Shown piece by piece: positions 1 to 64,000 of a DNA stretch of 64,000 nucleotides. The DNA comes from Betaproteobacteria bacterium. GTDB taxonomy: Bacteria; Pseudomonadota; Gammaproteobacteria; Burkholderiales; SG8-41. The stretch spans positions 1,582-65,581 of the forward strand of contig CANKUB010000008.1 in the NCBI GenBank assembly GCA_947486575.1, written 5' to 3'. The number at the start of each line of letters is the position of its first letter. Within the stretch, counting starts at the first letter, position 1. Below the pieces are notes generated by a model. That model was not told the DNA's origin and made no database searches. It worked only from the letters and a program-made list of their open reading frames with translations. A program made the translations under genes and the position numbers.

Positions 1-289
1 CGATGCCGAACACGCGCCCGTTCGGCACCATGTGCGCAAAGCGCATGGCGAAGTAGCCGGTGCCTGCACCGATATCTGCAATGACGGCGTCGGGCTTGAG
101 CTTTAGTGCCTGAATCACTTCGCGCGGCTTTTGCCAGACGTCACGTTTTGGGTCGTCAAATTTTTTCGCCCACTGTTCTGCGTCGCTGAAACTGTGGTGA
201 CCGGTGTGGTGTGATTGTGCTGCGCAGGCGACGACTGGTATTACTGCCAGCAGGTACAGCAATAAGTGATTGCCCAGCGTGAATTTCAT
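1..289 (-). CDS. class I SAM-dependent methyltransferase, N-terminal part (3' end lies beyond the window start)
   Basis: Reverse-strand translation from the ATG at 289-287 gives MKFTLGNHLLLYLLAV... (signal-like), then ...DAVIADIGAGTGYFAMRFAHMVPNGRVFGI, which contains SAM-binding motif I (DxGxGxG). Confidence 0.7.
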   Translation of the reverse strand, partial: MKFTLGNHLLLYLLAVIPVVACAAQSHHTGHHSFSDAEQWAKKFDDPKRDVWQKPREVIQALKLKPDAVIADIGAGTGYFAMRFAHMVPNGRVFGI

Positions 290-296
290 ATTGTTT

Positions 297-317
297 TTTA
301 AAAACAAAGGGTTATAC
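297..317 (+). repeat. AT-rich boundary motif, copy 1
   Basis: TTTAAAAACAAAGGGTTATAC (core AACAA-AGGG-TTA), between the methyltransferase start (289) and the nitroreductase stop (320). Confidence 0.7.
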
Positions 318-319
318 GT

Positions 320-1177
320 TTACTTCAGGCTGAATTTTTTGTCGCGAATGAACGCGCCAAAATCAGACCGCTCCGGCACGGAATAGTGCCGGGCTTTGTC
401 TTCTGACCAGCCGTTGAATGGCACGTCGGGATACAGATTTTTGTAGCGTTGCTTGCGCAGCGGAAATAGCGCGTGTCGGCGCTGGTCGTAGGCGTCGATT
501 TTTTCTTTGATGCCGGATTCATCAAAGCGATCGGTGTGGGTGGTGATGTTTAAATCGAGGCGCGCGGTGACGTGGCCTTTTTCCAACGGGTAGCCCACGC
601 AGAGGCCAGCGATCGGGAATACGCCGTCGGGCAATCCGAGAATGTCGCTGGTTTCGCGCGGGTGATTGCGCACGGCGCTGATGGGCACGGTGCCCAAGCC
701 TGCGGCTTCGGCGGCACGAATGAATTGCGACAGGATGATGCCCGCGTCCACAGCGGCGTTCATGAAGTGATCGAGGTGTTCGTTGACGAATGGTTTACCG
801 CGCCATTCGCCGATCTGGCGGATGCGGCGGTTGTTGCCGCAGAACACCAGAAACACCGGCGCGTTGTTGATCCACGCCATGTCGGGGATGAGATCGGCGA
901 TGGCTTTGATTTTGGCGCGGTCGGCGACGTGGATAATGTCGGCCTGCTGCAAATCGGATTTGGAGGGCGCCGACAGCGCCGCCGCGTACAGGAGTTTCAA
1001 CAGCGCGGCGTCAACCGGCTGCTCCGTCCATTTGCGATGCGAGCTGTGTTCGAACATGCGCCGCAGTTCGCTGATGCCCTCGTCCGGCACGCCCTCAGGC
1101 ACGGAAAGAGACTCGCCAAAGCGGGTCAGTGTGGCTTTTTCGATACAGCTGGAATCACTGGATGGTGGCGGGTTCAT
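320..1177 (-). CDS. nitroreductase-family NAD(P)H oxidoreductase (NfsA-like)
   Basis: 285 aa ORF. Nitroreductase-fold signatures are present (HRKWTEQPVD, SAPSKSDLQQ, PVFLVFCG, AGLGTVPI). The long overlapping + strand ORFs are antisense shadows. Confidence 0.85.
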   Translation of the reverse strand: MNPPPSSDSSCIEKATLTRFGESLSVPEGVPDEGISELRRMFEHSSHRKWTEQPVDAALLKLLYAAALSAPSKSDLQQADIIHVADRAKIKAIADLIPDMAWINNAPVFLVFCGNNRRIRQIGEWRGKPFVNEHLDHFMNAAVDAGIILSQFIRAAEAAGLGTVPISAVRNHPRETSDILGLPDGVFPIAGLCVGYPLEKGHVTARLDLNITTHTDRFDESGIKEKIDAYDQRRHALFPLRKQRYKNLYPDVPFNGWSEDKARHYSVPERSDFGAFIRDKKFSLK

Positions 1178-1198
1178 CGGAAATATCCTGTGCGGGAA

Positions 1199-1230
1199 GT
1201 TAAAATATTTAATTAAAACAATAAGTTATG
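1199..1230 (+). repeat. AT-rich boundary motif, copy 2 (extended form)
   Basis: GTTAAAATATTTAATTAAAACAATAAGTTATG, 22 nt upstream of the nitroreductase start, in the divergent region with rpsP. Confidence 0.8.
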
Positions 1231-1299
1231 TTATTATATCAAGATTGCGTGCGCTTATTCGCCTGCGCGACACGCGCGACTTTATGCCGAGTACATTTC

Positions 1300-1329
1300 T
1301 TGCCTGCGGGCGGGAAAGTGTCGTAAAAT
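1300..1329 (+). promoter_or_regulatory. candidate sigma70 promoter of the rpsP operon
   Basis: TTGCCT (1300-1305), 18 bp spacer, TAAAAT (1324-1329), about 125 nt upstream of the rpsP ATG. Sequence match only. Confidence 0.35.
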
Positions 1330-1452
1330 CACGCCCTTTCGATTTTCGCCCGCGCTGCTGTCCGTTTTAAATTTATCGGCGTGGGATCAGGCATTTGTCG
1401 TAGTTTGTTTTATTTTTGTTTTACCGTCTCATACAGGCAAGGAAATAACCCC

Positions 1453-1734
1453 ATGGTAGTGATTCGTTTAGCGCGCGGTGGCGCCAAAAAGCGTCCTTTT
1501 TATAACGTCGTCGTGGCCGATTCGCGCCGCGCACGTGATGGCCGTTTTATTGAGCGTATCGGATTTTACGATCCCAAGGCCCCCGCTGGCCACGAAACCT
1601 TTCGCCTTGACCGTGCGCGTCTGACGCACTGGCAATCAGTCGGCGCGCAGCCTTCTGATACCGTCAGCCGCTTGGCCAAGCAATTTGGCAAGGTGGCGGG
1701 TGCTGTGCCCGCAGCAGAGTCCGCCCCTGCCTGA
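1453..1734 (+). CDS. rpsP: 30S ribosomal protein S16
   Basis: [41 protein letters not shown] is a canonical S16 N-terminus. An AAGGA RBS precedes the ATG at 1453. The ORF-track start at 1381 is an upstream extension. Confidence 0.95.
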
Positions 1735-2308
1735 TATAGCGCCCGATAATTTGGTGGAAATGGGGCACATCAGTGCTCCATTTGGAATCAAGGGCTGGGT
1801 CAGAGTGCAGTCTTATTCTGATGCCAGCGGACTGGCGAATTACCCAACGTGGTGGCTCAGCGGTAAGGCCAGTAATACCGGTAGCAGGGGTAGTGCTGGT
1901 GCAAAAGACTGGCGTGAAGTTGAGGTAGTGCAGGCGCAGGTGCAAGGCGCTGATGTGGTGGCAAAGCTGGCCGGATGTGAAGATCGCGATATAGCGGCGA
2001 GTTTCAAGGGCCGCGTTGTAGCATTGCCGCGGGATGCCTTCCCGCCAGTTGAAAAAGGCGAGTTTTATTGGGTTGATCTGGTAGGGCTCAAAGTGAAGAA
2101 TTCTGAGGGGCTGGATTTTGGCATCATCAGTTCGATGCTCGAAACCGGCGCCAATGCGGTGATGGTTGTGCAACAAAGTGCGGTTGATGGTGGCGGACAA
2201 GGGAAGCAGGAGCAGCAGGAACGATTGATTCCCTTCATTGCTAACGTGATCAGGCGTGTGGATATTGCAGCAGGTTTGATTGAAGTTGACTGGGGCGCGG
2301 ATTTTTAA
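1685..2308 (+). CDS. rimM: 16S rRNA processing protein RimM
   Basis: ...[27 protein letters not shown]... plus a PRC-barrel-like C-terminus, in the conserved position after rpsP. The start is uncertain: ATG 1685 overlaps the rpsP 3' end, and GTG 1700 is an alternative. Confidence 0.85.
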
Positions 2309-2320
2309 CCGTGACTGCGG

Positions 2321-3097
2321 ATGTTGCAGATTGATGTAGTCACACTGTTCCCCAAAATGTTCGACGCGATTACCGAGTCGGGCATTACCGGCAGGGCGCG
2401 TGAGCGCAGGGCATATCAGTTTTTGCCGTGGAACCCGCGGGATTTTGCGGCCAACACGCATCGTACGGTGGATGATCGGCCTTACGGCGGTGGTCCTGGC
2501 ATGTTGATGATGGTTGAGCCGCTGGCAAAAGCCATACGCGCGGCGCGGCAGCGGCAGGTGAGTGCAGGCGTGGCAAAGCCGCGCGTGATTTACCTCTCGC
2601 CGCAGGGCAAGTTGTTGACGCATCAGCTGGTGATGTCGCTGGCAGCGGAATCAGGGTTGGTGTTGCTGGCCGGGCGTTATGAAGGGGTGGATGAGCGGTT
2701 GATTGCGCGCGACATTGATGAGGAAATTTCCATCGGGGATTTCGTCATGTCGGGCGGTGAAATCGCTGCGATGGCTTTGATGGATGCGGTGATTCGACAA
2801 TTGCCCGGTGTATTGGGCGATGCAGATTCCGCGCAGCAGGATTCGTTTGTGAGCGGGTTGCTGGATTGTCCGCACTACACGCGGCCTGAGGTGTACGAAG
2901 GTGTTGCAGTGCCGCCAGTGTTGATGTCGGGCAATCATGCAGACATAAACCGCTGGCGCTTGAAGCAGGCATTGGGCAGAACGCAGCAACGCAGGCCGGA
3001 CTTATTTGCAGAACGATTTGAAGCGCGCGGCATGAGTCAGGATGAACGCACGCTACTGGAAGAATACAGGAACGAAGCACAAGGAGCAGCAAAATGA
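2321..3097 (+). CDS. trmD: tRNA (guanine37-N1)-methyltransferase
   Basis: [26 protein letters not shown]...[13 protein letters not shown]...GRYEGVDER are canonical TrmD motifs. Operon position fits. Confidence 0.95.
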
Positions 3098-3522
3098 ACT
3101 TGTTAGATGAACTTGAAAACGAAGAAATCGCGCGCTTGGGCAAGAATGTCCCGACATTTTCTGCGGGCGATACGGTTGTGGTCAGTGTCAAAGTGGTTGA
3201 AGGCGAGCGTAAGCGCGTTCAGGCCTACGAAGGCGTGGTGATTTCCAAGCGTAATCGCGGTTTGAATTCAAACTTTATCGTGCGCAAAATTTCCTCGGGC
3301 GAAGGTGTGGAACGTACGTTCCAGACCTACTCACCGTTGATCGCCAGCATTGAAGTCAAACGCCGTGGCGACGTTGGGCGCTCGAAGCTCTATTACCTGC
3401 GTAATCTCACGGGCAAGGCTGCGCGCATCAAGGAAAAACTGGCTGTGCGTGGGGCCGCTGCTGCGGCGGTGCCGGAAATGTTGCCGGAAGCCGCTGTACC
3501 GGCAGACGCTGCGGCAAAATAA
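3094..3522 (+). CDS. rplS: 50S ribosomal protein L19 (with Ala/Pro-rich C-terminal tail)
   Basis: ...[52 protein letters not shown].. is the L19 core. An ATGA overlap links it to the trmD stop. Confidence 0.95.
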
Positions 3523-3526
3523 ATTA

Positions 3527-3545
3527 TTTAAAATCAAATGCTTAC
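3527..3545 (+). repeat. AT-rich boundary motif, copy 3
   Basis: TTTAAAATCAAATGCTTAC (AATCAA-ATGC-TTA, an exact fit to WATCAANNNNTTR), 5 nt after the rplS stop. Confidence 0.6.
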
Positions 3546-3563
3546 TTAGTATCGCGCGTATGT

Positions 3564-3599
3564 AAAAAAGCGGCTTGTGTAAGTAAGCCGCTTTTTTTA
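3564..3599. terminator. bidirectional rho-independent terminator between convergent rplS and the GntR gene
   Basis: AAAAAAGCGGCTT-gtgtaagt-AAGCCGCTTTTTTT. A GC stem is flanked by an A-tract upstream and a T-tract downstream. Confidence 0.65.
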
Positions 3600-3641
3600 T
3601 TGGGCGTCTGGCACAGACGTGCGGCGAATAGTGTGCAGGCG

Positions 3642-4385
3642 TTACTGTCGCAAATCCCCTTTCCACAAATCGCTCAGATACTCGTGCTCACGCGTATCCA
3701 GCCAGCTCACGCGATATTCCACCGGCGTGTTGTTGTAGGTGTAGGCCACGCGCCGGATAGCCAGCACGGGTGCATTTGCAGGCACCGCCAGCGCAGCGGC
3801 CACGGTCGCCGGTGGAATTTCTGCTGACAGTCGCTCACTGATGCGAATGACGTTGATGCGATAACGCGCCTGATAGAAGGCATAAATGGTGTTGTCACGC
3901 GCGCGGTAAATGGCCTCGTTCAGCCCCGGAAACATCGCTGCCGGCACGACGATATCGTCCAGAATAACCGGGCGCCCGCCCAACTTCAGCGCGTTACGCA
4001 TGCGCAGGGTCGGCGTTCCGCGCCCGAGATCAAGGCGTGTGGCTTCGGCGGACTCCGCGCGTGCTTTGCTGAACGACAGCAGTTCATGCACGGGCAATTC
4101 CTTGCCGCCATCCTTGCGTGCAATATGAAAAAAGTAAAACAGCGTGCGGTCTTCCGTGTGCATCGCGACAAACGTGCCGCGCCCTTGTTGTCGCAACAGA
4201 ATGTTACCGGCCACCAGCGCATCCACTGCCTTGCGTATGGTACCAATGGACACGCGAAATTCGTGCGCCAGCGCCGATTCACTGGGGATGGCTTCGCCCG
4301 GCTTCCAGTCACCGGCGGCCAGTTTGCGCGTCAGCGCAATTTGCACCTGGCGATACAGCGGGTTAGCCGTGGCGTTGACTGCCAT
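3642..4385 (-). CDS. GntR-family transcriptional regulator (HTH + UTRA-type effector domain)
   Basis: N-terminus PLYRQVQIALTRKLAAGDWKPGEAIPSESALAHEFRVSIGTIRKAVDALVAGNILLRQQGRGTFV is a GntR wHTH. It is divergent from the uxaA-like cluster. Confidence 0.9.
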   Translation of the reverse strand: MAVNATANPLYRQVQIALTRKLAAGDWKPGEAIPSESALAHEFRVSIGTIRKAVDALVAGNILLRQQGRGTFVAMHTEDRTLFYFFHIARKDGGKELPVHELLSFSKARAESAEATRLDLGRGTPTLRMRNALKLGGRPVILDDIVVPAAMFPGLNEAIYRARDNTIYAFYQARYRINVIRISERLSAEIPPATVAAALAVPANAPVLAIRRVAYTYNNTPVEYRVSWLDTREHEYLSDLWKGDLRQ

Positions 4386-4577
4386 GAGACAATAAGTATT
4401 CGATGGTTGCCGACTGATCGGATGCCTGCCGGTGCTGGCGGCTCAGTTTACCACCAGCACCCCTCACTCATATAGGTCATATAGTTGACCTTGGCGGGAG
4501 CGGCGGCTACCATTTTCAAAAATAAAAGCGTGAAGGCAAGACGTTGTGGTGCAATAGCGTAGAGGCAGGCGATAGTC

Positions 4578-4592
4578 TGTACATTATTGTAT
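4578..4592. promoter_or_regulatory. candidate GntR-type operator (imperfect palindrome) in the divergent intergenic region
   Basis: TGTACATTATTGTAT contains TACA-N4-TGTA dyad symmetry, 35 nt upstream of the 4627 ATG. Sequence symmetry only. Confidence 0.3.
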
Positions 4593-4626
4593 TTAAACAA
4601 GATTTTCCGGCTACTGAGGAGCATAC

Positions 4627-4908
4627 ATGATTCATTTTCTGGTTCACGACAAGAAAGACAGCGTAGGCGTTGCCGTGGTGGAAGGCATCAAAGCCGGGCA
4701 GGAGCTTACCGGCTGGTTGATGGAGGATGACTCCACCGTCAATGTCAAGGCCATCAACGATATTCCCATTGGTCACAAGGTTGCCACCACTGCCGTCAAG
4801 AGCGGCGATACGATCTGGAAGTACGGTTTCGATATTGGCAAAGCGGTTGCTGACATCAAGATTGGCGAACACGCGCATGTGCACAACATCAAGACCAAAC
4901 GCTGGTAA
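4627..4908 (+). CDS. UxaA-family hydrolyase, small N-terminal (SAF domain) subunit
   Basis: 93 aa. ...VAVVEGIKAGQEL...INDIPIGHKVATTAVKSGDTIWKYGFDIGKAVADIKIGEHAHVHN is a SAF/altronate-dehydratase N-terminal pattern, encoded separately from the large subunit. Confidence 0.8.
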   Translation: MIHFLVHDKKDSVGVAVVEGIKAGQELTGWLMEDDSTVNVKAINDIPIGHKVATTAVKSGDTIWKYGFDIGKAVADIKIGEHAHVHNIKTKRW

Positions 4909-4947
4909 TTTCCGCAAGTGAGCCAAGAAACCGAATCGGAGATAAAA

Positions 4948-6117
4948 ATGATCAATAGCAAAACAACATTCATGGGCTACCGCCGCGAAAACGGTCGGGT
5001 AGGTGTGCGCAACCACGTCATCATTCTGCCGCTGGACGATTTATCGAACGCCTCTTGCGAGGCAGTCGCGCACAACATCAAAGGCACTACGGTTGTGGGC
5101 CATCCCTACGGTCGCCTGCAATTCGGCGCCGACCTCGAACTGCATTTCCGCACGCTGATCGGAGCGGGTTGCAACCCGAACGTCGCAGCGGTGGTGGTGA
5201 TCGGTATCGAAGAAGAATGGACCAATCGCATCGTTGAGGCTATCGCCAAAACCGGCAAGCCGGTCGTAGGCTTTGGCATCGAACTGCATGGCGATCACGA
5301 CACCATCATGCGCGCCTCCAAGGTTGCAAAAGAGTACGTGCAATGGGCGTCAGAAATCCGCCGCGTCGAATGCCCGATCAGCGATCTTTGGGTATCCACC
5401 AAATGCGGAGAATCCGATACGACATCGGGCTGCGGCGCAAACCCGACTGTCGGTAACGCGTTCGACAAGCTCGACCCGCTGGGCGTCACCATGTGCTTTG
5501 GTGAAACCACCGAAATCACCGGCGGTGAACATATCGTTGCGGATCGTTGCGCAACACCTGAAGTGCGTGCGGCGTTCATGAAAATGTTTGATCGCTATCA
5601 GGAAGTGATCGAACGTCACAAGACCAGTGATCTGTCTGATTCGCAGCCGACCAAAGGCAACATCGCGGGCGGCTTGACCACCATCGAAGAAAAAGCGCTG
5701 GGCAACATCCAGAAGATCGGCCACAAGTGCAAAGTGGTGGGCGTGCTCGACAAGGCCGAAATACCGACCAAGCCGGGCCTGTGGTTCATGGATTCCTCGT
5801 CCGCCGCTGCCGAAATGGTGACGTTATGCGCTGCATCGGGCTACGTGGTGCACTTGTTTCCGACAGGGCAGGGCAACGTCATCGGCAACCCAATCATTCC
5901 CGTGATCAAGTTGTGCGCCAACCCGCGCACCGTACGCACGATGTCCGAACACGTCGATCACGATTGCTCGGGGCTGCTGCAGCGTGAGAAGAATCTGAAT
6001 CAAACGGGTGACGAATTGATCGATATCATGCTGCGCACCTGCAACGGTCGGCTTACTGCTGCTGAAGCGCTGGGTCACAACGAGTTTGTGATGACGCGCC
6101 TGTACGAGAGCGCGTAA
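4948..6117 (+). CDS. UxaA-family hydrolyase, large subunit (sugar-acid dehydratase-like)
   Basis: [34 protein letters not shown]... is typical of the GD_AH_C/UxaA C-terminal domain. A GGAGA RBS precedes the ATG at 4948. Confidence 0.85.
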
Positions 6118-6136
6118 AACAGGGAACAAGGCCGCT

Positions 6137-7810
6137 GTGCCTGCCACGCAACATCGAGGGGCAGACCTGCTCGCGCGCGCCCTGTCGCGCGCGGGGGCGA
6201 GGCAGTTATTTTCGCTCTCCGGCAATCAGATCATGCCGGTGTATGACGCAGCGCTGGATGCAGGCCTCACCATCACGCACGTGCGTCACGAAGGTGCTGC
6301 GGTGCACATGGCCGATGCCTGGGGGCGACTCACCGGCGAACCGGGCATTGCACTGCTCACTGGCGGGCCGGGCCACGCCAACGGCATTGGCGCGTTGTAC
6401 ACCGCACTTGCTGCTGAATCGCCGCTGGTGATGCTCTCCGGCCACGCGCCGCTCAATCAATTGGGGCGCGGCGCGTTTCAGGAAATGGCGCAGGCCGATA
6501 TCGCCGCGCCCGTTACCAAGGCATCCTTTACGACGCGCAGCGTGGAATCCCTGGGGCACGATCTGGCACGCGCCATGCGCATCGCGCGCAGTGGCCGGCC
6601 AGGGCCGGTGCATCTGAGTTTGCCGTTTGATGTGCTTGAGCACACGGTAAAAGACCCGTACGTTTGCGCGCCGGATGAAGATGATTTTTACGCGCCCGCA
6701 CAATCGATCAGCGTGGCGCTAGCAGAAGAATTACTGGCGCAAATCAACAGAGCGAAAAGCCCGTTGATCATTGCCGGGCCAATGCTCGCCAGCAGCCGGG
6801 GGCAAAATCTGCGCGATCAACTCGCGCGTGCCACTGGCGCGCCGGTGGTGTGTATGGAAAGCCCGCGCGGCATCGCCGACCCGTGCCTGGGCGCGTTTGG
6901 CGATGTGTTGCCTGACGCTGATTTGATTGTGCTCATCGGCAAGCAAGCGGATTACACCTTGCGCTTCGCGCAGCCGCCCGCAGTGGGCAAGGCGTGCCGC
7001 TTCATCGTGGTCGACCCAGATATCAACGTGCTGCGGCAAAGTGTTGCTACCATCGGCCGCGACCGCGTGGCATTGAATGTGGTAGCGGATGTGTCGCCAT
7101 CGATACACGCACTTATCGAACGCGCTGAAAAAAATGCTTTAAAAACAAATAGTTGGATGAGCGAAGTAATAGCCGCTGTGGCGTACCGCCCGGCAGCATG
7201 GGCAAGCGCTACGGCTACGCAGGCAGGCACGCTGCACGCGCTGGAAATCGGCCGCGCGGTGCAAAAAATTCTCGATGATGCAGACGATCCGATACTCGTG
7301 GTCGATGGTGGCGAATTCGGTCAATGGGCGCAGGCTTGCATGAGCGCATCCACGCGCATCATCAACGGCCCGGCAGGTTCCATCGGCAGCGCAATACCAT
7401 TTGCGCTTGCCGCGCGTGTGGCGCGCCCGAATGCAACCGTAGTGGCGGTGCTGGGTGACGGCACGTTTGGTTTTCACATGGCCGAGTTTGATACGGCCGT
7501 GCGCCATCATCTGCCTTTTGTCGCCGTCGTTGGCAATGATTCGTGCTGGAATGCGGAGTATCAAATTCAATTGCGCACCTATGGCAACGAGCGCACCGTG
7601 GGTTGCGAGTTGTTGCCGGGGGCGGCGTACGAGAAGGCGGTTATTGCATTGGGCGGACATGGCGAGCGCGTTACCAGCGCCACTGAATTGCCGGGTGCAT
7701 TGGCGCGTGCGGTGAAAGCAAAATTGCCCGCTTGCGTAAACACCATGATTGCACGCATGCCTGCGCCGACGGTATCGCGTGCGGCTACCCCCAGTGGCGG
7801 GGCACACTAA
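6137..7810 (+). CDS. thiamine pyrophosphate-binding enzyme (acetolactate synthase large-subunit-like)
   Basis: 557 aa with a GTG start. It has the TPP N-domain (GADLLARAL...FSLSGNQIMPVYDA...HEGAAVHMADAW) and a C-terminal PP-binding motif (GDGTFGFHMAEFDTAVRHHLPFVAVVGNDSCWN). Confidence 0.85.
   Translation: MPATQHRGADLLARALSRAGARQLFSLSGNQIMPVYDAALDAGLTITHVRHEGAAVHMADAWGRLTGEPGIALLTGGPGHANGIGALYTALAAESPLVMLSGHAPLNQLGRGAFQEMAQADIAAPVTKASFTTRSVESLGHDLARAMRIARSGRPGPVHLSLPFDVLEHTVKDPYVCAPDEDDFYAPAQSISVALAEELLAQINRAKSPLIIAGPMLASSRGQNLRDQLARATGAPVVCMESPRGIADPCLGAFGDVLPDADLIVLIGKQADYTLRFAQPPAVGKACRFIVVDPDINVLRQSVATIGRDRVALNVVADVSPSIHALIERAEKNALKTNSWMSEVIAAVAYRPAAWASATATQAGTLHALEIGRAVQKILDDADDPILVVDGGEFGQWAQACMSASTRIINGPAGSIGSAIPFALAARVARPNATVVAVLGDGTFGFHMAEFDTAVRHHLPFVAVVGNDSCWNAEYQIQLRTYGNERTVGCELLPGAAYEKAVIALGGHGERVTSATELPGALARAVKAKLPACVNTMIARMPAPTVSRAATPSGGAH
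7138..7156 (+). repeat. AT-rich boundary motif, copy 4 (inside a CDS)
   Basis: TTTAAAAACAAATAGTTGG, in frame within the TPP-enzyme gene, encoding ...KNALKTNSW.... Confidence 0.75.
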
Positions 7811-7814
7811 AATT

Positions 7815-8528
7815 ATGAATACGCTCAAAGTCAAAATCTGGCGCGGTACTGAAACCGGCGAGTTTCAATCGTACGAAGTGCCGCGACTCGAAAGCCAGAC
7901 CGTGCTCGACGTGGTGACGTATGTGCAGCGTCGTTTAGACCCGTCACTCGCCTATCGCTTTGCCTGCCGCGTGGGCGTGTGCGGCTCGTGTGCGATGTCG
8001 GTCAATGGTGTGTCGCGCTGGACTTGCCGCACGCATGTGTCGAAGGTGGCGCAGGATGGCAGTCTTGAAATTGCGCCGCTGCGCAATCTGCCGGTGATCC
8101 GCGATCTGGCAACGGACATGAGCGAGTTTTTCGACAAATGGGCGAAGGCACGCGGCCAGTTCACCGGCAGCAAGACACGCAAAGATGATTTCGCGGCAGT
8201 CAATCCCGAATCCAAAGAACGCAAAAGAGTCGATGCCGCGATTGAATGCATCGGTTGTGGCGTGTGTTACAGCTCGTGTGAAGTGGTGACATGGAAGCCC
8301 GATTATCTTGGCCCGGCCGCGTTGAGCCGCGCGTGGACGCTGGTGAACGATGTGCGCGATGTGGCGCAAAAGGAGCGGTTGGCCGCGGTGGCAGGTGATG
8401 CAGGATGCCATGCGTGCCACACGCACCTGAATTGTACCGAGCGCTGTCCGAAGGGTATTTCCCCGACGGCAGGCATTGCCGGACTCAAGCGTGCGATATT
8501 GAGTGCAACGCTCAAGGGCGAGATGTAG
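7815..8528 (+). CDS. succinate dehydrogenase/fumarate reductase-type iron-sulfur subunit
   Basis: Cys clusters CRVGVCGSCAMSVNG...C, CIGCGVCYSSCE and CHACHTHLNCTERCPKGI match the 2Fe-2S plus two cubane motifs of SdhB/FrdB. Confidence 0.85.
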   Translation: MNTLKVKIWRGTETGEFQSYEVPRLESQTVLDVVTYVQRRLDPSLAYRFACRVGVCGSCAMSVNGVSRWTCRTHVSKVAQDGSLEIAPLRNLPVIRDLATDMSEFFDKWAKARGQFTGSKTRKDDFAAVNPESKERKRVDAAIECIGCGVCYSSCEVVTWKPDYLGPAALSRAWTLVNDVRDVAQKERLAAVAGDAGCHACHTHLNCTERCPKGISPTAGIAGLKRAILSATLKGEM

Positions 8529-8532
8529 CGGC

Positions 8533-8868
8533 ATGAATACGCGTTCGCAAGTGCTGCTCTGGGGCGCGCAGCGCATCAGCGCGATGCTGCTGGCGGTGTG
8601 TGTGATCGTGCACTTGATCACGATCATCTACGCCGTGCGCAACGGCTTGTCGGCGTCAGAAATTCTCGGTCGCACGCGGGGCAGCGTGGCGTGGGGTGGT
8701 TTTTACGCACTGTTTGTGATGGCTGTGGCGGTTCACGCGCCCATCGGTGTGCGCAATATCTGCGCTGAATTCGGCTGGCGCGGGCGTGGAGTGGATGTGC
8801 TGATGTTTGTGCTGGCGCTTACGCTGGCAATGTGGGGCCTGCGCGCAGTGTGGGCCGTCGTTTCGTAA
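8533..8868 (+). CDS. small hydrophobic membrane-anchor subunit of the Sdh/Frd-like complex
   Basis: 111 aa with three predicted TM stretches (ISAMLLAVCVIVHLITII, GGFYALFVMAVAVHAPIG, VLMFVLALTLAMWGL). Context follows the Fe-S subunit. No specific motif was recognised. Confidence 0.6.
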   Translation: MNTRSQVLLWGAQRISAMLLAVCVIVHLITIIYAVRNGLSASEILGRTRGSVAWGGFYALFVMAVAVHAPIGVRNICAEFGWRGRGVDVLMFVLALTLAMWGLRAVWAVVS

Positions 8869-8875
8869 CCCTTCC

Positions 8876-9232
8876 ATGAAAAACGACAGTCGCTCACGCA
8901 ATCATCCGGCTTACTGGGCGTTTATGGTGCATCGCGTATCCGGTGTCGCGCTGACGCTGTTTCTGCCGCTGCATTTCTGGGCATTGGGCAACGCGCTGCA
9001 CGGTGAGGCAAAGCTCGAAAACTTTTTGCGCTGGAGCGATCAGCCACTGGTAAAGTGTGCCGAGTTCGTTCTGGTGCTGCTGCTGGCTGCGCACATGGCT
9101 GGCGGTTTGCGCCTGCTGATGCTGGAATTCATGGATTGGCATAGCGTTGGTGATCTGCAGAAAACCCTGCTGGCGGGTGCGGCTGGCGCGAGTCTTGTGG
9201 TGGGCTTATTGTTTTTGCTGAATCTGCTGTAA
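8876..9232 (+). CDS. second membrane-anchor (cytochrome b-like) subunit of the Sdh/Frd-like complex
   Basis: 118 aa. HPAYWAFMVHRVSGVALTLFLPLHFW resembles SdhC/FrdC helix I with a conserved His. Three TM stretches. Confidence 0.6.
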   Translation: MKNDSRSRNHPAYWAFMVHRVSGVALTLFLPLHFWALGNALHGEAKLENFLRWSDQPLVKCAEFVLVLLLAAHMAGGLRLLMLEFMDWHSVGDLQKTLLAGAAGASLVVGLLFLLNLL

Positions 9233-9291
9233 CTGCCGCATTGCAGCCGTAGCGAGCTTGGCGTATGGTTTGTACTCACTAAAGACGCATT

Positions 9292-9324
9292 GGTTAAATA
9301 ATGTTAAAAAACAATATATTACAT
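9292..9324 (+). repeat. AT-rich boundary motif, copy 5 (extended form, spans a start codon)
   Basis: GGTTAAATAATGTTAAAAAACAATATATTACAT. The Bug gene ATG (9301) and codons MLKNNILH lie inside the motif. Confidence 0.75.
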
Positions 9325-10275
9325 AAATTTCTTGCGGCCACGCTGCTGCTGTTGGCTGCATTTTCGGTGTTCGCGCAAAACTACCCCAGTCGCCCGGTAC
9401 GCGTCATCGTGCCGTTTCCGCCAGGTGGCGCAACTGACATTGTGGCGCGCGTGATTGGACAAAAACTGAACGATACCTGGGGCCAAACGATCGTGATCGA
9501 TAACCGCGGCGGCGCGGGCGGCAACATCGGTGGTGAAATCGCGGCAAGGTCCAACCCGGACGGCTACACCCTTTTCATGACCAGCGGTTCGATCGTTACC
9601 GCAAATCAGCACATCTATCGCAAGATGCCATTTGATCCGGAGAAAGACCTGGTTGCAGTGACGGGCGCTGCGAGCGGCCCGCAATTGATTGCCGTGAATC
9701 CCGGCTTCCCTGCAAAAACACTGAAAGACTTTATTGCTGCCGCAAAGGCCAAACCCAAAGGTTTGACCTTTGGCTCGGCGGGCTTTTCCACGCAAACGCA
9801 TTTGGCGGGAGAAAATTTCATGTATGCGGCGGGCATTGATGCCGTACATATTCCCTATAAGGGTGAAGGTCCGGCGATAACGGAGCTGGTATCGGGGCAA
9901 CTGAATTTCATGACGCCCAATATGGCGGCAGCCATTGGCTTTGTGACGCAGGGCAAGCTGCGCGGCATTGCGGTTACCAGCAAGGAACGTGTGAAACAAC
10001 TGCCCGACGTGCCCGCAGTAGCGGAAACCATTCCCGGCTTTGAAAACATCGGCTGGTTTGGCTTGATGGCGCCAACTGGCACGCCGCCTGCTGTGGTACG
10101 CAAAATTCACGAAGACACCACCAAGGCGCTGCAAGCACCGGATTTTGTGCAACGGCTGACGCAGCTGGGGATGGTGCCGTACCTGAAAGACCCGCAGGCA
10201 TTTGCCCGAACGATCAAAGAAGAATCCGCGTACTGGGCAAAGATCGTCAAAGCGCGCAACCTCGTCGTGCAGTAA
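9301..10275 (+). CDS. Bug/TctC-family tripartite tricarboxylate transporter substrate-binding protein
   Basis: Signal peptide, then YPSRPVRVIVPFPPGGATDIVARVIGQKL...GGAGGNIG...PYKG, the hallmark Bug-family pattern. Confidence 0.9.
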   Translation: MLKNNILHKFLAATLLLLAAFSVFAQNYPSRPVRVIVPFPPGGATDIVARVIGQKLNDTWGQTIVIDNRGGAGGNIGGEIAARSNPDGYTLFMTSGSIVTANQHIYRKMPFDPEKDLVAVTGAASGPQLIAVNPGFPAKTLKDFIAAAKAKPKGLTFGSAGFSTQTHLAGENFMYAAGIDAVHIPYKGEGPAITELVSGQLNFMTPNMAAAIGFVTQGKLRGIAVTSKERVKQLPDVPAVAETIPGFENIGWFGLMAPTGTPPAVVRKIHEDTTKALQAPDFVQRLTQLGMVPYLKDPQAFARTIKEESAYWAKIVKARNLVVQ

Positions 10276-10286
10276 CGGAAAGCAGC

Positions 10287-11162
10287 ATGAAAATTGACCT
10301 CCAGCAAATCGAAGATGCTTCGAAAGAAATCTACATACGCGCGCTGAAGCTGCTGCCGCCGGATATTAAAGAGGGCTTCAAACGCCTCGACGCAACGGAA
10401 ACCAATGCGACGGGCAAGGCCATACTCGGCACCATGATCCGTAATATCAAGGTAGCCGAAGCCAACACCAATCTGTTGTGCCAGGACACGGGTATTCCCA
10501 TCTACAACGTGGTAATTGGCACGGGCGTGGAAGTCGATGGTTACGCGCTGAAGCAGGCCATCATCCAAGGCTGTGCGCGCGCAACAAAAGAGCATCCGCT
10601 GCGCTCAAGCGTGGTGCACCCCACCACGCGTCAAAACGAACACACCTCGTGCGGTCGGGGCGTGCCGGTGATCAATATCGATTTCTCCAATGAAAACAAT
10701 ATGTTATCGATGGAAATGATTCCCAAGGGGTCGGGTTCTGAATTTAACTCGTGGCTGAAAATGGCGTTGCCTGCCGATGGTATCGACGCCATCAAGACCT
10801 TTGTGATTGATTGTGTGCTGGAGGCTGGTGGCAAGACGTGCCCGCCGACGATTGTCGGCGTGGGCGTGGGCGGCACGGCGGATCTGTGTGTGCATCTGTC
10901 AAAGGTGGCAGCTACCCGCGCGCTCGGAACCTCGTGCACTGATCCGGAAGGTGCCAAGCTGGAAAAAGAATTGAGCGGCGTGGTGAACAAGCTTGGCGTC
11001 GGGCCGCAGGGTTTGGGCGGTGACTCGACAGCGTTTGCCGTGCATGTGGAAACCGCCGCAACTCACATTACATTGAACCCGGTGGCGGTGAATATGCAAT
11101 GTCATTCGGCGCGTCGATCGCGCGCTACTTTCACGCCGCTGGGCTTAAGCTACGGATTCTGA
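10287..11162 (+). CDS. Fe-S type hydro-lyase alpha subunit (class I fumarate hydratase / L-tartrate dehydratase TtdA-like)
   Basis: ...LCQDTGIPIYNVVIG...PLRSSVV...IPKGSGSEFNS...CPPTIVGVGVGGTAD... matches the Fumerase N-terminal domain with conserved Cys ligands. Confidence 0.85.
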   Translation: MKIDLQQIEDASKEIYIRALKLLPPDIKEGFKRLDATETNATGKAILGTMIRNIKVAEANTNLLCQDTGIPIYNVVIGTGVEVDGYALKQAIIQGCARATKEHPLRSSVVHPTTRQNEHTSCGRGVPVINIDFSNENNMLSMEMIPKGSGSEFNSWLKMALPADGIDAIKTFVIDCVLEAGGKTCPPTIVGVGVGGTADLCVHLSKVAATRALGTSCTDPEGAKLEKELSGVVNKLGVGPQGLGGDSTAFAVHVETAATHITLNPVAVNMQCHSARRSRATFTPLGLSYGF

Positions 11163-11164
11163 TC

Positions 11165-11779
11165 ATGGCCCATTACGAATTCGACATGCCGGTGACAGAG
11201 CAGCAGATACGCCAGGTGCGCGTCAACGACACGGTGACCTTGAACAAAACGCTGTACGGTATCCGCGACGCCACGCAAATTCATATGTTCGATCATGGCC
11301 GCAAAACGCGCTTTGATTTGCGCGGTCATGCAGTAGTGCATACCGCCCCCAATGTGAGATGGGTGGGTGAAACGCAGGCCGCACCTTCGGGTTATGAGCC
11401 GATCTGCATTGGCACCACCACCAGCGCGCGCATGGAGCGCTTTACGCGTCCGCTGATGGAGCAGTGCGGTGTGCGCATCATTATCGGCAAGGGCGGCTTG
11501 TTTGCGGCTTCGCAATCGGCTTTCAAGGATATCGGCGGTATTTATCTGGCGATTGTGGGCGGTGCGGCAGCATTGGAGACCACGTGGATTGAACAGATTG
11601 AGGAAGTCGATCTGGACGATCTGAATCCTGAGTCGCTATGGAAATTCCGTATCAAGGGCTTTGGCCCGCTGCTGGTCGCGATGGATTCACACGGCGGCAA
11701 TCTGTATACCGAGGTCAATAAAGTGGCACGCGATAATCGGGCGGAAGTGCTTGCCGCGCTCGGTGTGAAAAGCGCCTGA
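11165..11779 (+). CDS. Fe-S type hydro-lyase beta subunit (FumA C-terminal / TtdB-like)
   Basis: ...NDTVTLNKTLYGIRDATQIHM...IIGKGGL...YLAIVGGAAALE... is the Fumerase_C pattern. The ATG at 11165 lies 2 nt after the alpha-subunit stop. Confidence 0.85.
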   Translation: MAHYEFDMPVTEQQIRQVRVNDTVTLNKTLYGIRDATQIHMFDHGRKTRFDLRGHAVVHTAPNVRWVGETQAAPSGYEPICIGTTTSARMERFTRPLMEQCGVRIIIGKGGLFAASQSAFKDIGGIYLAIVGGAAALETTWIEQIEEVDLDDLNPESLWKFRIKGFGPLLVAMDSHGGNLYTEVNKVARDNRAEVLAALGVKSA

Positions 11780-13485
11780 TGAAAACGGTCAAGACTGACA
11801 TCCTGATTCTGGGGTCTGGCGGCGCCGGGCTTTTTGCCGCGCTGCATGCGCATCAGCACAATCCCAATTTGTCGATTACTGTCGCAGTTAAAGGCTTGCT
11901 CGGCAAATCTGGCTGCACGCGCATGGTTCAGGGCGGCTATAACGTGGCGCTGGCGAAAGAGGACTCGGTCGAGCGGCACTTCATGGATACGATTGAAGGC
12001 GGCAAGTGGCTGCCCGATCAGGATCTGGCGTGGACGCTGGTGGAAACCGCTGTAGAACGCATCCACGAACTCGAAAACGAACTCGGCTGTTTTTTCGATA
12101 GAAATCCTGATGGCACCATTCACCAAAAAGCGTTCGCCGGACAAACCTTTGATCGTACGGTACACAAGGGTGATTTAACCGGCATTGAAATCATCAACCG
12201 CCTCGCAGAGCAAGTGTGGGCGCGCGGCATACATCGTATGGAAGAGCATCGTGCCGTCGAGTTCATCAAGAACAAGGCCGGTGACGCGATTGCGGGTGTG
12301 CTGATGATCGATATTCGCAGCGGCGAGTTCGTGTTCGTGCAGGCGCAGGCTGTGTTACTTGCCACCGGCGGCGGGCCGACCATGTACAAATATCACACCC
12401 CGTCTGGTGACAAAACTTGCGATGGCATGGCGATGGCCCTGCGCGCAGGTTTGCCTTTGCGCGATATGGAAATGGTGCAGTTTCACCCCACGGGGTTGAT
12501 TGCTGGCATGGATACACGCATCACCGGCACCATTATCGAAGAAGGCTTGCGCGGCGCGGGCGGGTATTTGCTCAACGGCAACAAAGAGCGCTTCATGCAC
12601 AAGTACGATCCGCGTAACGAGCGCGCCACGCGCGATATCGTATCGCGCGGCATGGATCAGGAAATGCGCGAAGGCCGCGTCAACAAAGTCGGCGGCCTCT
12701 ACATCACCATGGCGCATCTTGATCCGGTGATGGTGCGCCGTGAATTCAAGGGCATGGTCGAGCGCTGCGCGGACTGCGGTTTTGATCTGGTGTCGGGCTT
12801 GGTTGATGTGGTACCGACCGCGCATTACATGATGGGCGGCGTGGAGTTTAAAGTGGATTGCACTACACAATTGCATGGTCTGTTCTGCGCGGGCGAAGAC
12901 TCTGGTGGTGTGCATGGCGCGAACCGGCTGGGCGGCAATGGCGTGGCGAATTCGACGGTATTCGGCGGCATTGCGGGCGACGTTATGCCGGCTTGGGTGA
13001 AAGCGCACGGGACATTCACTGAGCCGGACCAGGCCGCAATGGATGAGGCAGTGGCGCGTTGCCGCGCGCCCTTCGGGAAAAGCGGCGGATCACTCGCCGA
13101 CATACGCGAAAAACTCTACAACCACATGTGGGACGATGTCGGCATCGTGCGTGACGCCGCATCGCTCAAGCGTTCGTCCGGCGTGCTGGATGAGTTGGAA
13201 GCTGAGCTCGATGCCACAGGTGTGGATAGCAGCAATCTCGCGTTCAACCTGACCTGGCATGATTGGCTGAATCTGAAGAATCTAATTCTGGTTTCAAAGT
13301 CGATTCGCTACGCGGCAGAAGCGCGAGAGGATTCACGTGGCGCGCATTTCCGCACAGATTTTCCCGACGTGCGCGATCTGGAAAATTCCCGCTTCACCAG
13401 CGTATCGTGGTGTGATGGGCGATTTGATTGTGCGACCAAGCCGGTAATTTTTTCGCGTGTCAAACCGGGCGAAACTCTACTCTAG
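11779..13485 (+). CDS. FAD-binding flavoprotein subunit of the succinate dehydrogenase/fumarate reductase/L-aspartate oxidase family
   Basis: DILILGSGGAGLFAAL (dinucleotide fold), FHPTG, AHYMMGG and HGANRLGGNG catalytic motifs. Start overlaps the preceding stop (TGATG). Confidence 0.9.
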   Translation: MKTVKTDILILGSGGAGLFAALHAHQHNPNLSITVAVKGLLGKSGCTRMVQGGYNVALAKEDSVERHFMDTIEGGKWLPDQDLAWTLVETAVERIHELENELGCFFDRNPDGTIHQKAFAGQTFDRTVHKGDLTGIEIINRLAEQVWARGIHRMEEHRAVEFIKNKAGDAIAGVLMIDIRSGEFVFVQAQAVLLATGGGPTMYKYHTPSGDKTCDGMAMALRAGLPLRDMEMVQFHPTGLIAGMDTRITGTIIEEGLRGAGGYLLNGNKERFMHKYDPRNERATRDIVSRGMDQEMREGRVNKVGGLYITMAHLDPVMVRREFKGMVERCADCGFDLVSGLVDVVPTAHYMMGGVEFKVDCTTQLHGLFCAGEDSGGVHGANRLGGNGVANSTVFGGIAGDVMPAWVKAHGTFTEPDQAAMDEAVARCRAPFGKSGGSLADIREKLYNHMWDDVGIVRDAASLKRSSGVLDELEAELDATGVDSSNLAFNLTWHDWLNLKNLILVSKSIRYAAEAREDSRGAHFRTDFPDVRDLENSRFTSVSWCDGRFDCATKPVIFSRVKPGETLL

Positions 13486-13546
13486 TAACATTGTGGCGCG
13501 GCAGCTGCCAGGTAGCTGCCGGTGCAATCGCCGTCCGGTTGAATTG

Positions 13547-13570
13547 TTTAATCAATACAATCACTTATAA
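13547..13570 (+). repeat. AT-rich boundary motif, copy 6 (degenerate)
   Basis: TTTAATCAATACAATCACTTATAA (ATACAA-TCAC-TTA), ending 3 nt before the Ldh_2 ATG. Confidence 0.5.
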
Positions 13571-13572
13571 AT

Positions 13573-14583
13573 ATGCCTCTCGTTTCACTGGAACAACTGC
13601 AGACGCTCGTCTCACGCGCGCTGACGCGCGCGGGCGCTTCCAAATCGATGGCGCAATCTACTGCGCAGGCGCTGGTTGCAGCAGAAGCCGAAGGCCTCGG
13701 CGGTCATGGCCTGTCGCGCGTGGCGCTTTACTGCCTGCACTTGCGTGAAGGCCGCGCGTTGGGTAAAGCGAAGCCGAAAATCCTCAAGCGCAAGGGCGCA
13801 ACGGTGCTGGTCGATGCAGGCGGTGGACTGGCATTTCCTGCCTGCGCACTGGCTGTGAGAGAAGCGATTGCACGGGCCAAACGCTATGGCGTGAGCTTTG
13901 TGGGCGTGACCAACAGTCACCACATGGGTGCGGTGGCATACCATTTGGCACCCATTGCACAAGCGGGCATGGTGGGGCTGGCGTTTACCATTTCGCCAGC
14001 AGCAATCAACGCATGGGGCGGCACGCGCGCGTTCTATGGCACCAATCCGGTAGCGGCGGTTTTTCCGCGCAAGGACGCCGAACCGATCGTGGTGGATTTG
14101 TCGCTGACCGAAGTCACGCGCGGCAAGATCATGGTATATGCCAAGGAAGGCAAGTCCATCCCGTCGGGTTGGGCCGTCGATAAGGATGGCCATCCGACAA
14201 CCGATGCCAAAGCCGCGCTGACCGGCAGTCTGAATGCCATCGGTGGTGTTAAAGGCGCAGCGTTGGCGATGATGGTGGAAGTACTTAGCGTGGCGCTGAC
14301 CGGTGCCGCATTCAGTTTTGAAAACGATTCCTACTTTGAACCGGGAAATAAGCCGCGCATCGGCCACGCCATACTGGCGATAGATCCTGGCGCGCTAGCG
14401 GGTAGTGATGCGTATTTTTCCCGGCTGGAGGTGATGATCGCAGCCATGCTGCGTGATGAAGGTGTGAGGTTGCCGGGTGCACGGCGGCAGAAATTGATGA
14501 CCGCGGCAACAGCGCAGGGTTTGCAGATCGGGGATGTACAGGTGAAAGAATTGCTTGTATTGGCTGGCGTTAAAAGTATTTAA
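13573..14583 (+). CDS. Ldh_2-family oxidoreductase (malate/L-lactate/sulfolactate dehydrogenase family)
   Basis: 336 aa. ...AEAEGLGGHGLSR...VTNSHHMGAVAYH...FGTNP...GGVKGAALAMMVEVLS... is typical of the Ldh_2 family. Confidence 0.85.
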   Translation: MPLVSLEQLQTLVSRALTRAGASKSMAQSTAQALVAAEAEGLGGHGLSRVALYCLHLREGRALGKAKPKILKRKGATVLVDAGGGLAFPACALAVREAIARAKRYGVSFVGVTNSHHMGAVAYHLAPIAQAGMVGLAFTISPAAINAWGGTRAFYGTNPVAAVFPRKDAEPIVVDLSLTEVTRGKIMVYAKEGKSIPSGWAVDKDGHPTTDAKAALTGSLNAIGGVKGAALAMMVEVLSVALTGAAFSFENDSYFEPGNKPRIGHAILAIDPGALAGSDAYFSRLEVMIAAMLRDEGVRLPGARRQKLMTAATAQGLQIGDVQVKELLVLAGVKSI

Positions 14584-14599
14584 AAACATATAGTTATAC
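14569..14599 (+). repeat. AT-rich boundary motif, copy 7 (extended form, supplies a stop codon)
   Basis: GTTAAAAGTATTTAAAAACATATAGTTATAC. It encodes the last residues ...VKSI and the TAA stop of the Ldh_2 gene. Confidence 0.8.
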
Positions 14600-14645
14600 T
14601 ATTTTTCACCATTTCGAGAGAATCAAGACTCGACCACACCATCAC

Positions 14646-14673
14646 CGTCATTCCTGCCAGTGTGGGAATGACG
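14646..14673. repeat. REP-like perfect hairpin (CGTCATTCC-N10-GGAATGACG)
   Basis: 9 bp perfect inverted repeat read directly. An ATTCC...GGAAT core is seen in REP/dRS3-like elements of other proteobacteria. A half copy (CGCGGGAATGACGG) occurs at 26650-26663. Confidence 0.6.
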
Positions 14674-14717
14674 AGGATTGGTTTTCATTCTCATCCATCG
14701 CAATCAAGGGGCGCGCC

Positions 14718-15752
14718 ATGAAGTCAAAAACACTCGCTTTAACCGTACTGAGCAGCGCTGCGATCTTCGCCAGCTCGCCAACTTTCGCGCAAACCGTAAA
14801 AATTACCCCGCTCGGTTCGCACGCTTTCGAGTTGTGCGAGCGCGACCGCGCGACGATTTTCGAAGACCCCACCGGCGTGCGCATCCTGTATGACGCGGGT
14901 CATTCGGTGACCGGCGGCGACGATACACGATTGGGCGACATACACCTGGTGCTGCTGTCGCACGCGCACGGCGACCACATGGGCGATCGCAAACTCAAGG
15001 CACTCGAAGCAGGCAGTTGCGAAAAGGTGGATACGATATCCGCCGCGCCGCATTCGACTACCGCTGAGATCGCAGCGGCCAAGCATTCAGCCATCATGAT
15101 GGTCACTCCGATGGGCGCCTTCATCGCCAAAAAAATCGAGAACATTCGCGGCAAGCCCGTCGGCAATTGTCCCGAAAAAGATGGCGTGCTCAACGCGCCG
15201 TTTGGCGCGTCGTGTCAGGCTAATGCGCAACTGGGCGGCGCGCGCATCCTCAAAGCGCCTGGTGCAAGCGTGGGCGTTGAAATCACCATCGTGCCGGCCT
15301 CGCACGACAGCACCGTGCCGCGCGAGTTGCTGACCGATCCCCAAAAAGCCGCGTTGGCAGTGGACAACACCAGCCTGTACCTCGGCCCACCCAGTGGCTA
15401 TGTCATCAAATTCACCAACGGCCTCACTGTGTATATGTCGGGCGACACCGGTATCCACACCGAAATGAAAAGCGTTGTGAGCGATTTTCACAAGGCTAAC
15501 CTCGTTCTGCTGAACTATGGTTCAAGCGCCATCTCGGCCTATGCAGCGACCTATGCGATGAACGATCTCATCAAACCGGCTGCGGTGATCATCTCGCACG
15601 TGAACGAAGCCGCGACACAGGGCGGCAAGCTGAAACCCGGTTCGCGCACGGCGGCATTCATCAAGTTGCAAAAGCGCCCGGTGCATCTGGCAATCAGCGG
15701 GCGCACGATGGAGTTTGATGGTGCGGCCAAGTGCGTCGCGGGGTGCAATTGA
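14718..15752 (+). CDS. secreted MBL-fold metallo-hydrolase
   Basis: Signal peptide MKSKTLALTVLSSAAIFASSPTFAQ and metallo-beta-lactamase motif LLSHAHGDHMGD. Confidence 0.8.
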   Translation: MKSKTLALTVLSSAAIFASSPTFAQTVKITPLGSHAFELCERDRATIFEDPTGVRILYDAGHSVTGGDDTRLGDIHLVLLSHAHGDHMGDRKLKALEAGSCEKVDTISAAPHSTTAEIAAAKHSAIMMVTPMGAFIAKKIENIRGKPVGNCPEKDGVLNAPFGASCQANAQLGGARILKAPGASVGVEITIVPASHDSTVPRELLTDPQKAALAVDNTSLYLGPPSGYVIKFTNGLTVYMSGDTGIHTEMKSVVSDFHKANLVLLNYGSSAISAYAATYAMNDLIKPAAVIISHVNEAATQGGKLKPGSRTAAFIKLQKRPVHLAISGRTMEFDGAAKCVAGCN

Positions 15753-15785
15753 CCGCCAGGGTCGCGGCATACGTAGACTATAACG

Positions 15786-16660
15786 ATGAGCCGTATAGTG
15801 CGTACGGTTTGCACCTTGCTCACGATGGGCGGCTTGTTTTTACAGGATGGTGCATTTGCCACAGAGACTTCTCCAGTCATCCTCGCTGTGCATGGTACAG
15901 CAGAGCAAATTCCGGCGACGTTGATCAAGCCCGAAGGGGTTGGTCCGTTTCCGGCGGTAGTCATGATGCATGATTGCAGTGGCCTCGGGCCACGTTCCAG
16001 CGGCGCACCACGGCGCTGGGCCGACGAACTGGTAGCGCAGGGCTACGTGGTGTTGATTCCCGACAGCTTCACCCCGCGCGACAGCGCAGTCGAGTCAACG
16101 GCGACGTGCGTGCTGCGGATGCATATGGCGCGCTCGCCGCTTTACGCGCGCTGCCTTATGTTGATGGGAAGCGCATAGGCATTATGGGCGGTTCGCACGG
16201 CGGCTGGTCAGCGCTGGCCGCGATGTATGCGCCCATCGACGCCAGCGACGTGTTGGCTGATGCCAGGCGCAATGGATTTGCTGCGGCCATTGCGCTCTAT
16301 CCCAGCTGCGAGCCGCGATATGGCGCGTGGTCAACCGCAAACACAGCGACGCCCGGTGAGGCGCGCTATACCGGCGTGTATCAACCGATAGCGCCGCTAT
16401 TGATATTGACGGGCGAAAAAGACGATTGGACGCCGGCGGAACCCTGCCGACAGCTTGCTGAACGAAGCCGCGCGGCGGGGCATCCGGTTGAGATCAAGAT
16501 TTATTCTGACGCACATCATGCGTTCGACAACGATCGCCCGCTACGTTATGTGGCGCAGCGCAAAAATGGTCTTGGTGCAACCACGGGCGGCAATCCAGCC
16601 GCGTGGGCGGATGCCAGACAGCAAGTCAGTGCGTTCTTCGCGCGGCATTTAAAGCTGTAG
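15786..16660 (+). pseudogene. dienelactone hydrolase-family protein, frameshifted (or sequencing error)
   Basis: The N-terminal half (frame of 15786) reads ...GPFPAVVMMHDCSGLG...GYVVLIPDSFTPR, then nonsense. The C-terminal half (frame of 15974) reads ...VNGDVRAADAYGALAALRALPYVDGKRIGIMGGSHGGW...GEKDDWTP...HHAFD. Adding one G in the CGCG run near 16077-16080 would give ...FTPRGQRSRVNGDVRAAD... in a single frame. Confidence 0.65.
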
Positions 16661-16674
16661 CAACAGCTATCCAG

Positions 16675-17727
16675 TTAGTTGAGCTTTGCGGCGGTAGCCA
16701 GGACTTTCGCAAATCGGGCAGCTTCTGCTGTGATGTAAGCTGCAAATTGCTCCGGCGTTGAACTCGTGGCTTCGACACCCAGATTCGCATATTTTTCCTT
16801 CAGATCCGGCAGTGCATGGGCCCGCACCAGTTCGCCATGCAATTTCGCGACGACGGGCTGCGGCACGCCGCGCGGTGCAAGCATGCCCCACCAGTTCACC
16901 AGTGCGTAACCCGGCAATCCCGATTCCGCAATGGTGGGCATATTCTGCAGCAAGGCCGAGCGTTGCGCGCTGGTAACAGCCAGCGCGCGTAGTTTGCCCG
17001 CTTTGGTGTGCGGCAGTGCGATAGGCATGTCGGAAAAGAGCATGTGCACCTGCCCCGCAATCACGTCTGTCAGCGCCAACACCGTTCCCTTGTAGGAAAC
17101 ATGTACGATATTCACGCCGCTACTCGACTTGAACAACTGACCGCCAACGAAGGCGAGCGTTCCCATACCACCGGAGCCGAAATTGAACTTGCCTGGCGAG
17201 GCCTTGGCAAGTTCAACGAGCTCCTTGACTGACTTCGCGCCAAGCGACGGGTTGATCACCAGTAGTTGCGGCGCACTGGCAATCAGGCTCAGCGGCACAA
17301 AATCACGCAGCGTGTCATAGGCCAGCTTGCTGTAGAGGCTGGGGTTGATCGCAAACTGCGCGAGGTTGCCGTGCATCAGAGTGTATCCGTCGGCAGCGGC
17401 GCGCATCGAAATTTCCGTGCCAATAATGCCGCTGGCGCCGGGACGAAAATCCACAACGATTTGCTGTCCCCACGATTCGGTTATCTTTTGCCCCAAAATG
17501 CGCGCAAGGGTGTCAGAGGTGCCGCCAGGTGAGAAAGGTACGATCATGCGAATGGGTTTCGACGGGTAGATTTCCGCCGCAGTGGTATGAGTAACCGACA
17601 TATTTTGCGCGGCAATCAGAATAGCCACAGCGCATACCAAGCGAAGTACTGACGCACGACATGTGGAGCGCTGCTGCCGTCGGTCTGCGTTATGGACTTC
17701 CCTGTAGCATTCAGGTCGCATGGACAT
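16675..17727 (-). CDS. Bug/TctC-family substrate-binding protein
   Basis: ...YPSKPIRMIVPFSPGGTSDTLARILGQKI...SYKG... The N-terminal extension makes the start somewhat uncertain (ATG 17727 or 17721). Confidence 0.85.
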   Translation of the reverse strand: MSMRPECYREVHNADRRQQRSTCRASVLRLVCAVAILIAAQNMSVTHTTAAEIYPSKPIRMIVPFSPGGTSDTLARILGQKITESWGQQIVVDFRPGASGIIGTEISMRAAADGYTLMHGNLAQFAINPSLYSKLAYDTLRDFVPLSLIASAPQLLVINPSLGAKSVKELVELAKASPGKFNFGSGGMGTLAFVGGQLFKSSSGVNIVHVSYKGTVLALTDVIAGQVHMLFSDMPIALPHTKAGKLRALAVTSAQRSALLQNMPTIAESGLPGYALVNWWGMLAPRGVPQPVVAKLHGELVRAHALPDLKEKYANLGVEATSSTPEQFAAYITAEAARFAKVLATAAKLN

Positions 17728-17809
17728 CGATTCCTTTCAGCGTTATTCTGTTGTGCAGGTTCAAGAATATCAATAATTTAACCGTCGTCATTTCAGGGGG
17801 ATACCGAAC

Positions 17810-19558
17810 ATGCTTCGATTCATGCCGAACTTTACACGCGTTGCGATTGCCGCGCTGATCAGTGGTGCGCTGGCTTTGCCCGCTGTCGCGCAATACAAGC
17901 TCACAGTCAACGGTGACCGTCTGGTTAACGCTCAGAACGAGCCGCAAAACTGGTTGCTGATGAATGGTGACTATGCTGCCACGCGTTACTCACGGCTCAC
18001 GCAAGTAAATCGCGACAATGTAAAAGACATGCGCATGGTTTGGGCGTTGGCGCTCGGTGGCATGCAGGGTGTGGGCGCCAACGGACCGCAGAGTGAAGTG
18101 AATCCGCTGATCGACAATGGTTATATGTACACCACCGACGGCTGGGGCACAGTCTACAAAATCGATGCACGCAATCCGAATCGCGGCCAGTTTGTGTGGG
18201 TTACCGATCCGGGCGTGGCCAAGCAGGGTAACACGGCGATCACGCGTGGCATTGCCTTGTGGGAAGACAAAGTGCTGGCCAATTTGCCTGATGGACGCGT
18301 TATTGCCATGAATCGTGAGAATGGCGAAATCCTGTGGGACAAAATGATCATGACCAAAAACGAGTTTGGTCTGCAGGAGCGCTTTCTGACGGCGCCCCTG
18401 GTGGCTGATGGCAAAGTGCTGATTCAGAACGGCGCGGGTGATGGCGGCACGCGCGGCTGGGTCGCTGCGCTGGATGTTAATACGGGCAATGAGTTGTGGC
18501 GCTGGTATGTCGTGCCCAAGCCTGGGGACCCCGGCAGCGAAACGTGGAAGGATACGAACAATGCGTGGAAAACCGGCGGTGGCGGCATCTGGCAAACCGG
18601 TTCATATGATCCGGTTAACAAAATGTACGTGGTTGGCACGGGTAACCCGTATCCGATCTATGACGTGGAGGCGCGCCCCGGCGACAACCTCTACACCGAC
18701 TCGGTGGTGGCGCTGGATATCAATACCGGCAAGCCTAAATGGCACTTTCAGTACACGCCCAACGATGGTTGGGACTACGACGAGAACGGCATACACATGC
18801 TCTACGAGACCACAGTCAATGGTCAGCGGCGCAGTGTGGTGGGCCATTTCGGGCGCAACGGGTTTTATTACACGCTTGACCGAGCCACCGGCAAGTTCAT
18901 CAAGGGCACGCAATACGTTAATGATCTGAACTGGACCAAGGGCCTCAACCCCAACACCGGCAGGCCGCTCGAGTACGACCCGAAACTTGACGTGCAGATT
19001 TACAACCGCGAAGCGCGCGCCTTGCGCGGCGATGGATTCAGGCGCGCGTGCCCGACCTGGCACGGCGGCGTGGCACATCAGCCCACGGCCTACAATCCGG
19101 TGAAAGGCATCGCCTACGGCGTTGGTACCGAAGGCTGCTTCATGCAGACCGGTGCCGAATTCAAGTTCGGGCCTGATGGTCCGGTTCGTGCCAGCGCGGG
19201 CGCACGCAAATACACCAGCGATTTGTATTATGGCGCGGTAACAGCCTTTGATACCGTCAACCACAAGGTGATTGCAAAAGCGGTGACCGAAATTGAAATT
19301 CGTTCAGGCGCAACTGTGACCGCGGGCGGTCTGCTATTTACCGCGCTGCAGGATGGCTGGGTGGTTGCCTACAACGATGAAACGCTGGAAGAACTGTGGC
19401 GCTTTAACGTGGGCACGCCGCTGAAAGGCGCACCTGTTACCTACGCCATTGGCCCCAAGCAATATCTGGCGGTGCAAGGTAGTGGACGCCATCTGCACCC
19501 GGTAAAGTTCGACAAGCTTGAGAACTCGAGCTATCTGTTTGTGTTTGCACTGAATTAA
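17810..19558 (+). CDS. PQQ-dependent dehydrogenase, methanol/ethanol family (periplasmic)
   Basis: Signal peptide, NWLLMNGDYAATRYS, repeated W-motif beta-propeller blades, GTGNPYP, GWDYDENG. 582 aa with no heme domain. Confidence 0.9.
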   Translation: MLRFMPNFTRVAIAALISGALALPAVAQYKLTVNGDRLVNAQNEPQNWLLMNGDYAATRYSRLTQVNRDNVKDMRMVWALALGGMQGVGANGPQSEVNPLIDNGYMYTTDGWGTVYKIDARNPNRGQFVWVTDPGVAKQGNTAITRGIALWEDKVLANLPDGRVIAMNRENGEILWDKMIMTKNEFGLQERFLTAPLVADGKVLIQNGAGDGGTRGWVAALDVNTGNELWRWYVVPKPGDPGSETWKDTNNAWKTGGGGIWQTGSYDPVNKMYVVGTGNPYPIYDVEARPGDNLYTDSVVALDINTGKPKWHFQYTPNDGWDYDENGIHMLYETTVNGQRRSVVGHFGRNGFYYTLDRATGKFIKGTQYVNDLNWTKGLNPNTGRPLEYDPKLDVQIYNREARALRGDGFRRACPTWHGGVAHQPTAYNPVKGIAYGVGTEGCFMQTGAEFKFGPDGPVRASAGARKYTSDLYYGAVTAFDTVNHKVIAKAVTEIEIRSGATVTAGGLLFTALQDGWVVAYNDETLEELWRFNVGTPLKGAPVTYAIGPKQYLAVQGSGRHLHPVKFDKLENSSYLFVFALN

Positions 19559-19710
19559 TCATTTGAGCGTGGACGCAGAAGGCGGCGCAGTAATGCCGCT
19601 ATTCTGCAAACGCGTTGCTGACCCTCGGCGCTGGCGCTTGCGTCAGCCACCCATACAGTGGGAACCAAATTCAGGATCGCGGTAGCAGGCGAAGTGGCTT
19701 GAAGGGCGGT

Positions 19711-20406
19711 CTACTGCGGAACGGGTGTCAAACCATTCTTGATCATGCATTCCGAAGCCTGCGCGCCGCGCAATTGCTGAATCAATGCCCTGGCAGCGTC
19801 GCGGTGCTGCGTCGTTGCGCCAAGACCTGCCGCAAACAGGCTGTTAAGCTGCACGGCATTCGGCAACAGGCCAATCAGGTCAACACCTTTTACCGCAAGT
19901 ATTTCACTGGTCTGCTGAAAGCCGAGTTCGACTTCGCCGCGCAGGACGACTTCGCCTACCAGTCCGCTGGCGTGTATTTTAGCTTTTGCGTTGACGATAT
20001 CGGCGATGCCGAGTTGAGCGATGACCTTCGCCATATGTATGCCACTTTGTCCTGCTTTGGAATACGAAACCGATTTTGCCTCAAGCAATGTGCGCTTGAG
20101 TGCTTCGATAGTGCTGATGTCAGGCCGGGGCGCGCCCGCCCGCACGCAGGCGCCGATGCCTGCGGTAGCGAGATCGGTGCGCGAGCCGGCGGCGATCTTG
20201 CCTTCTTTCGCAAGATCATCAATCGCACTGGCAGTGGCAATGACCAAATCGGCTACCGCACCGGCGCGCATGGTTTCCAGCGTGTGATTGGTAGAACCAA
20301 AATCCACCTTGGCCGTAACACCGTGGGCACGTTCAAACGCGGGCAGGCAGTCGAGTAACACCGTGCGCAATGCGTTGCTGCCGAAGATATTGAATTCGCT
20401 GGCCAT
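19711..20406 (-). CDS. ModA-like type 2 periplasmic-binding-fold protein lacking a signal peptide
   Basis: 231 aa. FNIFGSNALRTVLLDCLPAFERAHGVTAKVDFGSTN... resembles molybdate/tungstate-type binding proteins. The ORF cannot be extended upstream and starts directly in the mature-domain-like sequence. The overlapping + ORF 19615-20358 is judged a shadow. Confidence 0.65.
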   Translation of the reverse strand: MASEFNIFGSNALRTVLLDCLPAFERAHGVTAKVDFGSTNHTLETMRAGAVADLVIATASAIDDLAKEGKIAAGSRTDLATAGIGACVRAGAPRPDISTIEALKRTLLEAKSVSYSKAGQSGIHMAKVIAQLGIADIVNAKAKIHASGLVGEVVLRGEVELGFQQTSEILAVKGVDLIGLLPNAVQLNSLFAAGLGATTQHRDAARALIQQLRGAQASECMIKNGLTPVPQ

Positions 20407-20423
20407 TGCTAACGGGAGTATTT

Positions 20424-20443
20424 CATAAGCAATTGTTTTTAAA
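20424..20443 (-). repeat. AT-rich boundary motif, copy 8
   Basis: Reverse complement TTTAAAAACAATTGCTTATG, between the acyl-CoA dehydrogenase stop (20447) and the start of the binding-protein gene (20406). Confidence 0.8.
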
Positions 20444-20446
20444 CAA

Positions 20447-21631
20447 TTATTTCATGCGACGCACTGCTTTCAACCGTTGGGTGTTGTCGCCAGCGAGATG
20501 TGTCCAGATGATGCCATCGCGCACCAGCTTTTGTGTCATGGCGTCCATCATGCCTCCCCGCGCACCACTTGCGCCATGCACTGCCATGTTAAGTTTAGTG
20601 ACGCGTTGCAGTACGTCGGATGCATACGCCATGACCAGTACCGGGCTCAGCGATCCGTGCACCTTGGTGTCCATATCCCACGCAGTGCGCATGACGTACG
20701 AGCGCAGCGTTTCGGTGAGCATATGCATTTCGTGGATATTCATTTGCACAAGCTGGTGATCGTACAACGCCTTGCCCGCGCGCTTTTCTTTCTTGGCAAA
20801 CTGCATGGCGTACTCGGCTGCCGCATCACAAATGCCGAGTGCGTTGGCCGCCAGTTCAAAATCGCTGAATTCAGCGGCTACGCCACTGCGCACCTTCTGG
20901 CCCTTATGCGGTTCGCCCACCACGTTGGCGTGAGGCACGCGCGCGTTTTCGAAAATGAGTTCGGCGTTCTGATAAAAGCGCCAGCCAGCCTTGTTAAACA
21001 CCTTGCCGATGCGGAAACCCGGCGTGCCCAGCGGCACCATGAATACGGTGGTGCCTTCGCGTGCGACGACGCTGGTGTCTGAGCGCGAATTCACGAAAAA
21101 CAGTTTGCCAACCGACCCATTGGCGATAAATGTTTTTTCGCCATTCAGAATCCATTCGTCGCCCTTGCGTTCGGCCTTGACCCGAAAGCCTGAAGTCACA
21201 TCATCCGGCGGGTAGCGGTTATCGGAGCCGGAATTGGGCTCGGTACTGGCCGAGCCAATCACATACGTGTCGTCGGCGAGAAAGGGCGTGAGAAAGCGAT
21301 CCTTTTGGTCTTTGGTGCAAAACTCAGCGATCAGGTGACTCCACTTCCAGTTCTGGCTGAACGCCTTGGACATCGCGCTGTCCGCCTTGGCAAGTTCGGC
21401 CATGACGATGGCCTGGGTAACAAAATCTGCGCCCACGCCGCCCAATTCTTTGGGCACGGTGAACGTGCGAAACCCCAGCTTGGAGCCTGCCTTGATGATG
21501 TCCCAATCCCACGGTTCACGGCCGCCTTCAATCTGGTCGCGCTTGAGCGATGCCGGCAGCAGCACTTCCCTGGCGAAATGGCGGGCCTCGTTTTTCCAGC
21601 GGCTTTGTTCTTCGTTTAGTGCGAAATCCAT
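20447..21631 (-). CDS. acyl-CoA dehydrogenase family protein
   Basis: 394 aa with ACAD N, middle and C domain patterns (...GSASTEPNSGSD...FIANG...GGTDAM-type C-terminal helices). Confidence 0.9.
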   Translation of the reverse strand: MDFALNEEQSRWKNEARHFAREVLLPASLKRDQIEGGREPWDWDIIKAGSKLGFRTFTVPKELGGVGADFVTQAIVMAELAKADSAMSKAFSQNWKWSHLIAEFCTKDQKDRFLTPFLADDTYVIGSASTEPNSGSDNRYPPDDVTSGFRVKAERKGDEWILNGEKTFIANGSVGKLFFVNSRSDTSVVAREGTTVFMVPLGTPGFRIGKVFNKAGWRFYQNAELIFENARVPHANVVGEPHKGQKVRSGVAAEFSDFELAANALGICDAAAEYAMQFAKKEKRAGKALYDHQLVQMNIHEMHMLTETLRSYVMRTAWDMDTKVHGSLSPVLVMAYASDVLQRVTKLNMAVHGASGARGGMMDAMTQKLVRDGIIWTHLAGDNTQRLKAVRRMK

Positions 21632-21955
21632 GGTTTTATCCTCGGCAAAGTGCGTTGGAGTCTAGCAAAAATTGCTGCACGCCGCATATTCAGTCCGTGG
21701 TTTGGACGGGCTTTTGTGTGGCGGCGGATGGTATGGCTGCTGCGGCCTTGCGCGACGGGCACAAACCGCTGTTTGATCATTTGCGGCTTCAGCATTTCAG
21801 GGAATCCCTTCGCGTCATACCCCAACAGGCGATGCTTGCGCGCCGCCACATCAGGGCAATAGATCAGGCCGGTAACGCTTGATGCCCGTTGCAAAACGGC
21901 GCGCCGCCATGCAAACTCAATTGATCGGGAAACCGAAGCATTTTGGAGATCATGA

Positions 21956-22927
21956 ATGAAGGCACGGCAGTGTTTGGCGATTGCGGGTTTAACGGCGCTG
22001 TCTCTGGTGCAGGGTCCTGCATTTGCGCAAACGTTTCCGGTAAAACCTTTGCGTTTGATCGCGCCATTTCCGACCGGCGCATCGCAGATATTGGCGCATA
22101 TGCTATCGGAAAAACTGGCCGAATCACTTGGGCAACCGGTGGTGGTGGACTATCGCCCGGGCGGGGGCGGCAACATTGGCGCGGAAGTGGCGGCGCGTAT
22201 GCCGCCGGATGGTTACACGATGGTCATCCTGAGCGCCTCGCACGCCACCAATCCGAGCATGTACAAGAAACTGAAATACGACCCGATCAAGGATTTTGCG
22301 CCGATTACGCTGGCGGCGACCGTGCCCAATTTGATCGTGGTGCATCCGTCATTGCCAGTAAACAGCTTGAAAGAGTTGGCAGCCCTTGGGCAAAAAAACC
22401 CGGGCAAACTCACCTTCGGCTCTGGCGGCGTGGGCTCGTCCAATCATCTGGCAAGCGAGCTCTTTGCCTCGATCAACCATCTCAAGATGGTGCACGTGCC
22501 CTATAAGGGCGCCAGCATTGCCTTGACCAATATTTTGTCTGGGGAATCCGATATGGTGGTTGTCACTGTGCCTGCCACCATTCCTTTCATCAACGCGGGC
22601 CGCCTTCGTGGTTTGGCCGTGCTTGATACCAAGCGCGTGCCACAGTTACCGCAATTACCGACCAGTGTTGAGGCAGGCATGCCGGACCTGCAGTTGACGA
22701 CATGGTATGGTGTGGCCGCGCCTGCGGGACTACGCAGCGACATCATTGCGCGCCTGCACAAGGATACGTCGGCAGCCATGCAAGCGAACGACGTCAAACA
22801 GCGCCTGGCCCATGTCGGCATTGATGCTGCTGTGTCTGCAACGCCAGCCGAGTTTGGCGACTACATACGTGCTGAAGTCACGCGCTGGGCAAAGATTATA
22901 CGGGCGGCGAAAATTCAGTTCGATTGA
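21956..22927 (+). CDS. Bug/TctC-family substrate-binding protein
   Basis: Signal peptide, then FPVKPLRLIAPFPTGASQILAHMLSEKL...GGGGNIG...PYKG. Confidence 0.9.
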   Translation: MKARQCLAIAGLTALSLVQGPAFAQTFPVKPLRLIAPFPTGASQILAHMLSEKLAESLGQPVVVDYRPGGGGNIGAEVAARMPPDGYTMVILSASHATNPSMYKKLKYDPIKDFAPITLAATVPNLIVVHPSLPVNSLKELAALGQKNPGKLTFGSGGVGSSNHLASELFASINHLKMVHVPYKGASIALTNILSGESDMVVVTVPATIPFINAGRLRGLAVLDTKRVPQLPQLPTSVEAGMPDLQLTTWYGVAAPAGLRSDIIARLHKDTSAAMQANDVKQRLAHVGIDAAVSATPAEFGDYIRAEVTRWAKIIRAAKIQFD

Positions 22928-22951
22928 TGGTGCGGTTGTCGTGGCGATGCG

Positions 22952-24400
22952 CTACTTCTGAGCGGGAAATGCGCCGAGGATGGATTTTGCTGCATCACCG
23001 GATTGCTCCAGCACAGCCACGGCATCGGCCAGGCGGTCAACCTCTGCCGCGCTGGCGCCCAATCCAAATTCAAGGCAGCCGCGCACTTTGGCGCGCATTT
23101 CCGTATCGTTCATTGGGTCCTGCGGACTGCCCTTGATAGTCTCGCGCTTGAGTTCAACAACCTTGCCGGATTTCAGCGTCAGTTTGACGCGCGCGGGTTC
23201 GATGGCAGTCGGATCAATGGTCGGGTCATCCACCACTTTGGTGATGGCAGTCAGCGCCGCAATGCCGCTATCGGTAATGGCCGGTTTGCGGTAGGAGTGC
23301 AAATCCACTTTGCCGTCGGCCAGTGCGCGCGCAAAGCTATACGCCGTGTTGAATTGCGCGTGGACAACGTCGTTGCGGGCCGGGTCGTACGGTGCGCCGA
23401 CGGTAAGCCAGTTCACGTTGCCCATGCCAACTTCGATGGCAGCGACGTCGGTGGGTTTGATGCCTTGCTGATGCAGTTGAATGCCGATGCCGATGGGGGT
23501 GTGATTGCAGCGGCAGCACGGATAGGGCTTGAAGCTGTACTCGGCGACGCGCCAGTCTTTGCCAAGGCCGTTGGTAAGAATTTCCGGCTTTACCTCATTG
23601 CGCTCATACAAGGCGAACAAACCGGCATTGCCTTCCAGTGTTCCCCGCGTGCTGGTGAGCCCGTCAGCGGCAAGAAATGCGCCCATCACGGCGTTGCGAG
23701 CTGCAAACCCCGGGCCCAGCCGCTTGGACAATACGCCATCACGCATGCTTTGCGCTGAGCCACTGGTCTGATGAAACGACATGCCAAGCGCGTTGGCCAG
23801 CCCGCCGGCGTCGAGGCCAATCATGCGCGCGGCGGCGACACCGGCTGATACCGTGCCAAAAATCATTGTCGGATGCCAGCCCTTTCCCAGGCTGTTGTAA
23901 CAGGCGAGACCCAGACGCGCATGCAGTTCTGCGCCGATGGCATAGGCCAGAATGAAATCTTTGCCACTGACCGGTTTGCCTTCCGCCGCAAGATCCTCGG
24001 CGGCGGCAAGCAGTGTTGGCAGCACGACGGCACTGGTGTGCACGCGCGCGGGATCGTGCTGGTCGTCAAAATCCAGCGCGTGAGCCGCTGCGCCGTTAGC
24101 CATGGCGGCCGTGGGTGGAGAATAGCGGCGCCTGCCGATAAGCCCCGTGGCTGAGCCGGTTTTTTCCCAGCGCACGAGACGCGCATTTAACTCGGCAATG
24201 CCGGGTGCATTAGCGGCGCCACCGATCACACCCAACGTGTCCAGTATCAGTGCCTTGACATTGTGCAGTACAGGCGCGGGCAGGCTGTCGTAAGACCACC
24301 CGGCGATGGTGGCACACAGCGCGCGGCTGTATCCATCCGGCAATGGAAACGATGTTGCGGCGAACATTTCTTTAACATTGGTAGAGGCGGGAGAGACCAT
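22952..24400 (-). CDS. MmgE/PrpD-family protein (2-methylcitrate dehydratase-like)
   Basis: ...LDTLGVIGGA...HALDFDD...HPT...PYPCCRCNHT... are typical PrpD-family motifs. The start is set at the second ATG (24400), which is preceded by AGGAA. Confidence 0.85.
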   Translation of the reverse strand: MVSPASTNVKEMFAATSFPLPDGYSRALCATIAGWSYDSLPAPVLHNVKALILDTLGVIGGAANAPGIAELNARLVRWEKTGSATGLIGRRRYSPPTAAMANGAAAHALDFDDQHDPARVHTSAVVLPTLLAAAEDLAAEGKPVSGKDFILAYAIGAELHARLGLACYNSLGKGWHPTMIFGTVSAGVAAARMIGLDAGGLANALGMSFHQTSGSAQSMRDGVLSKRLGPGFAARNAVMGAFLAADGLTSTRGTLEGNAGLFALYERNEVKPEILTNGLGKDWRVAEYSFKPYPCCRCNHTPIGIGIQLHQQGIKPTDVAAIEVGMGNVNWLTVGAPYDPARNDVVHAQFNTAYSFARALADGKVDLHSYRKPAITDSGIAALTAITKVVDDPTIDPTAIEPARVKLTLKSGKVVELKRETIKGSPQDPMNDTEMRAKVRGCLEFGLGASAAEVDRLADAVAVLEQSGDAAKSILGAFPAQK

Positions 24401-24545
24401 AATAATTTCCTTGAGGCGTGGGTGAGATGAAATTACCATAAAACCGCTTGCGCCTGGTGCGCGCCGTGCCAGCAGACGGGGCGCGTGATATTCTTGTCCG
24501 CTCGACTTTCCACAGCATGGATTGCATTCGCGTTTACGAGGTTAA

Positions 24546-26618
24546 ATGAGCAAGATATTTGTAGGCATCGATACAGGTGGCACATTTACTGATTTGGTGG
24601 CGGCCGATCTCGACGACGGGCGCTATTGCTATCACAAGGTTCCCACCACTACCGGCGATCCAGCGCGCGGTATTCTGGAAGGCATAGCCGAGTTGCTTGA
24701 TCAGAATAGCCTCGCGCGCAAGGATGTCGCGTTTCTGGTGTTGGGCACAACGCTCGCAACCAATGCCGTACTTGAAGGCAAGTGGGCCGCCACAGGGTTA
24801 ATCACAACCGCTGGTTTTCGTGATGTGCTGGAACTTGCGCGGCAGCGCCGCCCGCATTATTTCAATCTCGATATTCCCAAGCCGATGCCGCCCACTGCGC
24901 GTGATTGCCGTCTGGAGGTCAGCGAAAGAGTGGCGGCGGACGGTACGGTTGTCACACCACTGATGGAAGCTGATGTCCGTCGTGCGGTGGAGATTTTGAA
25001 GGCAAAGAAAGTCGAAGCGGTGGCTATTTGTTTTATGCACGCTTACGCCAATGCGGATCACGAAGAACGCGCCCGCGCGCTGGTGAAATCGCTGTGGCCC
25101 GACATTTACTTGTGCACGTCAAATGAAGTGCTGGGTGAGTTTCGTGAATTCGAGCGATTTTCGACGGCGACAGTCAATGCCAGCCTGATGCCGATCATGG
25201 ATCGGTATATGGAGCACTTTGAGCGAGGCGTCGCTGACCTTGGTATACCGCACACGCCGCGCGTGATGCAGTCCAACGGCGGGGCGGTGTCGCCGGGGGC
25301 GGTGCGCAAGCTGCCGGTGAATACTTTCTTTTCGGGCCCCGCGGGTGGTGTGATTGGGAGCGTGGGCCTGAGCCGCCAGCTAAAGGCTCCGAACCTGATT
25401 ACCTTTGACATGGGCGGCACGTCCACGGATGTGTGCCTGATTCGCGATGGCGAGCCCGCCAAGAAAAGCGAACGTCAGATGGGCGGATTCCCCGTGCGCA
25501 CGCGGACGCTGGACATTCATACCATCGGCGCGGGCGGCGGATCGATTGCCTGGATCGATGCGGGCGGTCTGCTCAAAGTGGGGCCGCAAAGTGCGGGCGC
25601 CTATCCGGGCCCAGCGGCCTACGGTCGTGGTGGTACCAAGGCAACCGTGACCGATGCCAATGTGGTGCTGGGGCGTTTGAGTCCGAAATCTTTGCTCGGC
25701 GGGCGCATGGCCATGCATCCCGACAAGGCCCATGCGGCCATTGATGAGCTTGCCACATCGTTGCGCGTGGACGCGGTGAAAGCGGCGGCCGGCGTCATAG
25801 AAATCATCAACGTCAATATGATGGGTGCGGTGCGTGTGATATCGGTTGAGCAGGGCGAAGATCCGCGCGATTTCACGCTGGTGGCGTTTGGCGGTGCCGG
25901 GCCGCTGCATGCCGCAGACGTGGCGCGCAATATGGGTATGGGCAAGGTGCTGGTGCCGCCACGGCCGGGGCTGCTGTCGGCGATTGGTTTGCTGCATGCG
26001 GATGTACGCGGCGATTTCAGCCTGACACGTTTGCTGCGCGCAGAAGGCGCTAATGTGAAGGCGTTCAACGCAGGCCTTGCCGATTTGAAGAAGCGCGGCG
26101 CGGAATGGCTGCGCGGGGAAAACAAAAGTGAGGGCGAAAGCAAAGCCAGGTTTGAGTGGTTTGTCGATCTGCGCTACTTCGGGCAAAACTTTGAATTGAT
26201 TATGCCGCTGGCGCAGGAGCGCCTGACAGCGGCGAATCTTGCGCGCCTGAGCAGTGCATTTCACAAGCGGCACAAAGCCTTTTACGGTTATGACATGCCG
26301 GCGCAGCCGGTGGAAATTGTCAATCTGCGGCTGGTCGTCACGGCAGCGCGCAAGGCGCCAGTCGCTGCGAAAATTAGTAAAAAAACTTTTTTAAAACAAA
26401 TAGTTAAACAGAGTCGCCGAGTATGGTTTCCCGAGACGGGGTTTGTGCAGACGCCGGTGTATGAGCGCGATCAGTTGCCTGCGGACTGGCGCGCGACGGG
26501 GCCGGCGATCATCGAACAGATGGATGCGACCACCGTGGTGCCTCCCAAGGCGACTATTCATAACGATACGTTGGGGTATTTGCATATGACGTTAGCTGTC
26601 GATGGGCGAGGCAAGTGA
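24546..26618 (+). CDS. hydantoinase/oxoprolinase family protein, A subunit
   Basis: MSKIFVGIDTGGTFTDLVA...DMGGTSTDV...GGGSIAW... is the HyuA/acetone-carboxylase-beta-type ATPase fold. Confidence 0.9.
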   Translation: MSKIFVGIDTGGTFTDLVAADLDDGRYCYHKVPTTTGDPARGILEGIAELLDQNSLARKDVAFLVLGTTLATNAVLEGKWAATGLITTAGFRDVLELARQRRPHYFNLDIPKPMPPTARDCRLEVSERVAADGTVVTPLMEADVRRAVEILKAKKVEAVAICFMHAYANADHEERARALVKSLWPDIYLCTSNEVLGEFREFERFSTATVNASLMPIMDRYMEHFERGVADLGIPHTPRVMQSNGGAVSPGAVRKLPVNTFFSGPAGGVIGSVGLSRQLKAPNLITFDMGGTSTDVCLIRDGEPAKKSERQMGGFPVRTRTLDIHTIGAGGGSIAWIDAGGLLKVGPQSAGAYPGPAAYGRGGTKATVTDANVVLGRLSPKSLLGGRMAMHPDKAHAAIDELATSLRVDAVKAAAGVIEIINVNMMGAVRVISVEQGEDPRDFTLVAFGGAGPLHAADVARNMGMGKVLVPPRPGLLSAIGLLHADVRGDFSLTRLLRAEGANVKAFNAGLADLKKRGAEWLRGENKSEGESKARFEWFVDLRYFGQNFELIMPLAQERLTAANLARLSSAFHKRHKAFYGYDMPAQPVEIVNLRLVVTAARKAPVAAKISKKTFLKQIVKQSRRVWFPETGFVQTPVYERDQLPADWRATGPAIIEQMDATTVVPPKATIHNDTLGYLHMTLAVDGRGK
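26388..26409 (+). repeat. AT-rich boundary motif, copy 9 (inside a CDS)
   Basis: TTTTTAAAACAAATAGTTAAAC within a roughly 40 nt AT-rich patch of hyuA, in frame, encoding ...KISKKTFLKQIVKQS.... Confidence 0.8.
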
Positions 26619-26719
26619 AAAATCGCGCAGCACGAAAAACCTCGCCTTCGCGGGAATGACGGTATTGGGTTTTAATCTGTGTTCATCTGTGTAAATACGT
26701 GGCAAAAAGGGTTTGAGTA

Positions 26720-28390
26720 ATGAAACGAAAAATCGACCCCATCAAGTCCGAAGTGATCGCGCGCTTTCTGCTCGCAACCGCGGAAGAAATGGGCGCAACA
26801 CTGATGCGCACGGCGTTTTCGCCGAACATCAAAGAGCGCGCAGATTGTTCGACGGCGATCTTCGATGTGGCGGGGCAGGTGATAGCGCTCGCGCAGCGGG
26901 TGCCCATCCATCTGGGTTCGATGGTCGGCGCGGTGGATGAAATTCTGAAGCGTTTTCCCATGGATGAAATTCTGCCCGGCGATATGTTCGTCGCGAACGA
27001 TCCGTATAACGGCGGGGGCACGCATCTGCCTGACATCAATGTGATCGCGCCGGTGTTCAAGGATAAAAGAATTGTGGCGTTTGTTGCCAACATCGCGCAT
27101 CACGCCGACGTGGGCGGCATGGTGCCGGGTTCCGAAGCGGCAGTGTGCAAGTCCATTTACCAGGAAGGCATCCGTATTCCTCCGGTGCGTATCATGCGTG
27201 CGGGCAAGGTAAACCGCGATGTGTTCGACATCATTCTGCTGAATTCACGTACGCCGGATGAACGTGTCGGTGATCTCAACGCACAGTTTGCCGCAAACAC
27301 GGTGGGTGCTCGCAGTGTGCTGCAATTGTTTGACCGCTACGGGTTGAAAGAGACGCAGGAAGCCATTGCCGGTTATCTGGATTTTACCGAGAAGCGTTTT
27401 CGTGCAGCCATCAACAAGTTGCCGCGCGGACGCTATGTAGCGGAAGATTTTCTTGATGGCAATGCGGATGGCGAGACCTGTGCCATCAAGCTCGCACTGA
27501 CCATAGGTAAAGGCCGTATGGATTTTGATTTCACCGGCTCCGGCAAGCAACTGGAAAGCGCGCGCAATATTCCCTATCGAGCGTTGTTGGCCACGGTTTA
27601 CACAGTGGCCAAAGCCATGCTGGATCCGGAAGTGCCGGCCAATGCCGGTTATTACCGCACGCTGCATACCAAGGCGCCGCCGGGTTGCGTGGTGGGCCCG
27701 GTACCGCCGGCGGCGATCGGCTGCCGTTCGATTTCGGCCAGCGTATTGGGTGACGTGATTGCCAACGCTTTATCGCAGGCGATGCCGAACAAAGCGCTGG
27801 CTGGTAGCGGGCCGCATCACTTGTTTGTGTTGTCAGGCACAGACCCGCGCACCGGCGTCTATTTTGTCGATTACGAAACGGTGGCAGGCGGCATGGGTGC
27901 GCGCGCCAACCGTGATGGGGTTGATGGCGTGCGGGTGCACGCTTCGGGTTCGTCGAATCTACCCAGCGAGGCGCTGGAACATGCGTATCCGTTCCGCGTG
28001 GAGCGCTACGCGCTATGGGATGAATCGTCGGGGCCGGGGCAATATCGCGGCGGCGCAGGGGTGATTCGCGATTACCGCGTGTTGGCCGATGATATTGTGG
28101 TGAGCCTTTCTTCCGAGCGGCAGCATGTGCCGTCACCGGGCATGGCGGGCGGTGGCTCCGGCGCTTGCGGCGCCTTTGTGATGAATCCCGATACACCACA
28201 GGAAAAAGTTTTGCCTTCAGCGGCAGCCGATATTCCATTGCCGCGCGGCAGCGTGCTGCGAATCTGCACGCCCGCTGGCGCGGGCTATGGCGACGCGCGG
28301 AAGCGCACGATTACCGCCGTTGAAAAAGACGTTGTCGAGGGGCGCATTTCGCCTGATTATTCATCCAGAACTTACCTTGAAGGGGCCTGA
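26720..28390 (+). CDS. hydantoinase B/oxoprolinase family protein
   Basis: ...DPIKSEVIARFLLATAEEMG...SPNIKERADCSTAIFD...NDPYNGGGTHLPDI... are HyuB motifs. Confidence 0.9.
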   Translation: MKRKIDPIKSEVIARFLLATAEEMGATLMRTAFSPNIKERADCSTAIFDVAGQVIALAQRVPIHLGSMVGAVDEILKRFPMDEILPGDMFVANDPYNGGGTHLPDINVIAPVFKDKRIVAFVANIAHHADVGGMVPGSEAAVCKSIYQEGIRIPPVRIMRAGKVNRDVFDIILLNSRTPDERVGDLNAQFAANTVGARSVLQLFDRYGLKETQEAIAGYLDFTEKRFRAAINKLPRGRYVAEDFLDGNADGETCAIKLALTIGKGRMDFDFTGSGKQLESARNIPYRALLATVYTVAKAMLDPEVPANAGYYRTLHTKAPPGCVVGPVPPAAIGCRSISASVLGDVIANALSQAMPNKALAGSGPHHLFVLSGTDPRTGVYFVDYETVAGGMGARANRDGVDGVRVHASGSSNLPSEALEHAYPFRVERYALWDESSGPGQYRGGAGVIRDYRVLADDIVVSLSSERQHVPSPGMAGGGSGACGAFVMNPDTPQEKVLPSAAADIPLPRGSVLRICTPAGAGYGDARKRTITAVEKDVVEGRISPDYSSRTYLEGA

Positions 28391-28391
28391 C

Positions 28392-29597
28392 ATGAACAAG
28401 CCTGTCACTGAGTTTGATGTGTTTGCCGCGTTTCGCGACGGCTTTCCCGCGCTGAAAAAATGGACTTACATGGATGTTGCCGCGCGCGGGGTTTTGTCGA
28501 ATGAAACGCGTGCCGCGCTCGATGCGCATCTTGATGACCGCATGATGAATGGCGGGGACAAAGACCGCTTTTTTGCGCTGATTGAACAGGCACGCAGTCG
28601 CTTTGCGCAATTGATCAATGCCGAGCCAGACGAGGTGACGTACGCCAAGAATATATCGGAAGGGCTCAACATGGTGGCGACCGGCATTCAGTGGAAGTCC
28701 GGCGACAATGTCGTGTTATGCCCAGAGTTGGAACATCCCAACAATGTCTATGTGTGGCTGAATCTGCAGCGCCTGGGTGTGGAGGTGCGCATGGTCAAAC
28801 CGCGCGACAATCACATTCCGGTCGACGAAATGATCGCGCGCATGGATGCACGCACGCGCTGTGCCACGGTTTCCACCGTTACCTTTGCGCCCGGCTTTCG
28901 CACAGATGTTGATACGCTGGGCAAGGTGTGCCGGGAGCGCGGTGTATTGCTTTTGGTGGACGCCGCGCAGTCCGCCGGCAAACTGCACACCGATGTAAAG
29001 CACTCGAACATCGACGCGCTGGTGGTGTCCACGCAAAAGGGTTTGCTCGGACTCTATGGCATGGGGTTTCTCTATGTGCGGCGCGCGTGGGCTGAGCAGA
29101 TGCAGCCGGCGTATCTGGCGCGATTTGGCGTGGATTTAGGCGATGCACACGAAGCAGCGCTGGGCGATTTGTCGTTCAAGCTGGCAGCTGGCGCGCGCCG
29201 CTTTGATTTGGGCAACTACAATTTTGCCGCGACGGCGGCGGTCGATGCGTCGATGAAGCAACTGCTGGATTTAGGCACCGGAGGCACTAATGGCATCGAG
29301 CAATATGTGACAAGGCTTGTGCATGCGTTGGCGCAGGGTTATCTCGACATGGGCGTGCCAGTGGCAGGCGGCAAGCCGGGGCCGCACCTTGCGGGCATCG
29401 TCACCATCGGCAACATGACCGCCAACCACTATGGCAGTGACGATGTGCGATTTAACGGGCTTTACAAACACTTGGGTGACAATCAGGTGAAGCTTTCGAT
29501 ACGCCGTGGCCTGCTGCGGTTTTCGCTGCATGCGTACAACAACATGGATGACGTGAATCATGTGTTGGCGTTGAGCCGGGCATTCCTGAAAAAATAA
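28392..29597 (+). CDS. class V aminotransferase / cysteine desulfurase-like PLP enzyme
   Basis: ...YMDVAARGVLS...VDAAQSAGKLHTDVKHSNIDALVVSTQKGL... (PLP Lys in STQKG). The ATG at 28392 lies 1 nt after the hyuB stop. Confidence 0.85.
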   Translation: MNKPVTEFDVFAAFRDGFPALKKWTYMDVAARGVLSNETRAALDAHLDDRMMNGGDKDRFFALIEQARSRFAQLINAEPDEVTYAKNISEGLNMVATGIQWKSGDNVVLCPELEHPNNVYVWLNLQRLGVEVRMVKPRDNHIPVDEMIARMDARTRCATVSTVTFAPGFRTDVDTLGKVCRERGVLLLVDAAQSAGKLHTDVKHSNIDALVVSTQKGLLGLYGMGFLYVRRAWAEQMQPAYLARFGVDLGDAHEAALGDLSFKLAAGARRFDLGNYNFAATAAVDASMKQLLDLGTGGTNGIEQYVTRLVHALAQGYLDMGVPVAGGKPGPHLAGIVTIGNMTANHYGSDDVRFNGLYKHLGDNQVKLSIRRGLLRFSLHAYNNMDDVNHVLALSRAFLKK

Positions 29598-29598
29598 T

Positions 29599-29619
29599 GT
29601 AAGTATTTGTTTTTATTAT
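29599..29619 (-). repeat. AT-rich boundary motif, copy 10
   Basis: Reverse complement ATAATAAAAACAAATACTTAC. It fills the 20 nt gap between the aminotransferase stop and the ThrC-like ATG. Confidence 0.8.
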
Positions 29620-30760
29620 GAAATATGTAGACCCCGTTAGTGGCGTTACATACGCCGCAGATAGCGCTCGCTGGTGCTCGGACACTGGCGGCTACCTCAA
29701 TCTAACGCCGGGTGCCGGATTAAAGCGCGGCGACATTAATACCGCTCGCCATTCTGTCTGGCGCTACGCCAAAGCGATCGGGGTGGATGAAAAACATGCA
29801 GTAACCATGGGCGAAGGCTGGACGCCATTAACGTGCGGTGAATGGCATGGCACGCCTTTGATGTTCAAGCTCGAATTCATGATGCCGACGGGTTCGTTCA
29901 AGGATCGCGGCATGACGGTGATGGTGAGCTACCTGAAAAGTTGTGGTCTCGATCACGTGCTGGAAGACTCGTCGGGCAACGCGGGCGCATCTTTGTCAGC
30001 GTATGCAGCCGCTGCGGGCATGCGTTGCCGTATCCTTGTGCCGGAAACGGCGTCATACCCCAAAATTGCGCAGATCGCAGCCTGCGGCGCAGACGTGGTG
30101 ACCATACGCGGCACGCGGCAGGATGTGGCGGATACCGCCATGCGCATGAGCAAGGAAATTTTTTATGCCAGCCACAACTGGCAGCCGTTTTTTGCCGAGG
30201 GCACCAAAACGGTGGCGTATGAATTATGGGAGCAGTTGGGCTTCAAGGCGCCGGACAATGTGATTGTGCCGCTGGGTTACGGCAGCAATGTCGCGGGTTG
30301 CGCCATCGGGTTCGGCGAATTGCTGCGCAATGGTGAAATAACAAAAATGCCGCGTATTTTTGGCGTGCAGGCAGCTAATTGCGCGCCGTATTACAACGCG
30401 TTCAAGGCGGGCGTGGATCACCTGGTGCCGACCACGGTTACGTCGACGATCGCAGAAGGCATCGCGTCGTCTAAGCCGACACGCGTGGTGGAAGCGTTGC
30501 GCGCGGTGCGCGATTCCGGCGGCAGTATCGTTGCTGTTACCGAGGAAGAAATCGTGACGGCGCTGGGTACGCTCGCGCGCAAAGGGCTTTATGTTGAACC
30601 GACTTCGGCTGCGGCGGGTGCGGGGCTGACGCAATTGCTGGCCAGCGGTGTGATCAGGCCCGGAGAATCCACAGTGCTGGTGCTGACGGGGACGGGATTA
30701 AAGGCGTCGGAGCGGATTGGGGAGTTATTGGGATTGAAAGCGCGCGATTTGAAGGGGTAG
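29618..30760 (+). CDS. threonine synthase-like PLP-dependent enzyme (beta-family fold)
   Basis: ...MPTGSFKDRGMTV...EDSSGNAGASLSAYAAAAG...TGTGLK... are tryptophan-synthase-beta-family motifs of the short ThrC type. Confidence 0.8.
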   Translation: MKYVDPVSGVTYAADSARWCSDTGGYLNLTPGAGLKRGDINTARHSVWRYAKAIGVDEKHAVTMGEGWTPLTCGEWHGTPLMFKLEFMMPTGSFKDRGMTVMVSYLKSCGLDHVLEDSSGNAGASLSAYAAAAGMRCRILVPETASYPKIAQIAACGADVVTIRGTRQDVADTAMRMSKEIFYASHNWQPFFAEGTKTVAYELWEQLGFKAPDNVIVPLGYGSNVAGCAIGFGELLRNGEITKMPRIFGVQAANCAPYYNAFKAGVDHLVPTTVTSTIAEGIASSKPTRVVEALRAVRDSGGSIVAVTEEEIVTALGTLARKGLYVEPTSAAAGAGLTQLLASGVIRPGESTVLVLTGTGLKASERIGELLGLKARDLKG

Positions 30761-30909
30761 TTGTTCTTTCGCTGCGGGCGACGACGATTATTTTCCAGTG
30801 AGATTTCTGAGTTCTGACAAGCCGCACTGTGTGATATGGCGCGCTTACTTGACAGTGCCAAGGCCCCCACATAGATTCACAGTTTTAATCTCTTTCTGAA
30901 GGCTACCCC

Positions 30910-32067
30910 ATGAAAATTACTGCGGTTAAAAGCTATACCGTTCATCCCGGCTGGCGCAAAAACCTGATTTTTGTAAAGGTCGAAACTGATGCGGGTATTC
31001 ACGGTTGGGGTGAGGCCTATTCGCAATATGACCGCGATACGGCGGTGACGGCGCAACTGCAGGCGCTGGGGCCGTACATGGTGGGGCGCAGCCCGTTTGA
31101 CATTAAACACTTTACGCAATTCGCGTTTGATGATTACGCGGCGCGGCGCGGCTCGGTGGAATTGTTCTGCGCCATCAGCGGTATAGAACAGGCGATGTGG
31201 GATATTGTTGGCAAAGCGTGCAAGCAGCCGGTGTACAACCTGCTCGGCGGCAAGGTGCGCGAGAAAATTCGCGTGTATGCCAATGGCTGGAGCTACGGCA
31301 TGAAAGAGCCGGATGACTATGCGCGCGCCGCAGAAAAAGTGGTGAAGATGGGTTTTACCGCGATGAAATTTGATCCACTGCCGTCGCCGTGGCGCACCTA
31401 TATTCCCAAAGAGCACGAGCGTCGCGCGGTGCGGGTGGTGAAGGCCGTGCGCGATGCGGTCGGGCCGGATGTGGATATATTGATTGAGCAGCATCGGCGA
31501 CTGGCGCCGATGCACGCCATTCGTCTGGATAAACAACTCGCCGAGTTTGATCTTTACTGGATGGAAGAATCCTGCCAGGCGGAATTCCCGGATGAACTCG
31601 CGCATATTCGCCGCGAAATTGGTGTGCCGATGGTGATCGGCGAGGCCACGTACACCAAGACCGGTTTCAGGCCGTTGCTCGAAAAACGCTCGGCGGATAT
31701 TTTGAATGCGGACGTGGCGTGCTGTGGCGGCATCCTGGAGTTGAAAGAAATCGCTGCGATGGCGGAGTCTTTTCTGGTGGCGATGTCACCGCACAATTAC
31801 AACTCAACCCTGGTGGCATTGGCGTCTACGGTGCATGCGTCGGCGACCATGCCGAATTTCATCATCACCGAATACTTTTTGCCGTTTGTCGATTTTGTCG
31901 ACAAGATTTCGCCGAATCAATTGAAGCCGAAAAATGGCTATATCGATTTGCCGACAGCGCCGGGGTTGGGGGTGGATGTTGATGAAGAGGCGCTGAAACA
32001 GCATCCGGGCAAAGTGTATCCGGCGCGCAACCTGCGTTATCCGAAAGACGAGCCAGGCGGCATTTGA
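30910..32067 (+). CDS. mandelate racemase/muconate lactonizing enzyme family protein (acid-sugar dehydratase-like)
   Basis: MKITAVKSYTVHPGWRKNLIFVKVETDAGIHGWGEA...KFDP...IEQH...EE... is the enolase-superfamily layout. Confidence 0.9.
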   Translation: MKITAVKSYTVHPGWRKNLIFVKVETDAGIHGWGEAYSQYDRDTAVTAQLQALGPYMVGRSPFDIKHFTQFAFDDYAARRGSVELFCAISGIEQAMWDIVGKACKQPVYNLLGGKVREKIRVYANGWSYGMKEPDDYARAAEKVVKMGFTAMKFDPLPSPWRTYIPKEHERRAVRVVKAVRDAVGPDVDILIEQHRRLAPMHAIRLDKQLAEFDLYWMEESCQAEFPDELAHIRREIGVPMVIGEATYTKTGFRPLLEKRSADILNADVACCGGILELKEIAAMAESFLVAMSPHNYNSTLVALASTVHASATMPNFIITEYFLPFVDFVDKISPNQLKPKNGYIDLPTAPGLGVDVDEEALKQHPGKVYPARNLRYPKDEPGGI

Positions 32068-32555
32068 TGGCGCATGTTATCGACGAACGGCTTGCAAATC
32101 TGGGCGTGATACTGCCGGCTGCACCAGCACCCGCCGCAAATTATTTGCCGTACATCCTCTCGGGCAATCAGCTGCTGATTGCCGGGCAGGCGGCAGTGGT
32201 GGATGGCAAGCACCTGTTTGTCGGGCGGCTGGGTGCGGAAGTGTCCGTGGCTGATGGCAGACAAGCCGCGCAACGAGCGGCGATCAATGTGCTCGCGCAG
32301 GTGAAGGCGGCGTGTTTTGGCGACTGGAATAAATTGACGCGCTGTCTGCGGATTTGCGGGTATCTCAATGCAACGCCCGCGTTTGCGGAGCATCCGCAGG
32401 TGCTCGATGGCGCTTCGGATTTTTTGGTGGCGGCGTTGGGTGATGCCGGTAAGCACGTGCGCACCGTGTTGGGCGCGTCATCGTTGCGCAGCAGTACAGC
32501 GGTGGTAATCGATGCCGTATTCGAAGTGAGGATAGACGTAAGTAATTGTTTTTAA
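32067..32555 (+). CDS. RidA/YjgF-family protein
   Basis: ...LPAAPAPAANYLPYILSGNQLLIAGQ...GRLG...RTVLGASSL... The ATG at 32067 shares its A with the preceding TGA (TGATG). Confidence 0.8.
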   Translation: MAHVIDERLANLGVILPAAPAPAANYLPYILSGNQLLIAGQAAVVDGKHLFVGRLGAEVSVADGRQAAQRAAINVLAQVKAACFGDWNKLTRCLRICGYLNATPAFAEHPQVLDGASDFLVAALGDAGKHVRTVLGASSLRSSTAVVIDAVFEVRIDVSNCF

Positions 32556-32559
32556 ATAG
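32538..32559 (-). repeat. AT-rich boundary motif, copy 11 (supplies C-terminal codons and stop)
   Basis: Reverse complement CTATTTAAAAACAATTACTTAC. On the + strand it encodes ...VSNCF-TAA, the tail of the RidA gene. Confidence 0.8.
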
Positions 32560-32564
32560 TTTTT

Positions 32565-33569
32565 ATGAATCCCAGGAAATCTGGCAAAGCCTTTCAAAAA
32601 ATTGCGGGCGTCTTCATTGTTGTAATACTGATGCCGCTGTACGGCCACGCGCAAACCTGGAAGCCGGATAAGCCCGTAGATATCATCATCGGCACATCGC
32701 CCGGTGGCCCGCAGGACCGTCAGGGGCGGCTAATTCAGCGCATCTTGCAAGAGCGCAAACTGATGGATCAAGCGTCGTCGGTGTCAAACCGGCCCGGCGG
32801 CGGCGGTGCCGTCGGCCTGGCTTTCATGGCCCAGCACAAGGGCGACGCGCATTACCTGCAGGTGGTGGCGCAGCCGCTACTCGGCAACCATGTCGCGGGG
32901 CGCAGCAGGCTGCACTACAGCGATTTTTCGCCACTGGCGATTATTGCTGTCGAATATGTGACGCTGGCGGTGCGTGTCGATTCGCCGATCAAGGACGCAC
33001 GTGAGTTTTTGGACAACCTGCGCAAAAATCCGGCGGCGTACTCAGTGGCGATCGGCACCGTCATCGGCAATGCCACGCATTCTTCATACGCGCACGCGAT
33101 GAAAGCCGCGGGTGTCGACGTGAAACGGTTGCGTTCGGTCGCTTTCAGTTCCGGCGCAGAGAGTCTGACGGCCGCCATGGGTGGCCACATCGACGCCGTT
33201 GCAGGATCGGTGTCCACTGTGCTGGCCCAGTTGCGCGCGGGCAAGTTGCGTGTGCTGGCCATCGGTGCGCCACAACGCTGGGAAGGCGAACTTGCCACGG
33301 TGCCAACCTGGCGGGAGTTGGGTGTCGATAGTGCGCAGGATTTATGGCGAGGTCTGGCGGGCCCACCGGGTTTGACGGTGGCACAGACGGCCTATTGGGA
33401 TGCGGTGCTGCCGCGCGTTATCAAGGATACGGAGTGGATCAAGGATATTGAACGCAATCTGATGGTCAATGCCTACAAAAACAGCGCTGACACCTTAAAA
33501 CACTGGCGTACGGAGTACGCTGAGGTGAAGGCGCTGTATACGGAAATGGGACTGGTGAAAGTAAAGTGA
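32565..33569 (+). CDS. Bug/TctC-family substrate-binding protein
   Basis: Signal peptide, then KPDKPVDIIIGTSPGGPQDRQGRLIQRIL...GGGGAVG... Confidence 0.85.
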   Translation: MNPRKSGKAFQKIAGVFIVVILMPLYGHAQTWKPDKPVDIIIGTSPGGPQDRQGRLIQRILQERKLMDQASSVSNRPGGGGAVGLAFMAQHKGDAHYLQVVAQPLLGNHVAGRSRLHYSDFSPLAIIAVEYVTLAVRVDSPIKDAREFLDNLRKNPAAYSVAIGTVIGNATHSSYAHAMKAAGVDVKRLRSVAFSSGAESLTAAMGGHIDAVAGSVSTVLAQLRAGKLRVLAIGAPQRWEGELATVPTWRELGVDSAQDLWRGLAGPPGLTVAQTAYWDAVLPRVIKDTEWIKDIERNLMVNAYKNSADTLKHWRTEYAEVKALYTEMGLVKVK

Positions 33570-33640
33570 GAGCGAAGTAAGCGCGAAGTAACGCGGCGCT
33601 GGTTATCTGAGGCGCGACGTGCCTTTGCGACCTTACAGGT

Positions 33641-34681
33641 TTATACCTTGGCGATTTCCAATTCCATGCCGTTTATCACCAGCTTTGTGCCTAATTTTGC
33701 GCCGCGTTCGTTGAGTTCGGCCAGTTCTTTACCTTCGTTCGCCGGATCGCAAAAATAGGTTTCGTTCACGCTGTTATGGCGCACGAATTTTATCGCTACT
33801 TTTGCGACCGCTTTTTTGTCGATGGTGATACGCGCCATCATACCCAGCCAGTCACCATGCGCGACACCGCCATGACCGGTGTGGAATGAAAAGCTGCCCA
33901 GTCCGTAAAATATTGTTTTTCCTTGATAAATTTCCGTTGGCAGCGAGTAATGCGGGCCGTGACCCATGACGATATCGGCACCGCTGTCGATGGCAGCGTG
34001 GGCGATCATGGGCATGTAATCGAGCACGTCTTTGCGCAGCCCCCAGTGGCATGAGGCCACAAGAATATCCACTTGCTGACGGAGTGCCGCAACATCATCC
34101 TTGAAGAGTTGCAGATGTTTGGCATCAGGCCAGGTAAGGATTTCCGGCGGGATGCCGGGACGGTTCGCTGGCGGAATTTCCGGGCGTAATTTGTGCATCG
34201 GCAACTGATAAGCGGTGTGGCCTTTGATGGTCGCGACACCCGCTGCGTGTGCGGTCGCTTCGTGATTGGTCGGCCAGTAGACCGAGGTGCGTTGTAAAAA
34301 GCCGTAGCGCACGCCGTTCCGCTCGATAATGACAGGCGCGTACGCGGCAGCACGGTTAGCGCCCGCGCCGGTGTGCTTGATGCCGATTTCATCTAGCCGC
34401 GCGACAGAGGCATTGATCGCTGCCTCGCCGTAGTTGACGTTGTTGGCAATGCCCACCGCGTCGATTCCCGCGTATTTGAGCGATTCGCCCGCTGGGCCCG
34501 GCGCAGCCATGAATCCTTCGTTATCCCAAACCTGACCGCCGGGCGGCGCGTATAGGCAGCACTCCATATTGCTGAAGCGTATGTCGGCAGCCTTGAAGTC
34601 GTCTATGGTTTTGCGAAACGGCACAGTGGGGTCCGTGACGTTCATCAGGTTGATGTCACCGGTAAGTATGAGTTGGGTCAT
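33641..34681 (-). CDS. CapA-family protein (metallophosphatase fold, poly-gamma-glutamate synthesis-like)
   Basis: MTQLILTGDINLMNV...FSNMECCL...GHGPHYS... matches the PGA_cap/CapA pattern. Confidence 0.8.
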   Translation of the reverse strand: MTQLILTGDINLMNVTDPTVPFRKTIDDFKAADIRFSNMECCLYAPPGGQVWDNEGFMAAPGPAGESLKYAGIDAVGIANNVNYGEAAINASVARLDEIGIKHTGAGANRAAAYAPVIIERNGVRYGFLQRTSVYWPTNHEATAHAAGVATIKGHTAYQLPMHKLRPEIPPANRPGIPPEILTWPDAKHLQLFKDDVAALRQQVDILVASCHWGLRKDVLDYMPMIAHAAIDSGADIVMGHGPHYSLPTEIYQGKTIFYGLGSFSFHTGHGGVAHGDWLGMMARITIDKKAVAKVAIKFVRHNSVNETYFCDPANEGKELAELNERGAKLGTKLVINGMELEIAKV

Positions 34682-34847
34682 GCGGGTTCCTTCGAAGAAA
34701 TGAAACAGGGTTTTTGAGGATTTTAGTCATTAGTGCCCATCGGACACAACCTGCCGCTACAGAATACCTGCTGCGGCTGTCATAAACTCGACGGCAGCCA
34801 CGGAATACGGCAGACTTGTGCGATCTTCTTTGCAAGGTTGTATCGTC

Positions 34848-35084
34848 ATGGGCAAGGTTTTGCTATTGATCGCTGGCGTCCTAGTGGTGTACTGGATTGT
34901 GCGCGCCAATTTGCGCCGCCGTCGTGATCGCGAAATCGCATCTGAGCAGAATAAAACCATTGCGGATGACATGGTGCGATGCGCCGATTGCGGTGTGCAT
35001 TTGCCGCGCGGAGAAAGCCTGAACGTGCGTGGGCAGTTTTACTGCAACGCCGCGCACCAGCGCCATCATGATCCCGGTAGTTAG
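34848..35084 (+). CDS. PP0621-family small membrane/zinc-ribbon protein
   Basis: MGKVLLLIAGVLVVYWIVR...CADCGVHLPRGESL...GQFYCNAAH. One TM helix plus a Cys-rich C-terminus, immediately upstream of a PilS/PilR-like pair, as is typical for this family. Confidence 0.7.
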   Translation: MGKVLLLIAGVLVVYWIVRANLRRRRDREIASEQNKTIADDMVRCADCGVHLPRGESLNVRGQFYCNAAHQRHHDPGS

Positions 35085-35090
35085 CTGCCG

Positions 35091-36728
35091 ATGAATGCGC
35101 TTAATGTACAGGATTTTCGCGTCCACAGTGGCGGTGCGAATCCGTATCCCGATTCGTACTGGCGCTCGCTGCATTTATTCAATTTTTACCGGCTGCTGAT
35201 CGCGCTGGTATTGCTGAGCGGTGTGCTGCTTGGCGGGAATATATTGCAGTTGGGTTCCCACGACCGCACGCTGTTTATCCAGGTATCGGTGATTTACCTG
35301 CTGTTCGGTCTGGTTTGCGCGGCCGTCATCAGAACGCGCAGGCAATTCAATGCGCAAATCGCCATGCAGGTGCTGGTGGATATCGCCTTTGTGACGATCC
35401 TGATTTACGCCAGCCGCGGTGTGACCAGCGGGCTGGGGCTGCTGTTGCTGACGACGCTGGCCGGGGCCGGGTTGATCAGCCGGGGACGTCTGGCGTTGTT
35501 TTATGCAGCGCTTGCCAGCATCGCCGTGTTGCTCGAACAGGCGTATGAGATGTTGATTTATCAGGAAAGTGCGGTGCAATTCATTCAGGCCGGATTCCTG
35601 TGCATCGGCTATTTTGCCACTGCGATGGTGGCGCACACCCTGACGCGATTGACGCAGCAAAATGAAGAAATTGCCGCACAGCGGGATATCGACGTGGCGA
35701 ACCTTTCTGAAGTGAACCGTTTGGTGATTCAGGATATGCCTGACGGCGTGATCGTGGTGGATGGCGCAGGGTTGATACGGCAAATCAACACGCAGGCTGT
35801 AGCATTTCTCGGCACGAATGACGGGCGTTTGCGTGCTGGCGAAAATAGGCATTTGGCCGACTTTGCGCCGACGCTGGCCGCCCATCTCGCCAGGTGGCGC
35901 GCGCGCCATAGTGACGGGGTCAAGGAGGCCCCGGCCTATACCACGTCGATGGATGAACGCCACGGCTTGCGCTTTGTGCAGGTGGGCGTACGGCCCGAGG
36001 CGGGCACCGTGATTTTTCTGGAAGACTTGACGCGGGTGCGCGCACAGGCGCAGCAAATGAAACTGGCCGCCATTGGGCGCCTCACTTCAAATATTGCGCA
36101 TGAGGTGCGGAATCCGCTGGGTTCCATCAGCCATGCCGCACAATTGCTGCAGGAAGAGCCCGAAAGCTCGCCCAGCATGCGTCGCCTGCTGGGGATTATT
36201 CACGATAATACGCAACGCCTGAATCGCATGGTGAATGATGTGCTGGGCCTGAATCGCGGTCAGGCGGCGTTGCTGGAATCATTTGGCCTGGCGGAATTTG
36301 TGCGGCAGTTTGTGGCGGAAGTGGCCGAAACAGAACAGGCAGATCCGGCGATTTTTACTGTGCGCGCTGAGGATGGGTTGCTGGTATTGTTCGACCGTAC
36401 CCATTTGAATCAGGTGCTGTGGAATCTGTGCCGTAACGCGTTGCGGCATTGTCGCGGGCAGCCCGGCAGCGTGCAGATTATTGCGCATCGGGTGCGTGGC
36501 AGTCATACGTTAAAATTGGATATTATTGACGACGGCCTGGGCGTGCCGCCGCCGGTGCGCGGCGGGCTGTTCGAGCCCTTTGTGACGTCTGCGCCGGGCG
36601 GCAATGGCTTGGGTTTATATATTGCACGCGAGCTGTGTGCGGCAAACGGCGCTACGCTGGATTTTGTTGAAAGCTCCGTCGGCGCGCAGTTCACAATGAC
36701 CTGCAGGGCGGGCGAAGGAACACTATGA
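35091..36728 (+). CDS. PilS/NtrB-like sensor histidine kinase (polytopic N-terminus, PAS, HisKA, HATPase)
   Basis: About six N-terminal TM segments, H-box NIAHEVRNPLGSISH, N-box LWNLCRNALRH, G-boxes DDGLGV and GGNGLGLYIAREL. Confidence 0.9.
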   Translation: MNALNVQDFRVHSGGANPYPDSYWRSLHLFNFYRLLIALVLLSGVLLGGNILQLGSHDRTLFIQVSVIYLLFGLVCAAVIRTRRQFNAQIAMQVLVDIAFVTILIYASRGVTSGLGLLLLTTLAGAGLISRGRLALFYAALASIAVLLEQAYEMLIYQESAVQFIQAGFLCIGYFATAMVAHTLTRLTQQNEEIAAQRDIDVANLSEVNRLVIQDMPDGVIVVDGAGLIRQINTQAVAFLGTNDGRLRAGENRHLADFAPTLAAHLARWRARHSDGVKEAPAYTTSMDERHGLRFVQVGVRPEAGTVIFLEDLTRVRAQAQQMKLAAIGRLTSNIAHEVRNPLGSISHAAQLLQEEPESSPSMRRLLGIIHDNTQRLNRMVNDVLGLNRGQAALLESFGLAEFVRQFVAEVAETEQADPAIFTVRAEDGLLVLFDRTHLNQVLWNLCRNALRHCRGQPGSVQIIAHRVRGSHTLKLDIIDDGLGVPPPVRGGLFEPFVTSAPGGNGLGLYIARELCAANGATLDFVESSVGAQFTMTCRAGEGTL

Positions 36729-38176
36729 GCGCAATGAACGCAAAGAGCCATGTGCTGGTGGTGGACGACGAATCCGACATCCGCGAGTTGCTGGGCATGA
36801 CACTCGCGCGCATGGGGGTGGAATCACACGGGGCTGCCACGCGCGAAGAAGCGCTGGCGCTGCTGGCGGTGAATACGTATGACCTGTGTTTGACGGATAT
36901 GCGTTTGCCGGACGGTGATGGATTGACGGTGCTGGAATATGTGGCTAAACATCATCCGCAAACGCCGGTTGCCGTGATTACGGCGCATGGAAGTACGGAA
37001 AATGCGGTGGCGGCGCTGAAGGCAGGGGCGTTTGATTATCTGGCCAAACCCGTATCGCTGGAGCAGTTGCGCGCGCTGATACGCTCTGCGTTGAGTTTGC
37101 CCCCGGTGCCGCTCCACGGCCAGGTGCCAGTGGCGCATCAAGCCGGTCAGGGGAATGAATATCCAGTGGATACTGCGGACGGTGTGCTAATGCCTGATGG
37201 TTCGACGGGCCCGGTGCTGATGGGAAGTTCACCGTTGATGCAGCAGGCGCGGCGCATGATAGACAAGCTTGCGCGCAGTCAGGCGCCGGTGCATGTTACC
37301 GGCGAATCCGGTAGTGGGAAAGAACTGGCAGCACGACTGATTCACGATAAGGGCTCGCGGCAGGCAGCGCCGTTTGTGCCGGTGAATTGCGGCGCCATTC
37401 CTGAAAATCTGATGGAGTCGGAATTTTTTGGTTACAAGAAAGGGGCCTTTACCGGAGCGGCAGCCGATCGCGACGGGTTTTTTCAGGCAGCCAGTTCGGG
37501 CACGCTGTTTCTCGACGAAGTGGCTGACTTGCCGTTGCCAATGCAAGTTAAATTGTTGCGCGCCATTCAGGAAAAGAAAGTGCGCAAAGTGGGTTCAACC
37601 ACCGAAGAAAACGTGGATGTGCGCATCATCAGCGCCACGCATCGTAATCTGGCTGACGAAGTTAAAAACGGCACGTTCCGGCAGGATTTGTATTACCGTT
37701 TGAACGTGATCGAATTGCGCATGCCGAGCCTGCGCGAGATGCGCGAGGATATTCCGCCGCTGGCGGAAATGTTGTTGCTGCGACTGGCAGGCGGTGGCGA
37801 TAGTGCTGCGCCACGGCTGAGTGCAGACGCGGTGTTGGCGTTACAGAAATACGGCTTCCCCGGCAATGTACGCGAGCTGGAAAACGTGCTGGAGCGCGCG
37901 CTGACGCTGGCCAGCAGTGCTGAAATTACCGGCGATGACTTACAGTTGACCGGCGCCTATGCGCCAGGCGAAGACAATGCGGCTGACCTGGATACGTCCA
38001 GCCTGTCTTTGCCTGAGAAGCTTGAGAGCATGGAACGCAAAGCGATCATGGTCGCGCTCGAAAAAACGCGCTACAACCGGACAGCCGCAGCCAAGTTGCT
38101 GGGCGTGAGTTTTCGCGCGCTGCGCTACCGCATGGATCGTCTGGGCATCAAGGACGAACTCGATCAAAAACGTTGA
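36725..38176 (+). CDS. sigma-54-dependent Fis-family response regulator (PilR/NtrC-like)
   Basis: REC domain (VLVVDDE...DLCLTDMRLPDGDG), AAA+ domain (GESGSGKEL, GAFTGA, ESEFFGY motif) and a C-terminal Fis HTH. ATGA overlap with the kinase gene. Confidence 0.9.
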   Translation: MSAMNAKSHVLVVDDESDIRELLGMTLARMGVESHGAATREEALALLAVNTYDLCLTDMRLPDGDGLTVLEYVAKHHPQTPVAVITAHGSTENAVAALKAGAFDYLAKPVSLEQLRALIRSALSLPPVPLHGQVPVAHQAGQGNEYPVDTADGVLMPDGSTGPVLMGSSPLMQQARRMIDKLARSQAPVHVTGESGSGKELAARLIHDKGSRQAAPFVPVNCGAIPENLMESEFFGYKKGAFTGAAADRDGFFQAASSGTLFLDEVADLPLPMQVKLLRAIQEKKVRKVGSTTEENVDVRIISATHRNLADEVKNGTFRQDLYYRLNVIELRMPSLREMREDIPPLAEMLLLRLAGGGDSAAPRLSADAVLALQKYGFPGNVRELENVLERALTLASSAEITGDDLQLTGAYAPGEDNAADLDTSSLSLPEKLESMERKAIMVALEKTRYNRTAAAKLLGVSFRALRYRMDRLGIKDELDQKR

Positions 38177-38210
38177 TTCGTCACGTGGCTGGATACTTAG
38201 CACACGCACC

Positions 38211-38741
38211 ATGCGATTGACTGACGACGGGCTTATCTGCGGTGATGGCGTGCGCCATGTGGCGTCGCCCAATTGCGATACACGACCGGTTGATGCGCAG
38301 ATCGAGTTGATCGTCGTGCATAACATCAGTTTGCCGCCGGGTGAGTTTGGCGGGTCGGGCATTGTCGATTTGTTTCTCAATCGCTTGCAGCCGCACGGGC
38401 ATGCGTACTATGCCGGTATCGCGCATCTCAGGGTGTCAGCGCATTTTTTGATACGGCGCGATGGCGAGTTGATTCAGTTCGTGTCGTGCGCACAGCGCGC
38501 CTGGCATGCAGGCGTATCGAGCTGGCGGGGGCGCGAACGCTGCAACGATTTTTCGCTGGGTATCGAACTGGAAGGTACCGATGAAATTCCGTTCGAGGAT
38601 GCGCAATACACGCGCCTGCGCGCACTGATCGCCCTGTTGCGGACCCACTATCCCATTGCGGATGTCCAAGGCCATGCCGACGTAGCGCCGGGACGCAAAA
38701 CTGATCCGGGTCCGGCATTTGATTGGTTAAGAGTTAAATAG
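38211..38741 (+). CDS. ampD: 1,6-anhydro-N-acetylmuramyl-L-alanine amidase AmpD
   Basis: ...IVVHNISLPPGEFGG...SAHFLIRRDGELIQFV...AWHAG.S.W.GR..CNDFSLGIELEG...GHADVAPGRKTDPGP.FDW are canonical AmpD/amidase_2 motifs. Confidence 0.9.
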   Translation: MRLTDDGLICGDGVRHVASPNCDTRPVDAQIELIVVHNISLPPGEFGGSGIVDLFLNRLQPHGHAYYAGIAHLRVSAHFLIRRDGELIQFVSCAQRAWHAGVSSWRGRERCNDFSLGIELEGTDEIPFEDAQYTRLRALIALLRTHYPIADVQGHADVAPGRKTDPGPAFDWLRVK

Positions 38742-38764
38742 TCAATTAAAACAATTGGTTATAG
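38733..38764 (+). repeat. AT-rich boundary motif, copy 12 (extended form)
   Basis: GTTAAATAGTCAATTAAAACAATTGGTTATAG. It overlaps the ampD stop codon TAG. Confidence 0.85.
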
Positions 38765-38982
38765 TTGGATTTATCTTGAAGTCGATACTAATCCGCAGCA
38801 CAAATATCGCTGAGTGGGCGCTGATGCTTGATTTTCCTAAGATTTTTGCGGAAAACCTGATTACGCACCATTTTGGGGCGGAATTTTTGATGCCAGTTGC
38901 TCAAATATTATGCAATTAATCCGTTGCTTAGCGCTGCTTCTTACTGTTTTTCAAGAGCTTTTCAGAAAAGCGTAAAAACCAG

Positions 38983-39011
38983 TTGCGTTCTCCAAACCCC
39001 GACACTAGAAT
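38983..39011 (+). promoter_or_regulatory. candidate sigma70 promoter of nrdAB
   Basis: TTGCGT (38983-38988), 17 bp spacer, TAGAAT (39006-39011). This implies a leader of about 320 nt before the nrdA ATG. Confidence 0.5.
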
Positions 39012-39048
39012 TCGTTCCATATCTGGCGCTAACCACAATAGGTAGTGG
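39002..39048. promoter_or_regulatory. tandem NrdR-box-like operators
   Basis: ACACTAGAATTCGTTC (39002-39017, 10/16) and CCACAATAGGTAGTGG (39033-39048, 12/16) compared with the published NrdR-box consensus acaCwAtATaTwGtgt. Starts are 31 bp apart (typical spacing is about 3 helical turns). Box 1 overlaps the -10. Box 2 lies within the palindrome AACCAC-N8-GTGGTT. Confidence 0.5.
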
Positions 39049-39341
39049 TTAGGCGGTAAATTTTGAGCGGTCTACCGTGGCCGCGACCATGGTTGTGATC
39101 GTGTAGTTAGGGTTGATCACTGTTAGTCCAAAGGCGGATAGCAGTGTGCAAGGCGGTAGCAGCATGTAGCAGTAGTCTAGGGGCGGGCGATTCTTGCGGC
39201 GATGGGTCGTGAGGACTGAGACGCTGTGACAATCCGCAAGGGGCGGTTTGTTGCAGTAGAAATGATGCTCCACTGGCGCTGGTGGGCATCTGAAACGAAT
39301 GTGTAATTATTAAAAAACCTATAAATATCAAGAGGTCACCC

Positions 39342-42263
39342 ATGATTTCAATGAATCTGGAAAACCAAACCGCTCAGTCCGCTTCATCATCTTCGTCATC
39401 TGTGTCATCGGTAATATCCGTGACGTCAGCATTATCGGTGGCGGACGCGAGCGCGCGAGAGACGGCCTACGCGCAATATAAAGTGATCCGGCGCAATGGC
39501 GCGGTGGTGGGCTTCGAGCCGCCCAAAATCGCTATTGCCATGACCAAAGCGTTTATCGCCGTCAATGGCGGTCAGGGTGCCGCCTCCGCGCGCGTGCGCG
39601 AGCAGGTCGCGCAACTCACCGAGAACGTGGTCAACGCGCTGATGCGCCGTCAGCCCTCGGGCGGCACATTTCATATCGAAGATATACAAGATCAAGTGGA
39701 ACTCGCGCTGATGCGCGGTGGCGAGCATCACACGGCACGTTCCTATGTGCTGTATCGCGAAGCGCGCACCCAGGAGCGCGCCAGCCAGCGCGCGGCACAG
39801 CAGGCAGCGGTTGCCGCCTCATCGTCCGTTCAGCCCGGCATCAATGTCACTGAAAACGGTGTTTCGCGTCCGCTGGATGTAGCGCGAATTAGCGCGCTGG
39901 TCACGGGCGCGTGCGAGGGCTTGGGACGCGAAGTTAACGCGCATGCGGTAATGGAGGGCATGCAGCGCGATTTATATGACGGCGTGCCGATGGAAGAAGT
40001 GCGCCGCTCGCTGATACTCGCCGCACGCGCGCTGATCGAACAGGATCCGAGCTATACCTTTGTTACCGCGCGTCTGTTACTGCACACGCTACGCATGGAA
40101 ACGCTGGGCGTTGAGGCCACTCAGGCTGACATGAAAACGCTGTACGCCACCTATCTGCCGGAGTTCATCACAAAGGGCATTGCTGCCGAGTTGCTGGATG
40201 AGCGCTTGGGCGCCTACGATCTGAAAGCCCTCGGTGCAGCACTCGACGCCAGCCGCGATCTGAAATTTACCTATCTCGGTTTGCAGATTTTGTATGACCG
40301 TTATTTTCTGCACATCCAGGGCCAGCGCATTGAGTTGCCGCAAGTGTTCTACATGCGCGTGGCGATGGGCTTGGCGCTGAATGAACCGGAAGGCAATCGT
40401 GAGGCGCGCGCGATTGAGTTTTACAACGTGCTGTCGAGTTTTGATTTCATGAGCTCGACACCGACGCTGTTCAACTCCGGCACGCGGCGCTCGCAACTGG
40501 CCAGCTGCTATCTCACCACCGTTGCGGATGATCTCGACGGCATTTACGAGGCGATCAAAGAAAACGCCATGCTGCAAAAATACGCGGGCGGCATCGGCAA
40601 CGACTGGACGCCAGTGCGTGCGCTCGGCGCATACATCAAAGGCACCAACGGCAAATCGCAAGGCGTAGTGCCGTTCTTGAAAGTGGTGAACGACACGGCT
40701 GTTGCGGTGAACCAGGGTGGCAAGCGCAAAGGTGCGGTTTGTTCGTATCTCGAAACCTGGCACTTGGATATCGAAGAGTTCCTGGAGTTGCGCAAAAACA
40801 CCGGCGACGACCGCCGCCGCACGCACGACATGAACACCTCAAACTGGATTCCTGACCTGTTCATGAAGCGGGTGATGGAGGGCGGCGAATGGACGCTGTT
40901 TTCTCCATCAGATGTGCCTGATTTGCACGAGAAATTCGGCAAGGCGTTCGAAACAGCCTATGTTGAGTATGAGGGCAAGTGCGCGCGCGGTGAGATGAAG
41001 CTCTACAAAAAACTGCCCGCAGCGCAACTGTGGCGCAAGATGCTCACCATGCTGTTTGAGACCGGGCATCCGTGGATCACGTTTAAAGACCCCTGCAATC
41101 TGCGTTCGCCGCAGCAGCACGTCGGCGTGATTCACAGTTCCAACCTTTGCACAGAGATTACGCTCAACACCGGCCCCGATGAAATCGCCGTGTGTAATCT
41201 GGGCTCGGTCAATATGCCTGCGCACCTGGATTTGGCGAGCGGCAAACTCGACATGGAGAAATTAAAGCGCACCGTAGGCATCGCCATGCGCATGCTGGAT
41301 AACGTGATTGATCTTAATTTTTATTCGGTCAACAAAGCGCGTAACTCCAATTTCAAGCACCGTCCGGTGGGTTTGGGCATCATGGGCTTTCAGGATTGCC
41401 TGCAAATGCTGCGCATTCCGTATGGCTCCGAGGCAGCGGTGGCGTTTTCTGATCGTTCAATGGAGCAGGTTTGCTACACCGCGTATCGGGCGTCTACGGA
41501 TCTTGCGGAAGAGCGTGGGCCGTATTCCACCTTCAAGAATTCGCTGTGGGATCGCGGCATCCTGCCGCAGGACAGCTTGAAGCTTTTGTCGGATGAGCGC
41601 GGCGGTTACGTTGAATGCGATACCTCATCCACGCTGGATTGGACCGCGTTGCGTAAACGCATCCAGCAGGTGGGTATGCGTAACTCCAATTGCGTCGCGA
41701 TTGCGCCCACGGCCACTATCGCCAACATCACCGGTTTGTCGCAATGTATCGAGCCGACGTATCAGAATCTCTATGTGAAATCGAATCTGTCGGGCGAATT
41801 CACCGTGGTGAATGAGTTCCTGGTGCGTGACCTCAAAAAGCTGAATTTGTGGGACGAAGTGATGATTGCCGATCTGAAATATTTCGACGGTTCACTGGCG
41901 AAGATTGATCGCATTCCGCCCGATGTGCGCAGTCTGTATGCCACGGCGTTTGAAATTGAACCCAAGTGGCTGGTCGAGTGCGCCGCACGCCGTCAAAAGT
42001 GGGTCGATCAGTCGCAGTCGCTCAACATATACATGGCAGGCGCGTCCGGCAAAAAGCTCGATGAGACGTACAAGCTTGCGTGGTTGCGTGGTTTGAAAAC
42101 CACTTACTACCTGCGCACGCTGGGCGCCACGTCGGCGGAGAAATCCACCGGGCGTGCCGGACAGTTGAACGCGGTGAATTCGGATGGCGGTAGCACCGAA
42201 ACGCCGGCGACGGATGCGAAGTTTTGCTCCATTGACAATCCGGAATGCGAAGCATGTCAGTAA
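39342..42263 (+). CDS. nrdA: class Ia ribonucleoside-diphosphate reductase alpha subunit
   Basis: 973 aa. ATP-cone (YKVIRRNGAVVGFEPPKI), catalytic motifs (SSTPTLFNSGT, NLCTEI, PTATIANI) and a C-terminal Cys pair (CEAC). Confidence 0.95.
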   Translation: MISMNLENQTAQSASSSSSSVSSVISVTSALSVADASARETAYAQYKVIRRNGAVVGFEPPKIAIAMTKAFIAVNGGQGAASARVREQVAQLTENVVNALMRRQPSGGTFHIEDIQDQVELALMRGGEHHTARSYVLYREARTQERASQRAAQQAAVAASSSVQPGINVTENGVSRPLDVARISALVTGACEGLGREVNAHAVMEGMQRDLYDGVPMEEVRRSLILAARALIEQDPSYTFVTARLLLHTLRMETLGVEATQADMKTLYATYLPEFITKGIAAELLDERLGAYDLKALGAALDASRDLKFTYLGLQILYDRYFLHIQGQRIELPQVFYMRVAMGLALNEPEGNREARAIEFYNVLSSFDFMSSTPTLFNSGTRRSQLASCYLTTVADDLDGIYEAIKENAMLQKYAGGIGNDWTPVRALGAYIKGTNGKSQGVVPFLKVVNDTAVAVNQGGKRKGAVCSYLETWHLDIEEFLELRKNTGDDRRRTHDMNTSNWIPDLFMKRVMEGGEWTLFSPSDVPDLHEKFGKAFETAYVEYEGKCARGEMKLYKKLPAAQLWRKMLTMLFETGHPWITFKDPCNLRSPQQHVGVIHSSNLCTEITLNTGPDEIAVCNLGSVNMPAHLDLASGKLDMEKLKRTVGIAMRMLDNVIDLNFYSVNKARNSNFKHRPVGLGIMGFQDCLQMLRIPYGSEAAVAFSDRSMEQVCYTAYRASTDLAEERGPYSTFKNSLWDRGILPQDSLKLLSDERGGYVECDTSSTLDWTALRKRIQQVGMRNSNCVAIAPTATIANITGLSQCIEPTYQNLYVKSNLSGEFTVVNEFLVRDLKKLNLWDEVMIADLKYFDGSLAKIDRIPPDVRSLYATAFEIEPKWLVECAARRQKWVDQSQSLNIYMAGASGKKLDETYKLAWLRGLKTTYYLRTLGATSAEKSTGRAGQLNAVNSDGGSTETPATDAKFCSIDNPECEACQ

Positions 42264-42266
42264 TTA

Positions 42267-42290
42267 TTTAATAAAAACAATAAGTTAATG
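42267..42290 (+). repeat. AT-rich boundary motif, copy 13
   Basis: TTTAATAAAAACAATAAGTTAATG, 4 nt after the nrdA stop. Confidence 0.85.
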
Positions 42291-42399
42291 CAGGGTTTTT
42301 GCTGTAACGGCGCGTGTCAGGCGACACCTATACACGATATAAAGTTGCCCGGACGTGCTGGAAAGTATCCACCCAAAACGCCAATAAAGGAGACTAAAG

Positions 42400-43611
42400 A
42401 TGTTGCAATTTGAAGATGCCATTCCGCAAGGGCCCGCGCTGGGCCTGCAGTCGGCAATACCCGCAATGCCGGATAGCGCAGCACTACGCGCGCGATCGCT
42501 GATGGAAACGCAGCCAATGCCAAGGCCCACGGTAGCGCCGTCGCCATCGTTATTATCATCGCAGGCGCCGCAGCTCACAGACACCGCGAAAATGCGTCGT
42601 GTCAATATCGCGGACAAACGCATCATCAACGGCCAGACCGATGTCAATCAACTGGTGCCGTTCAAATACAAATGGGCGTGGGATAAATATCTTTCGGCCT
42701 GCGCAAACCACTGGATGCCGCAGGAAATCCAGATGAGCCGTGATATCGAGTTATGGAAAAACCCGAACGGGTTGACTGATGACGAGCGCCGTCTGGTGAT
42801 GCGCAATCTGGGCTTTTTCGTCACCGCTGATTCACTGGCGGCCAATAATATTGTGCTCGGCACCTATCGCCACATTACGGCACCGGAATGCCGCCAGTAT
42901 CTGCTGCGGCAGGCATTTGAAGAGGCCATCCACACACACGCCTACCAGTACATCGTCGAGAGCCTGGGGCTGAATGAAGGCGAAGTATTCAACGCCTATC
43001 ACGAGATCGCATCGATCCGTGCCAAGGATGAGTTTCTGATTCCGTTTATCGATACGCTGACCAACCCGATGTTTAAAACCGGTACGCCGGAATCGGACCA
43101 AGCGTTGCTGAAAAGCCTGATCGTGTTCGCGTGCCTGATGGAGGGGCTGTTTTTCTACGTCGGCTTCACGCAGATACTTGCGTTGGGCCGGCAAAATAAA
43201 ATGACTGGCGCTGCGGAACAGTATCAATATATTCTGCGTGACGAATCCATGCACTGCAATTTCGGCATCGACGTCATCAATACCATCAAAATGGAAAACC
43301 CGCATCTGTGGACCACTGAATTCCGCGACGAACTCCGCGAGTTGTTCAAGCAGGGCGTGGAACTCGAATACCGCTATGCCGAAGACACCATGCCGCGCGG
43401 CGTGCTGGGCCTGAATGCGGCGATGTTCAAGGAATATCTGCGCTTTATTGCCAATCGGCGTGCGCAGCAAATTGGTCTTGACCCCATGTTTGAGGGCGCT
43501 ACCAATCCGTTCCCGTGGATGGCGGAAATGATCGATCTGAAAAAAGAGAAAAACTTTTTTGAAACTCGCGTTACCGAATATCAAACGGGTGGAGCGTTAA
43601 GCTGGGATTAA
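42400..43611 (+). CDS. nrdB: ribonucleoside-diphosphate reductase beta subunit (with N-terminal extension)
   Basis: Di-iron/tyrosyl radical motifs ([30 protein letters not shown]). An AGGAG RBS precedes the ATG at 42400. Confidence 0.93.
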
Positions 43612-43673
43612 TTCTGCTCGCGACCGCTCAACGGTCGCAATTCTCGCCACGATTGCAACGGCGGCAATGTGCT

Positions 43674-43712
43674 CCGCACCCTGTGCGGCGGGGCCGTGCC
43701 GCCAGTTTTTTT
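43674..43712 (+). terminator. candidate rho-independent terminator after nrdB
   Basis: CCGCACCCTGTGCGG and GGCGG-ggccgtg-CCGCC stems, followed by AGTTTTTTTGTGTTTTTT. The stems are short. Confidence 0.45.
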
Positions 43713-43791
43713 GTGTTTTTTGCGCCTATAGCGTTCATTGCGGGTTTTGTCAGCCGACAACTGCCCGGTAACCTGGCGGAGGAAATATCCC

Positions 43792-44112
43792 GTGGCCATT
43801 AGCCTGAAAAACCGACGTTATTTTTCGCGTAGCCGTCGCACCGCCCAGCGTACCGTAACCGAGTTACGCGCCGAGCGCGATTACATGCTGTGGCTTAAAT
43901 TCGATGATGGCGTTGAAGGCTGTGTTTATTTGGGCGACTTAATGGCGACAGAGGCCTACGGCGCGCGCGTTAATGAAAATGATTTTTTCAAGGTGGTGGT
44001 CGATCCCCTATCGCAAGCTGTGATGTGGGAAGGCGGCGTGCATCTGGACGCGGATTTGCTCTACCGCAATCTTGCCAGTCAAACCAGCCACGGTAGCGCG
44101 CCAGTGCATTAG
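43792..44112 (+). CDS. DUF2442-like small protein
   Basis: ...ERDYMLWLKFDDGVEGCVYLGDL...WEGGVHLDADLLY resembles DUF2442. Start chosen at GTG 43792, preceded by GGAGG. The ORF track begins at TTG 43738. Confidence 0.55.
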   Translation: MAISLKNRRYFSRSRRTAQRTVTELRAERDYMLWLKFDDGVEGCVYLGDLMATEAYGARVNENDFFKVVVDPLSQAVMWEGGVHLDADLLYRNLASQTSHGSAPVH

Positions 44113-44166
44113 ACGTAATTTTGTCCCGTGAATGACGTAATCCGAACTCACCTGACGGAGCATCGC

Positions 44167-44514
44167 ATGGCAAAAGCAGCGAAAAAATCAGGTAAAACGA
44201 CAGGCAAAAAAGCGAACAATACCGCGAGCAAGAAAAAATCCGCCAAGAAAAAGCCGGTAGCGAAAGCAGCCAAAAAATCGCCCAGCCGAAAATCCTCGAC
44301 GAAAAAAAAGCCGGCTAAGAAGCCGGCTGGAAGAAAAGCAGCAAAGAAAAAAACAGCTAAATCTGCATCAAATCCTGCATCCCAAAGGCGCCCGGCGAAA
44401 ACTCCTGTAACAAAGTCAGCAATAGCCCCCGTTACAACAGTTATGACGCCTGCAGCGCCCAGACCAGTCGCCGTGCCCAGCGCATGGCCATTTCCTATGG
44501 CCAGTAAACCGTAG
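44167..44514 (+). CDS. histone H1-like Lys/Ala/Pro-rich nucleoid-associated protein
   Basis: MAKAAKKSGKTTGKKANNTASKKKSAKKKPVAKAAKKSPSRKSSTKKKPAKKPAGRKAAKKKTAK... has AKKA/KKP repeats, as in bacterial H1/AlgP/BpH-type proteins. The antisense ORF 44148-44639 is a low-complexity shadow. Confidence 0.7.
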   Translation: MAKAAKKSGKTTGKKANNTASKKKSAKKKPVAKAAKKSPSRKSSTKKKPAKKPAGRKAAKKKTAKSASNPASQRRPAKTPVTKSAIAPVTTVMTPAAPRPVAVPSAWPFPMASKP

Positions 44515-44623
44515 CTACCGCTACGTTCAATTGTCAGGCGACTTTCCCGGAGGAAGGCCGCCGCCAAATCGCGCGTCGCGGGTGCGTGACCAGCGGTCAG
44601 CAGGGAGCCAAAGATACCCAATC

Positions 44624-44653
44624 TGCCCGGCACGGGCAAGGTACATATTTTTT
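44624..44653 (+). terminator. weak candidate terminator after the H1-like gene
   Basis: TGCCCG-gca-CGGGCA stem. The T-run (TTTTTT) starts about 9 nt downstream, so this is atypical. Confidence 0.3.
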
Positions 44654-44687
44654 ATCGTCAGTATGCATTTGTAGAATTTAAATTTTA

Positions 44688-44711
44688 TATAATAAAAACA
44701 TATACTTATAT
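44688..44711 (+). repeat. AT-rich boundary motif, copy 14
   Basis: TATAATAAAAACATATACTTATAT in the AT-rich intergenic region upstream of phnD. A weaker second copy, GTTAAAAACTTCTGTATG, follows at 44720-44737. Confidence 0.7.
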
Positions 44712-44965
44712 AATTTTAAGTTAAAAACTTCTGTATGATAGTGTGCACACACTAATAATTTGGCAAGCCAAACATAGACGCTGCGGCAATACGCTTGACC
44801 ACTTTATATGCGCTGAGTAGAGTAGCCTTCGTCCTCGCACCATCACCGGCATTCACGCGAATATGGATTTTAAAAATCGCAAGTAACTCGCATTAACATG
44901 CGTTTACCCAAATTTGCGTTCTGTGCACTACTCACATTTCGTACCAACGTTCAAGAGGTAATTCG

Positions 44966-46042
44966 ATGCAATTCCCAGTCACACGCTTTCTCCCGTCGCG
45001 GCTCATCCGGCCCGCGCAATTGATCGCGTACGCGGTTCTTACCGTGACGTTCGCGCTGCTAGCGCAGGGTGCTTATGCGCAAGCCGATTGCAAGAATCGT
45101 GGCGATCTCGACGCGCTGTATTGCGACGAGAACAAAGACCTAGTGGCTGATGCACCTGCAGACGCCAAGCGCTTCAAAAATCCGTCGACCCTGGTGTTTA
45201 CCTACACGCCCGTGGAAGATCCGGCCGTCTACGAAAATATCTTCAAGCCCTTTACCGATTACCTCGGCCAATGCACAGGCAAGCGCGTGGTGTTTTATCA
45301 GGTGCAATCCAACGCGGCTGAAATCGAAGCCATGCGTTCGGGGCGCCTGCATGTCGGTGGCTTTTCCACCGGCCCCACCAACTACGCGGTGAATATCGCC
45401 GGTGCGGTGCCGTTCGCGGTAAAAGGCGGCGAAAAGGAATTGCAGGGCTACAACCTCATCATGATCGTGAAGAAAAGCAGCCCCTATCAGAAAATGGCGG
45501 AACTCAAAGGTAAAAAAGTCGCGCACGTACAGCCTTCATCCAACTCCGGCAATCTGGCGCCGCGCGCGCTCTTTCCCGCGCTGGGCTTGACCCCCGATCA
45601 GGATTACAAAGTGCTCTACTCAGGCAAGCACGACAATTCCATCACCGGCGTCGCCACCGGCGATTACGATGCCGCGCCCGTGGCCTCCGATGTATTCAAG
45701 CGTATGGCCGCACGCGGGCAAATCAAGGAAGACGACTTCCGTATTATATGGCGCAGCGAAACCTTCCCCACATCGTCATTTGCCTACGCACATGATCTTG
45801 AGCCGAAGTTGCGTGACACGATGACGAAATGTTTTTACGACTATCGCTTTCCGGCAGAGATGAAAAAAGCGTTTGACGGCGCCGATCGTTTCTTCCCGAT
45901 TACCTATCAAAAAGATTGGGCCATCGTGCGCAAAGTCGCCGAAGGCAGCGGCGAAAAATTCAACAGCGCGGCGTTTGAAAACCTGAAAAAGAAAGAAGCC
46001 GAAGCGCTGGCCGCCAAAGCACAGCAGGCGCAGAAAAAATAA
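44966..46042 (+). CDS. phnD: phosphate/phosphite/phosphonate ABC transporter substrate-binding protein
   Basis: Signal peptide, then ...LVFTYTPVEDPAVYENIFKPFTDYLGQCTGKRVVFYQVQSNAAEIEAMRSGRLHVGGFSTG... is the PhnD-family pattern. It is followed by phnC and phnE genes. Confidence 0.85.
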   Translation: MQFPVTRFLPSRLIRPAQLIAYAVLTVTFALLAQGAYAQADCKNRGDLDALYCDENKDLVADAPADAKRFKNPSTLVFTYTPVEDPAVYENIFKPFTDYLGQCTGKRVVFYQVQSNAAEIEAMRSGRLHVGGFSTGPTNYAVNIAGAVPFAVKGGEKELQGYNLIMIVKKSSPYQKMAELKGKKVAHVQPSSNSGNLAPRALFPALGLTPDQDYKVLYSGKHDNSITGVATGDYDAAPVASDVFKRMAARGQIKEDDFRIIWRSETFPTSSFAYAHDLEPKLRDTMTKCFYDYRFPAEMKKAFDGADRFFPITYQKDWAIVRKVAEGSGEKFNSAAFENLKKKEAEALAAKAQQAQKK

Positions 46043-46065
46043 TTCAATAAAAACAATGTGTTATG
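46043..46065 (+). repeat. AT-rich boundary motif, copy 15
   Basis: TTCAATAAAAACAATGTGTTATG, starting 1 nt after the phnD stop, inside the phn operon. Confidence 0.85.
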
Positions 46066-46096
46066 AAATTGTTCGCCATGCGTAAAGCCTGAGCTG

Positions 46097-46882
46097 TTGT
46101 TGGTCGATTCTTCATCCGCTGCGCTTGCGATTCGCGGCCTGGTCAAAGCCTATGTGCGCGGCAAGCCCGTGCTCAACGGCATCACGCTCGATATTGCATC
46201 GAATGGCATAACCGCAATTATCGGGCCGTCGGGCACCGGCAAATCCACGCTGATACGTTGCATCAACCGACTGGTTGAGCCGACCAGCGGCGACATTGTT
46301 TTTGAGGGGCGCAATCTGGTTACGCTAAACCGTAGCGATCTGCGCGCCGCTCGCCGCCAAATCGGCATGGTGTTTCAGGAATACAACCTCGTAGAACGCC
46401 TGACGGTGATGGAAAACGTTCTGTCGGGAAGATTGGGTTACGTGTCGCCCCTCAAAGCGTGGCTGCGAAAATTCCCGTCGTCCGACGTCAACGACGCTTA
46501 TGCGCTGCTCGAAACCGTGGGACTCACCGCTCAAGCGCATGCGCGCGCCGATGCCTTGTCCGGCGGGCAGCGCCAGCGCGTCGGCATTGCCCGCGCGCTG
46601 ATGCAGCGTCCGAAATTACTGCTGGCGGACGAGCCAACTTCATCGCTTGACCCCAAAACGTCGGTCGAAATCATGACGCTGATGCGTGATCAATCCAGCG
46701 CTCGCGGCATTCCTGCCATCGTCAATATCCACAACGTTGAACTGGCCCGACGTTTCGCTACACGCATCGTGGGTTTGAGCGGCGGCGCAGTAGTATTTGA
46801 CGATTCGCCCGGCGCACTTAACGACGCGCATCTCAAGCAAATCTACGGTGGTGAAAGCTGGCTCGATGGCGGCGCTGGCTAA
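46097..46882 (+). CDS. phnC: phosphonate ABC transporter ATP-binding protein
   Basis: Walker [10 protein letters not shown], signature LSGGQRQRV, Walker [11 protein letters not shown] start (46097 or 46100). Confidence 0.9.
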
Positions 46883-47657
46883 TCGTTCATTGTTGATAGC
46901 GCCCGCGAACTGGCCTGCGCGCCTGGCGTGGATTGCGTTCGCGATTTACTTTGTCTATGCGCTGTCGCATCTTGAGGTTACGCCCGCACGGTTTGTGACC
47001 GGTCTCGATTACGGGCAGAAGTTTTTGGCCAAGCTTTTTCCGCCCGATTTTCATCGCTGGGAGTTGCTGCTCAAAGGCCTCAAGGAAAGCCTCGAAATCG
47101 CCGTACTGGCGTCTGTGCTGGGGCTGGTGATTTCGCTGCCGGTGAGCCTGCTTGCAGCGCGCAACCTGATGCCGTCGTGGATTACCTGGCCCGCACGATT
47201 GCTGATGGTGGTGTGTCGCTCGTTTCATCCGGTCATTATCGCCATCCTGTTTGTGAAGGCCGTGGGGTTTGGCGCGCTGGCCGGCATACTCGCGCTGACG
47301 GTGGCGTCACTCGGCTTTCTCGGCAAACTCTTTACCGAAGCCATAGAAGAAATTTCGTTGAAGCAGGTTGAAGCCGTGCGCGCCACCGGCGCCCCGTTCA
47401 TGAGTGTGATTGCGTTTGGCGTGGTGCCTCAGGTATTTTCGCGTTTCATCGGCTTTGCCTCGTATGAACTGGATTCCAATCTGCGCAATTCCACCATGGT
47501 GGGCATTGTTGGCGCGGGCGGTATCGGCGGCACTCTGTTTGCCGCATTTCAGCGCTTTGACTACGACTTTGTGTGCGCGATTATTCTGTCGATTATCGGC
47601 ATGATAATCGTCGGTGAAGTGCTGACTAACGCCGTCAAGAAAGTGTTTCGCGCATGA
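46866..47657 (+). CDS. phnE: phosphonate ABC transporter permease
   Basis: Polytopic, with PhnE-type EAA region (...[20 protein letters not shown]...). The ATG at 46866 overlaps the phnC 3' end. Confidence 0.85.
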
Positions 47658-48469
47658 GTAGCGAGGCCGTTGTTGGCGTCGTGGATCGGGAATGGCAGCG
47701 CTATTCCATTGGCGAGCGCATCGCGCGCTTTGCGGTTTACATCGCGATTGTTGCCGCCGTCGTACTGTCGATACGCAGTGTTGAAGTCATTCCCGATTTC
47801 ATTCTCGATGCGCCAGAGCAGGTCGTCGATCTGTTAAAGCGCATGTGGCCGCCGGATGTTGCGTCGTATCCACAGGAGATTCATGCCGCACTGCTGGATT
47901 CGCTGCATATCGCTACCGTAGGCACGGCCTTCGGCGTTTTGATGGCGTTACCGTTCGGATTTCTCGCTGCGCGCAATGTAACACCTTGGCCGTGGCTGAA
48001 TTGGGTGGCGCGGCTCGTGCTGATTGCCACGCGTTCGGTTAACACGCTGGTGTTCGCGCTGTTTTTTGTCGCCGTGTTCGGGCCCGGCGCATTGGCGGGC
48101 ACGCTGGCGATAGCGTTTCACTCCATCGGTTTCGTCGGACGGCTATTTTCCGAAGCACTCGAAAACACCAGCCCGGGCCCCATCGAGGCCCTGCGCGCTG
48201 CGGGTGCGCCGAGCGCCAGCGTCATCAGCTTCGGCTACTGGCCGCAGGTGGTGCCCGCGTTCTGGTCGCTGGTACTGTTCAGGTGGGATATCAACGTGCG
48301 CGAATCCATTGTGCTGGGACTGGTGGGCGCTGGCGGCGTGGGCATGGCCCTCGACAATGCGCTGAATTTATTTCAATGGACGCGCGTTTCAATGATCCTG
48401 CTGGCTATTCTGGGGGTGGTGATTGCTGCGGAGATCGCGGTGACATACATCCGCAAAAGGGTCATCTGA
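47654..48469 (+). CDS. phnE: phosphonate ABC transporter permease (second copy)
   Basis: Paralog of the preceding permease (...EALENTSPGPIEALRAAGAP...). ATGA overlap. Confidence 0.85.
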   Translation: MSSEAVVGVVDREWQRYSIGERIARFAVYIAIVAAVVLSIRSVEVIPDFILDAPEQVVDLLKRMWPPDVASYPQEIHAALLDSLHIATVGTAFGVLMALPFGFLAARNVTPWPWLNWVARLVLIATRSVNTLVFALFFVAVFGPGALAGTLAIAFHSIGFVGRLFSEALENTSPGPIEALRAAGAPSASVISFGYWPQVVPAFWSLVLFRWDINVRESIVLGLVGAGGVGMALDNALNLFQWTRVSMILLAILGVVIAAEIAVTYIRKRVI

Positions 48470-48510
48470 TTTATCCACAAAGCGCGTGACCCATCTGCCC
48501 GGAACTTTGC

Positions 48511-49158
48511 ATGGCACAAAACCACTATTCCGATATGCCTGATGTAGCCCTGAAAGACTGGCGTAAATCCGAGCGGGCGCGGCTGATCGCGGCTCGTGTG
48601 GCGCTGGATGCTTCGCACATGTCGCGTTTGCGTGTGGCGATGGATGCGCATCTCGAACGGGCATTTCCGATGCTGGCCACAGGCACTGTCGCCTTTTGCT
48701 GGCCCTATCGCAATGAGTATGATGCGCGCCATCTCATGCACCGGATGCGCGCTCGCGGTGCCCGCACGGCGCTGCCCGTGGTTATCGGCAGCAAACAACC
48801 GTTGATTTTTCGCTACTGGCAGCCCGGTGATGTTTTGGCCAAAGGCGTATACGACATTCCCTACCCCCCCAATGGCGAGGCCATTGTGCCCGATGTGGCG
48901 CTGGTGCCGATGAACGGCTTCGATACGGGTGGATACCGGCTGGGGTATGGCGGCGGATTTTTCGACCGCACGCTGGCCTCGTTAAGCGCTGGCGGCCTGA
49001 CACGTCCACTCGCTATCGGTGTTACTTACGAACTCGCGCGTATGGAAACCATACACCCGCAGCCGTACGACATACCAATGGATTATGTAGTGACGGAGCG
49101 CGGCGTGTATGAACGCCGCGCAAGCGGGTTGCGGTTGACTGAAACCGGTACTACCTGA
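48511..49158 (+). CDS. 5-formyltetrahydrofolate cyclo-ligase family protein
   Basis: ...WRKSERARLIAARVAL...VALVPMNGFDTGGYRLGYGGGFFDRTL is the 5-FTHF cyclo-ligase C-terminal signature. Confidence 0.8.
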   Translation: MAQNHYSDMPDVALKDWRKSERARLIAARVALDASHMSRLRVAMDAHLERAFPMLATGTVAFCWPYRNEYDARHLMHRMRARGARTALPVVIGSKQPLIFRYWQPGDVLAKGVYDIPYPPNGEAIVPDVALVPMNGFDTGGYRLGYGGGFFDRTLASLSAGGLTRPLAIGVTYELARMETIHPQPYDIPMDYVVTERGVYERRASGLRLTETGTT

Positions 49159-50452
49159 GCGGCGCTTTGCCTGAAGCAATATCCATGATCATGCGCGTGG
49201 CGAGATACAGTCGCGGCTCGATGGATGAAATCACAATGTATTCGGCGTTGGTGGTGTGCGCACCAAATCCCTGCAGGCCGAAGCCCTCGACCACCGGATT
49301 ATTGGTTTTGAGTCCCGCGAACGCGGCATCGGTGCCGCCGCCGCGCGGCTCGTCGTCCGCCTTGATCTTGTAACCCACTTCGGCGGCGACCTTCTGCCCG
49401 TAGTGCGCCAGTGCGAGCGAGGCGGGCTTGGCTTCCAACGGCGGGCGGCCCCGCTCGAAGTTCAGTTCCACCTGCGCCTGCGGCAAGAGCTTGTTCTTGA
49501 TGCGTTCCTTTAACTTGGCCTCGATGCCATCGAGGTCCTGCACGCGCAGTACGCGGATATTCATGGTCGCTTGCGCGCCGGGCGGAATCATATTGCGTAC
49601 GAGGCCGCCTTGCGCCAGCACCCAGTTCGCGCGCAAGCCAATTTTTGCATCGGAGAGATCACGCGATTGCAGTATCTGGTGCGCGAGCTCATCCACCGCG
49701 TTGATGCCTAAATGCGGCGCGCTGCCCGAGTGTGCCGCGCGTCCGCGCACGGTGATGGTGGCGTTAGCGCTACCGCTGGTGGCGACGGACAGTATCGCCT
49801 GCTGCGGTGTGCCGCCGCCTTCGAACGACAGCGTCGCATCATGCTCCGCGCCGAGACGAGCAAGCACGTGGCGCGAAGCGGGCGAACCCACTTCCTCGTC
49901 GGCCGTCACCAGCACGGTGAGCGTGCCGTAGTCGCGGAAATTCAGCACGTTCAACATCGTCATCGTGTGCAAGATCAGCGCCATGCCCTGGCGGTTATCG
50001 GCGATGCCCAGTCCGTAGGCGCGATCGCCGTCGATCTTGTACGGCTGGCCGGCGAGCATGCCCTTGCGATAGACCGTATCCATGTGCGCCAGCAGCAGAA
50101 TTTTTTTCGTGCCCGTGCCAGTAAACGTGGCGCGTAGCGTGCGGCCGATTTTCTCCGGCGAGCCGCTGTCGCGCGTGGCTTCCGCGTTGCCGTCGATCAT
50201 GTCGACCTTGGCACCGAGTTGGGTAAAGCGTCTGGTGAGCGCCGCGCCGATCTGTTCAAGCCCTTCGAGTTCGTAGCTGCCGGATTCGATTTGAACCAGT
50301 TCTTTTAGCGTGTCGAGCAGCAACGGCTTCTCTTTTTGCGCGAGCTTCTGCACGGCATCCATCGCCAGTGCGGGTGTGGCGAGGCCAGCGCCCAGCCACA
50401 AGACTGCCGCCAGAACTCTTACGTAACTTTTTGATTTAAAGATATTTTTCAT
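49151..50452 (-). CDS. M20-family glutamate carboxypeptidase (carboxypeptidase G2-like), secreted
   Basis: Signal peptide, then LLLAHMDTVY, GLGIADNRQG, ADEEVGSP, GGGTDA. Start set at ATG 50452 (the ORF-track TTG at 50461 is 3 codons upstream). Confidence 0.85.
   Translation of the reverse strand: MKNIFKSKSYVRVLAAVLWLGAGLATPALAMDAVQKLAQKEKPLLLDTLKELVQIESGSYELEGLEQIGAALTRRFTQLGAKVDMIDGNAEATRDSGSPEKIGRTLRATFTGTGTKKILLLAHMDTVYRKGMLAGQPYKIDGDRAYGLGIADNRQGMALILHTMTMLNVLNFRDYGTLTVLVTADEEVGSPASRHVLARLGAEHDATLSFEGGGTPQQAILSVATSGSANATITVRGRAAHSGSAPHLGINAVDELAHQILQSRDLSDAKIGLRANWVLAQGGLVRNMIPPGAQATMNIRVLRVQDLDGIEAKLKERIKNKLLPQAQVELNFERGRPPLEAKPASLALAHYGQKVAAEVGYKIKADDEPRGGGTDAAFAGLKTNNPVVEGFGLQGFGAHTTNAEYIVISSIEPRLYLATRMIMDIASGKAPLR
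50422..50441 (-). repeat. AT-rich boundary motif, copy 16 (inside the signal-peptide codons)
   Basis: Reverse complement CTTTAAATCAAAAAGTTACG (AATCAA-AAAG-TTA), encoding ...FKSKSY... at codons 6-11 of the first M20 peptidase. Confidence 0.55.
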
Positions 50453-50479
50453 TTGTCGCAACCTTTGCAGTGTTGGCGT

Positions 50480-51769
50480 TTACTTAAGGGGTGCCTTGCC
50501 GCTCGAAATATCCATGATCATGCGCGTGGCCAGATACAAACGTGGCTCAATTGAATTCATGAATATGAATTCGGCGTTGGTGGTGTGCGAGCCGAAGCCG
50601 TGCAGGCCAAAGCCTTCGATGACCGGCGCAGTCGTTTTTAGAGAAGCATTGGCCGCGTCAGTAAAGCCGCCCGAAGCATCTTCCAGCACGGCAAGCTTAC
50701 GCCCCAGTTCGCCATAGATGGTTTGCGCGTGCGCAGCGAGTACGCGTGACGTGGGTTTGGGCTCCAGCGGCGGAAAGCGGCGTTCGAAGACGAGTTCGAC
50801 TGATGATTCCGGCAGCAGCTTGTTCTTGACGCGCTCTTTAAGTTTTTGTTCGATACCGTCGTAATCGACGATACGCGCCACGCGCACATCGGCTTGTGCC
50901 TGTGCGCCGGGCGGAATCATGTTGATAACGATGCCCGCGCGTGACAGCGTCCAGTTTACTTTCACGCCAGTTGCCGGATCGGACAAATTGCGCATTTGAA
51001 TGATCTGATGCGACAGTTCCTCCAGCGCATTGATGCCTTGTTCGGGTGCGGCACCCGCATGCGAGGCGCGTCCGCGCACATTGAGCATGGCAATGGCGTG
51101 TCCGCTGGTGGCAAGACGCACGCGATCTTCCTTTTCATTGCCGCCACCCTCAAAGGACATCACGGCATCGTGGGCGGCGCCCAGCCGCATGTGGTGATTG
51201 CGTGCACCGGGCGAACCTATTTCTTCGTCGGCATTGATGAACACGGTGATGGTGCCGTAGTCGCGAAATTTCATGGCGTTAAGCATGGTGATCGTGTGCA
51301 GTATCATCGCGACACCGTGGCGATTGTCCGCAATGCCCAGACCATAGGCGCGATCGCCCTCGATTTTGAACGGTTGCTGTTTGGCCATGCCGCGCGGGTA
51401 CACGGTATCCATGTGCGCCATCAGCATGATCTTCTTCGTTCCCGTGCCGGTAAAAGTAGCCTTCACCATCTTGCCGATCTTTTCAGGCGTGTCAGACAGG
51501 CGCACGGTGTCCGATTCCACCGGCTCGATCAGTTCGACCTTGCCGCCGAGCGACTGTAGGCGTTTGGCGATATCGTTGGCGATCTTGTCGAGTTCTTCGA
51601 GTTCGCGGCTGCCGGATTCAAACGCCACCAGCGCCTTCAGCGTGTCCATCAATGCCGGTTTTTCTTTTTGCGCCAGCGACCACACCGGCTCGAGTGGTGC
51701 GCCGCGAGCAGCGCTTGCCGCAAACCAAAGGAAGGCGACACAACCTATTGTTTTAATTAATTTTTTCAT
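50480..51769 (-). CDS. M20-family glutamate carboxypeptidase (carboxypeptidase G2-like), secreted; tandem paralog
   Basis: Alignable end to end with the neighbouring M20 gene (MLMAHMDTVY, GLGIADNRHG, ADEEIGSP). Start set at ATG 51769 (MKKLIKTIG...). Confidence 0.85.
   Translation of the reverse strand: MKKLIKTIGCVAFLWFAASAARGAPLEPVWSLAQKEKPALMDTLKALVAFESGSRELEELDKIANDIAKRLQSLGGKVELIEPVESDTVRLSDTPEKIGKMVKATFTGTGTKKIMLMAHMDTVYPRGMAKQQPFKIEGDRAYGLGIADNRHGVAMILHTITMLNAMKFRDYGTITVFINADEEIGSPGARNHHMRLGAAHDAVMSFEGGGNEKEDRVRLATSGHAIAMLNVRGRASHAGAAPEQGINALEELSHQIIQMRNLSDPATGVKVNWTLSRAGIVINMIPPGAQAQADVRVARIVDYDGIEQKLKERVKNKLLPESSVELVFERRFPPLEPKPTSRVLAAHAQTIYGELGRKLAVLEDASGGFTDAANASLKTTAPVIEGFGLHGFGSHTTNAEFIFMNSIEPRLYLATRMIMDISSGKAPLK
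51739..51760 (-). repeat. AT-rich boundary motif, copy 17 (inside the signal-peptide codons)
   Basis: Reverse complement TTAATTAAAACAATAGGTTGTG, encoding ...LIKTIGC... at codons 4-10 of the second M20 peptidase. Confidence 0.75.
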
Positions 51770-51780
51770 AATATTCTCGA

Positions 51781-52812
51781 TTAACCCTTTTGCCACAACG
51801 AGGAAAACGCGCTGATCGCGTAATCTACCTCAGTATTGCCCACATGCCGCTGCGTGACAAACCGCAACGTCGTAGCCGACGCTGGACTGACACGCACGCC
51901 TTTGCGCTCCAACTCAGCCGACCATTGCGCGGCATTGCGTTTGCTCGCCACCAGATCGACGCGCACAAGATTGGTCTCGACATCGTTGGGATCAACCAGG
52001 CTCGCGTCGATGCGATGTAGCCCCTCCGCCAGACGCTTTGCAGCGGCATGATCATCCTTCAATCGATCTACCATGGTGTTAAGCGCGAGTATGCCCGCAG
52101 CGGCGAGCGGCCCGGCCTGACGCATATTGCCGCCGACCATGCGGCGGAAAGTGCGTGCGCGTTCGATAAACTTTTCAGTGCCGCACAGCACTGAGCCCAC
52201 CGGCGCACTCAGGCCTTTCGATACGCAAAAGCCTATCGAGTCGGTGTATTGAGCGATTTGCTTGGCATCCACGCCCAGCGCGACGACAGCATTAAACAAG
52301 CGCGCGCCATCGGTGTGCACTGGCACACCATGTTCGTGCGCGAGGGTGTTCACCGCTTTCATATGCGCCAGCGGCAGCACCGCGCCGCCGGCCTGATTGT
52401 GCGAGGTTTCCATGCACACCAGCGCGGTGCCCAGATTGTTGCGCGTCATCGGACGGATTTTTTCGCGCAGCGCATCGACATCCATTGCGCCGCGTTTGCC
52501 CGGCACGGCGCGGTGAAACATGCTGGCAAGACCGGCGATACCGCCGATTTCGGAAACGAGTATGTGCGCGCTGGCTTCGAGCAATACTTCACCGCCGCGC
52601 TGCGCATGCGCGAGCACGGCGACAAGATTGGTCATGGTGCCGCTGGGCATGAACGCGCCCGCTGCCTTGCCAGTGCGCTCGGCGGCGAGTGCTTCGAGCT
52701 GCATCACGGTTTCGTCGCCATCGCGCGAATCGTCGCCGTAGCTCGCTTCGCGCATCGATTCGAGCATGGCTTCAGTGGGGCGGGTAATGGTGTCGCTGCG
52801 TAAATCGATCAT
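51781..52812 (-). CDS. ltaE: low-specificity L-threonine aldolase
   Basis: MIDLRSDTITRPTEAMLESMREASYGDDSRDGDETV...MPSGTMTNL...CVSKGLSAPVGS (PLP Lys) are canonical beta-eliminating lyase/threonine aldolase motifs. Confidence 0.9.
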   Translation of the reverse strand: MIDLRSDTITRPTEAMLESMREASYGDDSRDGDETVMQLEALAAERTGKAAGAFMPSGTMTNLVAVLAHAQRGGEVLLEASAHILVSEIGGIAGLASMFHRAVPGKRGAMDVDALREKIRPMTRNNLGTALVCMETSHNQAGGAVLPLAHMKAVNTLAHEHGVPVHTDGARLFNAVVALGVDAKQIAQYTDSIGFCVSKGLSAPVGSVLCGTEKFIERARTFRRMVGGNMRQAGPLAAAGILALNTMVDRLKDDHAAAKRLAEGLHRIDASLVDPNDVETNLVRVDLVASKRNAAQWSAELERKGVRVSPASATTLRFVTQRHVGNTEVDYAISAFSSLWQKG

Positions 52813-52859
52813 AAGTCACTCCAAAATAGCTGCTGCGGAAGAACTGCGTGGCGCGTGGA

Positions 52860-52892
52860 TTATAGCGCTCGACAGCCCGCATCGGCTATAAT
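52860..52892 (+). promoter_or_regulatory. candidate promoter/operator of the phd-vapC operon
   Basis: 7 bp inverted repeat TTATAGC (52860-52866) / GCTATAA (52885-52891). The right arm overlaps a perfect TATAAT (52887-52892) 33 nt upstream of the antitoxin ATG. No good -35 was found. Confidence 0.35.
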
Positions 52893-52924
52893 ATGACCAA
52901 TATTCTGACCAACTGGAGCACGCC

Positions 52925-53158
52925 ATGCACGCGATTAACCTCGCTGAAGCCAAGGCCCACTTAAGCGAGCTTGTCAGCAAGGCCGAAGGCGGCGAAGAAA
53001 CCATCATCATGCGGCGCGGCGCGGCGGTTGCCAGACTGGTGCCCATGGCCATGCCTAAAAAATCCTACCAGTCTCGCGCGGCGTTTCGCGCTACCCAGCA
53101 AAAAGCCCAAACGCCGAGTGTGGATCTGATTCGCCGGTTGCGTGACGAGCGTTATTGA
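52925..53158 (+). CDS. type II antitoxin, Phd/YefM family
   Basis: MHAINLAEAKAHLSELVSKAEGGEETIIMRRGAAVARLVP is a typical Phd/prevent-host-death N-terminus. Translationally coupled to a PIN gene. Confidence 0.8.
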   Translation: MHAINLAEAKAHLSELVSKAEGGEETIIMRRGAAVARLVPMAMPKKSYQSRAAFRATQQKAQTPSVDLIRRLRDERY

Positions 53159-53583
53159 TGATCTATCTGGACACCAGCGTTATTGTCCCGCTGGTGATCA
53201 ACGAGGACAGCAGCACGTCAGTCGAGGCGCTGGTCTCCAAAGTAAAGCCCGGCGAACTGACAACCAGCCTGTGGACACGAATTGAAATCGAGAGCCTCGT
53301 GGCGCGTAAGCTGCGCATGGGCGAGTTGACGGCGGCGCAGGCCGAAGCCGTGCGGCGCGAGGTACACACGATAATGCAGGAATCTTTCAAAATGCTTGTG
53401 CCCACCGCAACCGATTTTGAAACCGCCGAGGCATACCTCGGCACGCCCAAGACAGGCCTGCGGGCCGGCGATGCGTTTCATCTGGCGATCGCGGCGAACC
53501 ACGGCGCAAAGAAAATCTGGTCGCTCGATCAAGGTTTCGTCAAGGCTGGCAAATTACTCAAACTGCCGGTGGGTCTTGGCTAG
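53158..53583 (+). CDS. vapC: type II toxin, PIN-domain ribonuclease VapC
   Basis: MIYLDTSVIVPL... (first acidic residue), ...GDAFHLAIAANHGA...SLD... PIN signature. TGATG overlap with the antitoxin. Confidence 0.8.
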   Translation: MIYLDTSVIVPLVINEDSSTSVEALVSKVKPGELTTSLWTRIEIESLVARKLRMGELTAAQAEAVRREVHTIMQESFKMLVPTATDFETAEAYLGTPKTGLRAGDAFHLAIAANHGAKKIWSLDQGFVKAGKLLKLPVGLG

Positions 53584-53957
53584 CGGCTGGAAACACTGAA
53601 AGCCACGCCCAGCCGCACCGCCAAAGCGTCGAGTTTCTTGTCTATCGTCCACAGCAGCGTATCCGGCGTGAGCAGAACAGAGGCGAGTAACGCCATATCC
53701 ACCGCGCCGCAGCCCGATTCATGGAATTGCGCGCGCTCGATCAAGGAAAGCGTCTCGTCGGTGGTAGCGACAACGGCCTGCCGCAGCAACCTGAGATCGC
53801 CGAGCGTGCGCTCGCGCGGCGCCGGTGGCGATCCGCACGCGAGTTCGAGCACGATCAACGGATGGCACAATAATTGATCCATCGCGACCAACGATTGAAG
53901 CACTGGGTTGGCGCTGCGAAAATGTGCAACCCAGACAGAGGTGTCCGCAAGCACCAA
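53580..53957 (-). CDS. vapC: type II toxin, PIN-domain ribonuclease VapC (second, convergent)
   Basis: MVLADTSVWVAHFR...HPLIVLELACG...GAVDMALLASV...TIDKKL PIN motifs. Confidence 0.8.
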   Translation of the reverse strand: MVLADTSVWVAHFRSANPVLQSLVAMDQLLCHPLIVLELACGSPPAPRERTLGDLRLLRQAVVATTDETLSLIERAQFHESGCGAVDMALLASVLLTPDTLLWTIDKKLDALAVRLGVAFSVSSR

Positions 53958-53959
53958 GG

Positions 53960-54166
53960 TTATCGGCTAAGCACTTCTGCCCGCCGACGGGGCGTGTCCT
54001 TCATCAAGGGGGCCTTGCCGCCCAGCGCAGCAAGCCGTTTGCCTGCTTGCACCCGCACGAATACTTTCATCGCTTCACGAAACAGATCGGCCTTGTCCGT
54101 TCCGGGATCGGCAACGTCCAGCGCTCGCTGATAAAGCGCATCATCAATGGTTACGGTTGTTCTCAT
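53960..54166 (-). CDS. vapB: type II antitoxin VapB (ribbon-helix-helix-like)
   Basis: MRTTVTIDDALYQRALDVADPGTDKADLFREAMKVFVRVQ is typical of VapB/DUF2191-like antitoxins. It lies 2 nt upstream of the PIN gene. Confidence 0.7.
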   Translation of the reverse strand: MRTTVTIDDALYQRALDVADPGTDKADLFREAMKVFVRVQAGKRLAALGGKAPLMKDTPRRRAEVLSR

Positions 54167-54188
54167 GTTTAGCTTCTCTGTCATCAAA

Positions 54189-54210
54189 TATGATGCATTA
54201 TAGCATCATA
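54189..54210. promoter_or_regulatory. candidate VapB operator (perfect 8 bp inverted repeat)
   Basis: TATGATGC-attata-GCATCATA, about 25 nt upstream of the vapB ATG on the minus strand. Confidence 0.45.
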
Positions 54211-54464
54211 AAAGGTGATGAAAAAAGGCAATCACCCCGCATCGGCAGCACGTTGTTGACGAGTAGCACTGCAAGTGCTGAACGCTGCTGGTGCAGTGAT
54301 TCGTCTGCTCGGGTTATTCTAGTAAACTTTTAAATGATTGATTTAATTGAATTTTTATTTTTGATGCTACGGCGAAATAAAATGGACTTGGGGGTGCGCA
54401 AGTGCCAGAAAATACAGCCGGATAGGCGTCAATGTCGCCAATCGATGTATAGTCGCAATTGTTC

Positions 54465-54716
54465 CTACGGTTGATCGGCTACTACTCGCACTTCGCTGTC
54501 ATGGCGCGCATGCGCAAGCACGGCGACTAAGTTGGTCGTGGTACCGCTCGGCATAAACGCGCCAGCTTCCTTGCCGGTGCGTTCGGCGGCAAGCGCTTCA
54601 AGAGGCATCACCGTTTCATCGCCATTGCGTGAATCATCGCCGTAGCTCGCTACGCGCATGGCGTCGAGCATCGCTTCGGTGGGGCGGCTAATGGTGTCGC
54701 GGCGTAAATCAATAAT
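54465..54716 (-). pseudogene. 5' fragment of a threonine aldolase gene (ltaE'), start codon lost
   Basis: Reverse-frame translation IIDLRRDTISRPTEAMLDAMRVASYGDDSRNGDETVMPLEALAAERTGKEAGAFMPSGTTTNLVAVLAHA... matches 62 of the first 76 codons of the intact ltaE (hand alignment). ATG is replaced by ATT. Similarity ends near 54489 and a stop follows at 54465. Confidence 0.8.
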
Positions 54717-54724
54717 ATTAAAAT

Positions 54725-54747
54725 CTCAATAAAAACATATAGTTAAG
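54725..54747 (+). repeat. AT-rich boundary motif, copy 18
   Basis: CTCAATAAAAACATATAGTTAAG, between the ltaE' fragment and the HAD gene. The HAD stop codon (TAA on the minus strand) is the complement of the motif's GTTAAG end. Confidence 0.8.
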
Positions 54748-55543
54748 TGATGTTCGCGGCGAGCAACCAGGCAGCGGCTTCGGCGAACCCCACGCCGCAT
54801 CGCTGATGGGTAACGTACGCAGGTAAGTGTTCCACACGCGCGCCAAAGTCTGCAACATTCGCCACACCCACCGCATGCGGGAAATAGCTGAACATCGGCG
54901 CATCGTTGGGTGAGTCGCCGATGAATACAAACTGCTCGCGTACGGCATCAAGCTCAATATTGAACGACTCGCGCAGCAAGGTTTTGCTCATGCCAAGCTT
55001 GTCGTAATGGCCAAACCAGCCGTTGACGTGTATGGAACTGACTTTCGCGGTGAGGCCGCACTGCTTCATGTGTGCGACGATTTTATCGATGGCCGCTTGC
55101 GATAACGGCGTCACGTCTTCGCAAAAATCAATCGCCAGATCGGTTTCGCGGTACTGCTGGTCAGCCGCAATCGCCGCACCGGGCACGGCGTTGATGATCT
55201 CGCGGCCGATTTGCGCGAGTCGCGCGCGATGTTCGGCGCGCGTGGCGGCATCATCTATAAAATGCCGATGCATCGTGCGTGCTGCCGTGTCGTATCGAAA
55301 ATAAAACGCTCCGTTTTCACCCACCACACCATCCACCGGCCACATCCGCGCGATGTGGTCGCACCATCCAGCGGGTCTGCCAGTTACCGGTATCACCAGC
55401 AACCCGGCTTGCTGAAGGCGTTGCATCGCGCTGTAGGCTTCGGCGGTGATGCGGCCTTCGGTGCTCAACGTGTCATCGATATCGCACAGCACGCCGCGTA
55501 TGGCGCGTCGCGCCTCAAGCGAAAACTCTGCCAGCGGCCTCAT
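54743..55543 (-). CDS. HAD-superfamily (IIB-like) hydrolase
   Basis: GVLCDIDDTLS (motif I DxDxT), VIPVTGRP (motif II), GDSPNDAPMF (motif IV). Confidence 0.8.
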   Translation of the reverse strand: MRPLAEFSLEARRAIRGVLCDIDDTLSTEGRITAEAYSAMQRLQQAGLLVIPVTGRPAGWCDHIARMWPVDGVVGENGAFYFRYDTAARTMHRHFIDDAATRAEHRARLAQIGREIINAVPGAAIAADQQYRETDLAIDFCEDVTPLSQAAIDKIVAHMKQCGLTAKVSSIHVNGWFGHYDKLGMSKTLLRESFNIELDAVREQFVFIGDSPNDAPMFSYFPHAVGVANVADFGARVEHLPAYVTHQRCGVGFAEAAAWLLAANIT

Positions 55544-55555
55544 CGTGGCGACGCG

Positions 55556-56245
55556 CTATTCCATACCTTCAATTTCAACCATGGCCCACACACGCTTGAA
55601 CGGGCCGCGTCTGGCGAGAAGTTCCTGCCGTGCGGATTCTGCGACATCCGGGTGTATCCATTGCGGCTGGCCCAGCGTGCAAGAGAGATACGCGCGGTGC
55701 GCATTCTCTTCAAGAAAAAATGCGCCGGTGACAGATTCTTCAATATCACCGCCGGTGACCACGCCGCCGTGCGCATATAGCAGCGCCGCGCGATGCTGGC
55801 CCAGTGCCTTGGCCAGTGCCTGCCCGCGTTGCGGATTACTGACCAGGCGCGGGTCAGCGTAAATCGGCAATCCATCGGCGAACAACGTGCCCATTAAATG
55901 TATCGGGCGCAATTGGTGTGCCGCGCTGGTGGTGAATGCGGTGGCGTGCATGCCGTGATAGTGAATGACGCTGTGCACATCGGGCCGCGCGCGATAGATT
56001 TCGTGATGTATCGGCGCTTCACCGGGCGTGACGCCTTTGCCCGCGAGCACCGCGCCGCTCATGTCATACACCAGCATGTCGTCGGGCGTGATGATCGGCC
56101 CCAGCGAATGGCGCGTGAGCATGTAGTTATCCGTGCCCGGTATGCGCACGCTGAGATGGCCGAAGCCTTCGATGAATCCGCGGCGATACAGAAAGCGCCA
56201 GGCTTTCAGGCATTTTTCCATCAAGGTTGCTTCGGGTGACGGCAT
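55556..56245 (-). CDS. class II aldolase/adducin-family protein
   Basis: ...GHLSVRIPG...PIHHEIYRARPDVHSVIHYHGMHA...YAHGGVVTGG are typical class II aldolase metal-binding His motifs. Confidence 0.85.
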   Translation of the reverse strand: MPSPEATLMEKCLKAWRFLYRRGFIEGFGHLSVRIPGTDNYMLTRHSLGPIITPDDMLVYDMSGAVLAGKGVTPGEAPIHHEIYRARPDVHSVIHYHGMHATAFTTSAAHQLRPIHLMGTLFADGLPIYADPRLVSNPQRGQALAKALGQHRAALLYAHGGVVTGGDIEESVTGAFFLEENAHRAYLSCTLGQPQWIHPDVAESARQELLARRGPFKRVWAMVEIEGME

Positions 56246-56253
56246 GTGTTTTC

Positions 56254-56856
56254 TCAGGCAGCGGGTGGAGTTACCGATGGCGCAGGGTTAAAGCCGAATC
56301 GCTGCGGCACGTCAGCAGATCGTATCGGCTCAAATTTTACATTGCTGTCGCGGAATTTCAGCCACAGCGGAATCGGACGTTGATGTTCGATGAACTCCAG
56401 CAACGTATCGAAAGCACTTTCCTCGATAACGTTGCCGTTCACATCAATCATCGCCGCCAGCAACAGCGGATCAAGGTCTTGATCGTGCGCGATACCGATA
56501 CCGCGATCGGTGTGCAGCAATATCGCGCCTTGCTCATCGATCCACGCGCCGTGCAACGTGTTGACGTTGTCGCCGATGTGGGTAGCCAGCGCCAGCGGCG
56601 CGTGCAACGCGCTGGTTACGCGATATACAAACGGCGTGCAATCGAGATCGACAAACACGCGCTGCGGGCCATTCTGGAAATACCAGTTGCCCGCATCGTC
56701 GTGCAGATAGTTGCGGCTGATGAAAGCTTTCAAGGCTTCGTTGCCGATGGTCTCGCGCTTGAGCAACCAGTTACCGCGACGGTCCAGCGCAAGCCAGCCG
56801 CAGACTGACGGAACATTCGGCCATTTGGCCATCGCGCGCAGGACGGATTCATCCAT
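56254..56856 (-). CDS. conserved hypothetical protein (family not recognised)
   Basis: 200 aa ORF with good coding appearance (MAKWPNVPSVCGWLALDRRGNWLLK...), upstream of and co-oriented with the aldolase/HAD genes. Confidence 0.55.
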   Translation of the reverse strand: MDESVLRAMAKWPNVPSVCGWLALDRRGNWLLKRETIGNEALKAFISRNYLHDDAGNWYFQNGPQRVFVDLDCTPFVYRVTSALHAPLALATHIGDNVNTLHGAWIDEQGAILLHTDRGIGIAHDQDLDPLLLAAMIDVNGNVIEESAFDTLLEFIEHQRPIPLWLKFRDSNVKFEPIRSADVPQRFGFNPAPSVTPPAA

Positions 56857-56898
56857 GTTTTTTTATCCAGTGAATGATACTTGCCGCGCGCGGCTGCA

Positions 56899-57759
56899 TC
56901 ACTTCATGAACGCTTTGATCCAATCCTTGTATTCGCCGTTGTGTGTCATCTTGTCCATCTCTTCATTCGACGCGATTCTGGATTTGAGATCAGCTGCAGC
57001 GCCGCCGTTGTAAAGATGCGAATACACCTCGCGCAGCACTTTCACCGCTGCCGCCAGGGGCTGATGCCCTTGCAGCATGACGCGTGCGCCGACCGCTTCA
57101 AATTCTTCGCGCTTGATCGACGCGGGTGCGGAGCCGACGATGATCGGCAACTTTGACGCCTCTTGGATCGCTTTGACTTGCGCGACCGTTTCCACGCCCA
57201 CCACGAAGATGCAATCCACGCCGCACGCTGCATAGGCCTTCGCGCGCGCGCACGTGCCTTCGACGCCTTCAACTTTCAATGCAGCAGTGCGGCCTGCGAT
57301 GACGGTGGTTGGGTCTTTTTTCGCGGCGACAGCGGCTTTGAGTTTGCCGACCATTTCCGGCAACGAAATCAGCATGTCTTTTTCCTGGCCAAAGCTCAAC
57401 GGCAGCAAGGTGTCTTCAATGCTCATCGCCGAGACGCCCGCGTGTTCGCACTCGATCACCGTGCGCATCACGTTCAGCGCGTTGCCATAGCCATGATCGG
57501 CATCCACCAGCAGTGAAATGTCCGACGCGCGCATGATGCGGCGTATCTGATCCGCAAATTCAGTGAGGGTAAGCACAATCAAGTCGGGCGCGGCGAGCGT
57601 GCTGTTCGACGACACCGATCCCGCAAGAATGCCCAGCGTGTAGCCCACGTCCTGCGCGATGCGCGCTGACAGGCCGTCATACACGCTGGCGGGTGACAGA
57701 CATTTAGTGCCGTTCAAGATGGCGCGCATGCGCTGCCGCTGTTCAGTGGGGGTCAACAT
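56899..57759 (-). CDS. isocitrate lyase/PEP mutase-family enzyme (oxaloacetate decarboxylase / methylisocitrate lyase-like)
   Basis: ...SVYDGLSARIAQDVGY...LLVDADHGYGNALNV...GVSAMSIEDT... are PEP-mutase superfamily motifs. Confidence 0.85.
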   Translation of the reverse strand: MLTPTEQRQRMRAILNGTKCLSPASVYDGLSARIAQDVGYTLGILAGSVSSNSTLAAPDLIVLTLTEFADQIRRIMRASDISLLVDADHGYGNALNVMRTVIECEHAGVSAMSIEDTLLPLSFGQEKDMLISLPEMVGKLKAAVAAKKDPTTVIAGRTAALKVEGVEGTCARAKAYAACGVDCIFVVGVETVAQVKAIQEASKLPIIVGSAPASIKREEFEAVGARVMLQGHQPLAAAVKVLREVYSHLYNGGAAADLKSRIASNEEMDKMTHNGEYKDWIKAFMK

Positions 57760-57776
57760 TTTATTAATAACTCCGC

Positions 57777-57810
57777 GGTTAAATAATCTAATAAAAACAA
57801 TAGGTTACAT
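57777..57810 (+). repeat. AT-rich boundary motif, copy 19 (extended form)
   Basis: GGTTAAATAATCTAATAAAAACAATAGGTTACAT, between the PEP-mutase-family start (57759) and the TauD stop (57842). It shares the GGTTAAATAAT 5' extension with copy 5. Confidence 0.85.
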
Positions 57811-57841
57811 TGATTTCTTGGGCGAGGCGACCAGCACTGCG

Positions 57842-58714
57842 CTATTGCACGGTCGGCCCTTCGCCTGCAACGGTGGTGCGGTGCAGAACGCGCGCATGCT
57901 CGGTGATGGCATAAGGCCGCGCGCGATGCAATAAGGCACGATTGTCGTACATCACCAGATCGCCCACATGCCAGGTATGCATGTGGGTAAATGTTTCCTG
58001 CGTGGCGTGCTCCAGCAGTTCGAGCAGCAGTGCGCGGCCTTCGGCTTCGGGCATTTCGCGGATATGCGAGGCATGCGATCCGACGTAGAGCGCTTTGCGC
58101 CCATTTTTCGGATTGGCGCGGATGATGGCCTGCGGCACCGGTGGAAAGCGTTTGTCTTCTTCTTCGTTAGTGAGTTTGATGCCGGTGTTGCGGCGCGAGT
58201 AGGCATAGTGATGAATGGCTGCCTTGTCTTCGAGTGCGCGCTTGCGGTCCTCGGGTAGCGCGTCGTAGGCCGCGCGCAGACTGGTGAATTGTGTTTGCCC
58301 GCATTCGTCACTATTGGGTGGTAACACGCGGGCGTGCAGCAGCGAGGCTTTGGCCGGCACTTTTTTGAACGAACTGTCGGAGTGCCAGTTGCGCTGGCCA
58401 ATTCGAAAAATCAGGCGCGGATCGTCGGCTGCCATCAGTTTACCGTTTGGATCAAGATTCGAAATCTCCGATATCTGTTTCACCTGAAAGTGATTGGCGA
58501 TATGGCCTTGCGTGGTTTCCAGCGGGCCGAAGCGGCTGCTGAAAGCGATCTGGCTTTCATCACTGAGATTTTGATTGGGGAATACCAGCAAGGAATAGGT
58601 TTCGAATGCGTTCTCAATTTCAGCGAAGGTGGCGTCGTCGAGCGGACGCGTCAGGTCAACGTTAGTGATTTCCGCGCCGAATACGGGGGTGAGTTTGCGT
58701 AAGGTAATGGACAT
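57842..58714 (-). CDS. TauD/TfdA-family Fe(II)/2-oxoglutarate dioxygenase
   Basis: MSITLRKLTPVFGAEITNVDL..., WHSDSSF (HxD facial triad), ...HMHTWHVGDLVMYDNRALLHRA. Start at ATG 58714, preceded by AAGGAA. Confidence 0.85.
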   Translation of the reverse strand: MSITLRKLTPVFGAEITNVDLTRPLDDATFAEIENAFETYSLLVFPNQNLSDESQIAFSSRFGPLETTQGHIANHFQVKQISEISNLDPNGKLMAADDPRLIFRIGQRNWHSDSSFKKVPAKASLLHARVLPPNSDECGQTQFTSLRAAYDALPEDRKRALEDKAAIHHYAYSRRNTGIKLTNEEEDKRFPPVPQAIIRANPKNGRKALYVGSHASHIREMPEAEGRALLLELLEHATQETFTHMHTWHVGDLVMYDNRALLHRARPYAITEHARVLHRTTVAGEGPTVQ

Positions 58715-58868
58715 GGCGTTTCCTTGCGGGTAAGTTTTTTGTGTTGTTATTGCGCGCGCCACTGCACAGGAGCGCTGATTGATGGCTGTTGATCCGGAAT
58801 CCATTTATGATAGCACCGAGCCGCTGCCATGCATGCAGCGAGTCCATCATAAATTTGGGGGAGACCAC

Positions 58869-59855
58869 ATGCGTGCGCTGTTGCCAATGTTGTACCTGTC
58901 GGCATGGGCCGCGCTGTTGAGCGATTCGGCAATGGCCGCCGACTGGAAGCCTGCCAATCCGGTAGAGATCGTCATTCCCAATGCGCCCGGCGGCGGCAAT
59001 GATGCAGTGGGGCGGTTGTTACAGCGTATCTGGCAAGAGCGCAAGTTAACGCCTGTGGCGGGCATTGTGGTCAACAAAACGGGCGGCGGCGGCACGGTGG
59101 CGCTGAATTATCTTGCGCAAAAGCCGAACGATCCGCATGCGATGGGCGTGGTGTCGATTACGCAGCAACTGAACTACATCACCGGCAGCAGCCCGCTGCG
59201 GCATCGTGATTTCACGCCGCTGACTGTGATGATCGGCGATTTCATCGGTTTTGCGGTGCGCGCGGATTCGCCGATCATGACCGGCCGCGATTTGATTGAG
59301 CGACTGAGAAAAGATGCGTCATCGTTGGCAGCCGGTGTTACCGCTATCGGTGGCAATAACCACATAGCGTATGTGCTCGCAGCACGCGCCGCGGGTGCCG
59401 ATACACGCAAACTGCGAACACCGGTGTTTCAATCATCGGGTGAATCACTGACGGCGCTGCTCGGCGGCCATATTGATTTGCACCTGGGTAGTGTCGGGCC
59501 GCTGACCAAACATCTCGAAGCGGGCCGCGTGCGCATTGTTGCACTCACGTCGGACAAACGCCTGACTGGCCCGTTCGCGGCCATCCCCACGTGGAAGGAG
59601 CAGGGCGTCGCAGGCACCTTCAACACCTGGCGCGGCCTGTGGGCGCCGAAAGGTTTGAGTGCCGAACAAATTGCGTATTGGGACGACGTGCTGGAAAAAG
59701 TGTCGCGCGATGCGTTGTGGCGCGAAACGCTGGCCACTAATCATTGGGAAAGTGATTACCGCAACAGCCGCGAGACCATGCGTTACCTTGACACCGTGCA
59801 TGCCGAATTGCGGGATGTGTTGAAGGAGTTGGGGTTGGCTAAGCGGCTGGATTGA
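58869..59855 (+). CDS. Bug/TctC-family substrate-binding protein
   Basis: Signal peptide MRALLPMLYLSAWAALLSDSAMA, then KPANPVEIVIPNAPGGGNDAVGRLLQRIW...GGGGTVA. GGGGGAG RBS. Confidence 0.85.
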   Translation: MRALLPMLYLSAWAALLSDSAMAADWKPANPVEIVIPNAPGGGNDAVGRLLQRIWQERKLTPVAGIVVNKTGGGGTVALNYLAQKPNDPHAMGVVSITQQLNYITGSSPLRHRDFTPLTVMIGDFIGFAVRADSPIMTGRDLIERLRKDASSLAAGVTAIGGNNHIAYVLAARAAGADTRKLRTPVFQSSGESLTALLGGHIDLHLGSVGPLTKHLEAGRVRIVALTSDKRLTGPFAAIPTWKEQGVAGTFNTWRGLWAPKGLSAEQIAYWDDVLEKVSRDALWRETLATNHWESDYRNSRETMRYLDTVHAELRDVLKELGLAKRLD

Positions 59856-59886
59856 CGGCGTGAACACAGTGTAATAACATTGTTAT
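59852..59886 (+). promoter_or_regulatory. candidate mazEF promoter with overlapping palindromic operator
   Basis: TTGACG (59852-59857), 17 bp spacer, TAACAT (59875-59880). Inverted repeat ATAACA-t-TGTTAT (59874-59886) overlaps the -10. Confidence 0.45.
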
Positions 59887-59908
59887 CACATTCAATTGGG
59901 TGGTCAGT

Positions 59909-60172
59909 ATGAAAGAATCCATGCAGGTCAATATTCGTCCCATAGGCAATTCCCGCGGCATTGTCATTCCCAAGCCGCTGCTCGCGCAGGTGGGCTTGAG
60001 TAGCGGTATGGCCGAAATTGCCATAGAAGGCGGTGCGCTGGTGCTTCGCAAGCCGCGTAAACCGGCGCGTAGTGGCTGGGCGGATGCCGCAATTAAAATT
60101 GCCGAAAGCGACGATGATGCGCTGGTACTGGGTGAATTCGGCAACGCGGCGGATGCGGAGCTGACTTGGTAA
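59909..60172 (+). CDS. mazE: type II antitoxin, AbrB/MazE/SpoVT family
   Basis: MKESMQVNIRPIGNSRGIVIPKPLLAQVGL... is a SpoVT-AbrB swapped-hairpin motif. It overlaps the toxin gene. Confidence 0.75.
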   Translation: MKESMQVNIRPIGNSRGIVIPKPLLAQVGLSSGMAEIAIEGGALVLRKPRKPARSGWADAAIKIAESDDDALVLGEFGNAADAELTW

Positions 60173-60492
60173 AGTTGGTGCGCGGGCAAATCTGGCTGGT
60201 CAACCTTGATCCCACTATTGGCAGCGAAATCAAAAAATCAAGACCTTGTGTCGTGGTGTCTCCACCCGAGATGCATGATCATTTGCGTACGCTGATTGTT
60301 GCGCCGATGACAACCAAGAGCCGCCCAGCGCCGTTTCGTGTGGCGGTAACGCATGCAGGAAAGAAGGGATTGATACTTTTGGATCAGCTGCGTGCCATTG
60401 ATAAGGCGCGGCTTGTGCGCAAGTCGGGCACGGTGCCCGCGCAAACGCTGGCGCTTGTTTTGGCCACGTTGCAAGAAGTGTTTGTTGAGTAA
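60166..60492 (+). CDS. mazF: type II toxin, PemK/MazF-family endoribonuclease
   Basis: ...VRGQIWLVNLDPTIGSEIKKSRPCVVVSP...IVAPMTT...LLDQLRAIDKARL is the PemK/MazF signature. Start TTG 60166 or GTG 60178. Confidence 0.8.
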   Translation: MVKLVRGQIWLVNLDPTIGSEIKKSRPCVVVSPPEMHDHLRTLIVAPMTTKSRPAPFRVAVTHAGKKGLILLDQLRAIDKARLVRKSGTVPAQTLALVLATLQEVFVE

Positions 60493-60495
60493 AAA

Positions 60496-60519
60496 ATCAA
60501 TTAAAACAAATGGTTATGG
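60496..60519 (+). repeat. AT-rich boundary motif, copy 20
   Basis: ATCAATTAAAACAAATGGTTATGG, between the mazF stop (60492) and the SGNH lipoprotein ATG (60529). Its 3' end abuts the GGAGG RBS. Confidence 0.85.
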
Positions 60520-60528
60520 AGGAAAGGT

Positions 60529-61884
60529 ATGCGCTTTTTATCGTTGATTGCCGTGCTGTTTTTGAGTGCGTGCGCCAGCGTGGGTGATTCCTCGCAGACG
60601 CCGTCTGGCACAAAGTGGGTGACGAGCTGGGGCGCTTCAATACAAGGGCCTTACCCGATAGGCAATCCGTCGGCAATGCCCGACATGAGCCGGGCGTTTC
60701 CCGTGCCCGCCAGTGGTGCACAGGGCGCGCGTGATCAATCGTTTCGGCTGATTGTGCGGCCGACGCTGTGGGGACGCGAGACGCGCATACGCATGACCAA
60801 TGCGCTGGGCGCCAAGCCGGTGACGTTTGATGGCGTCTACGTGGGCTTGCAGAATTCCGGTGCGGAAGTGACGGCGGGTACCAATCGCGCCATCACATTC
60901 AGCGGCGAGAACAGTGTGACCATTGCACCGGGGCAATCGGTGTGGAGCGATGCGGTTACGTTGCCGTTTGTGCGTGATGCGGCATCAAACGAACTGGCAG
61001 GGCGCAAACTAGCGGTGAGCTTTCACGTAGTCGGCGAAAGCGGACCCATGACGTGGCACGCCAAGGCGCTGCAGTCGTCGTATGTCACGTGGCCCGGCGC
61101 GGGCGCCAAAGGGCATGAAGAAGCCGAGGGTTCGTTTCCGTTTGCCACCGCTGCGTGGTTTTTCGTCGATGCGCTGGACATGCGCGCGAGCGGTAACGAC
61201 AGCGATGCCTATGCCGTGGTGGCGTTTGGCGACTCGATTACCGATGGCACGGCGTCCACCATCAACGGCGATGACCGCTGGCCGGATGTACTCGATCGCC
61301 GCTTGCGTGCGGCGTACGGCAATCGTGTTGCGGTAGTGAACGCGGGTATCGGCGGCAACCAGGTGGTGGGGCCTGCGGTTTATCCGCCGCCCAAACCTTT
61401 TGCTGGTGGCCCGTCGGCAGTTTCAAGATTGGAGCGCGATGTGTTGAGCTTATCCGGCGTGAAAGCGATCATTTGGCTGGAAGGCACCAATGATTTCAGC
61501 CGCAACGGCAACGCCACGTTTGAAGCGGTCGCCAAGGGTATGGGCGAAGGCGTCGCACGCATCCGCGCGCGCATTCCCGGCGTGCGCGTGATCGGTGCGA
61601 CGGTGGTGTCGGCGCTGAATTCCACCAGCGCGGCGCATGGCTTTAAAGAGCAGGATGACAAGCGGCGGCAACTCAACGAATTTATTCGGACATCAGGGGT
61701 GTTCGACGGCGTTGCCGATTTCGACAAGGTAGTAACTGATCCGCAGACCGGCGCCATGCGCGCCGAGTTTGTGCCCGACAATACTACGGGCGGGCCGGGC
61801 GACAAGCTGCACCCGAACCGTTTGGGTTATCTGGCGATGGGCGCTGTGATTGATCTCAAACTGCTGGCGCCATCGCCCAAGTAA
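60529..61884 (+). CDS. SGNH/GDSL-hydrolase lipoprotein
   Basis: Lipobox LFLSAC, block I VVAFGDSITDG, block III EGTNDF, block V ...DKLHPN. Confidence 0.8.
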   Translation: MRFLSLIAVLFLSACASVGDSSQTPSGTKWVTSWGASIQGPYPIGNPSAMPDMSRAFPVPASGAQGARDQSFRLIVRPTLWGRETRIRMTNALGAKPVTFDGVYVGLQNSGAEVTAGTNRAITFSGENSVTIAPGQSVWSDAVTLPFVRDAASNELAGRKLAVSFHVVGESGPMTWHAKALQSSYVTWPGAGAKGHEEAEGSFPFATAAWFFVDALDMRASGNDSDAYAVVAFGDSITDGTASTINGDDRWPDVLDRRLRAAYGNRVAVVNAGIGGNQVVGPAVYPPPKPFAGGPSAVSRLERDVLSLSGVKAIIWLEGTNDFSRNGNATFEAVAKGMGEGVARIRARIPGVRVIGATVVSALNSTSAAHGFKEQDDKRRQLNEFIRTSGVFDGVADFDKVVTDPQTGAMRAEFVPDNTTGGPGDKLHPNRLGYLAMGAVIDLKLLAPSPK

Positions 61885-61890
61885 ATGTTT

Positions 61891-62127
61891 TTATAGGGAT
61901 TTATGGGTTCCGTCGCAAAACGGCGGGTTCTTGGTTTGCTTGCAGCCGCACAGCCATTTTTTCTCGGCTTGGGCAATAGAAAATTTCAGGGGCTTGAATT
62001 CCGTGGTCTTGTGCGAGCCATCGCAGAACGGTTGCTTTTTCGATAAACCACAGGCGCACCACGAGTAATCGCCGACAGCAAGCTCGACGCCATACGGGGC
62101 TTTTTGTGCGCAAACGGGTTCGGCCAT
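61891..62127 (-). CDS. CDGSH iron-sulfur domain-containing protein
   Basis: Two CDGSH-type motifs: CACGLSKKQPFCDGSH and CGCKQTKNPPFCDGTH. Confidence 0.8.
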   Translation of the reverse strand: MAEPVCAQKAPYGVELAVGDYSWCACGLSKKQPFCDGSHKTTEFKPLKFSIAQAEKKWLCGCKQTKNPPFCDGTHKSL

Positions 62128-62210
62128 GAGAATCCTTTCGTTGATCAGTCGGTTAAGTGTCGATCATGGCATACTGAGTGCGTCTTGTCTTACGCGATTG
62201 GGAGAACGTT

Positions 62211-62417
62211 ATGAAACCGACAATCATCGGCCTATGCGCCCTGGTTCTTGCAGGATGCGGCGTTGAGGTGGCTACTACCGCTGCGACCAGCGCCGCCATC
62301 AAAAAGCAGGAACTGGAAGCCGGTAAGCAGACCAAAGACTTGGTTGACAAAAAACTCGGCGAGGCAGCGCAGGCCATGCAGCAGCGCAACGAACAACAGA
62401 ACAACGCGGATAAGTAA
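62211..62417 (+). CDS. small lipoprotein (Ala/Gln/Lys-rich)
   Basis: MKPTIIGLCALVLAGCG lipobox. GGGAG RBS 6 nt upstream of the ATG at 62211. Confidence 0.55.
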   Translation: MKPTIIGLCALVLAGCGVEVATTAATSAAIKKQELEAGKQTKDLVDKKLGEAAQAMQQRNEQQNNADK

Positions 62418-62436
62418 TGTTGCCGCTACGCTCCTG

Positions 62437-63264
62437 CTAAGGTGCGCTGACCAGTTGCGCAAACCGCGTCAGGTCGCGGCCATCAACATCTGACACGGCG
62501 GCAAAGCGCAGCCCGCCCGCAGCCCAGGTGGTGACACTGAAGCCACGCACGCTGGCGGTTGCGATAGCCGCAGTTACATCCGTATTTGAGTTCGCTGTTG
62601 GGTCCGCCGCTGGGGAATTGGGCGCTTTGTCGGTGGCGCGCCACACAAATAGATTGATGACGTGCTTGCGGACCTGGTACACCACTGCCGCAGCGGGCTT
62701 ATCGGCGACTTGATCCAGACGCCCGCCGATCAACACATAGCCATCTCCGGCTAAATCTTTTACCGGCGGCGCGAAATCAATTTTCCCCTGAAACCACGGC
62801 TTTACCGTGTGTCGATCGCTGGACGCAACCTGAATTAACTGTCGCGTGGGTGCAAGTGCCGCCACGTGGCTTGCGACTGCGGGATCGCGCAACGGGTAAT
62901 CCGGCAGCGGTTGTGCAAGCCAGTAACCCGCGATCAAACCGGCCAGCGCCGCTACCGACGCCAATGCTGTTGCGTGCAACCATGACAAGCCTGCGTTGCG
63001 ACCTGTGGCGGACGATTGTAATTTTGCTGCGGATTCCGCCATGGCGCGGTCGAGCGAACGCTGAATGGTGGGGGCAAGCGCGGCGGGGGCCTTGAAGTAG
63101 GGCGCGTGAGCGCGAAGCGCCTGGCGCAGTGCGCTACGTTGTTCGCGCAGCGCAGCGCATGACGCGCATTCGGTTAGATGCGCGGTGATTTCTCCGGTGG
63201 TGGCGCGATCCAGCTCGCCATCAATATGCGCATCGAGCACCTGTTGTAAACGCGTGCAGTTCAC
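62437..63264 (-). CDS. anti-sigma factor (zf-HC2 N-terminus, one TM, periplasmic domain)
   Basis: MNCTRLQQVLDAHIDGELD...HLTECASCAALRE is the zf-HC2 motif. ATGA overlap with the ECF sigma gene. Confidence 0.8.
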   Translation of the reverse strand: MNCTRLQQVLDAHIDGELDRATTGEITAHLTECASCAALREQRSALRQALRAHAPYFKAPAALAPTIQRSLDRAMAESAAKLQSSATGRNAGLSWLHATALASVAALAGLIAGYWLAQPLPDYPLRDPAVASHVAALAPTRQLIQVASSDRHTVKPWFQGKIDFAPPVKDLAGDGYVLIGGRLDQVADKPAAAVVYQVRKHVINLFVWRATDKAPNSPAADPTANSNTDVTAAIATASVRGFSVTTWAAGGLRFAAVSDVDGRDLTRFAQLVSAP

Positions 63265-63791
63265 GATCTTTTCCTCTCGCGCGATTGCAGCAGCCGTTGT
63301 TGCAGCAGGTCGCGGCCACGCGACAATCGCGACATCACAGTGCCGATGGGTACATCCACGATGGCGCTGATTTCCTTGTACGATAATTCTTCCAGCTCAC
63401 GCAGCACCAGCACTTCGCGATATTCGCGCGGCAGCGCTGCAATGCCTACCCTGACCCAGTGTGCGTCGGAATCACGCGCGGCAGCGGCCTCAACTGATTC
63501 CGCAGCACCCGCCGTGTGCAAATCTTCGTCGTACGATTCTTCCGCTCTGCTGGCGCGCTGAACTTTCAGCCAATCGAGACTGGCGTTACGCACTATCGTC
63601 ATGAACCACGCCTTGGGGCTGGGGCCATGCAGGTTGTCAAAAAAACGAAAGGCACGCAAACAGGCATCCTGCACGGCATCGTCCGCGCCCGCCGCATCAC
63701 GCGTCAACCAGCGCGCGAGGTTGTACGCCGCATCGAGATGCACCAGCACCACGGCCTCAAAGCGCGATAGTTTGCTTGCGTCAGACAACAC
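63261..63791 (-). CDS. ECF (sigma-70 group IV) RNA polymerase sigma factor
   Basis: Region 2 (DAVQDACLRAFRFFD...AWFMTIVRN) and region 4 (LPREYREVLVLRELEELSYKEISAIVDVPIGTVMSRLSRGR). Confidence 0.9.
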   Translation of the reverse strand: MLSDASKLSRFEAVVLVHLDAAYNLARWLTRDAAGADDAVQDACLRAFRFFDNLHGPSPKAWFMTIVRNASLDWLKVQRASRAEESYDEDLHTAGAAESVEAAAARDSDAHWVRVGIAALPREYREVLVLRELEELSYKEISAIVDVPIGTVMSRLSRGRDLLQQRLLQSRERKRS

Positions 63792-63940
63792 GGGCTCCGG
63801 ATTTCTTCAATTATTAAAAGACTCTACCGCAAGCGGATTTATTCCGCGAATTTGCAATTTTCATTCAAGGGAATAAACCGTCCGTGGACCAAGTCTTCAT
63901 GGCTGACGGTGTTTTTTGATGCATTAACCTGGAGAGCAAC

Positions 63941-64000
63941 ATGGACGACAAAAACTATAGCAGACGGGATTTTCTGGCAATGGCTGGCGTAGGCGGGCTG
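63941..64000 (+). CDS. start of a Tat-exported protein (partial, continues beyond the window)
   Basis: MDDKNYSRRDFLAMAGVGGL is a twin-arginine signal (SRRDFL). It is divergent from the ECF sigma operon. Confidence 0.5.
   Translation, partial: MDDKNYSRRDFLAMAGVGGL

Follow-up and report, generated by a model that had tools for sequence, protein, structure and literature searches.

A 64-kb stretch of DNA from an uncultured freshwater Betaproteobacteria bacterium (the window), which carries rpsP, rplS, nrdA, phnD and phnC among its genes, contains many copies of a 27-nt AT-rich motif with the consensus AAAAAAnTnAATAAAAACAAATAGTTA, 21 of them strong and two weak (Table 1). When the copies are aligned on an invariant C-A...T-T anchor, the conserved block extends from -15 to +11, and the flanks carry no conservation. 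All 20 copies listed in the original prediction exist at the places it gave, and 19 of them form a sharply separate class that scores 30-45 bits with a 28-nt weight matrix and 22-43 bits when each copy is left out in turn; the one listed at 13547, at 16.8 bits, is weak. Below this class stand two real copies of 27 and 25 bits, at 54342(-) and 61889(-), which had been named among seven look-alikes, the others being weak or no copies at all; remaining matches in the window score 18 bits or less. A recount finds that 16 of the 20 listed copies, rather than 17, fit WA(A/T)CAA-N4-TTR, and the third and sixteenth match WATCAANNNNTTR exactly, as had been noted. The further GTTAAA 5' extension noted earlier is no separate element but the A-tract of the motif itself, in many cases fused to a TAA stop.

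Table 1. Copies of the 27-nt motif in the 64-kb window; sense and antisense are relative to transcription.
Copy	Positions	Strand	Bits	Setting	Occurrence in relatives and strains
303+	288..314	+	36.0	Fills 30-nt spacer from nitroreductase stop to next gene start; both flanking genes on - strand, copy antisense	
1217+	1202..1228	+	44.9	Divergent spacer upstream of rpsP	In 7/7 motif-bearing species examined at rpsP locus
3533+	3518..3544	+	36.5	Exact WATCAANNNNTTR; overlaps L19 (rplS) stop, convergent spacer	Restricted to window species
7144+	7129..7155	+	35.3	In TPP-enzyme CDS, ~amino acid 335, M/C domain linker	
9310+	9295..9321	+	30.4	Spans start codon and first codons of TctC/Bug gene	Partly kept
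10695+	10680..10706	+	17.9 (weak, core-only)	Variable loop, fumarase alpha gene	
13556+	13541..13567	+	16.8 (weak)	FAD_binding_2/Ldh_2 spacer	44.5-bit copy at same junction in L212
14585+	14570..14596	+	38.4	Overlaps Ldh_2 stop, start of 134-nt spacer	
20437-	20426..20452	-	41.7	40-nt ACAD/SBP spacer, overlaps ACAD stop; sense	
26395+	26380..26406	+	43.0	In hydantoinase A CDS, C-terminal domain, ~amino acid 617	
29611-	29600..29626	-	35.2	Fills 20-nt aminotransferase/PALP spacer; antisense	
32550-	32539..32565	-	41.1	Overlaps RidA 3' end, reaches TctC start codon; antisense	
38750+	38735..38761	+	40.5	Overlaps Amidase_2 stop, start of 600-nt spacer before nrdA	Same place in L007-L010; degenerate in L011
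42276+	42261..42287	+	43.2	Overlaps NrdA stop	Missing in 5/5 relatives examined at NrdA locus
44697+	44682..44708	+	35.5	168 nt after H1-like gene, 256 nt before phnD	Position kept in L007, L009, L010
46052+	46037..46063	+	40.6	phnD/phnC spacer, overlaps PhnD stop	Core lost through C to G change in strain L003
50435-	50424..50450	-	33.3	Exact WATCAANNNNTTR; first codons of M20 peptidase gene	
51752-	51741..51767	-	37.0	First codons of paralogous M20 peptidase gene	Equivalent in L007 and L010
54342-	54331..54357	-	27.0	Free in 298-nt spacer; outside main list of original prediction	
54734+	54719..54745	+	37.5	TTA is reverse complement of Hydrolase_3 gene TAA stop; antisense	
57796+	57781..57807	+	40.1	82-nt TauD/PEP-mutase spacer; antisense	
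60505+	60490..60516	+	42.4	Overlaps PemK stop, 11 nt before GDSL-lipase start, upstream of its Shine-Dalgarno sequence	
61889-	61878..61904	-	25.0	Spans 6-nt convergent spacer, overlaps both stop codons	

A comparison with shuffled and AT-matched background had been proposed for the motif, and its frequency lies far above expectation. AAAACAANNNNTTA is observed 14 times against 0.07 expected and WAWCAANNNNTTR 21 times against 3.2. When a Markov model trained only on non-coding DNA is the reference, 15 matches reach 25 bits or more where 0 are expected, and training on just the AT-richest spacers raises the expectation to 0.03; the expected number of motif copies is about zero even against AT-matched non-coding controls.

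Copies occur about once per 3 kb, in either orientation (about 14 sense and 5 antisense to transcription), and mostly in gene spacers, with only about 6 of 22-27 inside coding sequences. Within the window, 16 of 22 copies do sit a few nucleotides from a start or stop codon, as had been claimed, but in related genomes only 9 of 27 do. In the window species copies tend to abut a stop codon (12-13 of the 22), yet the clade follows no such rule, and the label 'boundary motif' overstated the case. The copies are also spread more evenly than chance would have it, with a gap coefficient of variation of 0.54 versus 0.93 for uniform placement (P = 0.003), and the evenness holds against random gene junctions as well (P = 0.008-0.019).

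These orientations bear directly on the suggestion that the motif acts in RNA, where an AU-rich stretch free of structure between cistrons might help translation to start in the absence of a Shine-Dalgarno sequence, or might guide the processing of mRNA. The short spacers filled by copies 303, 20437, 29611 and 32550, read from the sequence, do lack a Shine-Dalgarno sequence, and the mean folding energy of the motif, -0.8 kcal/mol, shows that it is indeed unstructured. Yet copies stand both ways round relative to transcription, in divergent and convergent as well as co-directional spacers, hundreds of nucleotides from any start and deep inside genes, and a want of structure would by itself leave the invariant C-A...T-T unexplained. 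Because both orientations and all spacer types are used, function is to be sought at the level of DNA rather than RNA; orientation largely refutes the RNA reading, which we consider very improbable.

Outside the window, the motif is dense in about 10 related uncultured Burkholderiales genomes, where its consensus is unchanged from species to species, and was not found in 75 other betaproteobacterial loci; observed-to-expected ratios are 75-104 in the clade versus 3.6 elsewhere. Relatives such as L011 and L218 are motif-free. Conservation of sites among relatives, which the original prediction had wished to see tabulated, is borne out by several copies that keep their position between species, while at the level of strains the copies are no more conserved than coding sequence.

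The clearest sign of constraint comes from the copy in the TPP-enzyme gene, which lies at the same codon and in frame in six species. Amino-acid identity across this copy is 0.68, as compared to 0.86 for the gene, whereas third-position identity is 0.90, the highest in the gene (rank 1 of 547 windows), and GC3 drops to 0.1 or below, from about 0.7 across the gene. This pattern of synonymous-site constraint shows that selection acts on the DNA itself. In the fumarase alpha gene, the variable loop holds a 29.5-bit copy in L216 and GC-rich codons in other species, the core having arisen through substitutions in a loop that already existed. Upstream of rpsP, the copy is centred about 121 nt from the predicted transcription start (predicted promoter TTGCCT-N18-TAAAAT at 1300-1329), and the promoter is conserved. 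Between species the distance from copy to promoter changes in steps of about 10 or about 125 nt, which roughly equal whole turns of the helix and suggest a local function.

Many near-identical copies of high information content could, in principle, reflect the transposition of a tiny mobile or repeat element, such as a MITE, a REP/BIME-like unit or a RAYT-mobilised repeat, and one pair of copy regions (9295-9340 and 57775-57825) has about 50 nt in common. Conservation nevertheless ends at 27 nt, and terminal inverted repeats are absent (5.4 nt observed versus 5.3 nt in shuffled flanks), as are palindromes and flanking hairpins, so that a REP, MITE or hairpin identity was rejected, in keeping with the original description. 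Comparison of strains revealed no presence/absence indels of copies, and no orthologous empty site was seen that differed from a filled one by the clean gain of about 27-30 bp and a target-site duplication. The birth of the fumarase core by substitution and the fixed codon of the TPP-enzyme copies likewise speak against such an origin, to which we assign only a slim chance.

Inspection of a 56-copy logo revealed an A-tract at -15 to -10, an AA step at -6/-5, WA(A/T)CAA at -1 to +4 and TTR at +9 to +11, with two AA kink steps per motif, 9 bp apart. These correspond to the four canonical elements of a binding site for the DNA-bending protein IHF (PMC1874591), and they superimpose base for base, with identical spacing, on the H' site of the lambda genome (A-tract 27750-55, TT 27759-60, TATCAA 27764-69, TTG 27774-76). 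The strong lambda cos IHF site I1, located between R3 and R2 (PMC4856287), reads AAATAAAAACATTAAGTTA, which is almost the clade consensus, including the A at position 3; in the relatives the canonical T and the variant A are in equal use, with observed-to-expected ratios of 7.7 for WATCAA and 7.8 for WAACAA. Scanning lambda with a matrix built from the window only placed I1 at rank 2 and attP H2 at rank 5 of about 97,000 positions. Ranks 1 and 4 fall at what we take to be about 180 and about 80 bp upstream of pL, where IHF reportedly acts, according to Giladi. A core-only matrix placed H2, H1 and H' at ranks 24, 34 and 97 of 96,978. Restricted to literature-verified sites, the lambda test is weak: 8.5% of column-shuffled AT-rich matrices also put at least two of their top five hits in such sites.

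On these grounds, namely four elements at H' spacing, the cos I1 match and the lambda hits, the sequence argues well for the bending-site role originally proposed, and we regard the motif as a putative clade-wide family of near-optimal sites for IHF, or for the IHF-type HU/IHF member of this lineage, at a probability of roughly 0.6. No ihfA, ihfB or hup gene was found on about 400 kb of clade DNA; to our knowledge IHF is near-universal in Proteobacteria, and its presence in the clade is assumed for that reason. A motif amplified in one clade while IHF is universal calls for more explanation than the existence of IHF.

That mismatch is one argument for a different reader, an abundant clade-specific DNA-binding protein whose specificity overlaps that of IHF, for example a global regulator, an H-NS-like or H1-like protein, or an extra HU/IHF paralogue. 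Beside one conserved copy stands a Lys/Ala-rich H1-like gene that is itself conserved, and the very high information content of the motif suggests long, specific contacts. Typical transcription-factor sites, however, are dyads or direct repeats, and the asymmetric 27-nt motif combines A-tract and kink steps exactly as IHF sites do. We know of no H1-like or H-NS-like protein that reads such a bipartite asymmetric site, and the geometry lends no support to the H1-like protein put forward earlier as a binder. Another protein of this kind is an unlikely, though not negligible, candidate.

Slightly less probable again is a role in DNA uptake, with the motif as a signal akin to the USS of Pasteurellaceae and the DUS of Neisseriaceae, spread wherever tolerated by a preference of the competence receptor together with uptake and recombination; its likeness to IHF sites would then be a coincidence or a shared need for bendable DNA. 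The motif resembles these signals in density, use of both orientations, even spacing, clade specificity with one consensus across species, and presence in poorly conserved protein segments through AT-rich codons under synonymous-site constraint, a placement reported for the Pasteurellaceae USS. Its information content of about 38 bits (56-copy logo) also far exceeds the roughly 12-13 bits with which one site per 3 kb could be specified. Ordinary regulatory sites seldom carry such an excess, which is commoner in repeats or in uptake sequences maintained by drive, and the window encodes the type IV pilus regulators PilS and PilR. Unlike USS and DUS, however, the motif is mostly intergenic and forms no inverted terminator pairs, and its sequence is unrelated to their known cores; the four-element geometry and near-identity to cos I1 would have to be accidental, and the roughly whole-turn differences in distance upstream of rpsP suggest a local function.

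Among known IHF sites, those of lambda attP H' and cos I1 share the four elements, their spacing and the 27-nt span, but are single sites within recombination and packaging complexes, whereas the motif recurs along the chromosome and nearly all copies are close to the optimum. The RIB/RIP (BIME-1) elements of E. coli are repeats that bind IHF and lie where transcription units end, at their 3' side (Boccard & Prentki, 1993, as cited in PMC3333891 and PMC7826290), with a proposed role in supercoiling or domain structure. Like the motif, they are IHF-type sites repeated genome-wide, in the spacers that follow genes or separate co-directional ones; unlike it, they consist of two REP palindromes around an IHF-binding L linker and belong to a REP/RAYT-related system, whereas motif copies carry no palindromes, conserved flanks or signs of mobility and occur also inside genes and upstream of promoters. 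The comparison with RIP/BIME drawn earlier therefore stands for function and in part for location, but not for membership. The Correia elements of Neisseria, also a betaproteobacterium, are dispersed, intergenic and bring an IHF site beside genes; they are MITEs, about 100-150 bp long and bounded by terminal inverted repeats and a TA duplication, features found in none of the copies.

Each site presents the elements of a full-affinity IHF site: a 6-nt A-tract, an AA step open to the intercalation of one proline, WA(A/T)CAA with the second AA step, and TTR. If the motif is indeed read by IHF, the heterodimer would fold the DNA into a U-turn at each site. Sites are accommodated mostly in the short AT-rich spacers between genes and, where a long operon offers no spacer, in tolerant coding parts such as linkers, loops and first codons. 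The array as a whole is probably architectural, its regular sharp bends serving to condense the chromosome or to mark off domains of supercoiling, a role also proposed for RIB/RIP, and some copies, such as that upstream of rpsP, appear co-opted for promoter geometry. The retention of sites across species, even inside genes, suggests that protein-induced bending follows an unusually regular pattern along the chromosome.

Scanning of the window, which has a GC content of 57% and is identical in sequence to a stretch of an 81-kb freshwater-metagenome scaffold (ENA ERZ28613009, scaffold_719; contigs of the NCBI MAG GCA_947472555.1 also match it), located all 20 copies of the AT-rich motif listed in the original prediction. 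Sixteen of them, rather than the 17 counted there, fit WAWCAA-N4-TTR; the copy listed at 13547 is present but weak, and two of seven weaker look-alikes are true copies (54342- and 61889-). Nineteen listed copies, anchored on the invariant C-A...T-T, were used to build a logo, in which these four bases are invariant and the flanking positions strongly A/T, together with a 28-nt weight matrix. Under this matrix the training copies score 30-45 bits (22-43 bits under leave-one-out), and all window positions beyond these copies and the two recovered look-alikes score 18 bits or less. The string AAAACAANNNNTTA occurs 14 times in the window against 0.07 expected. The excess also holds against Markov models of non-coding DNA only, or of the AT-richest spacers only: at 25 bits and above, these predict 0-0.03 hits where 15 are observed. 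There are 21 strong copies in the 64 kb, on both strands, with about zero expected, and over-representation recurs in 10 related loci. This enrichment over composition models indicates that the motif is real and far above chance or composition.

Pooling the window copies with those of nine related loci, 56 in all, defines a conserved block of 27 nt, from -15 to +11 relative to the anchor, with the consensus AAAAAAnTnAATAAAAACAAATAGTTA, about 38 bits of information and none beyond its edges. The motif itself is unstructured. Terminal inverted repeats around copies show no excess (5.4 nt versus 5.3 nt in shuffled flanks), flank hairpins equal those in shuffles (-12.1 versus -11.8 kcal/mol), and inverted matches between the flanks of the pooled copies are not in excess. 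Lacking terminal inverted repeats, flanking hairpins and outside conservation, the motif is not a REP, BIME, MITE or Correia-like element. Rfam searches of the window and selected loci returned no family at any copy, and a literature search for the exact sequence, or for earlier accounts of such arrays, found nothing relevant.

Dispersal as a mobile element of the MITE or Correia-like type is essentially excluded, given this want of terminal repeats, the lack of indel polymorphism at copies among 10 same-species contigs, and the situation in fumarase, where both the window species and the related locus L216 carry (E/K)NN(M/E) in a variable four-residue loop (TPDE, RRDE or KPDE in other species), which yields the motif core by substitution. 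The same-species contigs diverge by 0.06%, and their five footprint SNPs represent only two events, which is too little variation to judge constraint; apparent structural differences in two of them (L004 and L005) are scaffold gaps of Ns.

A full IHF site comprises four elements over about 34 bp, namely WATCAA, TTR, two AA steps 9 bp apart that are the points of proline intercalation, and an A-tract of 4-6 nt in the 5' half (PMC1874591; bioRxiv 10.1101/382655). Our motif carries all four. The core WA(A/T)CA(A/T) is found in 19/19 copies, with the C and the next A invariant in each; TTR sits 4 nt 3' of this core (TT in 19/19, R being A in 17 and G in two, in agreement with the 56-copy logo); the consensus AA steps of that logo fall at -6/-5 and +3/+4, 9 bp apart; and an A-rich block at -15 to -10 ends 8 nt ahead of the core, the same spacing as in the H' site of lambda attP, whose elements map base for base onto the motif (see table). 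The sole apparent deviation from the canonical site is A for T at WATCAA position 3 (17/19 window copies; T and A are equally frequent in relatives). The strong lambda site cos I1 (AAATAAAAACATTAAGTTA), located between terminase sites R3 and R2 (PMC4856287), has A there too and is nearly identical to the clade consensus. This identity in geometry and sequence is the main argument for a putative IHF identity, a comparison with lambda being supportive, and we put at roughly 0.7 the probability that the motif is an IHF-type site, on the assumption that members of the clade possess IHF. Queries with E. coli IhfA, IhfB and HupA (tblastn) gave no match in ~400 kb of clade loci. That the copies are the binding site of a different, clade-specific protein is unlikely.

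For the lambda comparison, the window-derived matrix was scanned over the 48.5-kb phage genome, where the five best matches lie at 35762 (31 bits), 85 (cos I1, 26 bits), 23283, 35662 and 27695, the last being attP H2 in exact register. The matches at 35762 and 35662 lie ahead of pL by ~180 and ~80 bp, respectively, and are putative IHF sites of this promoter, which IHF reportedly stimulates from upstream positions (work attributed to Giladi et al.). The control consisted of column-shuffled matrices, which are likewise AT-rich and often fall near lambda IHF sites; against it, the probability of two or more hits among the top five is 0.085 for verified sites only, and that of at least four falls below 0.001 when the putative pL sites are included. 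A core-only matrix places H2, H1 and H' at ranks 24, 34 and 97 among 96,978 lambda positions.

Among known systems, RIB/RIP (BIME-1) of E. coli comes closest, a repeat that binds IHF and occurs where transcription units end, on their 3' side (PMC3333891; PMC7826290). There, a conserved linker between two inverted REP palindromes contains the IHF site, whereas our copies have no such palindromes and hence fall outside the family.

Among the 67 junctions between the 68 genes of the window (database gene calls plus Pfam scans), copies occupy 17 of 49 co-directional, two of nine convergent and one of nine divergent junctions; 12-13 abut or overlap a stop codon, even in long spacers, and about 14 are sense and five antisense to transcription. 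In the relatives, five copies abut a stop, four abut a start, 12 lie free in spacers and six fall inside coding sequence, and seven of 19 divergent spacers are occupied, five of these seven by one orthologous site. The gene-boundary association of the original prediction therefore survives as a tendency in the densest genome but is no rule in the relatives, which likewise do not follow a stop-codon rule or an avoidance of divergent promoter regions. The occurrence of both orientations and of mixed spacer types argues for a function at the level of DNA rather than RNA, and essentially excludes the RNA processing or translation signal that had been suggested for cistron junctions.

Other junction features were considered and rejected as partners or identities of the motif. 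Sigma-54 promoters are not enriched (48 matches versus 55 expected) and none is paired with a copy. Terminator-like hairpins number 19, 27 and 15 in successive 20-kb stretches of window positions 1-60,000, where shuffles predict ~26-27 in each, and the only one adjoining a copy is a weak hairpin beside a weak copy (13556), so intrinsic terminators are not tied to the motif; the sole convincing terminator of this region follows nrdB, and canonical hairpin terminators may be of minor importance in this lineage. A promoter identity (UP element plus -35) was rejected, since some copies stop just 1-11 nt short of a start codon and both orientations occur. The only tandem seen consists of two copies of overlapping range, 26 nt apart, that fill an entire hydantoinase A/B spacer of 42 nt in the related locus L214; this junction was dropped as a case of site relocation, the L214 genes being paralogues.

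Inspection of gaps revealed that copies are evenly spaced. In the window the coefficient of variation is 0.54, compared with 0.93 for uniform placement (P = 0.003), and evenness persists when real junctions are drawn at random (P = 0.008-0.019). No gap exceeds 6.2 kb, where a maximum of ~10.5 kb is expected. Pooled gaps of the relatives have a coefficient of variation of 0.47, with none below 1.9 kb.

Several copy positions are kept between species despite otherwise unalignable spacers. The copy upstream of rpsP is present in 7/7 species, that at the Amidase_2 stop in the window and 4/4 close relatives (the more distant L011 has only a degenerate remnant), that after the H1-like gene in 3/3 relatives whose contigs reach this point, and those at the Cytochrom_C_asm|EamA junction and abutting a stop beside an SLT-domain gene in 3/3 species each, while that at the first codon of the M20 peptidase recurs in L007 and L010. 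The distance from the rpsP-upstream copy to a conserved TTGCCT-N18-TAAAAT promoter shifts by ~10 or ~125 nt, roughly whole helical turns, a pattern that fits a bend-dependent promoter role for that copy. Copies at the L19 stop, the NrdA stop and ACAD|SBP are species-specific, and one strain has lost a copy's core, which indicates that copies turn over around a core set that is kept. Such kept positions are few because the clade DNA examined was limited (about 64 kb plus about 250 kb) and largely syntenic.

One copy lies within a gene for a TPP enzyme, where it occupies the same codon in six species, at about amino acid 335 in an interdomain linker. Over the ten codons that it covers, identity at the amino-acid level is 0.68, compared with 0.86 for the whole gene, third-position identity (0.90) is the highest among 547 ten-codon windows, and GC3 drops from 0.63-0.76 to 0.0-0.1. 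Thus, the motif in this gene is kept irrespective of the protein sequence and in spite of codon bias.

The nearest genomes in a species-representative collection are uncultured Burkholderiales/Betaproteobacteria MAGs with ~85% RNR identity. At the RNR locus the motif is found in the four closest (L007-L010) and is essentially missing from L011 (65% GC), as it is from 75 further loci of betaproteobacteria (1.4 Mb); at the TrmD locus, six relatives (L212-L217, 90-78% identity) have 3-7 strong copies per 21 kb, with zero in L218 (75% identity, 64% GC). Observed-to-expected ratios for AAAWCAA-N4-TTA are ~104 in the window, ~75 in close relatives and 3.6 elsewhere. Being dense in close relatives and near-absent elsewhere, the amplification is a property of one clade. 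A metagenome-wide scan with AATWAAAACAATWRGTTA was uninformative on lineage and was left out of the evidence: among the matches listed, most were isolated ones in unrelated taxa and some lay directly 3' of tRNA genes. On six unrelated contigs (L192, L153, L196, L130, L131 and L177) the 18-mer AATAAAAACAATWRGTTA begins a few nt from a tRNA 3' end, an Rfam match confirming the tRNA in L192; such placement would be consistent with IHF sites beside tRNA-linked integration sites. In three other unrelated contigs (L096, L127 and L188) the 18-mer is embedded in a longer element conserved among them, GCAACGGGCG...motif...ACTACGAACCAGGCG, which matches neither tmRNA nor another Rfam family at the gathering threshold.

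Several further features were observed. The H1-like ORF encodes a Lys/Ala/Pro-rich, histone-H1-like protein (MAKAAKKSGKTTGKKANN...), is missing from database gene calls and has no Pfam match; a similar ORF stands in the same place in L007, L009 and L010, ~165 nt upstream of the conserved copy. In these same three loci an SLT-domain transglycosylase gene is preceded by a promoter-like TTGAACA-N17-TAGAAT, strongly conserved, and then a leader of ~110 nt that is conserved too (together alignment columns 440-651); the leader has no Rfam match at the gathering threshold and may represent a cis-regulatory RNA not yet described. The nrdA-nrdB spacer of L007-L011 shares a conserved element, GGCG-GAATCAGGGAAGA..., in place of which the window species has a motif copy. 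About 50 nt around copy 57796 resemble the 5' end of a TctC gene (shared pieces GGTTAAATAAT..AAAAACAATA..TTACAT..ATTTCTTG, with the start codon missing around 57796); they may represent either the remnant start of a TctC gene or a copy-bearing segment that was duplicated. A 68-aa ORF corresponding to the N-terminus of an aminotransferase (Beta_elim_lyase match) looks like a duplicated gene fragment and lies within a toxin-antitoxin patch (PIN/PhdYeFM, VapB), with a PemK pair further along. Two neighbouring short genes, both of the dienelactone hydrolase family, may be one split or frameshifted gene; gene calls differ in the same-species contig L088.

Coordinates of motif copies, neighbouring features and lambda comparison elements
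Feature	Location	Strand	Remark
rpsP-upstream copy	window 1217	+
TPP-enzyme copy	window 7144	+
Amidase_2-stop copy	window 38750	+
Copy after H1-like gene	window 44697	+
Recovered look-alike	window 54342	-	27 bits
Recovered look-alike	window 61889	-	25 bits
Segment around copy 57796	window 57775-57825		compared with 9290-9340
TctC gene	window 9301
Dienelactone hydrolase family genes	window 15798-16178; 16184-16660
Terminator after nrdB	window 43685-43712
H1-like ORF	window 44167-44514	+
Aminotransferase gene	window 51781-52812
68-aa ORF	window 54465-54671	-
PemK pair	window 59909-60492
nrdA-nrdB spacer element	L007:12870-13000		equivalents in L008-L011
Promoter and leader of SLT-domain gene	L007:20850-21004		equivalents in L009, L010
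Tandem copies	L214:286-327
18-mer beside tRNA	L192:4145-4235
lambda H' A-tract	lambda 27750-55		motif -15..-10
lambda H' TT	lambda 27759-60		motif -6/-5
lambda H' TATCAA	lambda 27764-69		motif -1..+4; AA at 27768-69
lambda H' TTG	lambda 27774-76		motif +9..+11

A clade-wide array of near-optimal IHF-type sites is the best-supported reading of these sequence patterns. The main rival is molecular drive resembling that of a DNA uptake signal, which would account for the density, even spacing, excess information and copies inside coding sequence, and with which the strong over-representation in both orientations agrees. Such drive leaves the exact IHF geometry and the promoter-phased copy unexplained, however, and few copies touch coding sequence (only about a quarter, in the window and relatives), with no inverted pairs or hairpins at copies; we regard it as quite unlikely. 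That the copies form a third family of DNA uptake sequences, independent of those known, is very unlikely. For an array of IHF-type sites, even spacing, indifference to orientation and maintenance inside coding sequence suggest, tentatively, a chromosome-level role, possibly as regular sharp bends or as barriers between supercoil domains, and individual copies appear to have been co-opted at promoters. A bolder version, which we hold as doubtful, is that regularly spaced full-consensus IHF sites (about one U-turn per 3 kb), maintained by selection, might constitute a primary code for chromosome folding or supercoil domains, with so strict a demand on spacing that sites are put into coding sequence, over codon usage, where operons leave no spacer.

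IHF is commonly described as a protein of loose consensus and scattered regulatory sites, and to our knowledge repeat-like families of IHF sites are carried only on REP/BIME or MITE elements. Extrapolation from one copy per 3 kb implies that the clade carries hundreds to about a thousand stand-alone, near-optimal IHF-type sites, evenly spaced, conserved in position and, for one copy at least, retained within a gene despite its codon bias. Should IHF bind them, the clade would offer a natural system of sequence-encoded, regular sharp DNA bends, in which two long-standing questions could be tested directly: whether the boundaries of topological domains are set by nucleoid-associated proteins, and how strong selection on such architecture is. 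If the motif is an uptake signal instead, uptake sequences would extend past the Pasteurellaceae and Neisseriaceae. On either reading, it provides a practical marker for this uncultured freshwater lineage of Burkholderiales.

Follow-up and report, generated by a model that had tools for sequence, protein, structure and literature searches.

A clade-restricted AT-rich motif at gene boundaries and within genes of uncultured freshwater Betaproteobacteria

A repeated 26-nt motif and its positions

The 64 kb window, by which we mean the whole stretch of DNA that was analyzed, is ~89% coding by a rough greedy ORF tiling and includes genes for ribosomal proteins, a TPP enzyme, Ldh_2, hydantoinase A, nrdA and two M20 peptidases. 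Its genes and spacers share a non-palindromic motif, composed of an A-tract followed, after ~5 nt, by TWAAAACAAWTASTTA. The 15-mer TTAAAACAAATAGTT, allowing up to 3 mismatches, yielded 16 matches compared with 0.57 expected from dinucleotide shuffles, none of which reached 16. A 26-nt position weight matrix (PWM) derived from the copies matching this 15-mer identified 29 sites of at least 14 bits, versus 0.45 in block shuffles, and 22 copies of at least 20 bits (Table 1). These counts establish as real the repeated motif with in-frame coding copies described in an earlier note on this DNA. Every coordinate and peptide named there agrees with the sequence, including the TPP enzyme (...ERAEKNALKTNSWMSE) and hydantoinase A (...AAKISKKTFLKQIVKQSRR) peptides, the three start peptides given in Table 1, the Ldh_2 and RidA-like ends, the HAD stop (54743-54745) and the acyl-CoA dehydrogenase end (MK-TAA), and all named gene families were confirmed by Pfam. 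The copy near 20438 is likewise present, although the minus strand (20426-20451) scores better. The note had missed the weaker intragenic copy at 10681-10706 and several boundary copies (3519, 13542, 46038, 54331, 57782 and 61878). A 14-bit minus-strand hit at 25022, within hydantoinase A, probably reflects chance.

Table 1 Motif copies in the window, with their PWM scores, context and occurrence in loci of relatives (L numbers)
Position	Strand	Bits	Context	Relatives
289..314	+	31.4	Intergenic; 3 nt from start of gene 1-285(-), 5 nt from stop of nitroreductase 320-1177(-)	
1203..1228	+	40.7	Divergent region upstream of rpsP operon (S16 by Pfam)	
3519..3544	+	31.2	Convergent spacer; rplS (L19) TAA stop inside A-tract	
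4580..4605	-	17.6	Weaker copy, upstream of gene 4627-4908	Stronger copies, same place and orientation, in L083, L087
7130..7155	+	35.9	Deep in TPP enzyme (6137-7810), read as EKNALKTNSW	
9296..9321	+	22	ATG and first 7 codons of Bug/TctC gene 9301-10275 (protein start MLKNNILHKF)	Identical register in L082, L083, L084, L086, L087
10681..10706	+	14.8	Weak third intragenic copy, fumarate hydratase alpha (10287-11162)	25.6-bit copy at same codon offset (394 nt) in L087
13542..13567	+	20.5	Intergenic, 5 nt upstream of Ldh_2 start	Conserved in L086, L087
14571..14596	+	35.6	Ldh_2 last codons (VKSI) and TAA stop	
20426..20451	-	33.9	Directly after acyl-CoA dehydrogenase stop; TAA in A-tract	Conserved in L006, L007, L013, L015; displaced ~20 nt in two of these
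26381..26406	+	42.1	Deep in hydantoinase A (24546-26618), read as KKTFLKQIVK	
29600..29625	-	33.2	Fills 20-nt gap between aminotransferase stop and PALP-enzyme start, overlaps ATG	Conserved, orientation kept, in 10 loci; sole conserved (alignable) island of spacer
32539..32564	-	37.5	Opposite strand is RidA-like tail DVSNCF-TAA; 9 nt before next TctC gene	
38736..38761	+	36.7	Over Amidase_2 gene stop	Conserved in L162
42262..42287	+	39.4	Begins at nrdA stop	Absent in L161-L163
44683..44708	+	31.9	AT-rich intergenic region, 44.1-45.0 kb	Copy in same PhnD/DUF2442 spacer in L161-L163
46038..46063	+	31.4	Over phosphonate-binding protein gene stop	
50424..50449	-	33.7	Codons 2-10 of M20 peptidase 49151-50452 (MKNIFKSKSY); begins 3 nt past ATG	Same-register copy in second M20 gene of L163
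51741..51766	-	35.0	Codons 2-10 of M20 peptidase 50480-51769 (MKKLIKTIGC)	DNA motif confirmed at +4 in L161-L163
54331..54356	-	29.8	Intergenic; core AATCAATCATTTA an exact match to WATCAANNNNTTR	
54720..54745	+	36.8	3' TTA is TAA stop of opposite-strand HAD gene	Conserved in L161, L162
57782..57807	+	32.9	Intergenic, between PEP-mutase-like and TauD genes	Conserved in L161, L162
60491..60516	+	38.5	Begins at MazF stop, 13 nt before next gene	
61878..61903	-	24.3	Over GDSL lipase gene stop	Same gene end in L162

Among the 22 strong copies, 6 are purely intergenic and the others, 16 in all, overlap coding sequence, 4 at start codons, 10 at stop codons and only 2 deep inside genes. Given the coding share of the window, this distribution indicates a strong preference for gene boundaries. 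Copies occupy convergent, tandem and divergent spacers in both orientations and, therefore, do not represent gene-specific regulation or termination, consistent with the earlier rejection of an ordinary regulatory site. The motif has no hairpin potential (mean z = +0.27), no Rfam match or RNA structure was found for it, and no conservation was seen outside the 26 nt. It is the dominant conserved feature of the intergenic DNA, where canonical promoter-like and terminator-like sites did not exceed shuffle expectation.

Coding copies built in place by substitution

The DNA motif recurs in the same codons, with varying amino acids, in relatives of ~70-90% protein identity, all of which are MAGs of uncultured freshwater Betaproteobacteria; more distant orthologs have ordinary GC-rich codons at the motif positions. 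Motif density in the clade loci is 0.05-0.3 copies per kb, compared with none in about 60 loci of the outgroup, among them loci of 56-62% GC. The motif thus arose after the genes existed, as the earlier note had proposed. At least 12 sites keep their place and orientation in relatives, as do most of the intergenic copies across the clade. Turnover of sites is also seen between relatives, and the nrdA-stop copy, with its absence from L161-L163, is subject to it.

The hydantoinase A copy documents how coding copies were made. All 120 orthologs align across the patch without any indel, and most of the 18 clade loci (about 16) retain the DNA motif at these codons; in L012 and L017 it is degraded, and another copy is found 1.75 kb away. 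The ancestral L-K-Q codons CTG AAG CAG were recoded synonymously to TTA AAA CAA, whereas adjoining codons changed amino acid, completing the motif. Across 19 genomes, third-position identity is higher inside the copy than in its flanks (0.84 vs 0.68), while amino-acid identity is lower (0.63 vs 0.87); the residues vary (KQIV, KQIL, KQLV, KHIV, KQMV) and AAAACAnnnnnTTA stays. For the TPP enzyme, which keeps the motif in 9 clade loci and has GC-rich sequence in the outgroup, the contrast runs in the same direction. A comparison of patch and host-gene GC3, suggested in the earlier note, showed lower values inside than in the flanks for both hydantoinase A (0.07 vs 0.70, 19 genomes) and the TPP enzyme (0.14 vs 0.62). 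Together, these data demonstrate that coding copies were built in place by point substitutions, synonymous where possible and otherwise amino-acid-changing, and that selection acts on the DNA, where the motif keeps its place and orientation even as the residues it encodes drift.

The earlier proposal of an inserted 18-40 nt element is not supported. Among orthologs of 63-100% identity, the hydantoinase A, TPP-enzyme and M20 patches show either no indel or a difference of 0-2 codons; the latter applies to the TPP linker, whose length varies among outgroups too. M20 signal peptides have a similar length whether or not they carry the motif; clade orthologs start MKxxLKTNTY, a sequence that those of the outgroup lack. 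The earlier note had also reasoned that the same residues encoded by GC-rich codons in diverse taxa would mark the segments as ancestral and the nucleotide similarity as coincidental. Our result corresponds to neither expectation in full: the segment is indeed ancestral, but some of its residues have been rewritten, and the nucleotide motif, being kept across the clade, is not coincidental.

Substitutions fell in tolerant segments, comprising inter-domain loops, charged signal-peptide starts, C-terminal tails and short spacers. Structure mapping placed both deep patches in loops, between two strands in hydantoinase A and, in the TPP enzyme, between helices 319-329 and 339-349, where pLDDT is reduced. 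By Pfam, TPP_enzyme_M ends at residue 326 and TPP_enzyme_C starts at residue 390, with the TPP patch (residues 331-340) falling between the two domains, which bears out its suggested location in a linker. Only frame-compatible versions exist inside genes, as had been noted, and coding copies carry T1 to C or G13 to C changes exactly where TAA or TAG would fall in frame. Copies in three different reading frames reach one degenerate consensus via different codon changes.

At gene ends, the motif appears to donate tails and stops because ORFs entering it end at its in-frame TAA or TAG. Ldh_2 ends within the motif as ...VKIL-TAA in L087 and L015, and outgroup ends differ, with TGA. The RidA-like frame also runs through the motif in L016, and in L008 and L010 it stops 6-7 residues earlier, at the motif TTA (TAA on the other strand). 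The last codons of the acyl-CoA dehydrogenase, placed by the earlier note in the AT-rich flank of a motif copy, are not donated by the motif, since RRMK-stop is unchanged in relatives that use TAG as the stop and have their motif 20 nt further downstream. Purely intergenic copies may have originated by small insertions, as clade spacers are longer than those of the outgroup; for example, the aminotransferase-PALP spacer spans 20-100 nt with the motif compared with 0-12 nt in the outgroup.

Resemblance to IHF sites and competing explanations

[quoted passage not shown] It presents a 5-6 nt A-tract, a WW step nine bp before CAA, [A/T]A[A/T]CAA, and TTR four bp on, with the A-tract spacing confirmed via the string AAAAAAGCATTGCTTATCAA. 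Position 6 is A (55) or T (18), the latter giving a perfect WATCAA, and position 16 is A (64) or G (6), equivalent to the R of TTR. Since all four canonical elements are matched in register, an IHF (DNABII)-type DNA-bending nucleoid protein is our best guess for the reader, and we tentatively regard the motif as a clade-specific functional chromosomal DNA signal of uncultured freshwater Betaproteobacteria. The likeness, which is one of sequence, is confined to the consensus elements: the best register of our PWM on lambda H' was the predicted one, but its score was only 1.9 bits (p = 0.03 vs shuffles). Unlike the canonical site, most copies read AAACAA, perfect WATCAA being the minority form, and the motif has additional conserved positions 1-5 (TWAAA) and 10-13 (ATAS), occurring dozens of times in near-identical, stand-alone form, both at gene boundaries and within genes of one clade. 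IHF is ancient and near-universal in Proteobacteria; against an IHF-type reader, the motif is limited to one clade and missing at orthologous outgroup positions, and its information content is far above the E. coli IHF requirement.

Clade restriction and high information content are easier to reconcile with a new reader than with an old one, and the motif could be the site of another clade-born sequence-specific protein, or a DNA structural signal, unrelated to IHF, such as a lineage-specific nucleoid protein, a transcription roadblock or insulator, or a domesticated mobile-element protein. The dominance of the motif in intergenic DNA with promoter-like and terminator-like sites at shuffle level fits this reading, as does the rplS operon end, where the motif stands in the window in place of the hairpin terminator of outgroup genomes. 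We consider it rather unlikely but a serious rival; against it, no candidate protein is known and the match to the IHF elements is left unexplained, and a directional terminator is further opposed by orientations at gene 3' ends that follow no rule (8 co-oriented and 6 anti-oriented, counted from the PWM site table). Uptake sequences are not known outside Pasteurellaceae and Neisseriaceae, two families to which this lineage does not belong, which counts against an uptake-sequence-like signal, in which biased uptake and recombination (molecular drive) in competent cells would fix mutations toward the motif where coding constraints allow. The resemblance noted earlier to coding-region uptake sequences is nevertheless a good fit: like USS (Pasteurellaceae) and DUS (Neisseriaceae), the motif is short, asymmetric and clade-specific, exceeds expectation by orders of magnitude and occurs in both orientations, and its coding copies arose by in-place point mutation at poorly conserved residues, skewing local peptide composition (Findlay and Redfield 2009, PMC2817400). 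Such a signal is also favored by information content above what site frequency needs, by turnover between relatives, including the loss of the hydantoinase copy from L012 and L017 with a copy 1.75 kb away, and by a PilS/PilR type IV pilus regulator pair in the window. In contrast to USS and DUS, the motif, likened to them by pattern, is AT-rich within a 57-60% GC genome, longer, concentrated at gene boundaries (~10% of copies deep in genes vs 34-65%; PMC2817400) and less dense (0.05-0.37 per kb, compared with ~0.4-0.9 per kb for known uptake sequences, as calculated from PMC2817400 counts and approximate genome sizes). Agreement in register with the IHF consensus would, moreover, have to be a coincidence. 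We judge an uptake signal to be unlikely, though it too is a serious rival.

Insertion of a small mobile or copy-and-paste element (Rickettsia palindromic element- or MITE-like), leaving frame-compatible survivors only, is already contradicted for the coding copies and, overall, highly improbable. It would accord with a motif younger than its genes, with the longer motif-bearing spacers, and with the 6-7 additional residues of RidA-like tails whose frame continues through the motif, but the tested deep and start-proximal copies show no clean insertion, there is no hairpin, conservation ends at 26 nt, and a single consensus was reached from three reading frames. Rickettsia palindromic elements are 100-150 bp palindromic insertions absent from orthologs; they too are read through in frame at structurally tolerant places, whereas the present unit is 26 nt long and replaces ancestral codons one for one. 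REP/BIME with IHF sites (RIB/RIP, E. coli) and Correia elements (Neisseria) are mobile or duplicative and consist of palindromic units or terminal inverted repeats. They share with our motif a lineage-specific sequence, intergenic positions, often at gene 3' ends or between cistrons, and an association with IHF sites (IHF-like in our case), but the motif is stand-alone, non-palindromic and demonstrably substitution-built in coding DNA. Very little probability also attaches to an AU-rich RNA-level element acting in Shine-Dalgarno-independent, S1-dependent translation initiation or in RNase E processing between cistrons. In its favor are the four copies over start codons, the loss from clade Bug genes of the GGAGG Shine-Dalgarno present in the outgroup, and the tandem copies, most of which must be transcribed in polycistronic mRNAs; however, roughly one copy in three, the conserved PALP and RidA copies among them, is antisense to flanking genes, copies lie in convergent spacers, the register to ATG varies from gene to gene, sequence-specific conservation far exceeds AU-richness, and structure and Rfam searches were negative.

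If the tentatively preferred reader, an IHF-type protein, is correct, these sites would place a fixed sharp bend at each gene boundary, and their role would be architectural and not gene-specific regulatory.

Distribution of a 26-nt AT-rich motif

The window has a GC content of 57%, and the 15-mer TTAAAACAAATAGTT, allowing up to three mismatches, was found in it 16 times against 0.57 expected. Alignment of the copies extended the motif to approximately 26 nt, consisting of an AAAAA A-tract, about five further bases (often TTGTT or TCAAT) and TWAAAACAAWTASTTA, and outside these 26 nt the information dropped to background. Scoring with a PWM retrieved 29 sites at ≥14 bits (0.45 in shuffles); 22 of them are strong copies at ≥20 bits, 15 on the plus strand and 7 on the minus strand of the 64-kb window. 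Across the ~64 kb and the related loci, the motif was enriched far above chance in both orientations. It occupies approximately one-third of the gene junctions in the window, with copies in convergent, tandem and divergent spacers as well as in gene interiors, in both orientations; relative to the adjacent gene, our tally gave ~14 co-oriented and 7 anti-oriented copies. The motif's own spacer (positions −4 to 0) exists in two sub-types, ...TTGTTTAAAAAC..., which gives a short TTGTTT/AAACAA inverted repeat, and ...TCAATWAAAAC...; at position −2, G was found in 28/73 and C in 24/73 copies.

Coordinates of motif copies and neighboring features (positions in the window, or in the genome locus of a relative where an L-number is given)
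Feature	Position	Observation
Strong copies deep in genes (2/22): TPP enzyme	7130-7155	
Strong copies deep in genes (2/22): hydantoinase A	26381-26406	
Strong copies over start codons (4/22): Bug	9296	
Strong copies over start codons (4/22): PALP	29600	
Strong copies over start codons (4/22): M20	50424 and 51741	
Strong copies over stop codons (10/22)		
Strong copies wholly intergenic (6/22)		
Intragenic copy, fumarate hydratase alpha (10287-11162)	10681-10706	weak, 14.8 bits
Fumarate hydratase alpha copy, L087	8133-8158	identical codon offset; stronger, 25.6 bits
PrpD-end copy, L012	8239-8264	
PrpD-end copy, L017	8227-8252	
PrpD-end copy, L003	2690-2715	
Copies with perfect WATCAA (examples)	3519, 50424, 54331	T at position 6
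End of the rplS operon	3520-3560	motif present, hairpin absent
Bug/TctC start region	9280-9300	no Shine-Dalgarno
Tandem M20 peptidase paralogs	49151-51769	59% identical; motif in both, 3 nt past ATG
PWM match	25022	treated as chance
AT-rich stretch	44100-44960	GC 0.485; one strong and two weak overlapping PWM matches; no confident gene, no Pfam match; equivalent spacer in L161-L163 likewise holds a copy
Small conserved ORF beside a copy	4627-4908	checked as possible HU/IHF gene; no Pfam match
PilS-like sensor kinase and PilR-like sigma-54 activator	35091-38176	PilS/PilR regulate type IV pili; bears on the uptake reading, not diagnostic
PIN-domain (VapC-like) toxin gene	53155-53583	
MazF/PemK toxin gene	60166-60492	stop abuts a motif copy

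Given its occurrence in all spacer types, in gene interiors and in both orientations, the motif is unlikely to act as promoter, directional terminator, translation signal or gene-specific operator. A directional terminator was rejected because no orientation rule held at gene 3′ ends, and a translation signal because some copies are antisense and the register varies, while copies in convergent spacers and beside unrelated housekeeping and catabolic genes render a gene-specific regulator unlikely. In window positions 1-40000, the counts of canonical sigma-70 promoter-like and intrinsic-terminator-like sequences did not exceed those in shuffles (6 versus 10.4, 11 versus 11.0, 19 versus 26.3 and 27 versus 26.7) and none was tied to the motif, which was the sole conspicuous intergenic signal in this region. 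No Rfam family matched the motif and no tRNA was found near it; a signal acting at the RNA level is highly improbable.

Origin of the coding copies

An earlier note had proposed that existing genes had gained the motif by insertion or acquisition, with only frame-compatible insertions surviving, in the manner of Rickettsia palindromic elements (RPEs) or coding uptake sequences (USS). The coordinates, peptides and stops that it quoted were all found in the sequence, and its gene families were confirmed by Pfam. In hydantoinase A, however, the 120 closest orthologs (76-100% identity) span the patch without a gap. Comparison of the DNA of 80 genome loci placed the nucleotide motif at exactly the same codons in most of 18 relatives (79-89% protein identity; for example ...CAAAAACAAATAGTTA..., ...TTAAAACAATTACTTA... 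and ...AAAAACATATAGTTA...), with a peptide that differs among them (KQIV, KQIL, KQLV, KHIV, KQLL or KQMV). Orthologs of ≤78% identity carry CTG AAG CAG GCG CTG ATC GAA AAG (LKQALIEK) at this position, and these GC-rich codons point to synonymous changes in an ancestral Leu-Lys-Gln as the origin of the core's first half, and to replacement of Ala-Leu-Ile as that of its second. Similarly, the TPP enzyme reads (I/L)K(T/S)N(S/T)(W/Y) within the clade (71-98% identity; DNA ...AATAAAAACAAATACTTA...) and ...ARDLKGTGW... in GC-rich codons in the outgroups, with a linker that differs in length by 0-2 codons and is also of variable length among the outgroups themselves.

Codon statistics, determined from 19 genomes for hydantoinase A and 10 sequences for the TPP enzyme, point in the same direction for both copies. 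The GC3 comparison between patch and host gene, suggested in the earlier note, showed a depression, with 0.07 inside the copy versus 0.70 in the flanks (hydantoinase) and 0.14 versus 0.62 (TPP). Third-position majority identity was higher inside than in the flanks (0.84 versus 0.68 and 0.72 versus 0.59, respectively), whereas amino-acid majority identity was lower (0.63 versus 0.87 and 0.63 versus 0.71). The patches also map to loops in the predicted structures of both proteins: helices 319-329 and 339-349 flank the TPP patch, a predicted coil where pLDDT dips (model pLDDT 84), and strands 589-602 and 620-628 flank the hydantoinase patch, also a predicted coil, which was taken from the better C-terminal domain alone of a model that is poor overall (pLDDT 52.5). 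A third intragenic copy, in fumarate hydratase alpha, had escaped the earlier note.

Together, these data lead us to conclude that the motif was very probably built in place and selected as DNA. We read the phenomenon as a DNA signal that has been imprinted genome-wide onto coding sequences. The earlier note correctly anticipated that the host genes are older than the motif and that this is no ordinary regulatory site, but the missing gap in hydantoinase A, the 0-2 codons in TPP and the lack of a hairpin contradict its proposed insertion and its comparison with RPEs; a clean insertion relative to motif-free orthologs was seen in none of hydantoinase A, TPP and M20. RPEs are palindromic, hairpin-capable and roughly 100-150 bp long, and although the motif shares with them the loop positions in the two host proteins, it is a 26-nt unit without hairpin potential (mean MFE z-score +0.27 for the 22 copies with flanks), which argues equally against REP and MITE palindromes. 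REP/BIME or MITE-type repeats, which consist of palindromic units or carry terminal inverted repeats and have flanks copied by descent, do not fit either: the information ends at 26 nt and the spacer flanks are unalignable. We therefore consider an inserted mobile element very improbable.

Copies at gene starts and ends were compared in the same way. M20 orthologs in the clade begin with MKxxLKTNTY, encoded by TTAAAAACAAATACTTAT, and outgroup signal peptides are of similar length without this sequence. At the DNA level, the two tandem paralogs both carry the copy 3 nt past the ATG, as do the genes of three further genomes; the same tandem arrangement is found in L163, and a single M20 gene in L161 and L162. 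The motif encloses the ATG of the Bug gene, with an unchanged register in five relatives, and Bug/TctC genes starting in the motif lack a Shine-Dalgarno sequence (in the window and L082-L087); the motif there takes the place of the GGAGG that outgroup orthologs (L088-L091, L096 and others) carry 6-8 nt before the start codon. At the end of the rpsP-rimM-trmD-rplS operon, where the window has the motif and lacks a hairpin, the outgroups have a canonical hairpin terminator consisting of GGCGGCGCGAGCCGCC and a T-run (L092, L095, L099, L106, L107 and L111). The RidA-like tail is frame-dependent: it reads through the motif in the window (DVSNCF) and in L016 (NVNTCF), and in L008 and L010 the protein stops 6-7 residues sooner at the motif's TTA (TAA on the opposite strand). 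The Ldh_2 and HAD ends behave in the same way. All three forward frames of the motif are used, and each evades the motif's own stops through a specific deviation. The KQIV frame does so with T1 to C, or with TTA, and the KNK frame with G13 to C, or with ATAT. The copy near 20438 has its better PWM reading on the minus strand; the RRMK C-terminus of the adjoining acyl-CoA dehydrogenase, previously linked to it, is unchanged in relatives with a displaced motif and a TAG stop, so its last codons are not motif-derived.

Conservation, turnover and clade limits

At least 12 window copies recur in relatives, occupying the corresponding junction with their orientation unchanged, and between the aminotransferase and PALP genes nothing in the spacer except the motif can be aligned. 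Some sites turn over, with the nrdA/nrdB and PhnD-stop copies found in the window only. L012 and L017 have lost the hydantoinase-internal copy and carry one at the 3′ end of the neighboring PrpD/MmgE gene, 1.75 kb away; a copy at this gene end is also present in L003, and none was found there in the window. The PrpD-end copy may compensate for the lost hydantoinase copy in L012 and L017 (Fisher p ~0.03, calculated by hand), although we do not count this as evidence because the two are probably one lineage. Motif density in clade loci was 0.05-0.3 copies per kb, including beside genes absent from the window, and no copy was found in ~60 more distant loci, several of 56-62% GC among them. The clade members are exclusively MAGs, from lakes and groundwater. 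Some lake MAGs with the locus are titled 'Bordetella parapertussis' and others Streptomyces (L009, L010, L012, L017, L020 and L059), titles that are evidently wrong given synteny with unclassified Betaproteobacteria MAGs.

Candidate readers and significance

Among the candidates considered, we tentatively rank a DNABII (IHF-type) architectural site first. The canonical IHF site comprises a 4-6 A-tract in its 5′ half, AA/TT nine bp before CAA, WATCAA, and TTR four bp on (PMC1874591), and the motif, as represented by 73 copies in relatives, lines up with these elements at the spacing of lambda H′, with the WATCAA core matched in full by a minority of copies. The A-tract occupies −10 to −5, and the W-W pair at −1/0 lies nine bp before A8-A9. 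The TTR element is represented by T14 (70/73), T15 (72/73) and position 16 (A in 64, G in 6). The majority core, AAACAA, has one mismatch to WATCAA, with ATCAA occurring in 18/73 of the relatives' copies and three window copies. The tolerated variants are telling, since position 6 is A or T, with T yielding a perfect WATCAA, and the final position accepts A or G. Against a simple IHF reading stand the clade restriction of the motif, its extra conserved positions and a low lambda H′ PWM score (1.9 bits, p = 0.03); because this quantitative likeness is weak, we do not claim the motif as a member of the IHF-site family. Recognition by another clade-specific binding protein is somewhat unlikely. 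The USS analogy drawn in the earlier note is apt insofar as the motif is over-represented in both orientations, clade-specific and, in coding copies, substitution-built at poorly conserved residues, much as coding USS/DUS are made by mutation and fixed via biased uptake at such residues (PMC2817400). Excess information, turnover and the sharing of homologous sites among related species also fit an uptake-like drive. Of DNA-uptake machinery (type IV pilus, ComEA, ComEC, DprA), a PilS/PilR regulator pair was all that the window showed. USS/DUS are, however, denser and far more often intragenic, and we regard this explanation as unlikely.

As far as our searches went, the motif and its occurrence in this lineage are undescribed in the literature. 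It is conceivable, if doubtful, that a DNA code spanning the whole genome has evolved in the clade, as a new boundary-marking nucleoid-protein system or as an uptake-signal system that would be the first outside Pasteurellaceae/Neisseriaceae, and that this code marks about a third of the window's junctions, replaces Shine-Dalgarno regions and terminators, and rewrites enzyme and signal-peptide residues. The motif provides a clean natural case in which selection on a DNA motif overrides selection on protein sequence: across ~20 genomes a 26-nt signal persists at identical codons even as the residues it encodes change, and three reading frames have each reached their own stop-free encoding of it. 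By extension, an in-frame repeat inside a gene is not by itself proof of insertion. The motif could also serve as a sequence tag for recognizing clade DNA in metagenomes. As it marks roughly one in three gene junctions in a streamlined, uncultured lineage, naming its reader, be it an IHF-type bender, an uptake receptor or something new, would reveal how such genomes organize or exchange DNA.

Follow-up and report, generated by a model that had tools for sequence, protein, structure and literature searches.

The hotspot described here lies in the window, the whole 64,000-nt stretch of betaproteobacterial DNA that was analysed. Its features, in order of position, are as follows.

51781-52812, minus strand: intact ltaE, threonine-aldolase-like, GntG-family (Pfam Beta_elim_lyase, E = 5e-94), followed by M20b and M20a
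52585-52812, minus strand: copy A, the first 76 codons of the intact ltaE; evidently the resident allele, congruent with the species tree
52813-52924, no strand assigned: phd-ltaE intergenic region, with two TATAAT boxes and a spacer remnant
52925-53158, plus strand: Phd/YefM-type antitoxin of vapC1 (Pfam PhdYeFM_antitox, 1.1e-10)
53158-53583, plus strand: vapC1 PIN toxin (Pfam PIN, 7.9e-15)
53580-53957, minus strand: vapC2 PIN toxin (Pfam PIN, 1.7e-5)
53960-54166, minus strand: vapB2 antitoxin (Pfam VapB_antitoxin, 1.2e-5)
54167-54263, minus strand: conserved vapBC2 leader and promoter (TTTTCA-16-TATAAT at 54224-54197)
54264-54488, no strand assigned: X-distal, 225 nt of AT-rich non-coding DNA, restricted to the window lineage and L087-89
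54465-54488, minus strand: read-through beyond the homology, from the stub to a stop codon, with the putative illegitimate junction at about 54488/54489
54489-54716, minus strand: stub B, codons 1-76 of an evidently foreign ltaE allele, now a pseudogene (repeat; L092/P0026-type affinity; dN/dS)
54717-54742, minus strand: complete 26-nt HAD-ltaE spacer, AT-rich 'type 2' (TGTTTTTATTGAGA...), from alignment with L092, L179, L188 and L001
54743-55543, minus strand: HAD-family hydrolase (Pfam Hydrolase_3), which closes the DUF2946-aldolase-HAD block and flanks the hotspot upstream

Pfam domains were found for ltaE, both toxin-antitoxin (TA) pairs, the HAD gene, the class II aldolase and DUF2946, in agreement with the gene content given in an earlier note made from the letters and open reading frames (the sequence-only reading). 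That reading had also described a direct repeat of the ltaE 5' end, and pairwise alignment bears this out. The segment at 54489-54716 repeats 52585-52812 with 188 of 228 nt identical (82.5%, by repeat search and codon-by-codon alignment), the two copies cross-match in BLAST at E about 1e-60, and the homology also takes in ~18 nt of spacer. This repeat and the M20a/M20b paralogues are the sole long repeats in the 64-kb window. The copies are 1,904 nt apart from start to start, and the 1,676 nt in between hold the Phd-PIN pair, a convergent VapB-PIN pair and AT-rich non-coding DNA. The figure of 62 identical codons out of 76 reported earlier is correct for amino acids, whereas at the nucleotide level 42 of the 76 codons are the same; the 40 differences fall at codon positions 1, 2 and 3 in the proportion 5/8/27. 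As noted previously, the stub starts with ATT, its similarity stops abruptly one base past codon 76 (about 54488), and its frame closes at the stop codon 54465-54467. The same structure was recovered in at least 10 independent assemblies (ENA, NCBI, JGI, Logan) and in a lineage that is 4% diverged and, given the independent assemblies, it is not an assembly artefact.

Both TA pairs have the type II arrangement, with a small antitoxin gene directly upstream of a PIN toxin gene, and lineages that differ by 4% keep both predicted pairs intact (11/3/19 differences at codon positions 1, 2 and 3). The vapC1 and vapC2 stop codons overlap in CTAG (53580-53583). Translation of vapB2 would begin at the conserved ATG at 54166 (MRTTVTIDD). 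Among metagenome sequences, 80 relatives of vapC2 have 69-88% amino acid identity, and the vapB2-vapC2 pairing is kept in 78 of these 80 loci. The two TA pairs are modules independent of one another, given that vapBC2 was found by itself in 80 unrelated metagenome contexts; the islet is, as judged by these comparisons, a composite of a widely mobile vapBC2 unit and an unrelated phd-PIN unit, both of predicted type II. Similarity to unrelated vapBC2 loci starts at 54263. Terminal repeats of vapBC2 were sought in a MAFFT alignment of unrelated module flanks, which was uninformative, and the sole feature to emerge from comparison of these flanks was the conserved 76-nt leader. Relatives of vapC1 provided no usable intermediate context, as identity falls from 99% straight to 77%. 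A plasmid origin of the cassette was considered and rejected, the vapBC matches being only 65-70% identical.

The non-coding stretch in the islet is present as described earlier and is AT-rich, with a GC content of 0.42 against about 0.6 elsewhere. X-distal is 88% identical to the corresponding DNA of L088 and has no further match among 189 loci; an Rfam search of the non-coding DNA matched no family, and no intrinsic terminators were found in it. The 'degenerate boundary motif' of the sequence-only reading was not upheld: the best candidate, the 14-mer CA[GC]CCCGCATCGGC at 52873 and 54233, is at chance level, as two or more matches also arose in 11 of 100 shuffled sequences. The non-coding DNA further holds an inverted match to the ltaE start, which was likewise at chance level (p about 0.17).

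The HAD-ltaE junction was compared in relatives. Besides about 20 more distant MAGs, L001, L092/93, L179-181 and the P0032 contig have an empty site, in which HAD is followed by a 26-nt spacer and ltaE; the spacer in the window is equally long. A single ltaE next to HAD, as the sequence-only reading had predicted for an unoccupied site, is thus seen in many Burkholderiales MAGs, and the comparison confirms that the window carries an insertion and supports the empty arrangement as the probable ancestral state. The window's own structure is shared with the sister strains L087-89, separated by a split of ~4%. At least five other contents occupy the junction in close relatives: a 5.9-kb island plus a PIN TA pair (L086/90/91), a PIN TA pair (L178), a RES-toxin pair (L094), COXG and a TPP enzyme (L095), and a decayed ltaE remnant of ~50 nt with 440 nt of non-coding DNA (L188). 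Yet another sequence, beginning 3 nt past the HAD stop, is present in L084, and a scan of viral contigs gave no match to it. As judged by these alleles, the 26-nt HAD-ltaE gap is a multi-allelic recombination hotspot in this clade of uncultured freshwater Burkholderiales. Lineages with islets and with empty sites were both assembled from samples carrying the BUSI22-1 label. Among close strains, the HAD side is more variable, with HAD 90.8-93.5% identical versus 96-99.5% for ltaE-M20b, and HAD divergence climbs toward the 3' end of the gene.

The origin of the two ltaE segments was assessed from their affinities. Copy A differs by 19 nt from L086, 14 from L178 and 1 from L188; as L188 carries a different cassette, cassettes appear to have been swapped upstream of a shared resident ltaE. 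Copy A and all five flanking genes are closest to L086, the intact ltaE is L086-like over its whole length with no internal breakpoint, and in a neighbour-joining (NJ) tree of HAD the window and L088 are sister to L086 with 98% support. In an NJ bootstrap based on the 228 nt of the repeat, stub B fell inside the (A, L086) group in 11 of 500 replicates, and grouped with L092 to the exclusion of A and L086 in 397 of 500. At sites separating L092 from L086 (sign test), stub B agreed with L092 at 20-22 and with L086 at 6-7; the L092:L086 counts were 9:17 for copy A, 40:74 for the rest of ltaE, 22:80 for DUF2946, 35:98 for AldII, 61:83 for HAD and 68:172 for M20b. The amino acid signature DA..V..ARH of stub B is that of the P0025/26/27/32 alleles, and those with recovered context (P0026, which is L092/L093, and the P0032 contig) are at empty sites. 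The nearest relative of stub B is still 11% away, and its true donor is unsampled. P0032-type DNA (L096) was rejected as a closer relative (32 versus 25 differences), and amino acid comparison of the stub with 120 ltaE homologues was too conserved to discriminate beyond the allele signature.

The dN/dS of ancestral B is 0.10 versus A and 0.05 versus L092, while that of the window stub versus the L088 stub is 1.09 (differences 4/3/3 by codon position). Hence, the stub was a working gene until recently, having diverged under purifying selection, with neutral decay confined on these ratios to the time since the ~4% split from the sister strains. Since copy A and the flanks group with L086 and stub B with an L092-type empty-site allele, and given the dN/dS of the stub, the sequence comparison identifies the stub as an alien piece, recently inactivated, and copy A as the resident. 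This does not support the polarity of the sequence-only reading, which had taken the stub for the original resident 5' end and the intact copy for an arrival with the TA genes, and which had proposed comparing the phylogeny of the two segments; it is B that is discordant with both flanks and A that is concordant. Other foreign or mosaic segments were considered and rejected. The 3' half of HAD does not belong to a foreign patch with the stub, as the gene is sister to L086 and simply fast-evolving, and its 3' end is nearer L086 than L092. No reciprocal mosaic indicates a crossover inside the repeat, B being B-type and A being A-type over their whole lengths, and no B-type or L092-like block was found past codon 76 of the intact ltaE.

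As the sequence-only reading had stated, the Pfam-annotated gene calls within 10 kb on either side include no integrase or transposase, and nothing points to site-specific integration. No integrase or recombinase was found in any variant islet examined, and no tRNA in 40-64 kb of the window. A search for att-like short, near-identical direct repeats found none, the sole flanking repeat being the 228-nt coding segment, which is 17% diverged. Nor does the islet resemble an integron gene cassette, as there is no integrase and the TA modules are convergent rather than co-oriented; with overlapping stop codons, no attC site is possible between them.

The general class of event proposed by the sequence-only reading, homology-assisted illegitimate recombination, fits the locus, in that an abrupt non-homologous joint at codon 76 lies beside a homologous segment. 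On one side of the insert lies sequence that has homology to the adjoining chromosome (the A/B segment, with relatives empty), and the two homologous segments come from different genomes. At the other junction, homology to every ltaE ends at 54488, and the original sequence to the left of the non-coding DNA (X) is not sampled. Our tentative preference, held at a little under even likelihood, is for one-sided homology-facilitated illegitimate recombination (HFIR). On this reading, a resident TA islet would have been invaded from the HAD/spacer side by DNA of an empty-site relative, and the imported tract would stop within the islet at codon 76. The donor would be a diverged relative with a plain HAD-spacer-ltaE arrangement, and the stub would be the end of the imported stretch. 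The incoming DNA would have paired on the HAD/spacer side with no resolution in ltaE, an outcome that would have deleted the islet, and its other end, at ltaE codon 76, would have been joined illegitimately to islet DNA at 54488. In effect, this would be an incomplete 'curing' that took away the DNA left of X but spared both TA modules, after which the start codon of the stub would have been lost and its sequence would have drifted. What we infer in this account is the direction of the event, its anchor, the selective retention of the TA genes and the promoter. Against the anchor, the last 200 nt of HAD are 66-77% identical to L092, with only a 16-nt spacer block well conserved. A strain with the presumed pre-event islet, X with two TA modules and no stub, was not found among the relatives. 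The closest strains (L188, L178, L086) have another sequence just upstream of ltaE. The cassette as a whole may thus have arisen in another lineage and then introgressed, which would blur the terms 'resident' and 'donor'.

The polarity of the sequence-only reading is somewhat unlikely, but has evidence of its own. Here, a B-type chromosome, with its ltaE directly after HAD, would have acquired an A-type ltaE 5' end together with X and the TA genes, with ltaE as the anchor and the illegitimate joint at recipient codon 76. The ltaE 5' end is the best-conserved stretch nearby (83-89%, and 83-92% identity across lineages) and therefore the better anchor, which favours this polarity for the founding event. 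The stub is in exact ancestral synteny, from HAD through the complete 26-nt spacer to codon 1, and L188 has a second, older ltaE stub after the spacer, suggesting a recurring pattern. Furthermore, the ~18 nt preceding A belong to a spacer type that the closest strains lack, so the TA-to-A junction would have come from elsewhere. However, the discordance of B and concordance of A with the flanks, and the lack of a B-type or L092-type block downstream of codon 76, mean that an origin in another lineage followed by flanking recombination, or a prior B-type conversion of the resident 5' end, is needed. One or two extra events are thus required, and a crossover in the HAD tail is required as well.

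Quite improbable is a Campbell-type integration, in which a circularised fragment (the 3' part of the spacer, the B stub, X and both TA modules) entered through one homeologous crossover in the resident ltaE 5' region, which was thereby duplicated. The topology is exact, as the cargo is flanked on either side by a homologous segment, of which the first is cut short and the second runs on into the gene, and the stub and TA genes would arrive in one step. However, B is B-type from nucleotide 6 on, which would confine the crossover to the ~25 nt at the start of a homology of about 245 nt. Copy A is A-type over its whole length, a reciprocal mosaic is absent, and no replicon, integrase or excision function is present. 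A still smaller likelihood attaches to the remnant of a larger, site-specifically integrated island that has since lost its integrase and att sites. Such an origin would accord with the 5.9-kb island at the same junction in L086 and with right-hand junctions of three lineages at the same spacer T-run, but this coincidence is expected with only about 12 nt between the HAD stop and the ltaE ribosome-binding site; integrase, transposase and tRNA genes are absent from every variant examined, and the diverged coding repeat is not att-like. In-situ tandem duplication of the ltaE 5' end with decay, or an assembly chimera of two strains, has a practically negligible likelihood despite the direct orientation and shared reading register of the copies, as the A/B divergence is not neutral (dN/dS 0.10, 27 of 40 differences at third positions) and has lineage-specific affinities to L092 and L001, and as independent assemblies and the 4%-diverged lineage share one structure.

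One-sided HFIR was compared with known systems. The process is that of de Vries & Wackernagel 2002, Prudhomme et al. 2002 and Meier & Wackernagel 2003, as cited in PMC5361080 and PMC4795794. The window locus resembles it in having one homologous junction and one abrupt non-homologous junction, no recombinase genes, and foreign and resident versions of one gene segment side by side; unlike the experiments, it is a natural footprint with unsampled parental sequences. The non-homologous junction in HFIR typically has 3-10 nt of microhomology. HFIR has also been invoked for orphan gene remnants, in Vibrio cholerae T6SS effector-immunity arrays and Rhs/CDI loci (PMC5361080). In those loci too, successive displacement leaves truncated allele pieces beside a new intact copy, but they are anchored by their conserved 5' part and collect 3' orphans downstream, whereas the window has a 5' stub on the upstream side, TA modules as the cargo and, in ltaE, a housekeeping-type enzyme gene rather than a polymorphic toxin gene. 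A further parallel is the chromosomal curing of mobile elements by transformation, in which DNA of an element-free relative recombines across the insertion site (Croucher et al. 2016, as outlined in the commentary PMC4795794). The commentary explicitly foresees partial deletions by HFIR, and deletion by HFIR in transformation is an accepted idea. In the window, unlike in that model, curing would be incomplete, and retention of the TA genes would be by addiction. No direct precedent for HFIR together with toxin-antitoxin genes was found in the literature searched.

It is conceivable, though unlikely, that the stub is the scar of a failed curing of the TA islet, in which incoming DNA of an islet-free relative started to displace the islet, cells losing the TA genes were killed or disadvantaged, and the sole survivor was a rare illegitimate resolution that kept both pairs while deleting the remainder of the islet. 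If so, the locus would be a natural footprint of TA modules guarding themselves and their insertion site against recombinational removal, and the many TA-dominated variants of the hotspot would be residues of repeated rounds of conflict.

Integration hotspots between core genes have reportedly been described by Oliveira, Touchon and Rocha in 2017. As in such hotspots, many alternative accessory contents occur between the same two conserved genes and flank diversity is raised, but the scale is tiny, with islets of 0.5-6 kb, mostly TA pairs, in a 26-nt intra-operon spacer. The modules themselves are like other type II VapBC/Phd-PIN systems in that the antitoxin gene abuts the toxin gene and in their conserved acidic PIN residues and palindromic promoter region, and unlike them in that two unrelated predicted modules lie tail to tail with overlapping stop codons.

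The window locus is a fresh instance of an already known process and a clear but fairly ordinary record of DNA swapping. To our knowledge, recombinase-free movement of chromosomal TA modules is poorly documented, and the locus offers a well-resolved natural example, with pieces of at least three lineages apparently kept in one allele (the resident gene, the recently inactivated foreign stub and two independent TA modules). It supports the building and trimming of islets through homology-assisted illegitimate recombination, and not site-specific integration, in free-living freshwater bacteria. It also indicates that synteny is a poor guide to which duplicated copy is 'original'.

The sequence-only reading had further pointed out that ltaE and the two M20 genes are cut off from the upstream operon, and this holds. 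The TATAAT boxes of the phd-ltaE intergenic region, at 52859-52864 (minus strand) and 52887-52892 (plus strand), are arranged as an inverted repeat, and the last ~18 nt before ltaE (52813-52830, TATTTTGGAGTGACTT) are a 'type 1' spacer remnant bearing the ltaE ribosome-binding site. The islet likely supplies a replacement promoter for ltaE at the perfect TATAAT on the minus strand, and transcription of ltaE-M20-M20 now probably starts in the divergent phd promoter region. In practical terms the effect is a local one: ltaE and the two M20 peptidase genes have lost their link with the ancestral operon and probably rely on the TA promoter region.

A repeat search returned the first 76 codons of intact ltaE (copy A) and a truncated second copy (the stub) as a single 228-nt direct repeat with 83% identity and a start-to-start distance of 1,904 nt, and no further long repeats were found in the 64-kb window beyond the M20 paralogues. 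Two toxin-antitoxin (TA) pairs separate the copies, together with some 300 nt of AT-rich DNA:

52812 to 51781, minus strand: intact ltaE, threonine-aldolase-like (Pfam Beta_elim_lyase, E = 5e-94)
52925-53158: phd
53158-53583: PIN toxin gene vapC1
53957-53580, convergent to vapC1: PIN toxin gene vapC2
54166-53960: vapB2, paired with vapC2
54716 to 54489, orientation as ltaE: stub, second copy of ltaE codons 1-76

Codon-by-codon alignment of copy A with the stub gave identities of 188/228 nt and 62/76 amino acids, the 40 differences being split 5/8/27 over codon positions 1/2/3. The sequence-only reading had counted 62 of 76 codons as identical, which holds for the amino acids but not for the codons (42/76). 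Its remaining description of the stub was borne out: ATT replaces ATG, similarity ends abruptly (ltaE homology is gone one base past codon 76, against every ltaE), and the frame runs to a stop at 54465. The stub and two-TA structure recurs in independent ENA, NCBI, JGI and Logan assemblies; it is real, and an assembly artefact is unlikely.

Relatives' loci (L numbers) were drawn from a HAD-protein scan of one genome per species, supplemented with metagenome contigs carrying graded ltaE homologues. In the scan, ltaE directly follows HAD at 23 loci, including L001 (UBA5216), the closest relative there, with the order TauD-PEPmutase-DUF2946-aldolase-HAD-ltaE-M20. The junction in other relatives was as follows:

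L087-89 (ltaE 97% aa identity): stub and two TA pairs as in the window, colinear, ~96% nt
L092/93, L179-181 and the contig of ltaE allele P0032: empty site (HAD, 26 nt, ltaE)
L086/90/91 (ltaE 91-92% aa identity): 5.9-kb island and a different PIN TA pair, the HAD side being read only in L086
L178 (ltaE 93% aa identity): PIN TA pair, with TctC instead of HAD upstream of it on the contig
L094: RES-toxin pair between HAD and ltaE
L095: COXG-like gene and TPP enzyme gene between HAD and ltaE
L188 (~816-1332, GCA_965091755.1 contig 474): ltaE-M20b 99.5% nt identical to the window, without TA genes
L084 (4805-4953, same MAG bin as L188): HAD protein and last 107 nt of HAD both 100% identical to the window's

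The single ltaE straight after HAD that had been expected of an empty site was thus seen in L001, L092/93, L179-181 and the P0032 contig. Given these varied contents, the HAD-ltaE junction is a multi-allelic hotspot, even inside one population. No integrase, transposase or tRNA was found in any junction variant examined, and the earlier statement that integrases and transposases are absent stands for the window locus.

The L188 junction comprises a different HAD allele (90.8%), the AT-rich spacer, ~50 nt of a heavily decayed ltaE 5' end, and a non-coding stretch of ~440 nt that also occurs in L097 and, at its end, in L086 and L178. This sister strain thus has a stub of its own at the junction, older than that of the window. 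L084 departs from the window 3 nt past the HAD stop (TAACTA, then GTGCTTGATTG...); the 146 nt that follow up to the contig end had no match among the sequences fetched and may represent a further islet allele or the end of a mobile element.

Within the islet, the vapBC2 unit is similar at DNA level to 80 unrelated metagenome loci over 54263-53578 (73-85% identity), a span reaching from a conserved 76-nt leader with promoter to the stop codon. Phd/vapC1 was never present at these 80 loci, and identity among VapC1 homologues falls from 99% to 77%; the two modules are therefore independent units joined tail to tail. The vapC1 and vapC2 stop codons overlap inside the palindrome CTAG (53580-53583), with zero intergenic DNA and no terminator separating the modules. 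The vapBC2 leader of ~76 nt (CGTCAACAACGTGCCGCCGATGCGGGATGA...TATAATGCATCATATTTGATGA, window 54167-54263) is also conserved at L099, L101, L103, L113, L129 and L134 in otherwise unrelated contexts and might serve as an operator or mark an end related to insertion; the guaA 3' end adjoins several vapBC2 copies elsewhere. The remaining 225 nt of AT-rich DNA up to the stub (54264-54488, X-distal) had no match beyond this lineage and no Rfam family. The phd-ltaE intergenic region carries a perfect TATAAT box on each strand, which together form an inverted repeat, and no terminator-like sites were found; ltaE would now be transcribed from a promoter in this region, with the box at 52859-52864 as the candidate.

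The two copies differ in their affinities. In neighbour-joining trees of five neighbours, the window (with L088 where included) was placed beside L086 in all, with support of 100 (DUF2946), 98 (aldolase), 98 (HAD), 74 (rest of ltaE) and 82% (M20b). Over the 228 nt, copy A differs at 19 positions from L086, 14 from L178 and 1 from L188, and the stub at 36-44 from A, L086, L095 and L001 and 25-28 from L092. Of 500 bootstraps, 11 put the stub within the (A, L086) clade and 397 grouped it with L092 to the exclusion of both A and L086. A sign comparison restricted to sites telling L086 from L092 gave the following.

Matches to L092 and to L086 at discriminating sites
Segment: L092; L086
Stub: 20-22; 6-7 (p = 0.004-0.02)
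Copy A: 9; 17
DUF2946: 22; 80
AldII: 35; 98
HAD: 61; 83
Rest of ltaE: 40; 74
M20b: 68; 172

The stub's amino-acid signature (D18 A19 V22 ... R71 H72) is that of ltaE alleles P0025/26/27/32, and those with recovered context (P0026, which is L092/L093, and the P0032 contig) are empty sites. There was no reciprocal mosaic, stub-type states extending over all 228 nt of the stub and A-type states over all of A, and no L092-like block past codon 76 of intact ltaE.

By the Nei-Gojobori method, the reconstructed ancestral stub had dN/dS of 0.10 against copy A (dS 0.64) and 0.05 against L092 (dS 0.43), compared with 0.01-0.08 for functional gene pairs, and comparing the stubs of the window and L088 gave 1.09, with codon-position differences of 4/3/3. 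The stub was therefore part of a functional gene of a different lineage up to a time shortly before the ~4% window/L088 split, after which it drifted. In the window lineage it begins with ATT (54714-54716), in L087-89 with ATA (L088 6097-6099). The same G of ATG was thus replaced in two different ways, which is unlikely under pure drift; this double loss may hint at selection against stub translation. Neutral window/L088 divergence is lower inside the insert (52925-54716), at 4.4% in the stub and 3-6% at TA third positions, than at third positions of the flanks (HAD 13.5%, AldII 10.4%); in X-distal it is 11%. Such patchiness suggests that cassette or flanks were exchanged among strains after their split.

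The insertion lies in the ancestral 26-nt spacer, at the hotspot; one joint, at codon 76, is abrupt and non-homologous, and a homologous segment lies on each side of the insert, the two copies deriving from different lineages. With no site-specific machinery, these features fit homology-facilitated illegitimate recombination (HFIR) as a class (PMC5361080, PMC4795794). This part of the mechanism put forward from sequence alone is supported; its polarity, with the stub original and copy A incoming with the TA genes, is not, since A lies near L086 as the flanks do and the stub near L092. We tentatively prefer, at somewhat less than even odds, that DNA from an empty-site lineage entered on the HAD/spacer side and that the imported tract ended at ltaE codon 76, inside a TA islet already resident. 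In favour of this direction, copy A is the resident allele, close strains vary more on the HAD side, and the stub with its spacer resembles an empty-site allele at its left end. The stub retains a complete AT-rich spacer similar to those of L092, L179 and L188. In the ~18 nt upstream of copy A (TATTTTGGAGTGACTT), the sequence is similar to the ancestral spacer's 3' part as present in L001, L094 and L095. Against this direction, the HAD 3' end (66-77% identity to L092) is a poor anchor and the ltaE 5' end a good one. The same anchors speak for the opposite polarity, which is a less probable second and would need an event in a lineage of the stub's type and then introgression of the finished cassette. 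A Campbell-type single crossover, which would have to fall within the first ~25 nt, is improbable, and a decayed integrase island and an in-situ duplication are both unlikely, no integrase having been found and the copies being of different lineages. Under empty-site import, it is conceivable, if doubtful, that the stub is an 'abortive curing' scar, selected because the cell is unable to shed its TA genes.

The locus is a natural example of processes already known: HFIR-like scars, orphan remnants of the kind found in T6SS/Rhs arrays, hotspots of integration, and VapBC modules that are mobile. Its novelty is mostly one of resolution, three parental lineages being separable, pseudogenisation datable and an older stub present in the sister strain.

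A MazE/AbrB-PemK TA pair lies at 59909-60492, between a TctC-family gene and a GDSL lipase gene; at the equivalent position L095 is without TA genes, and a Phd-ParE pair is found close by in L092. A further small hotspot for TA genes is therefore suggested, about 5 kb from the HAD-ltaE site. Downstream of ltaE, relatives (L092, L095, L097) and the window (49151-51796) carry one to three M20 peptidase paralogues, the window's two sharing ~60% protein identity. The cluster at ~44000-58800 (TauD dioxygenase, PEP-mutase-family enzyme, DUF2946, class II aldolase, HAD hydrolase, GntG-like aldolase, M20 peptidases) is conserved and widespread in uncultured Burkholderiales. The adjoining ABC transporter includes a phosphonate-binding-type protein, and the role of the cluster is possibly in phosphonate or amino-acid derivative catabolism.
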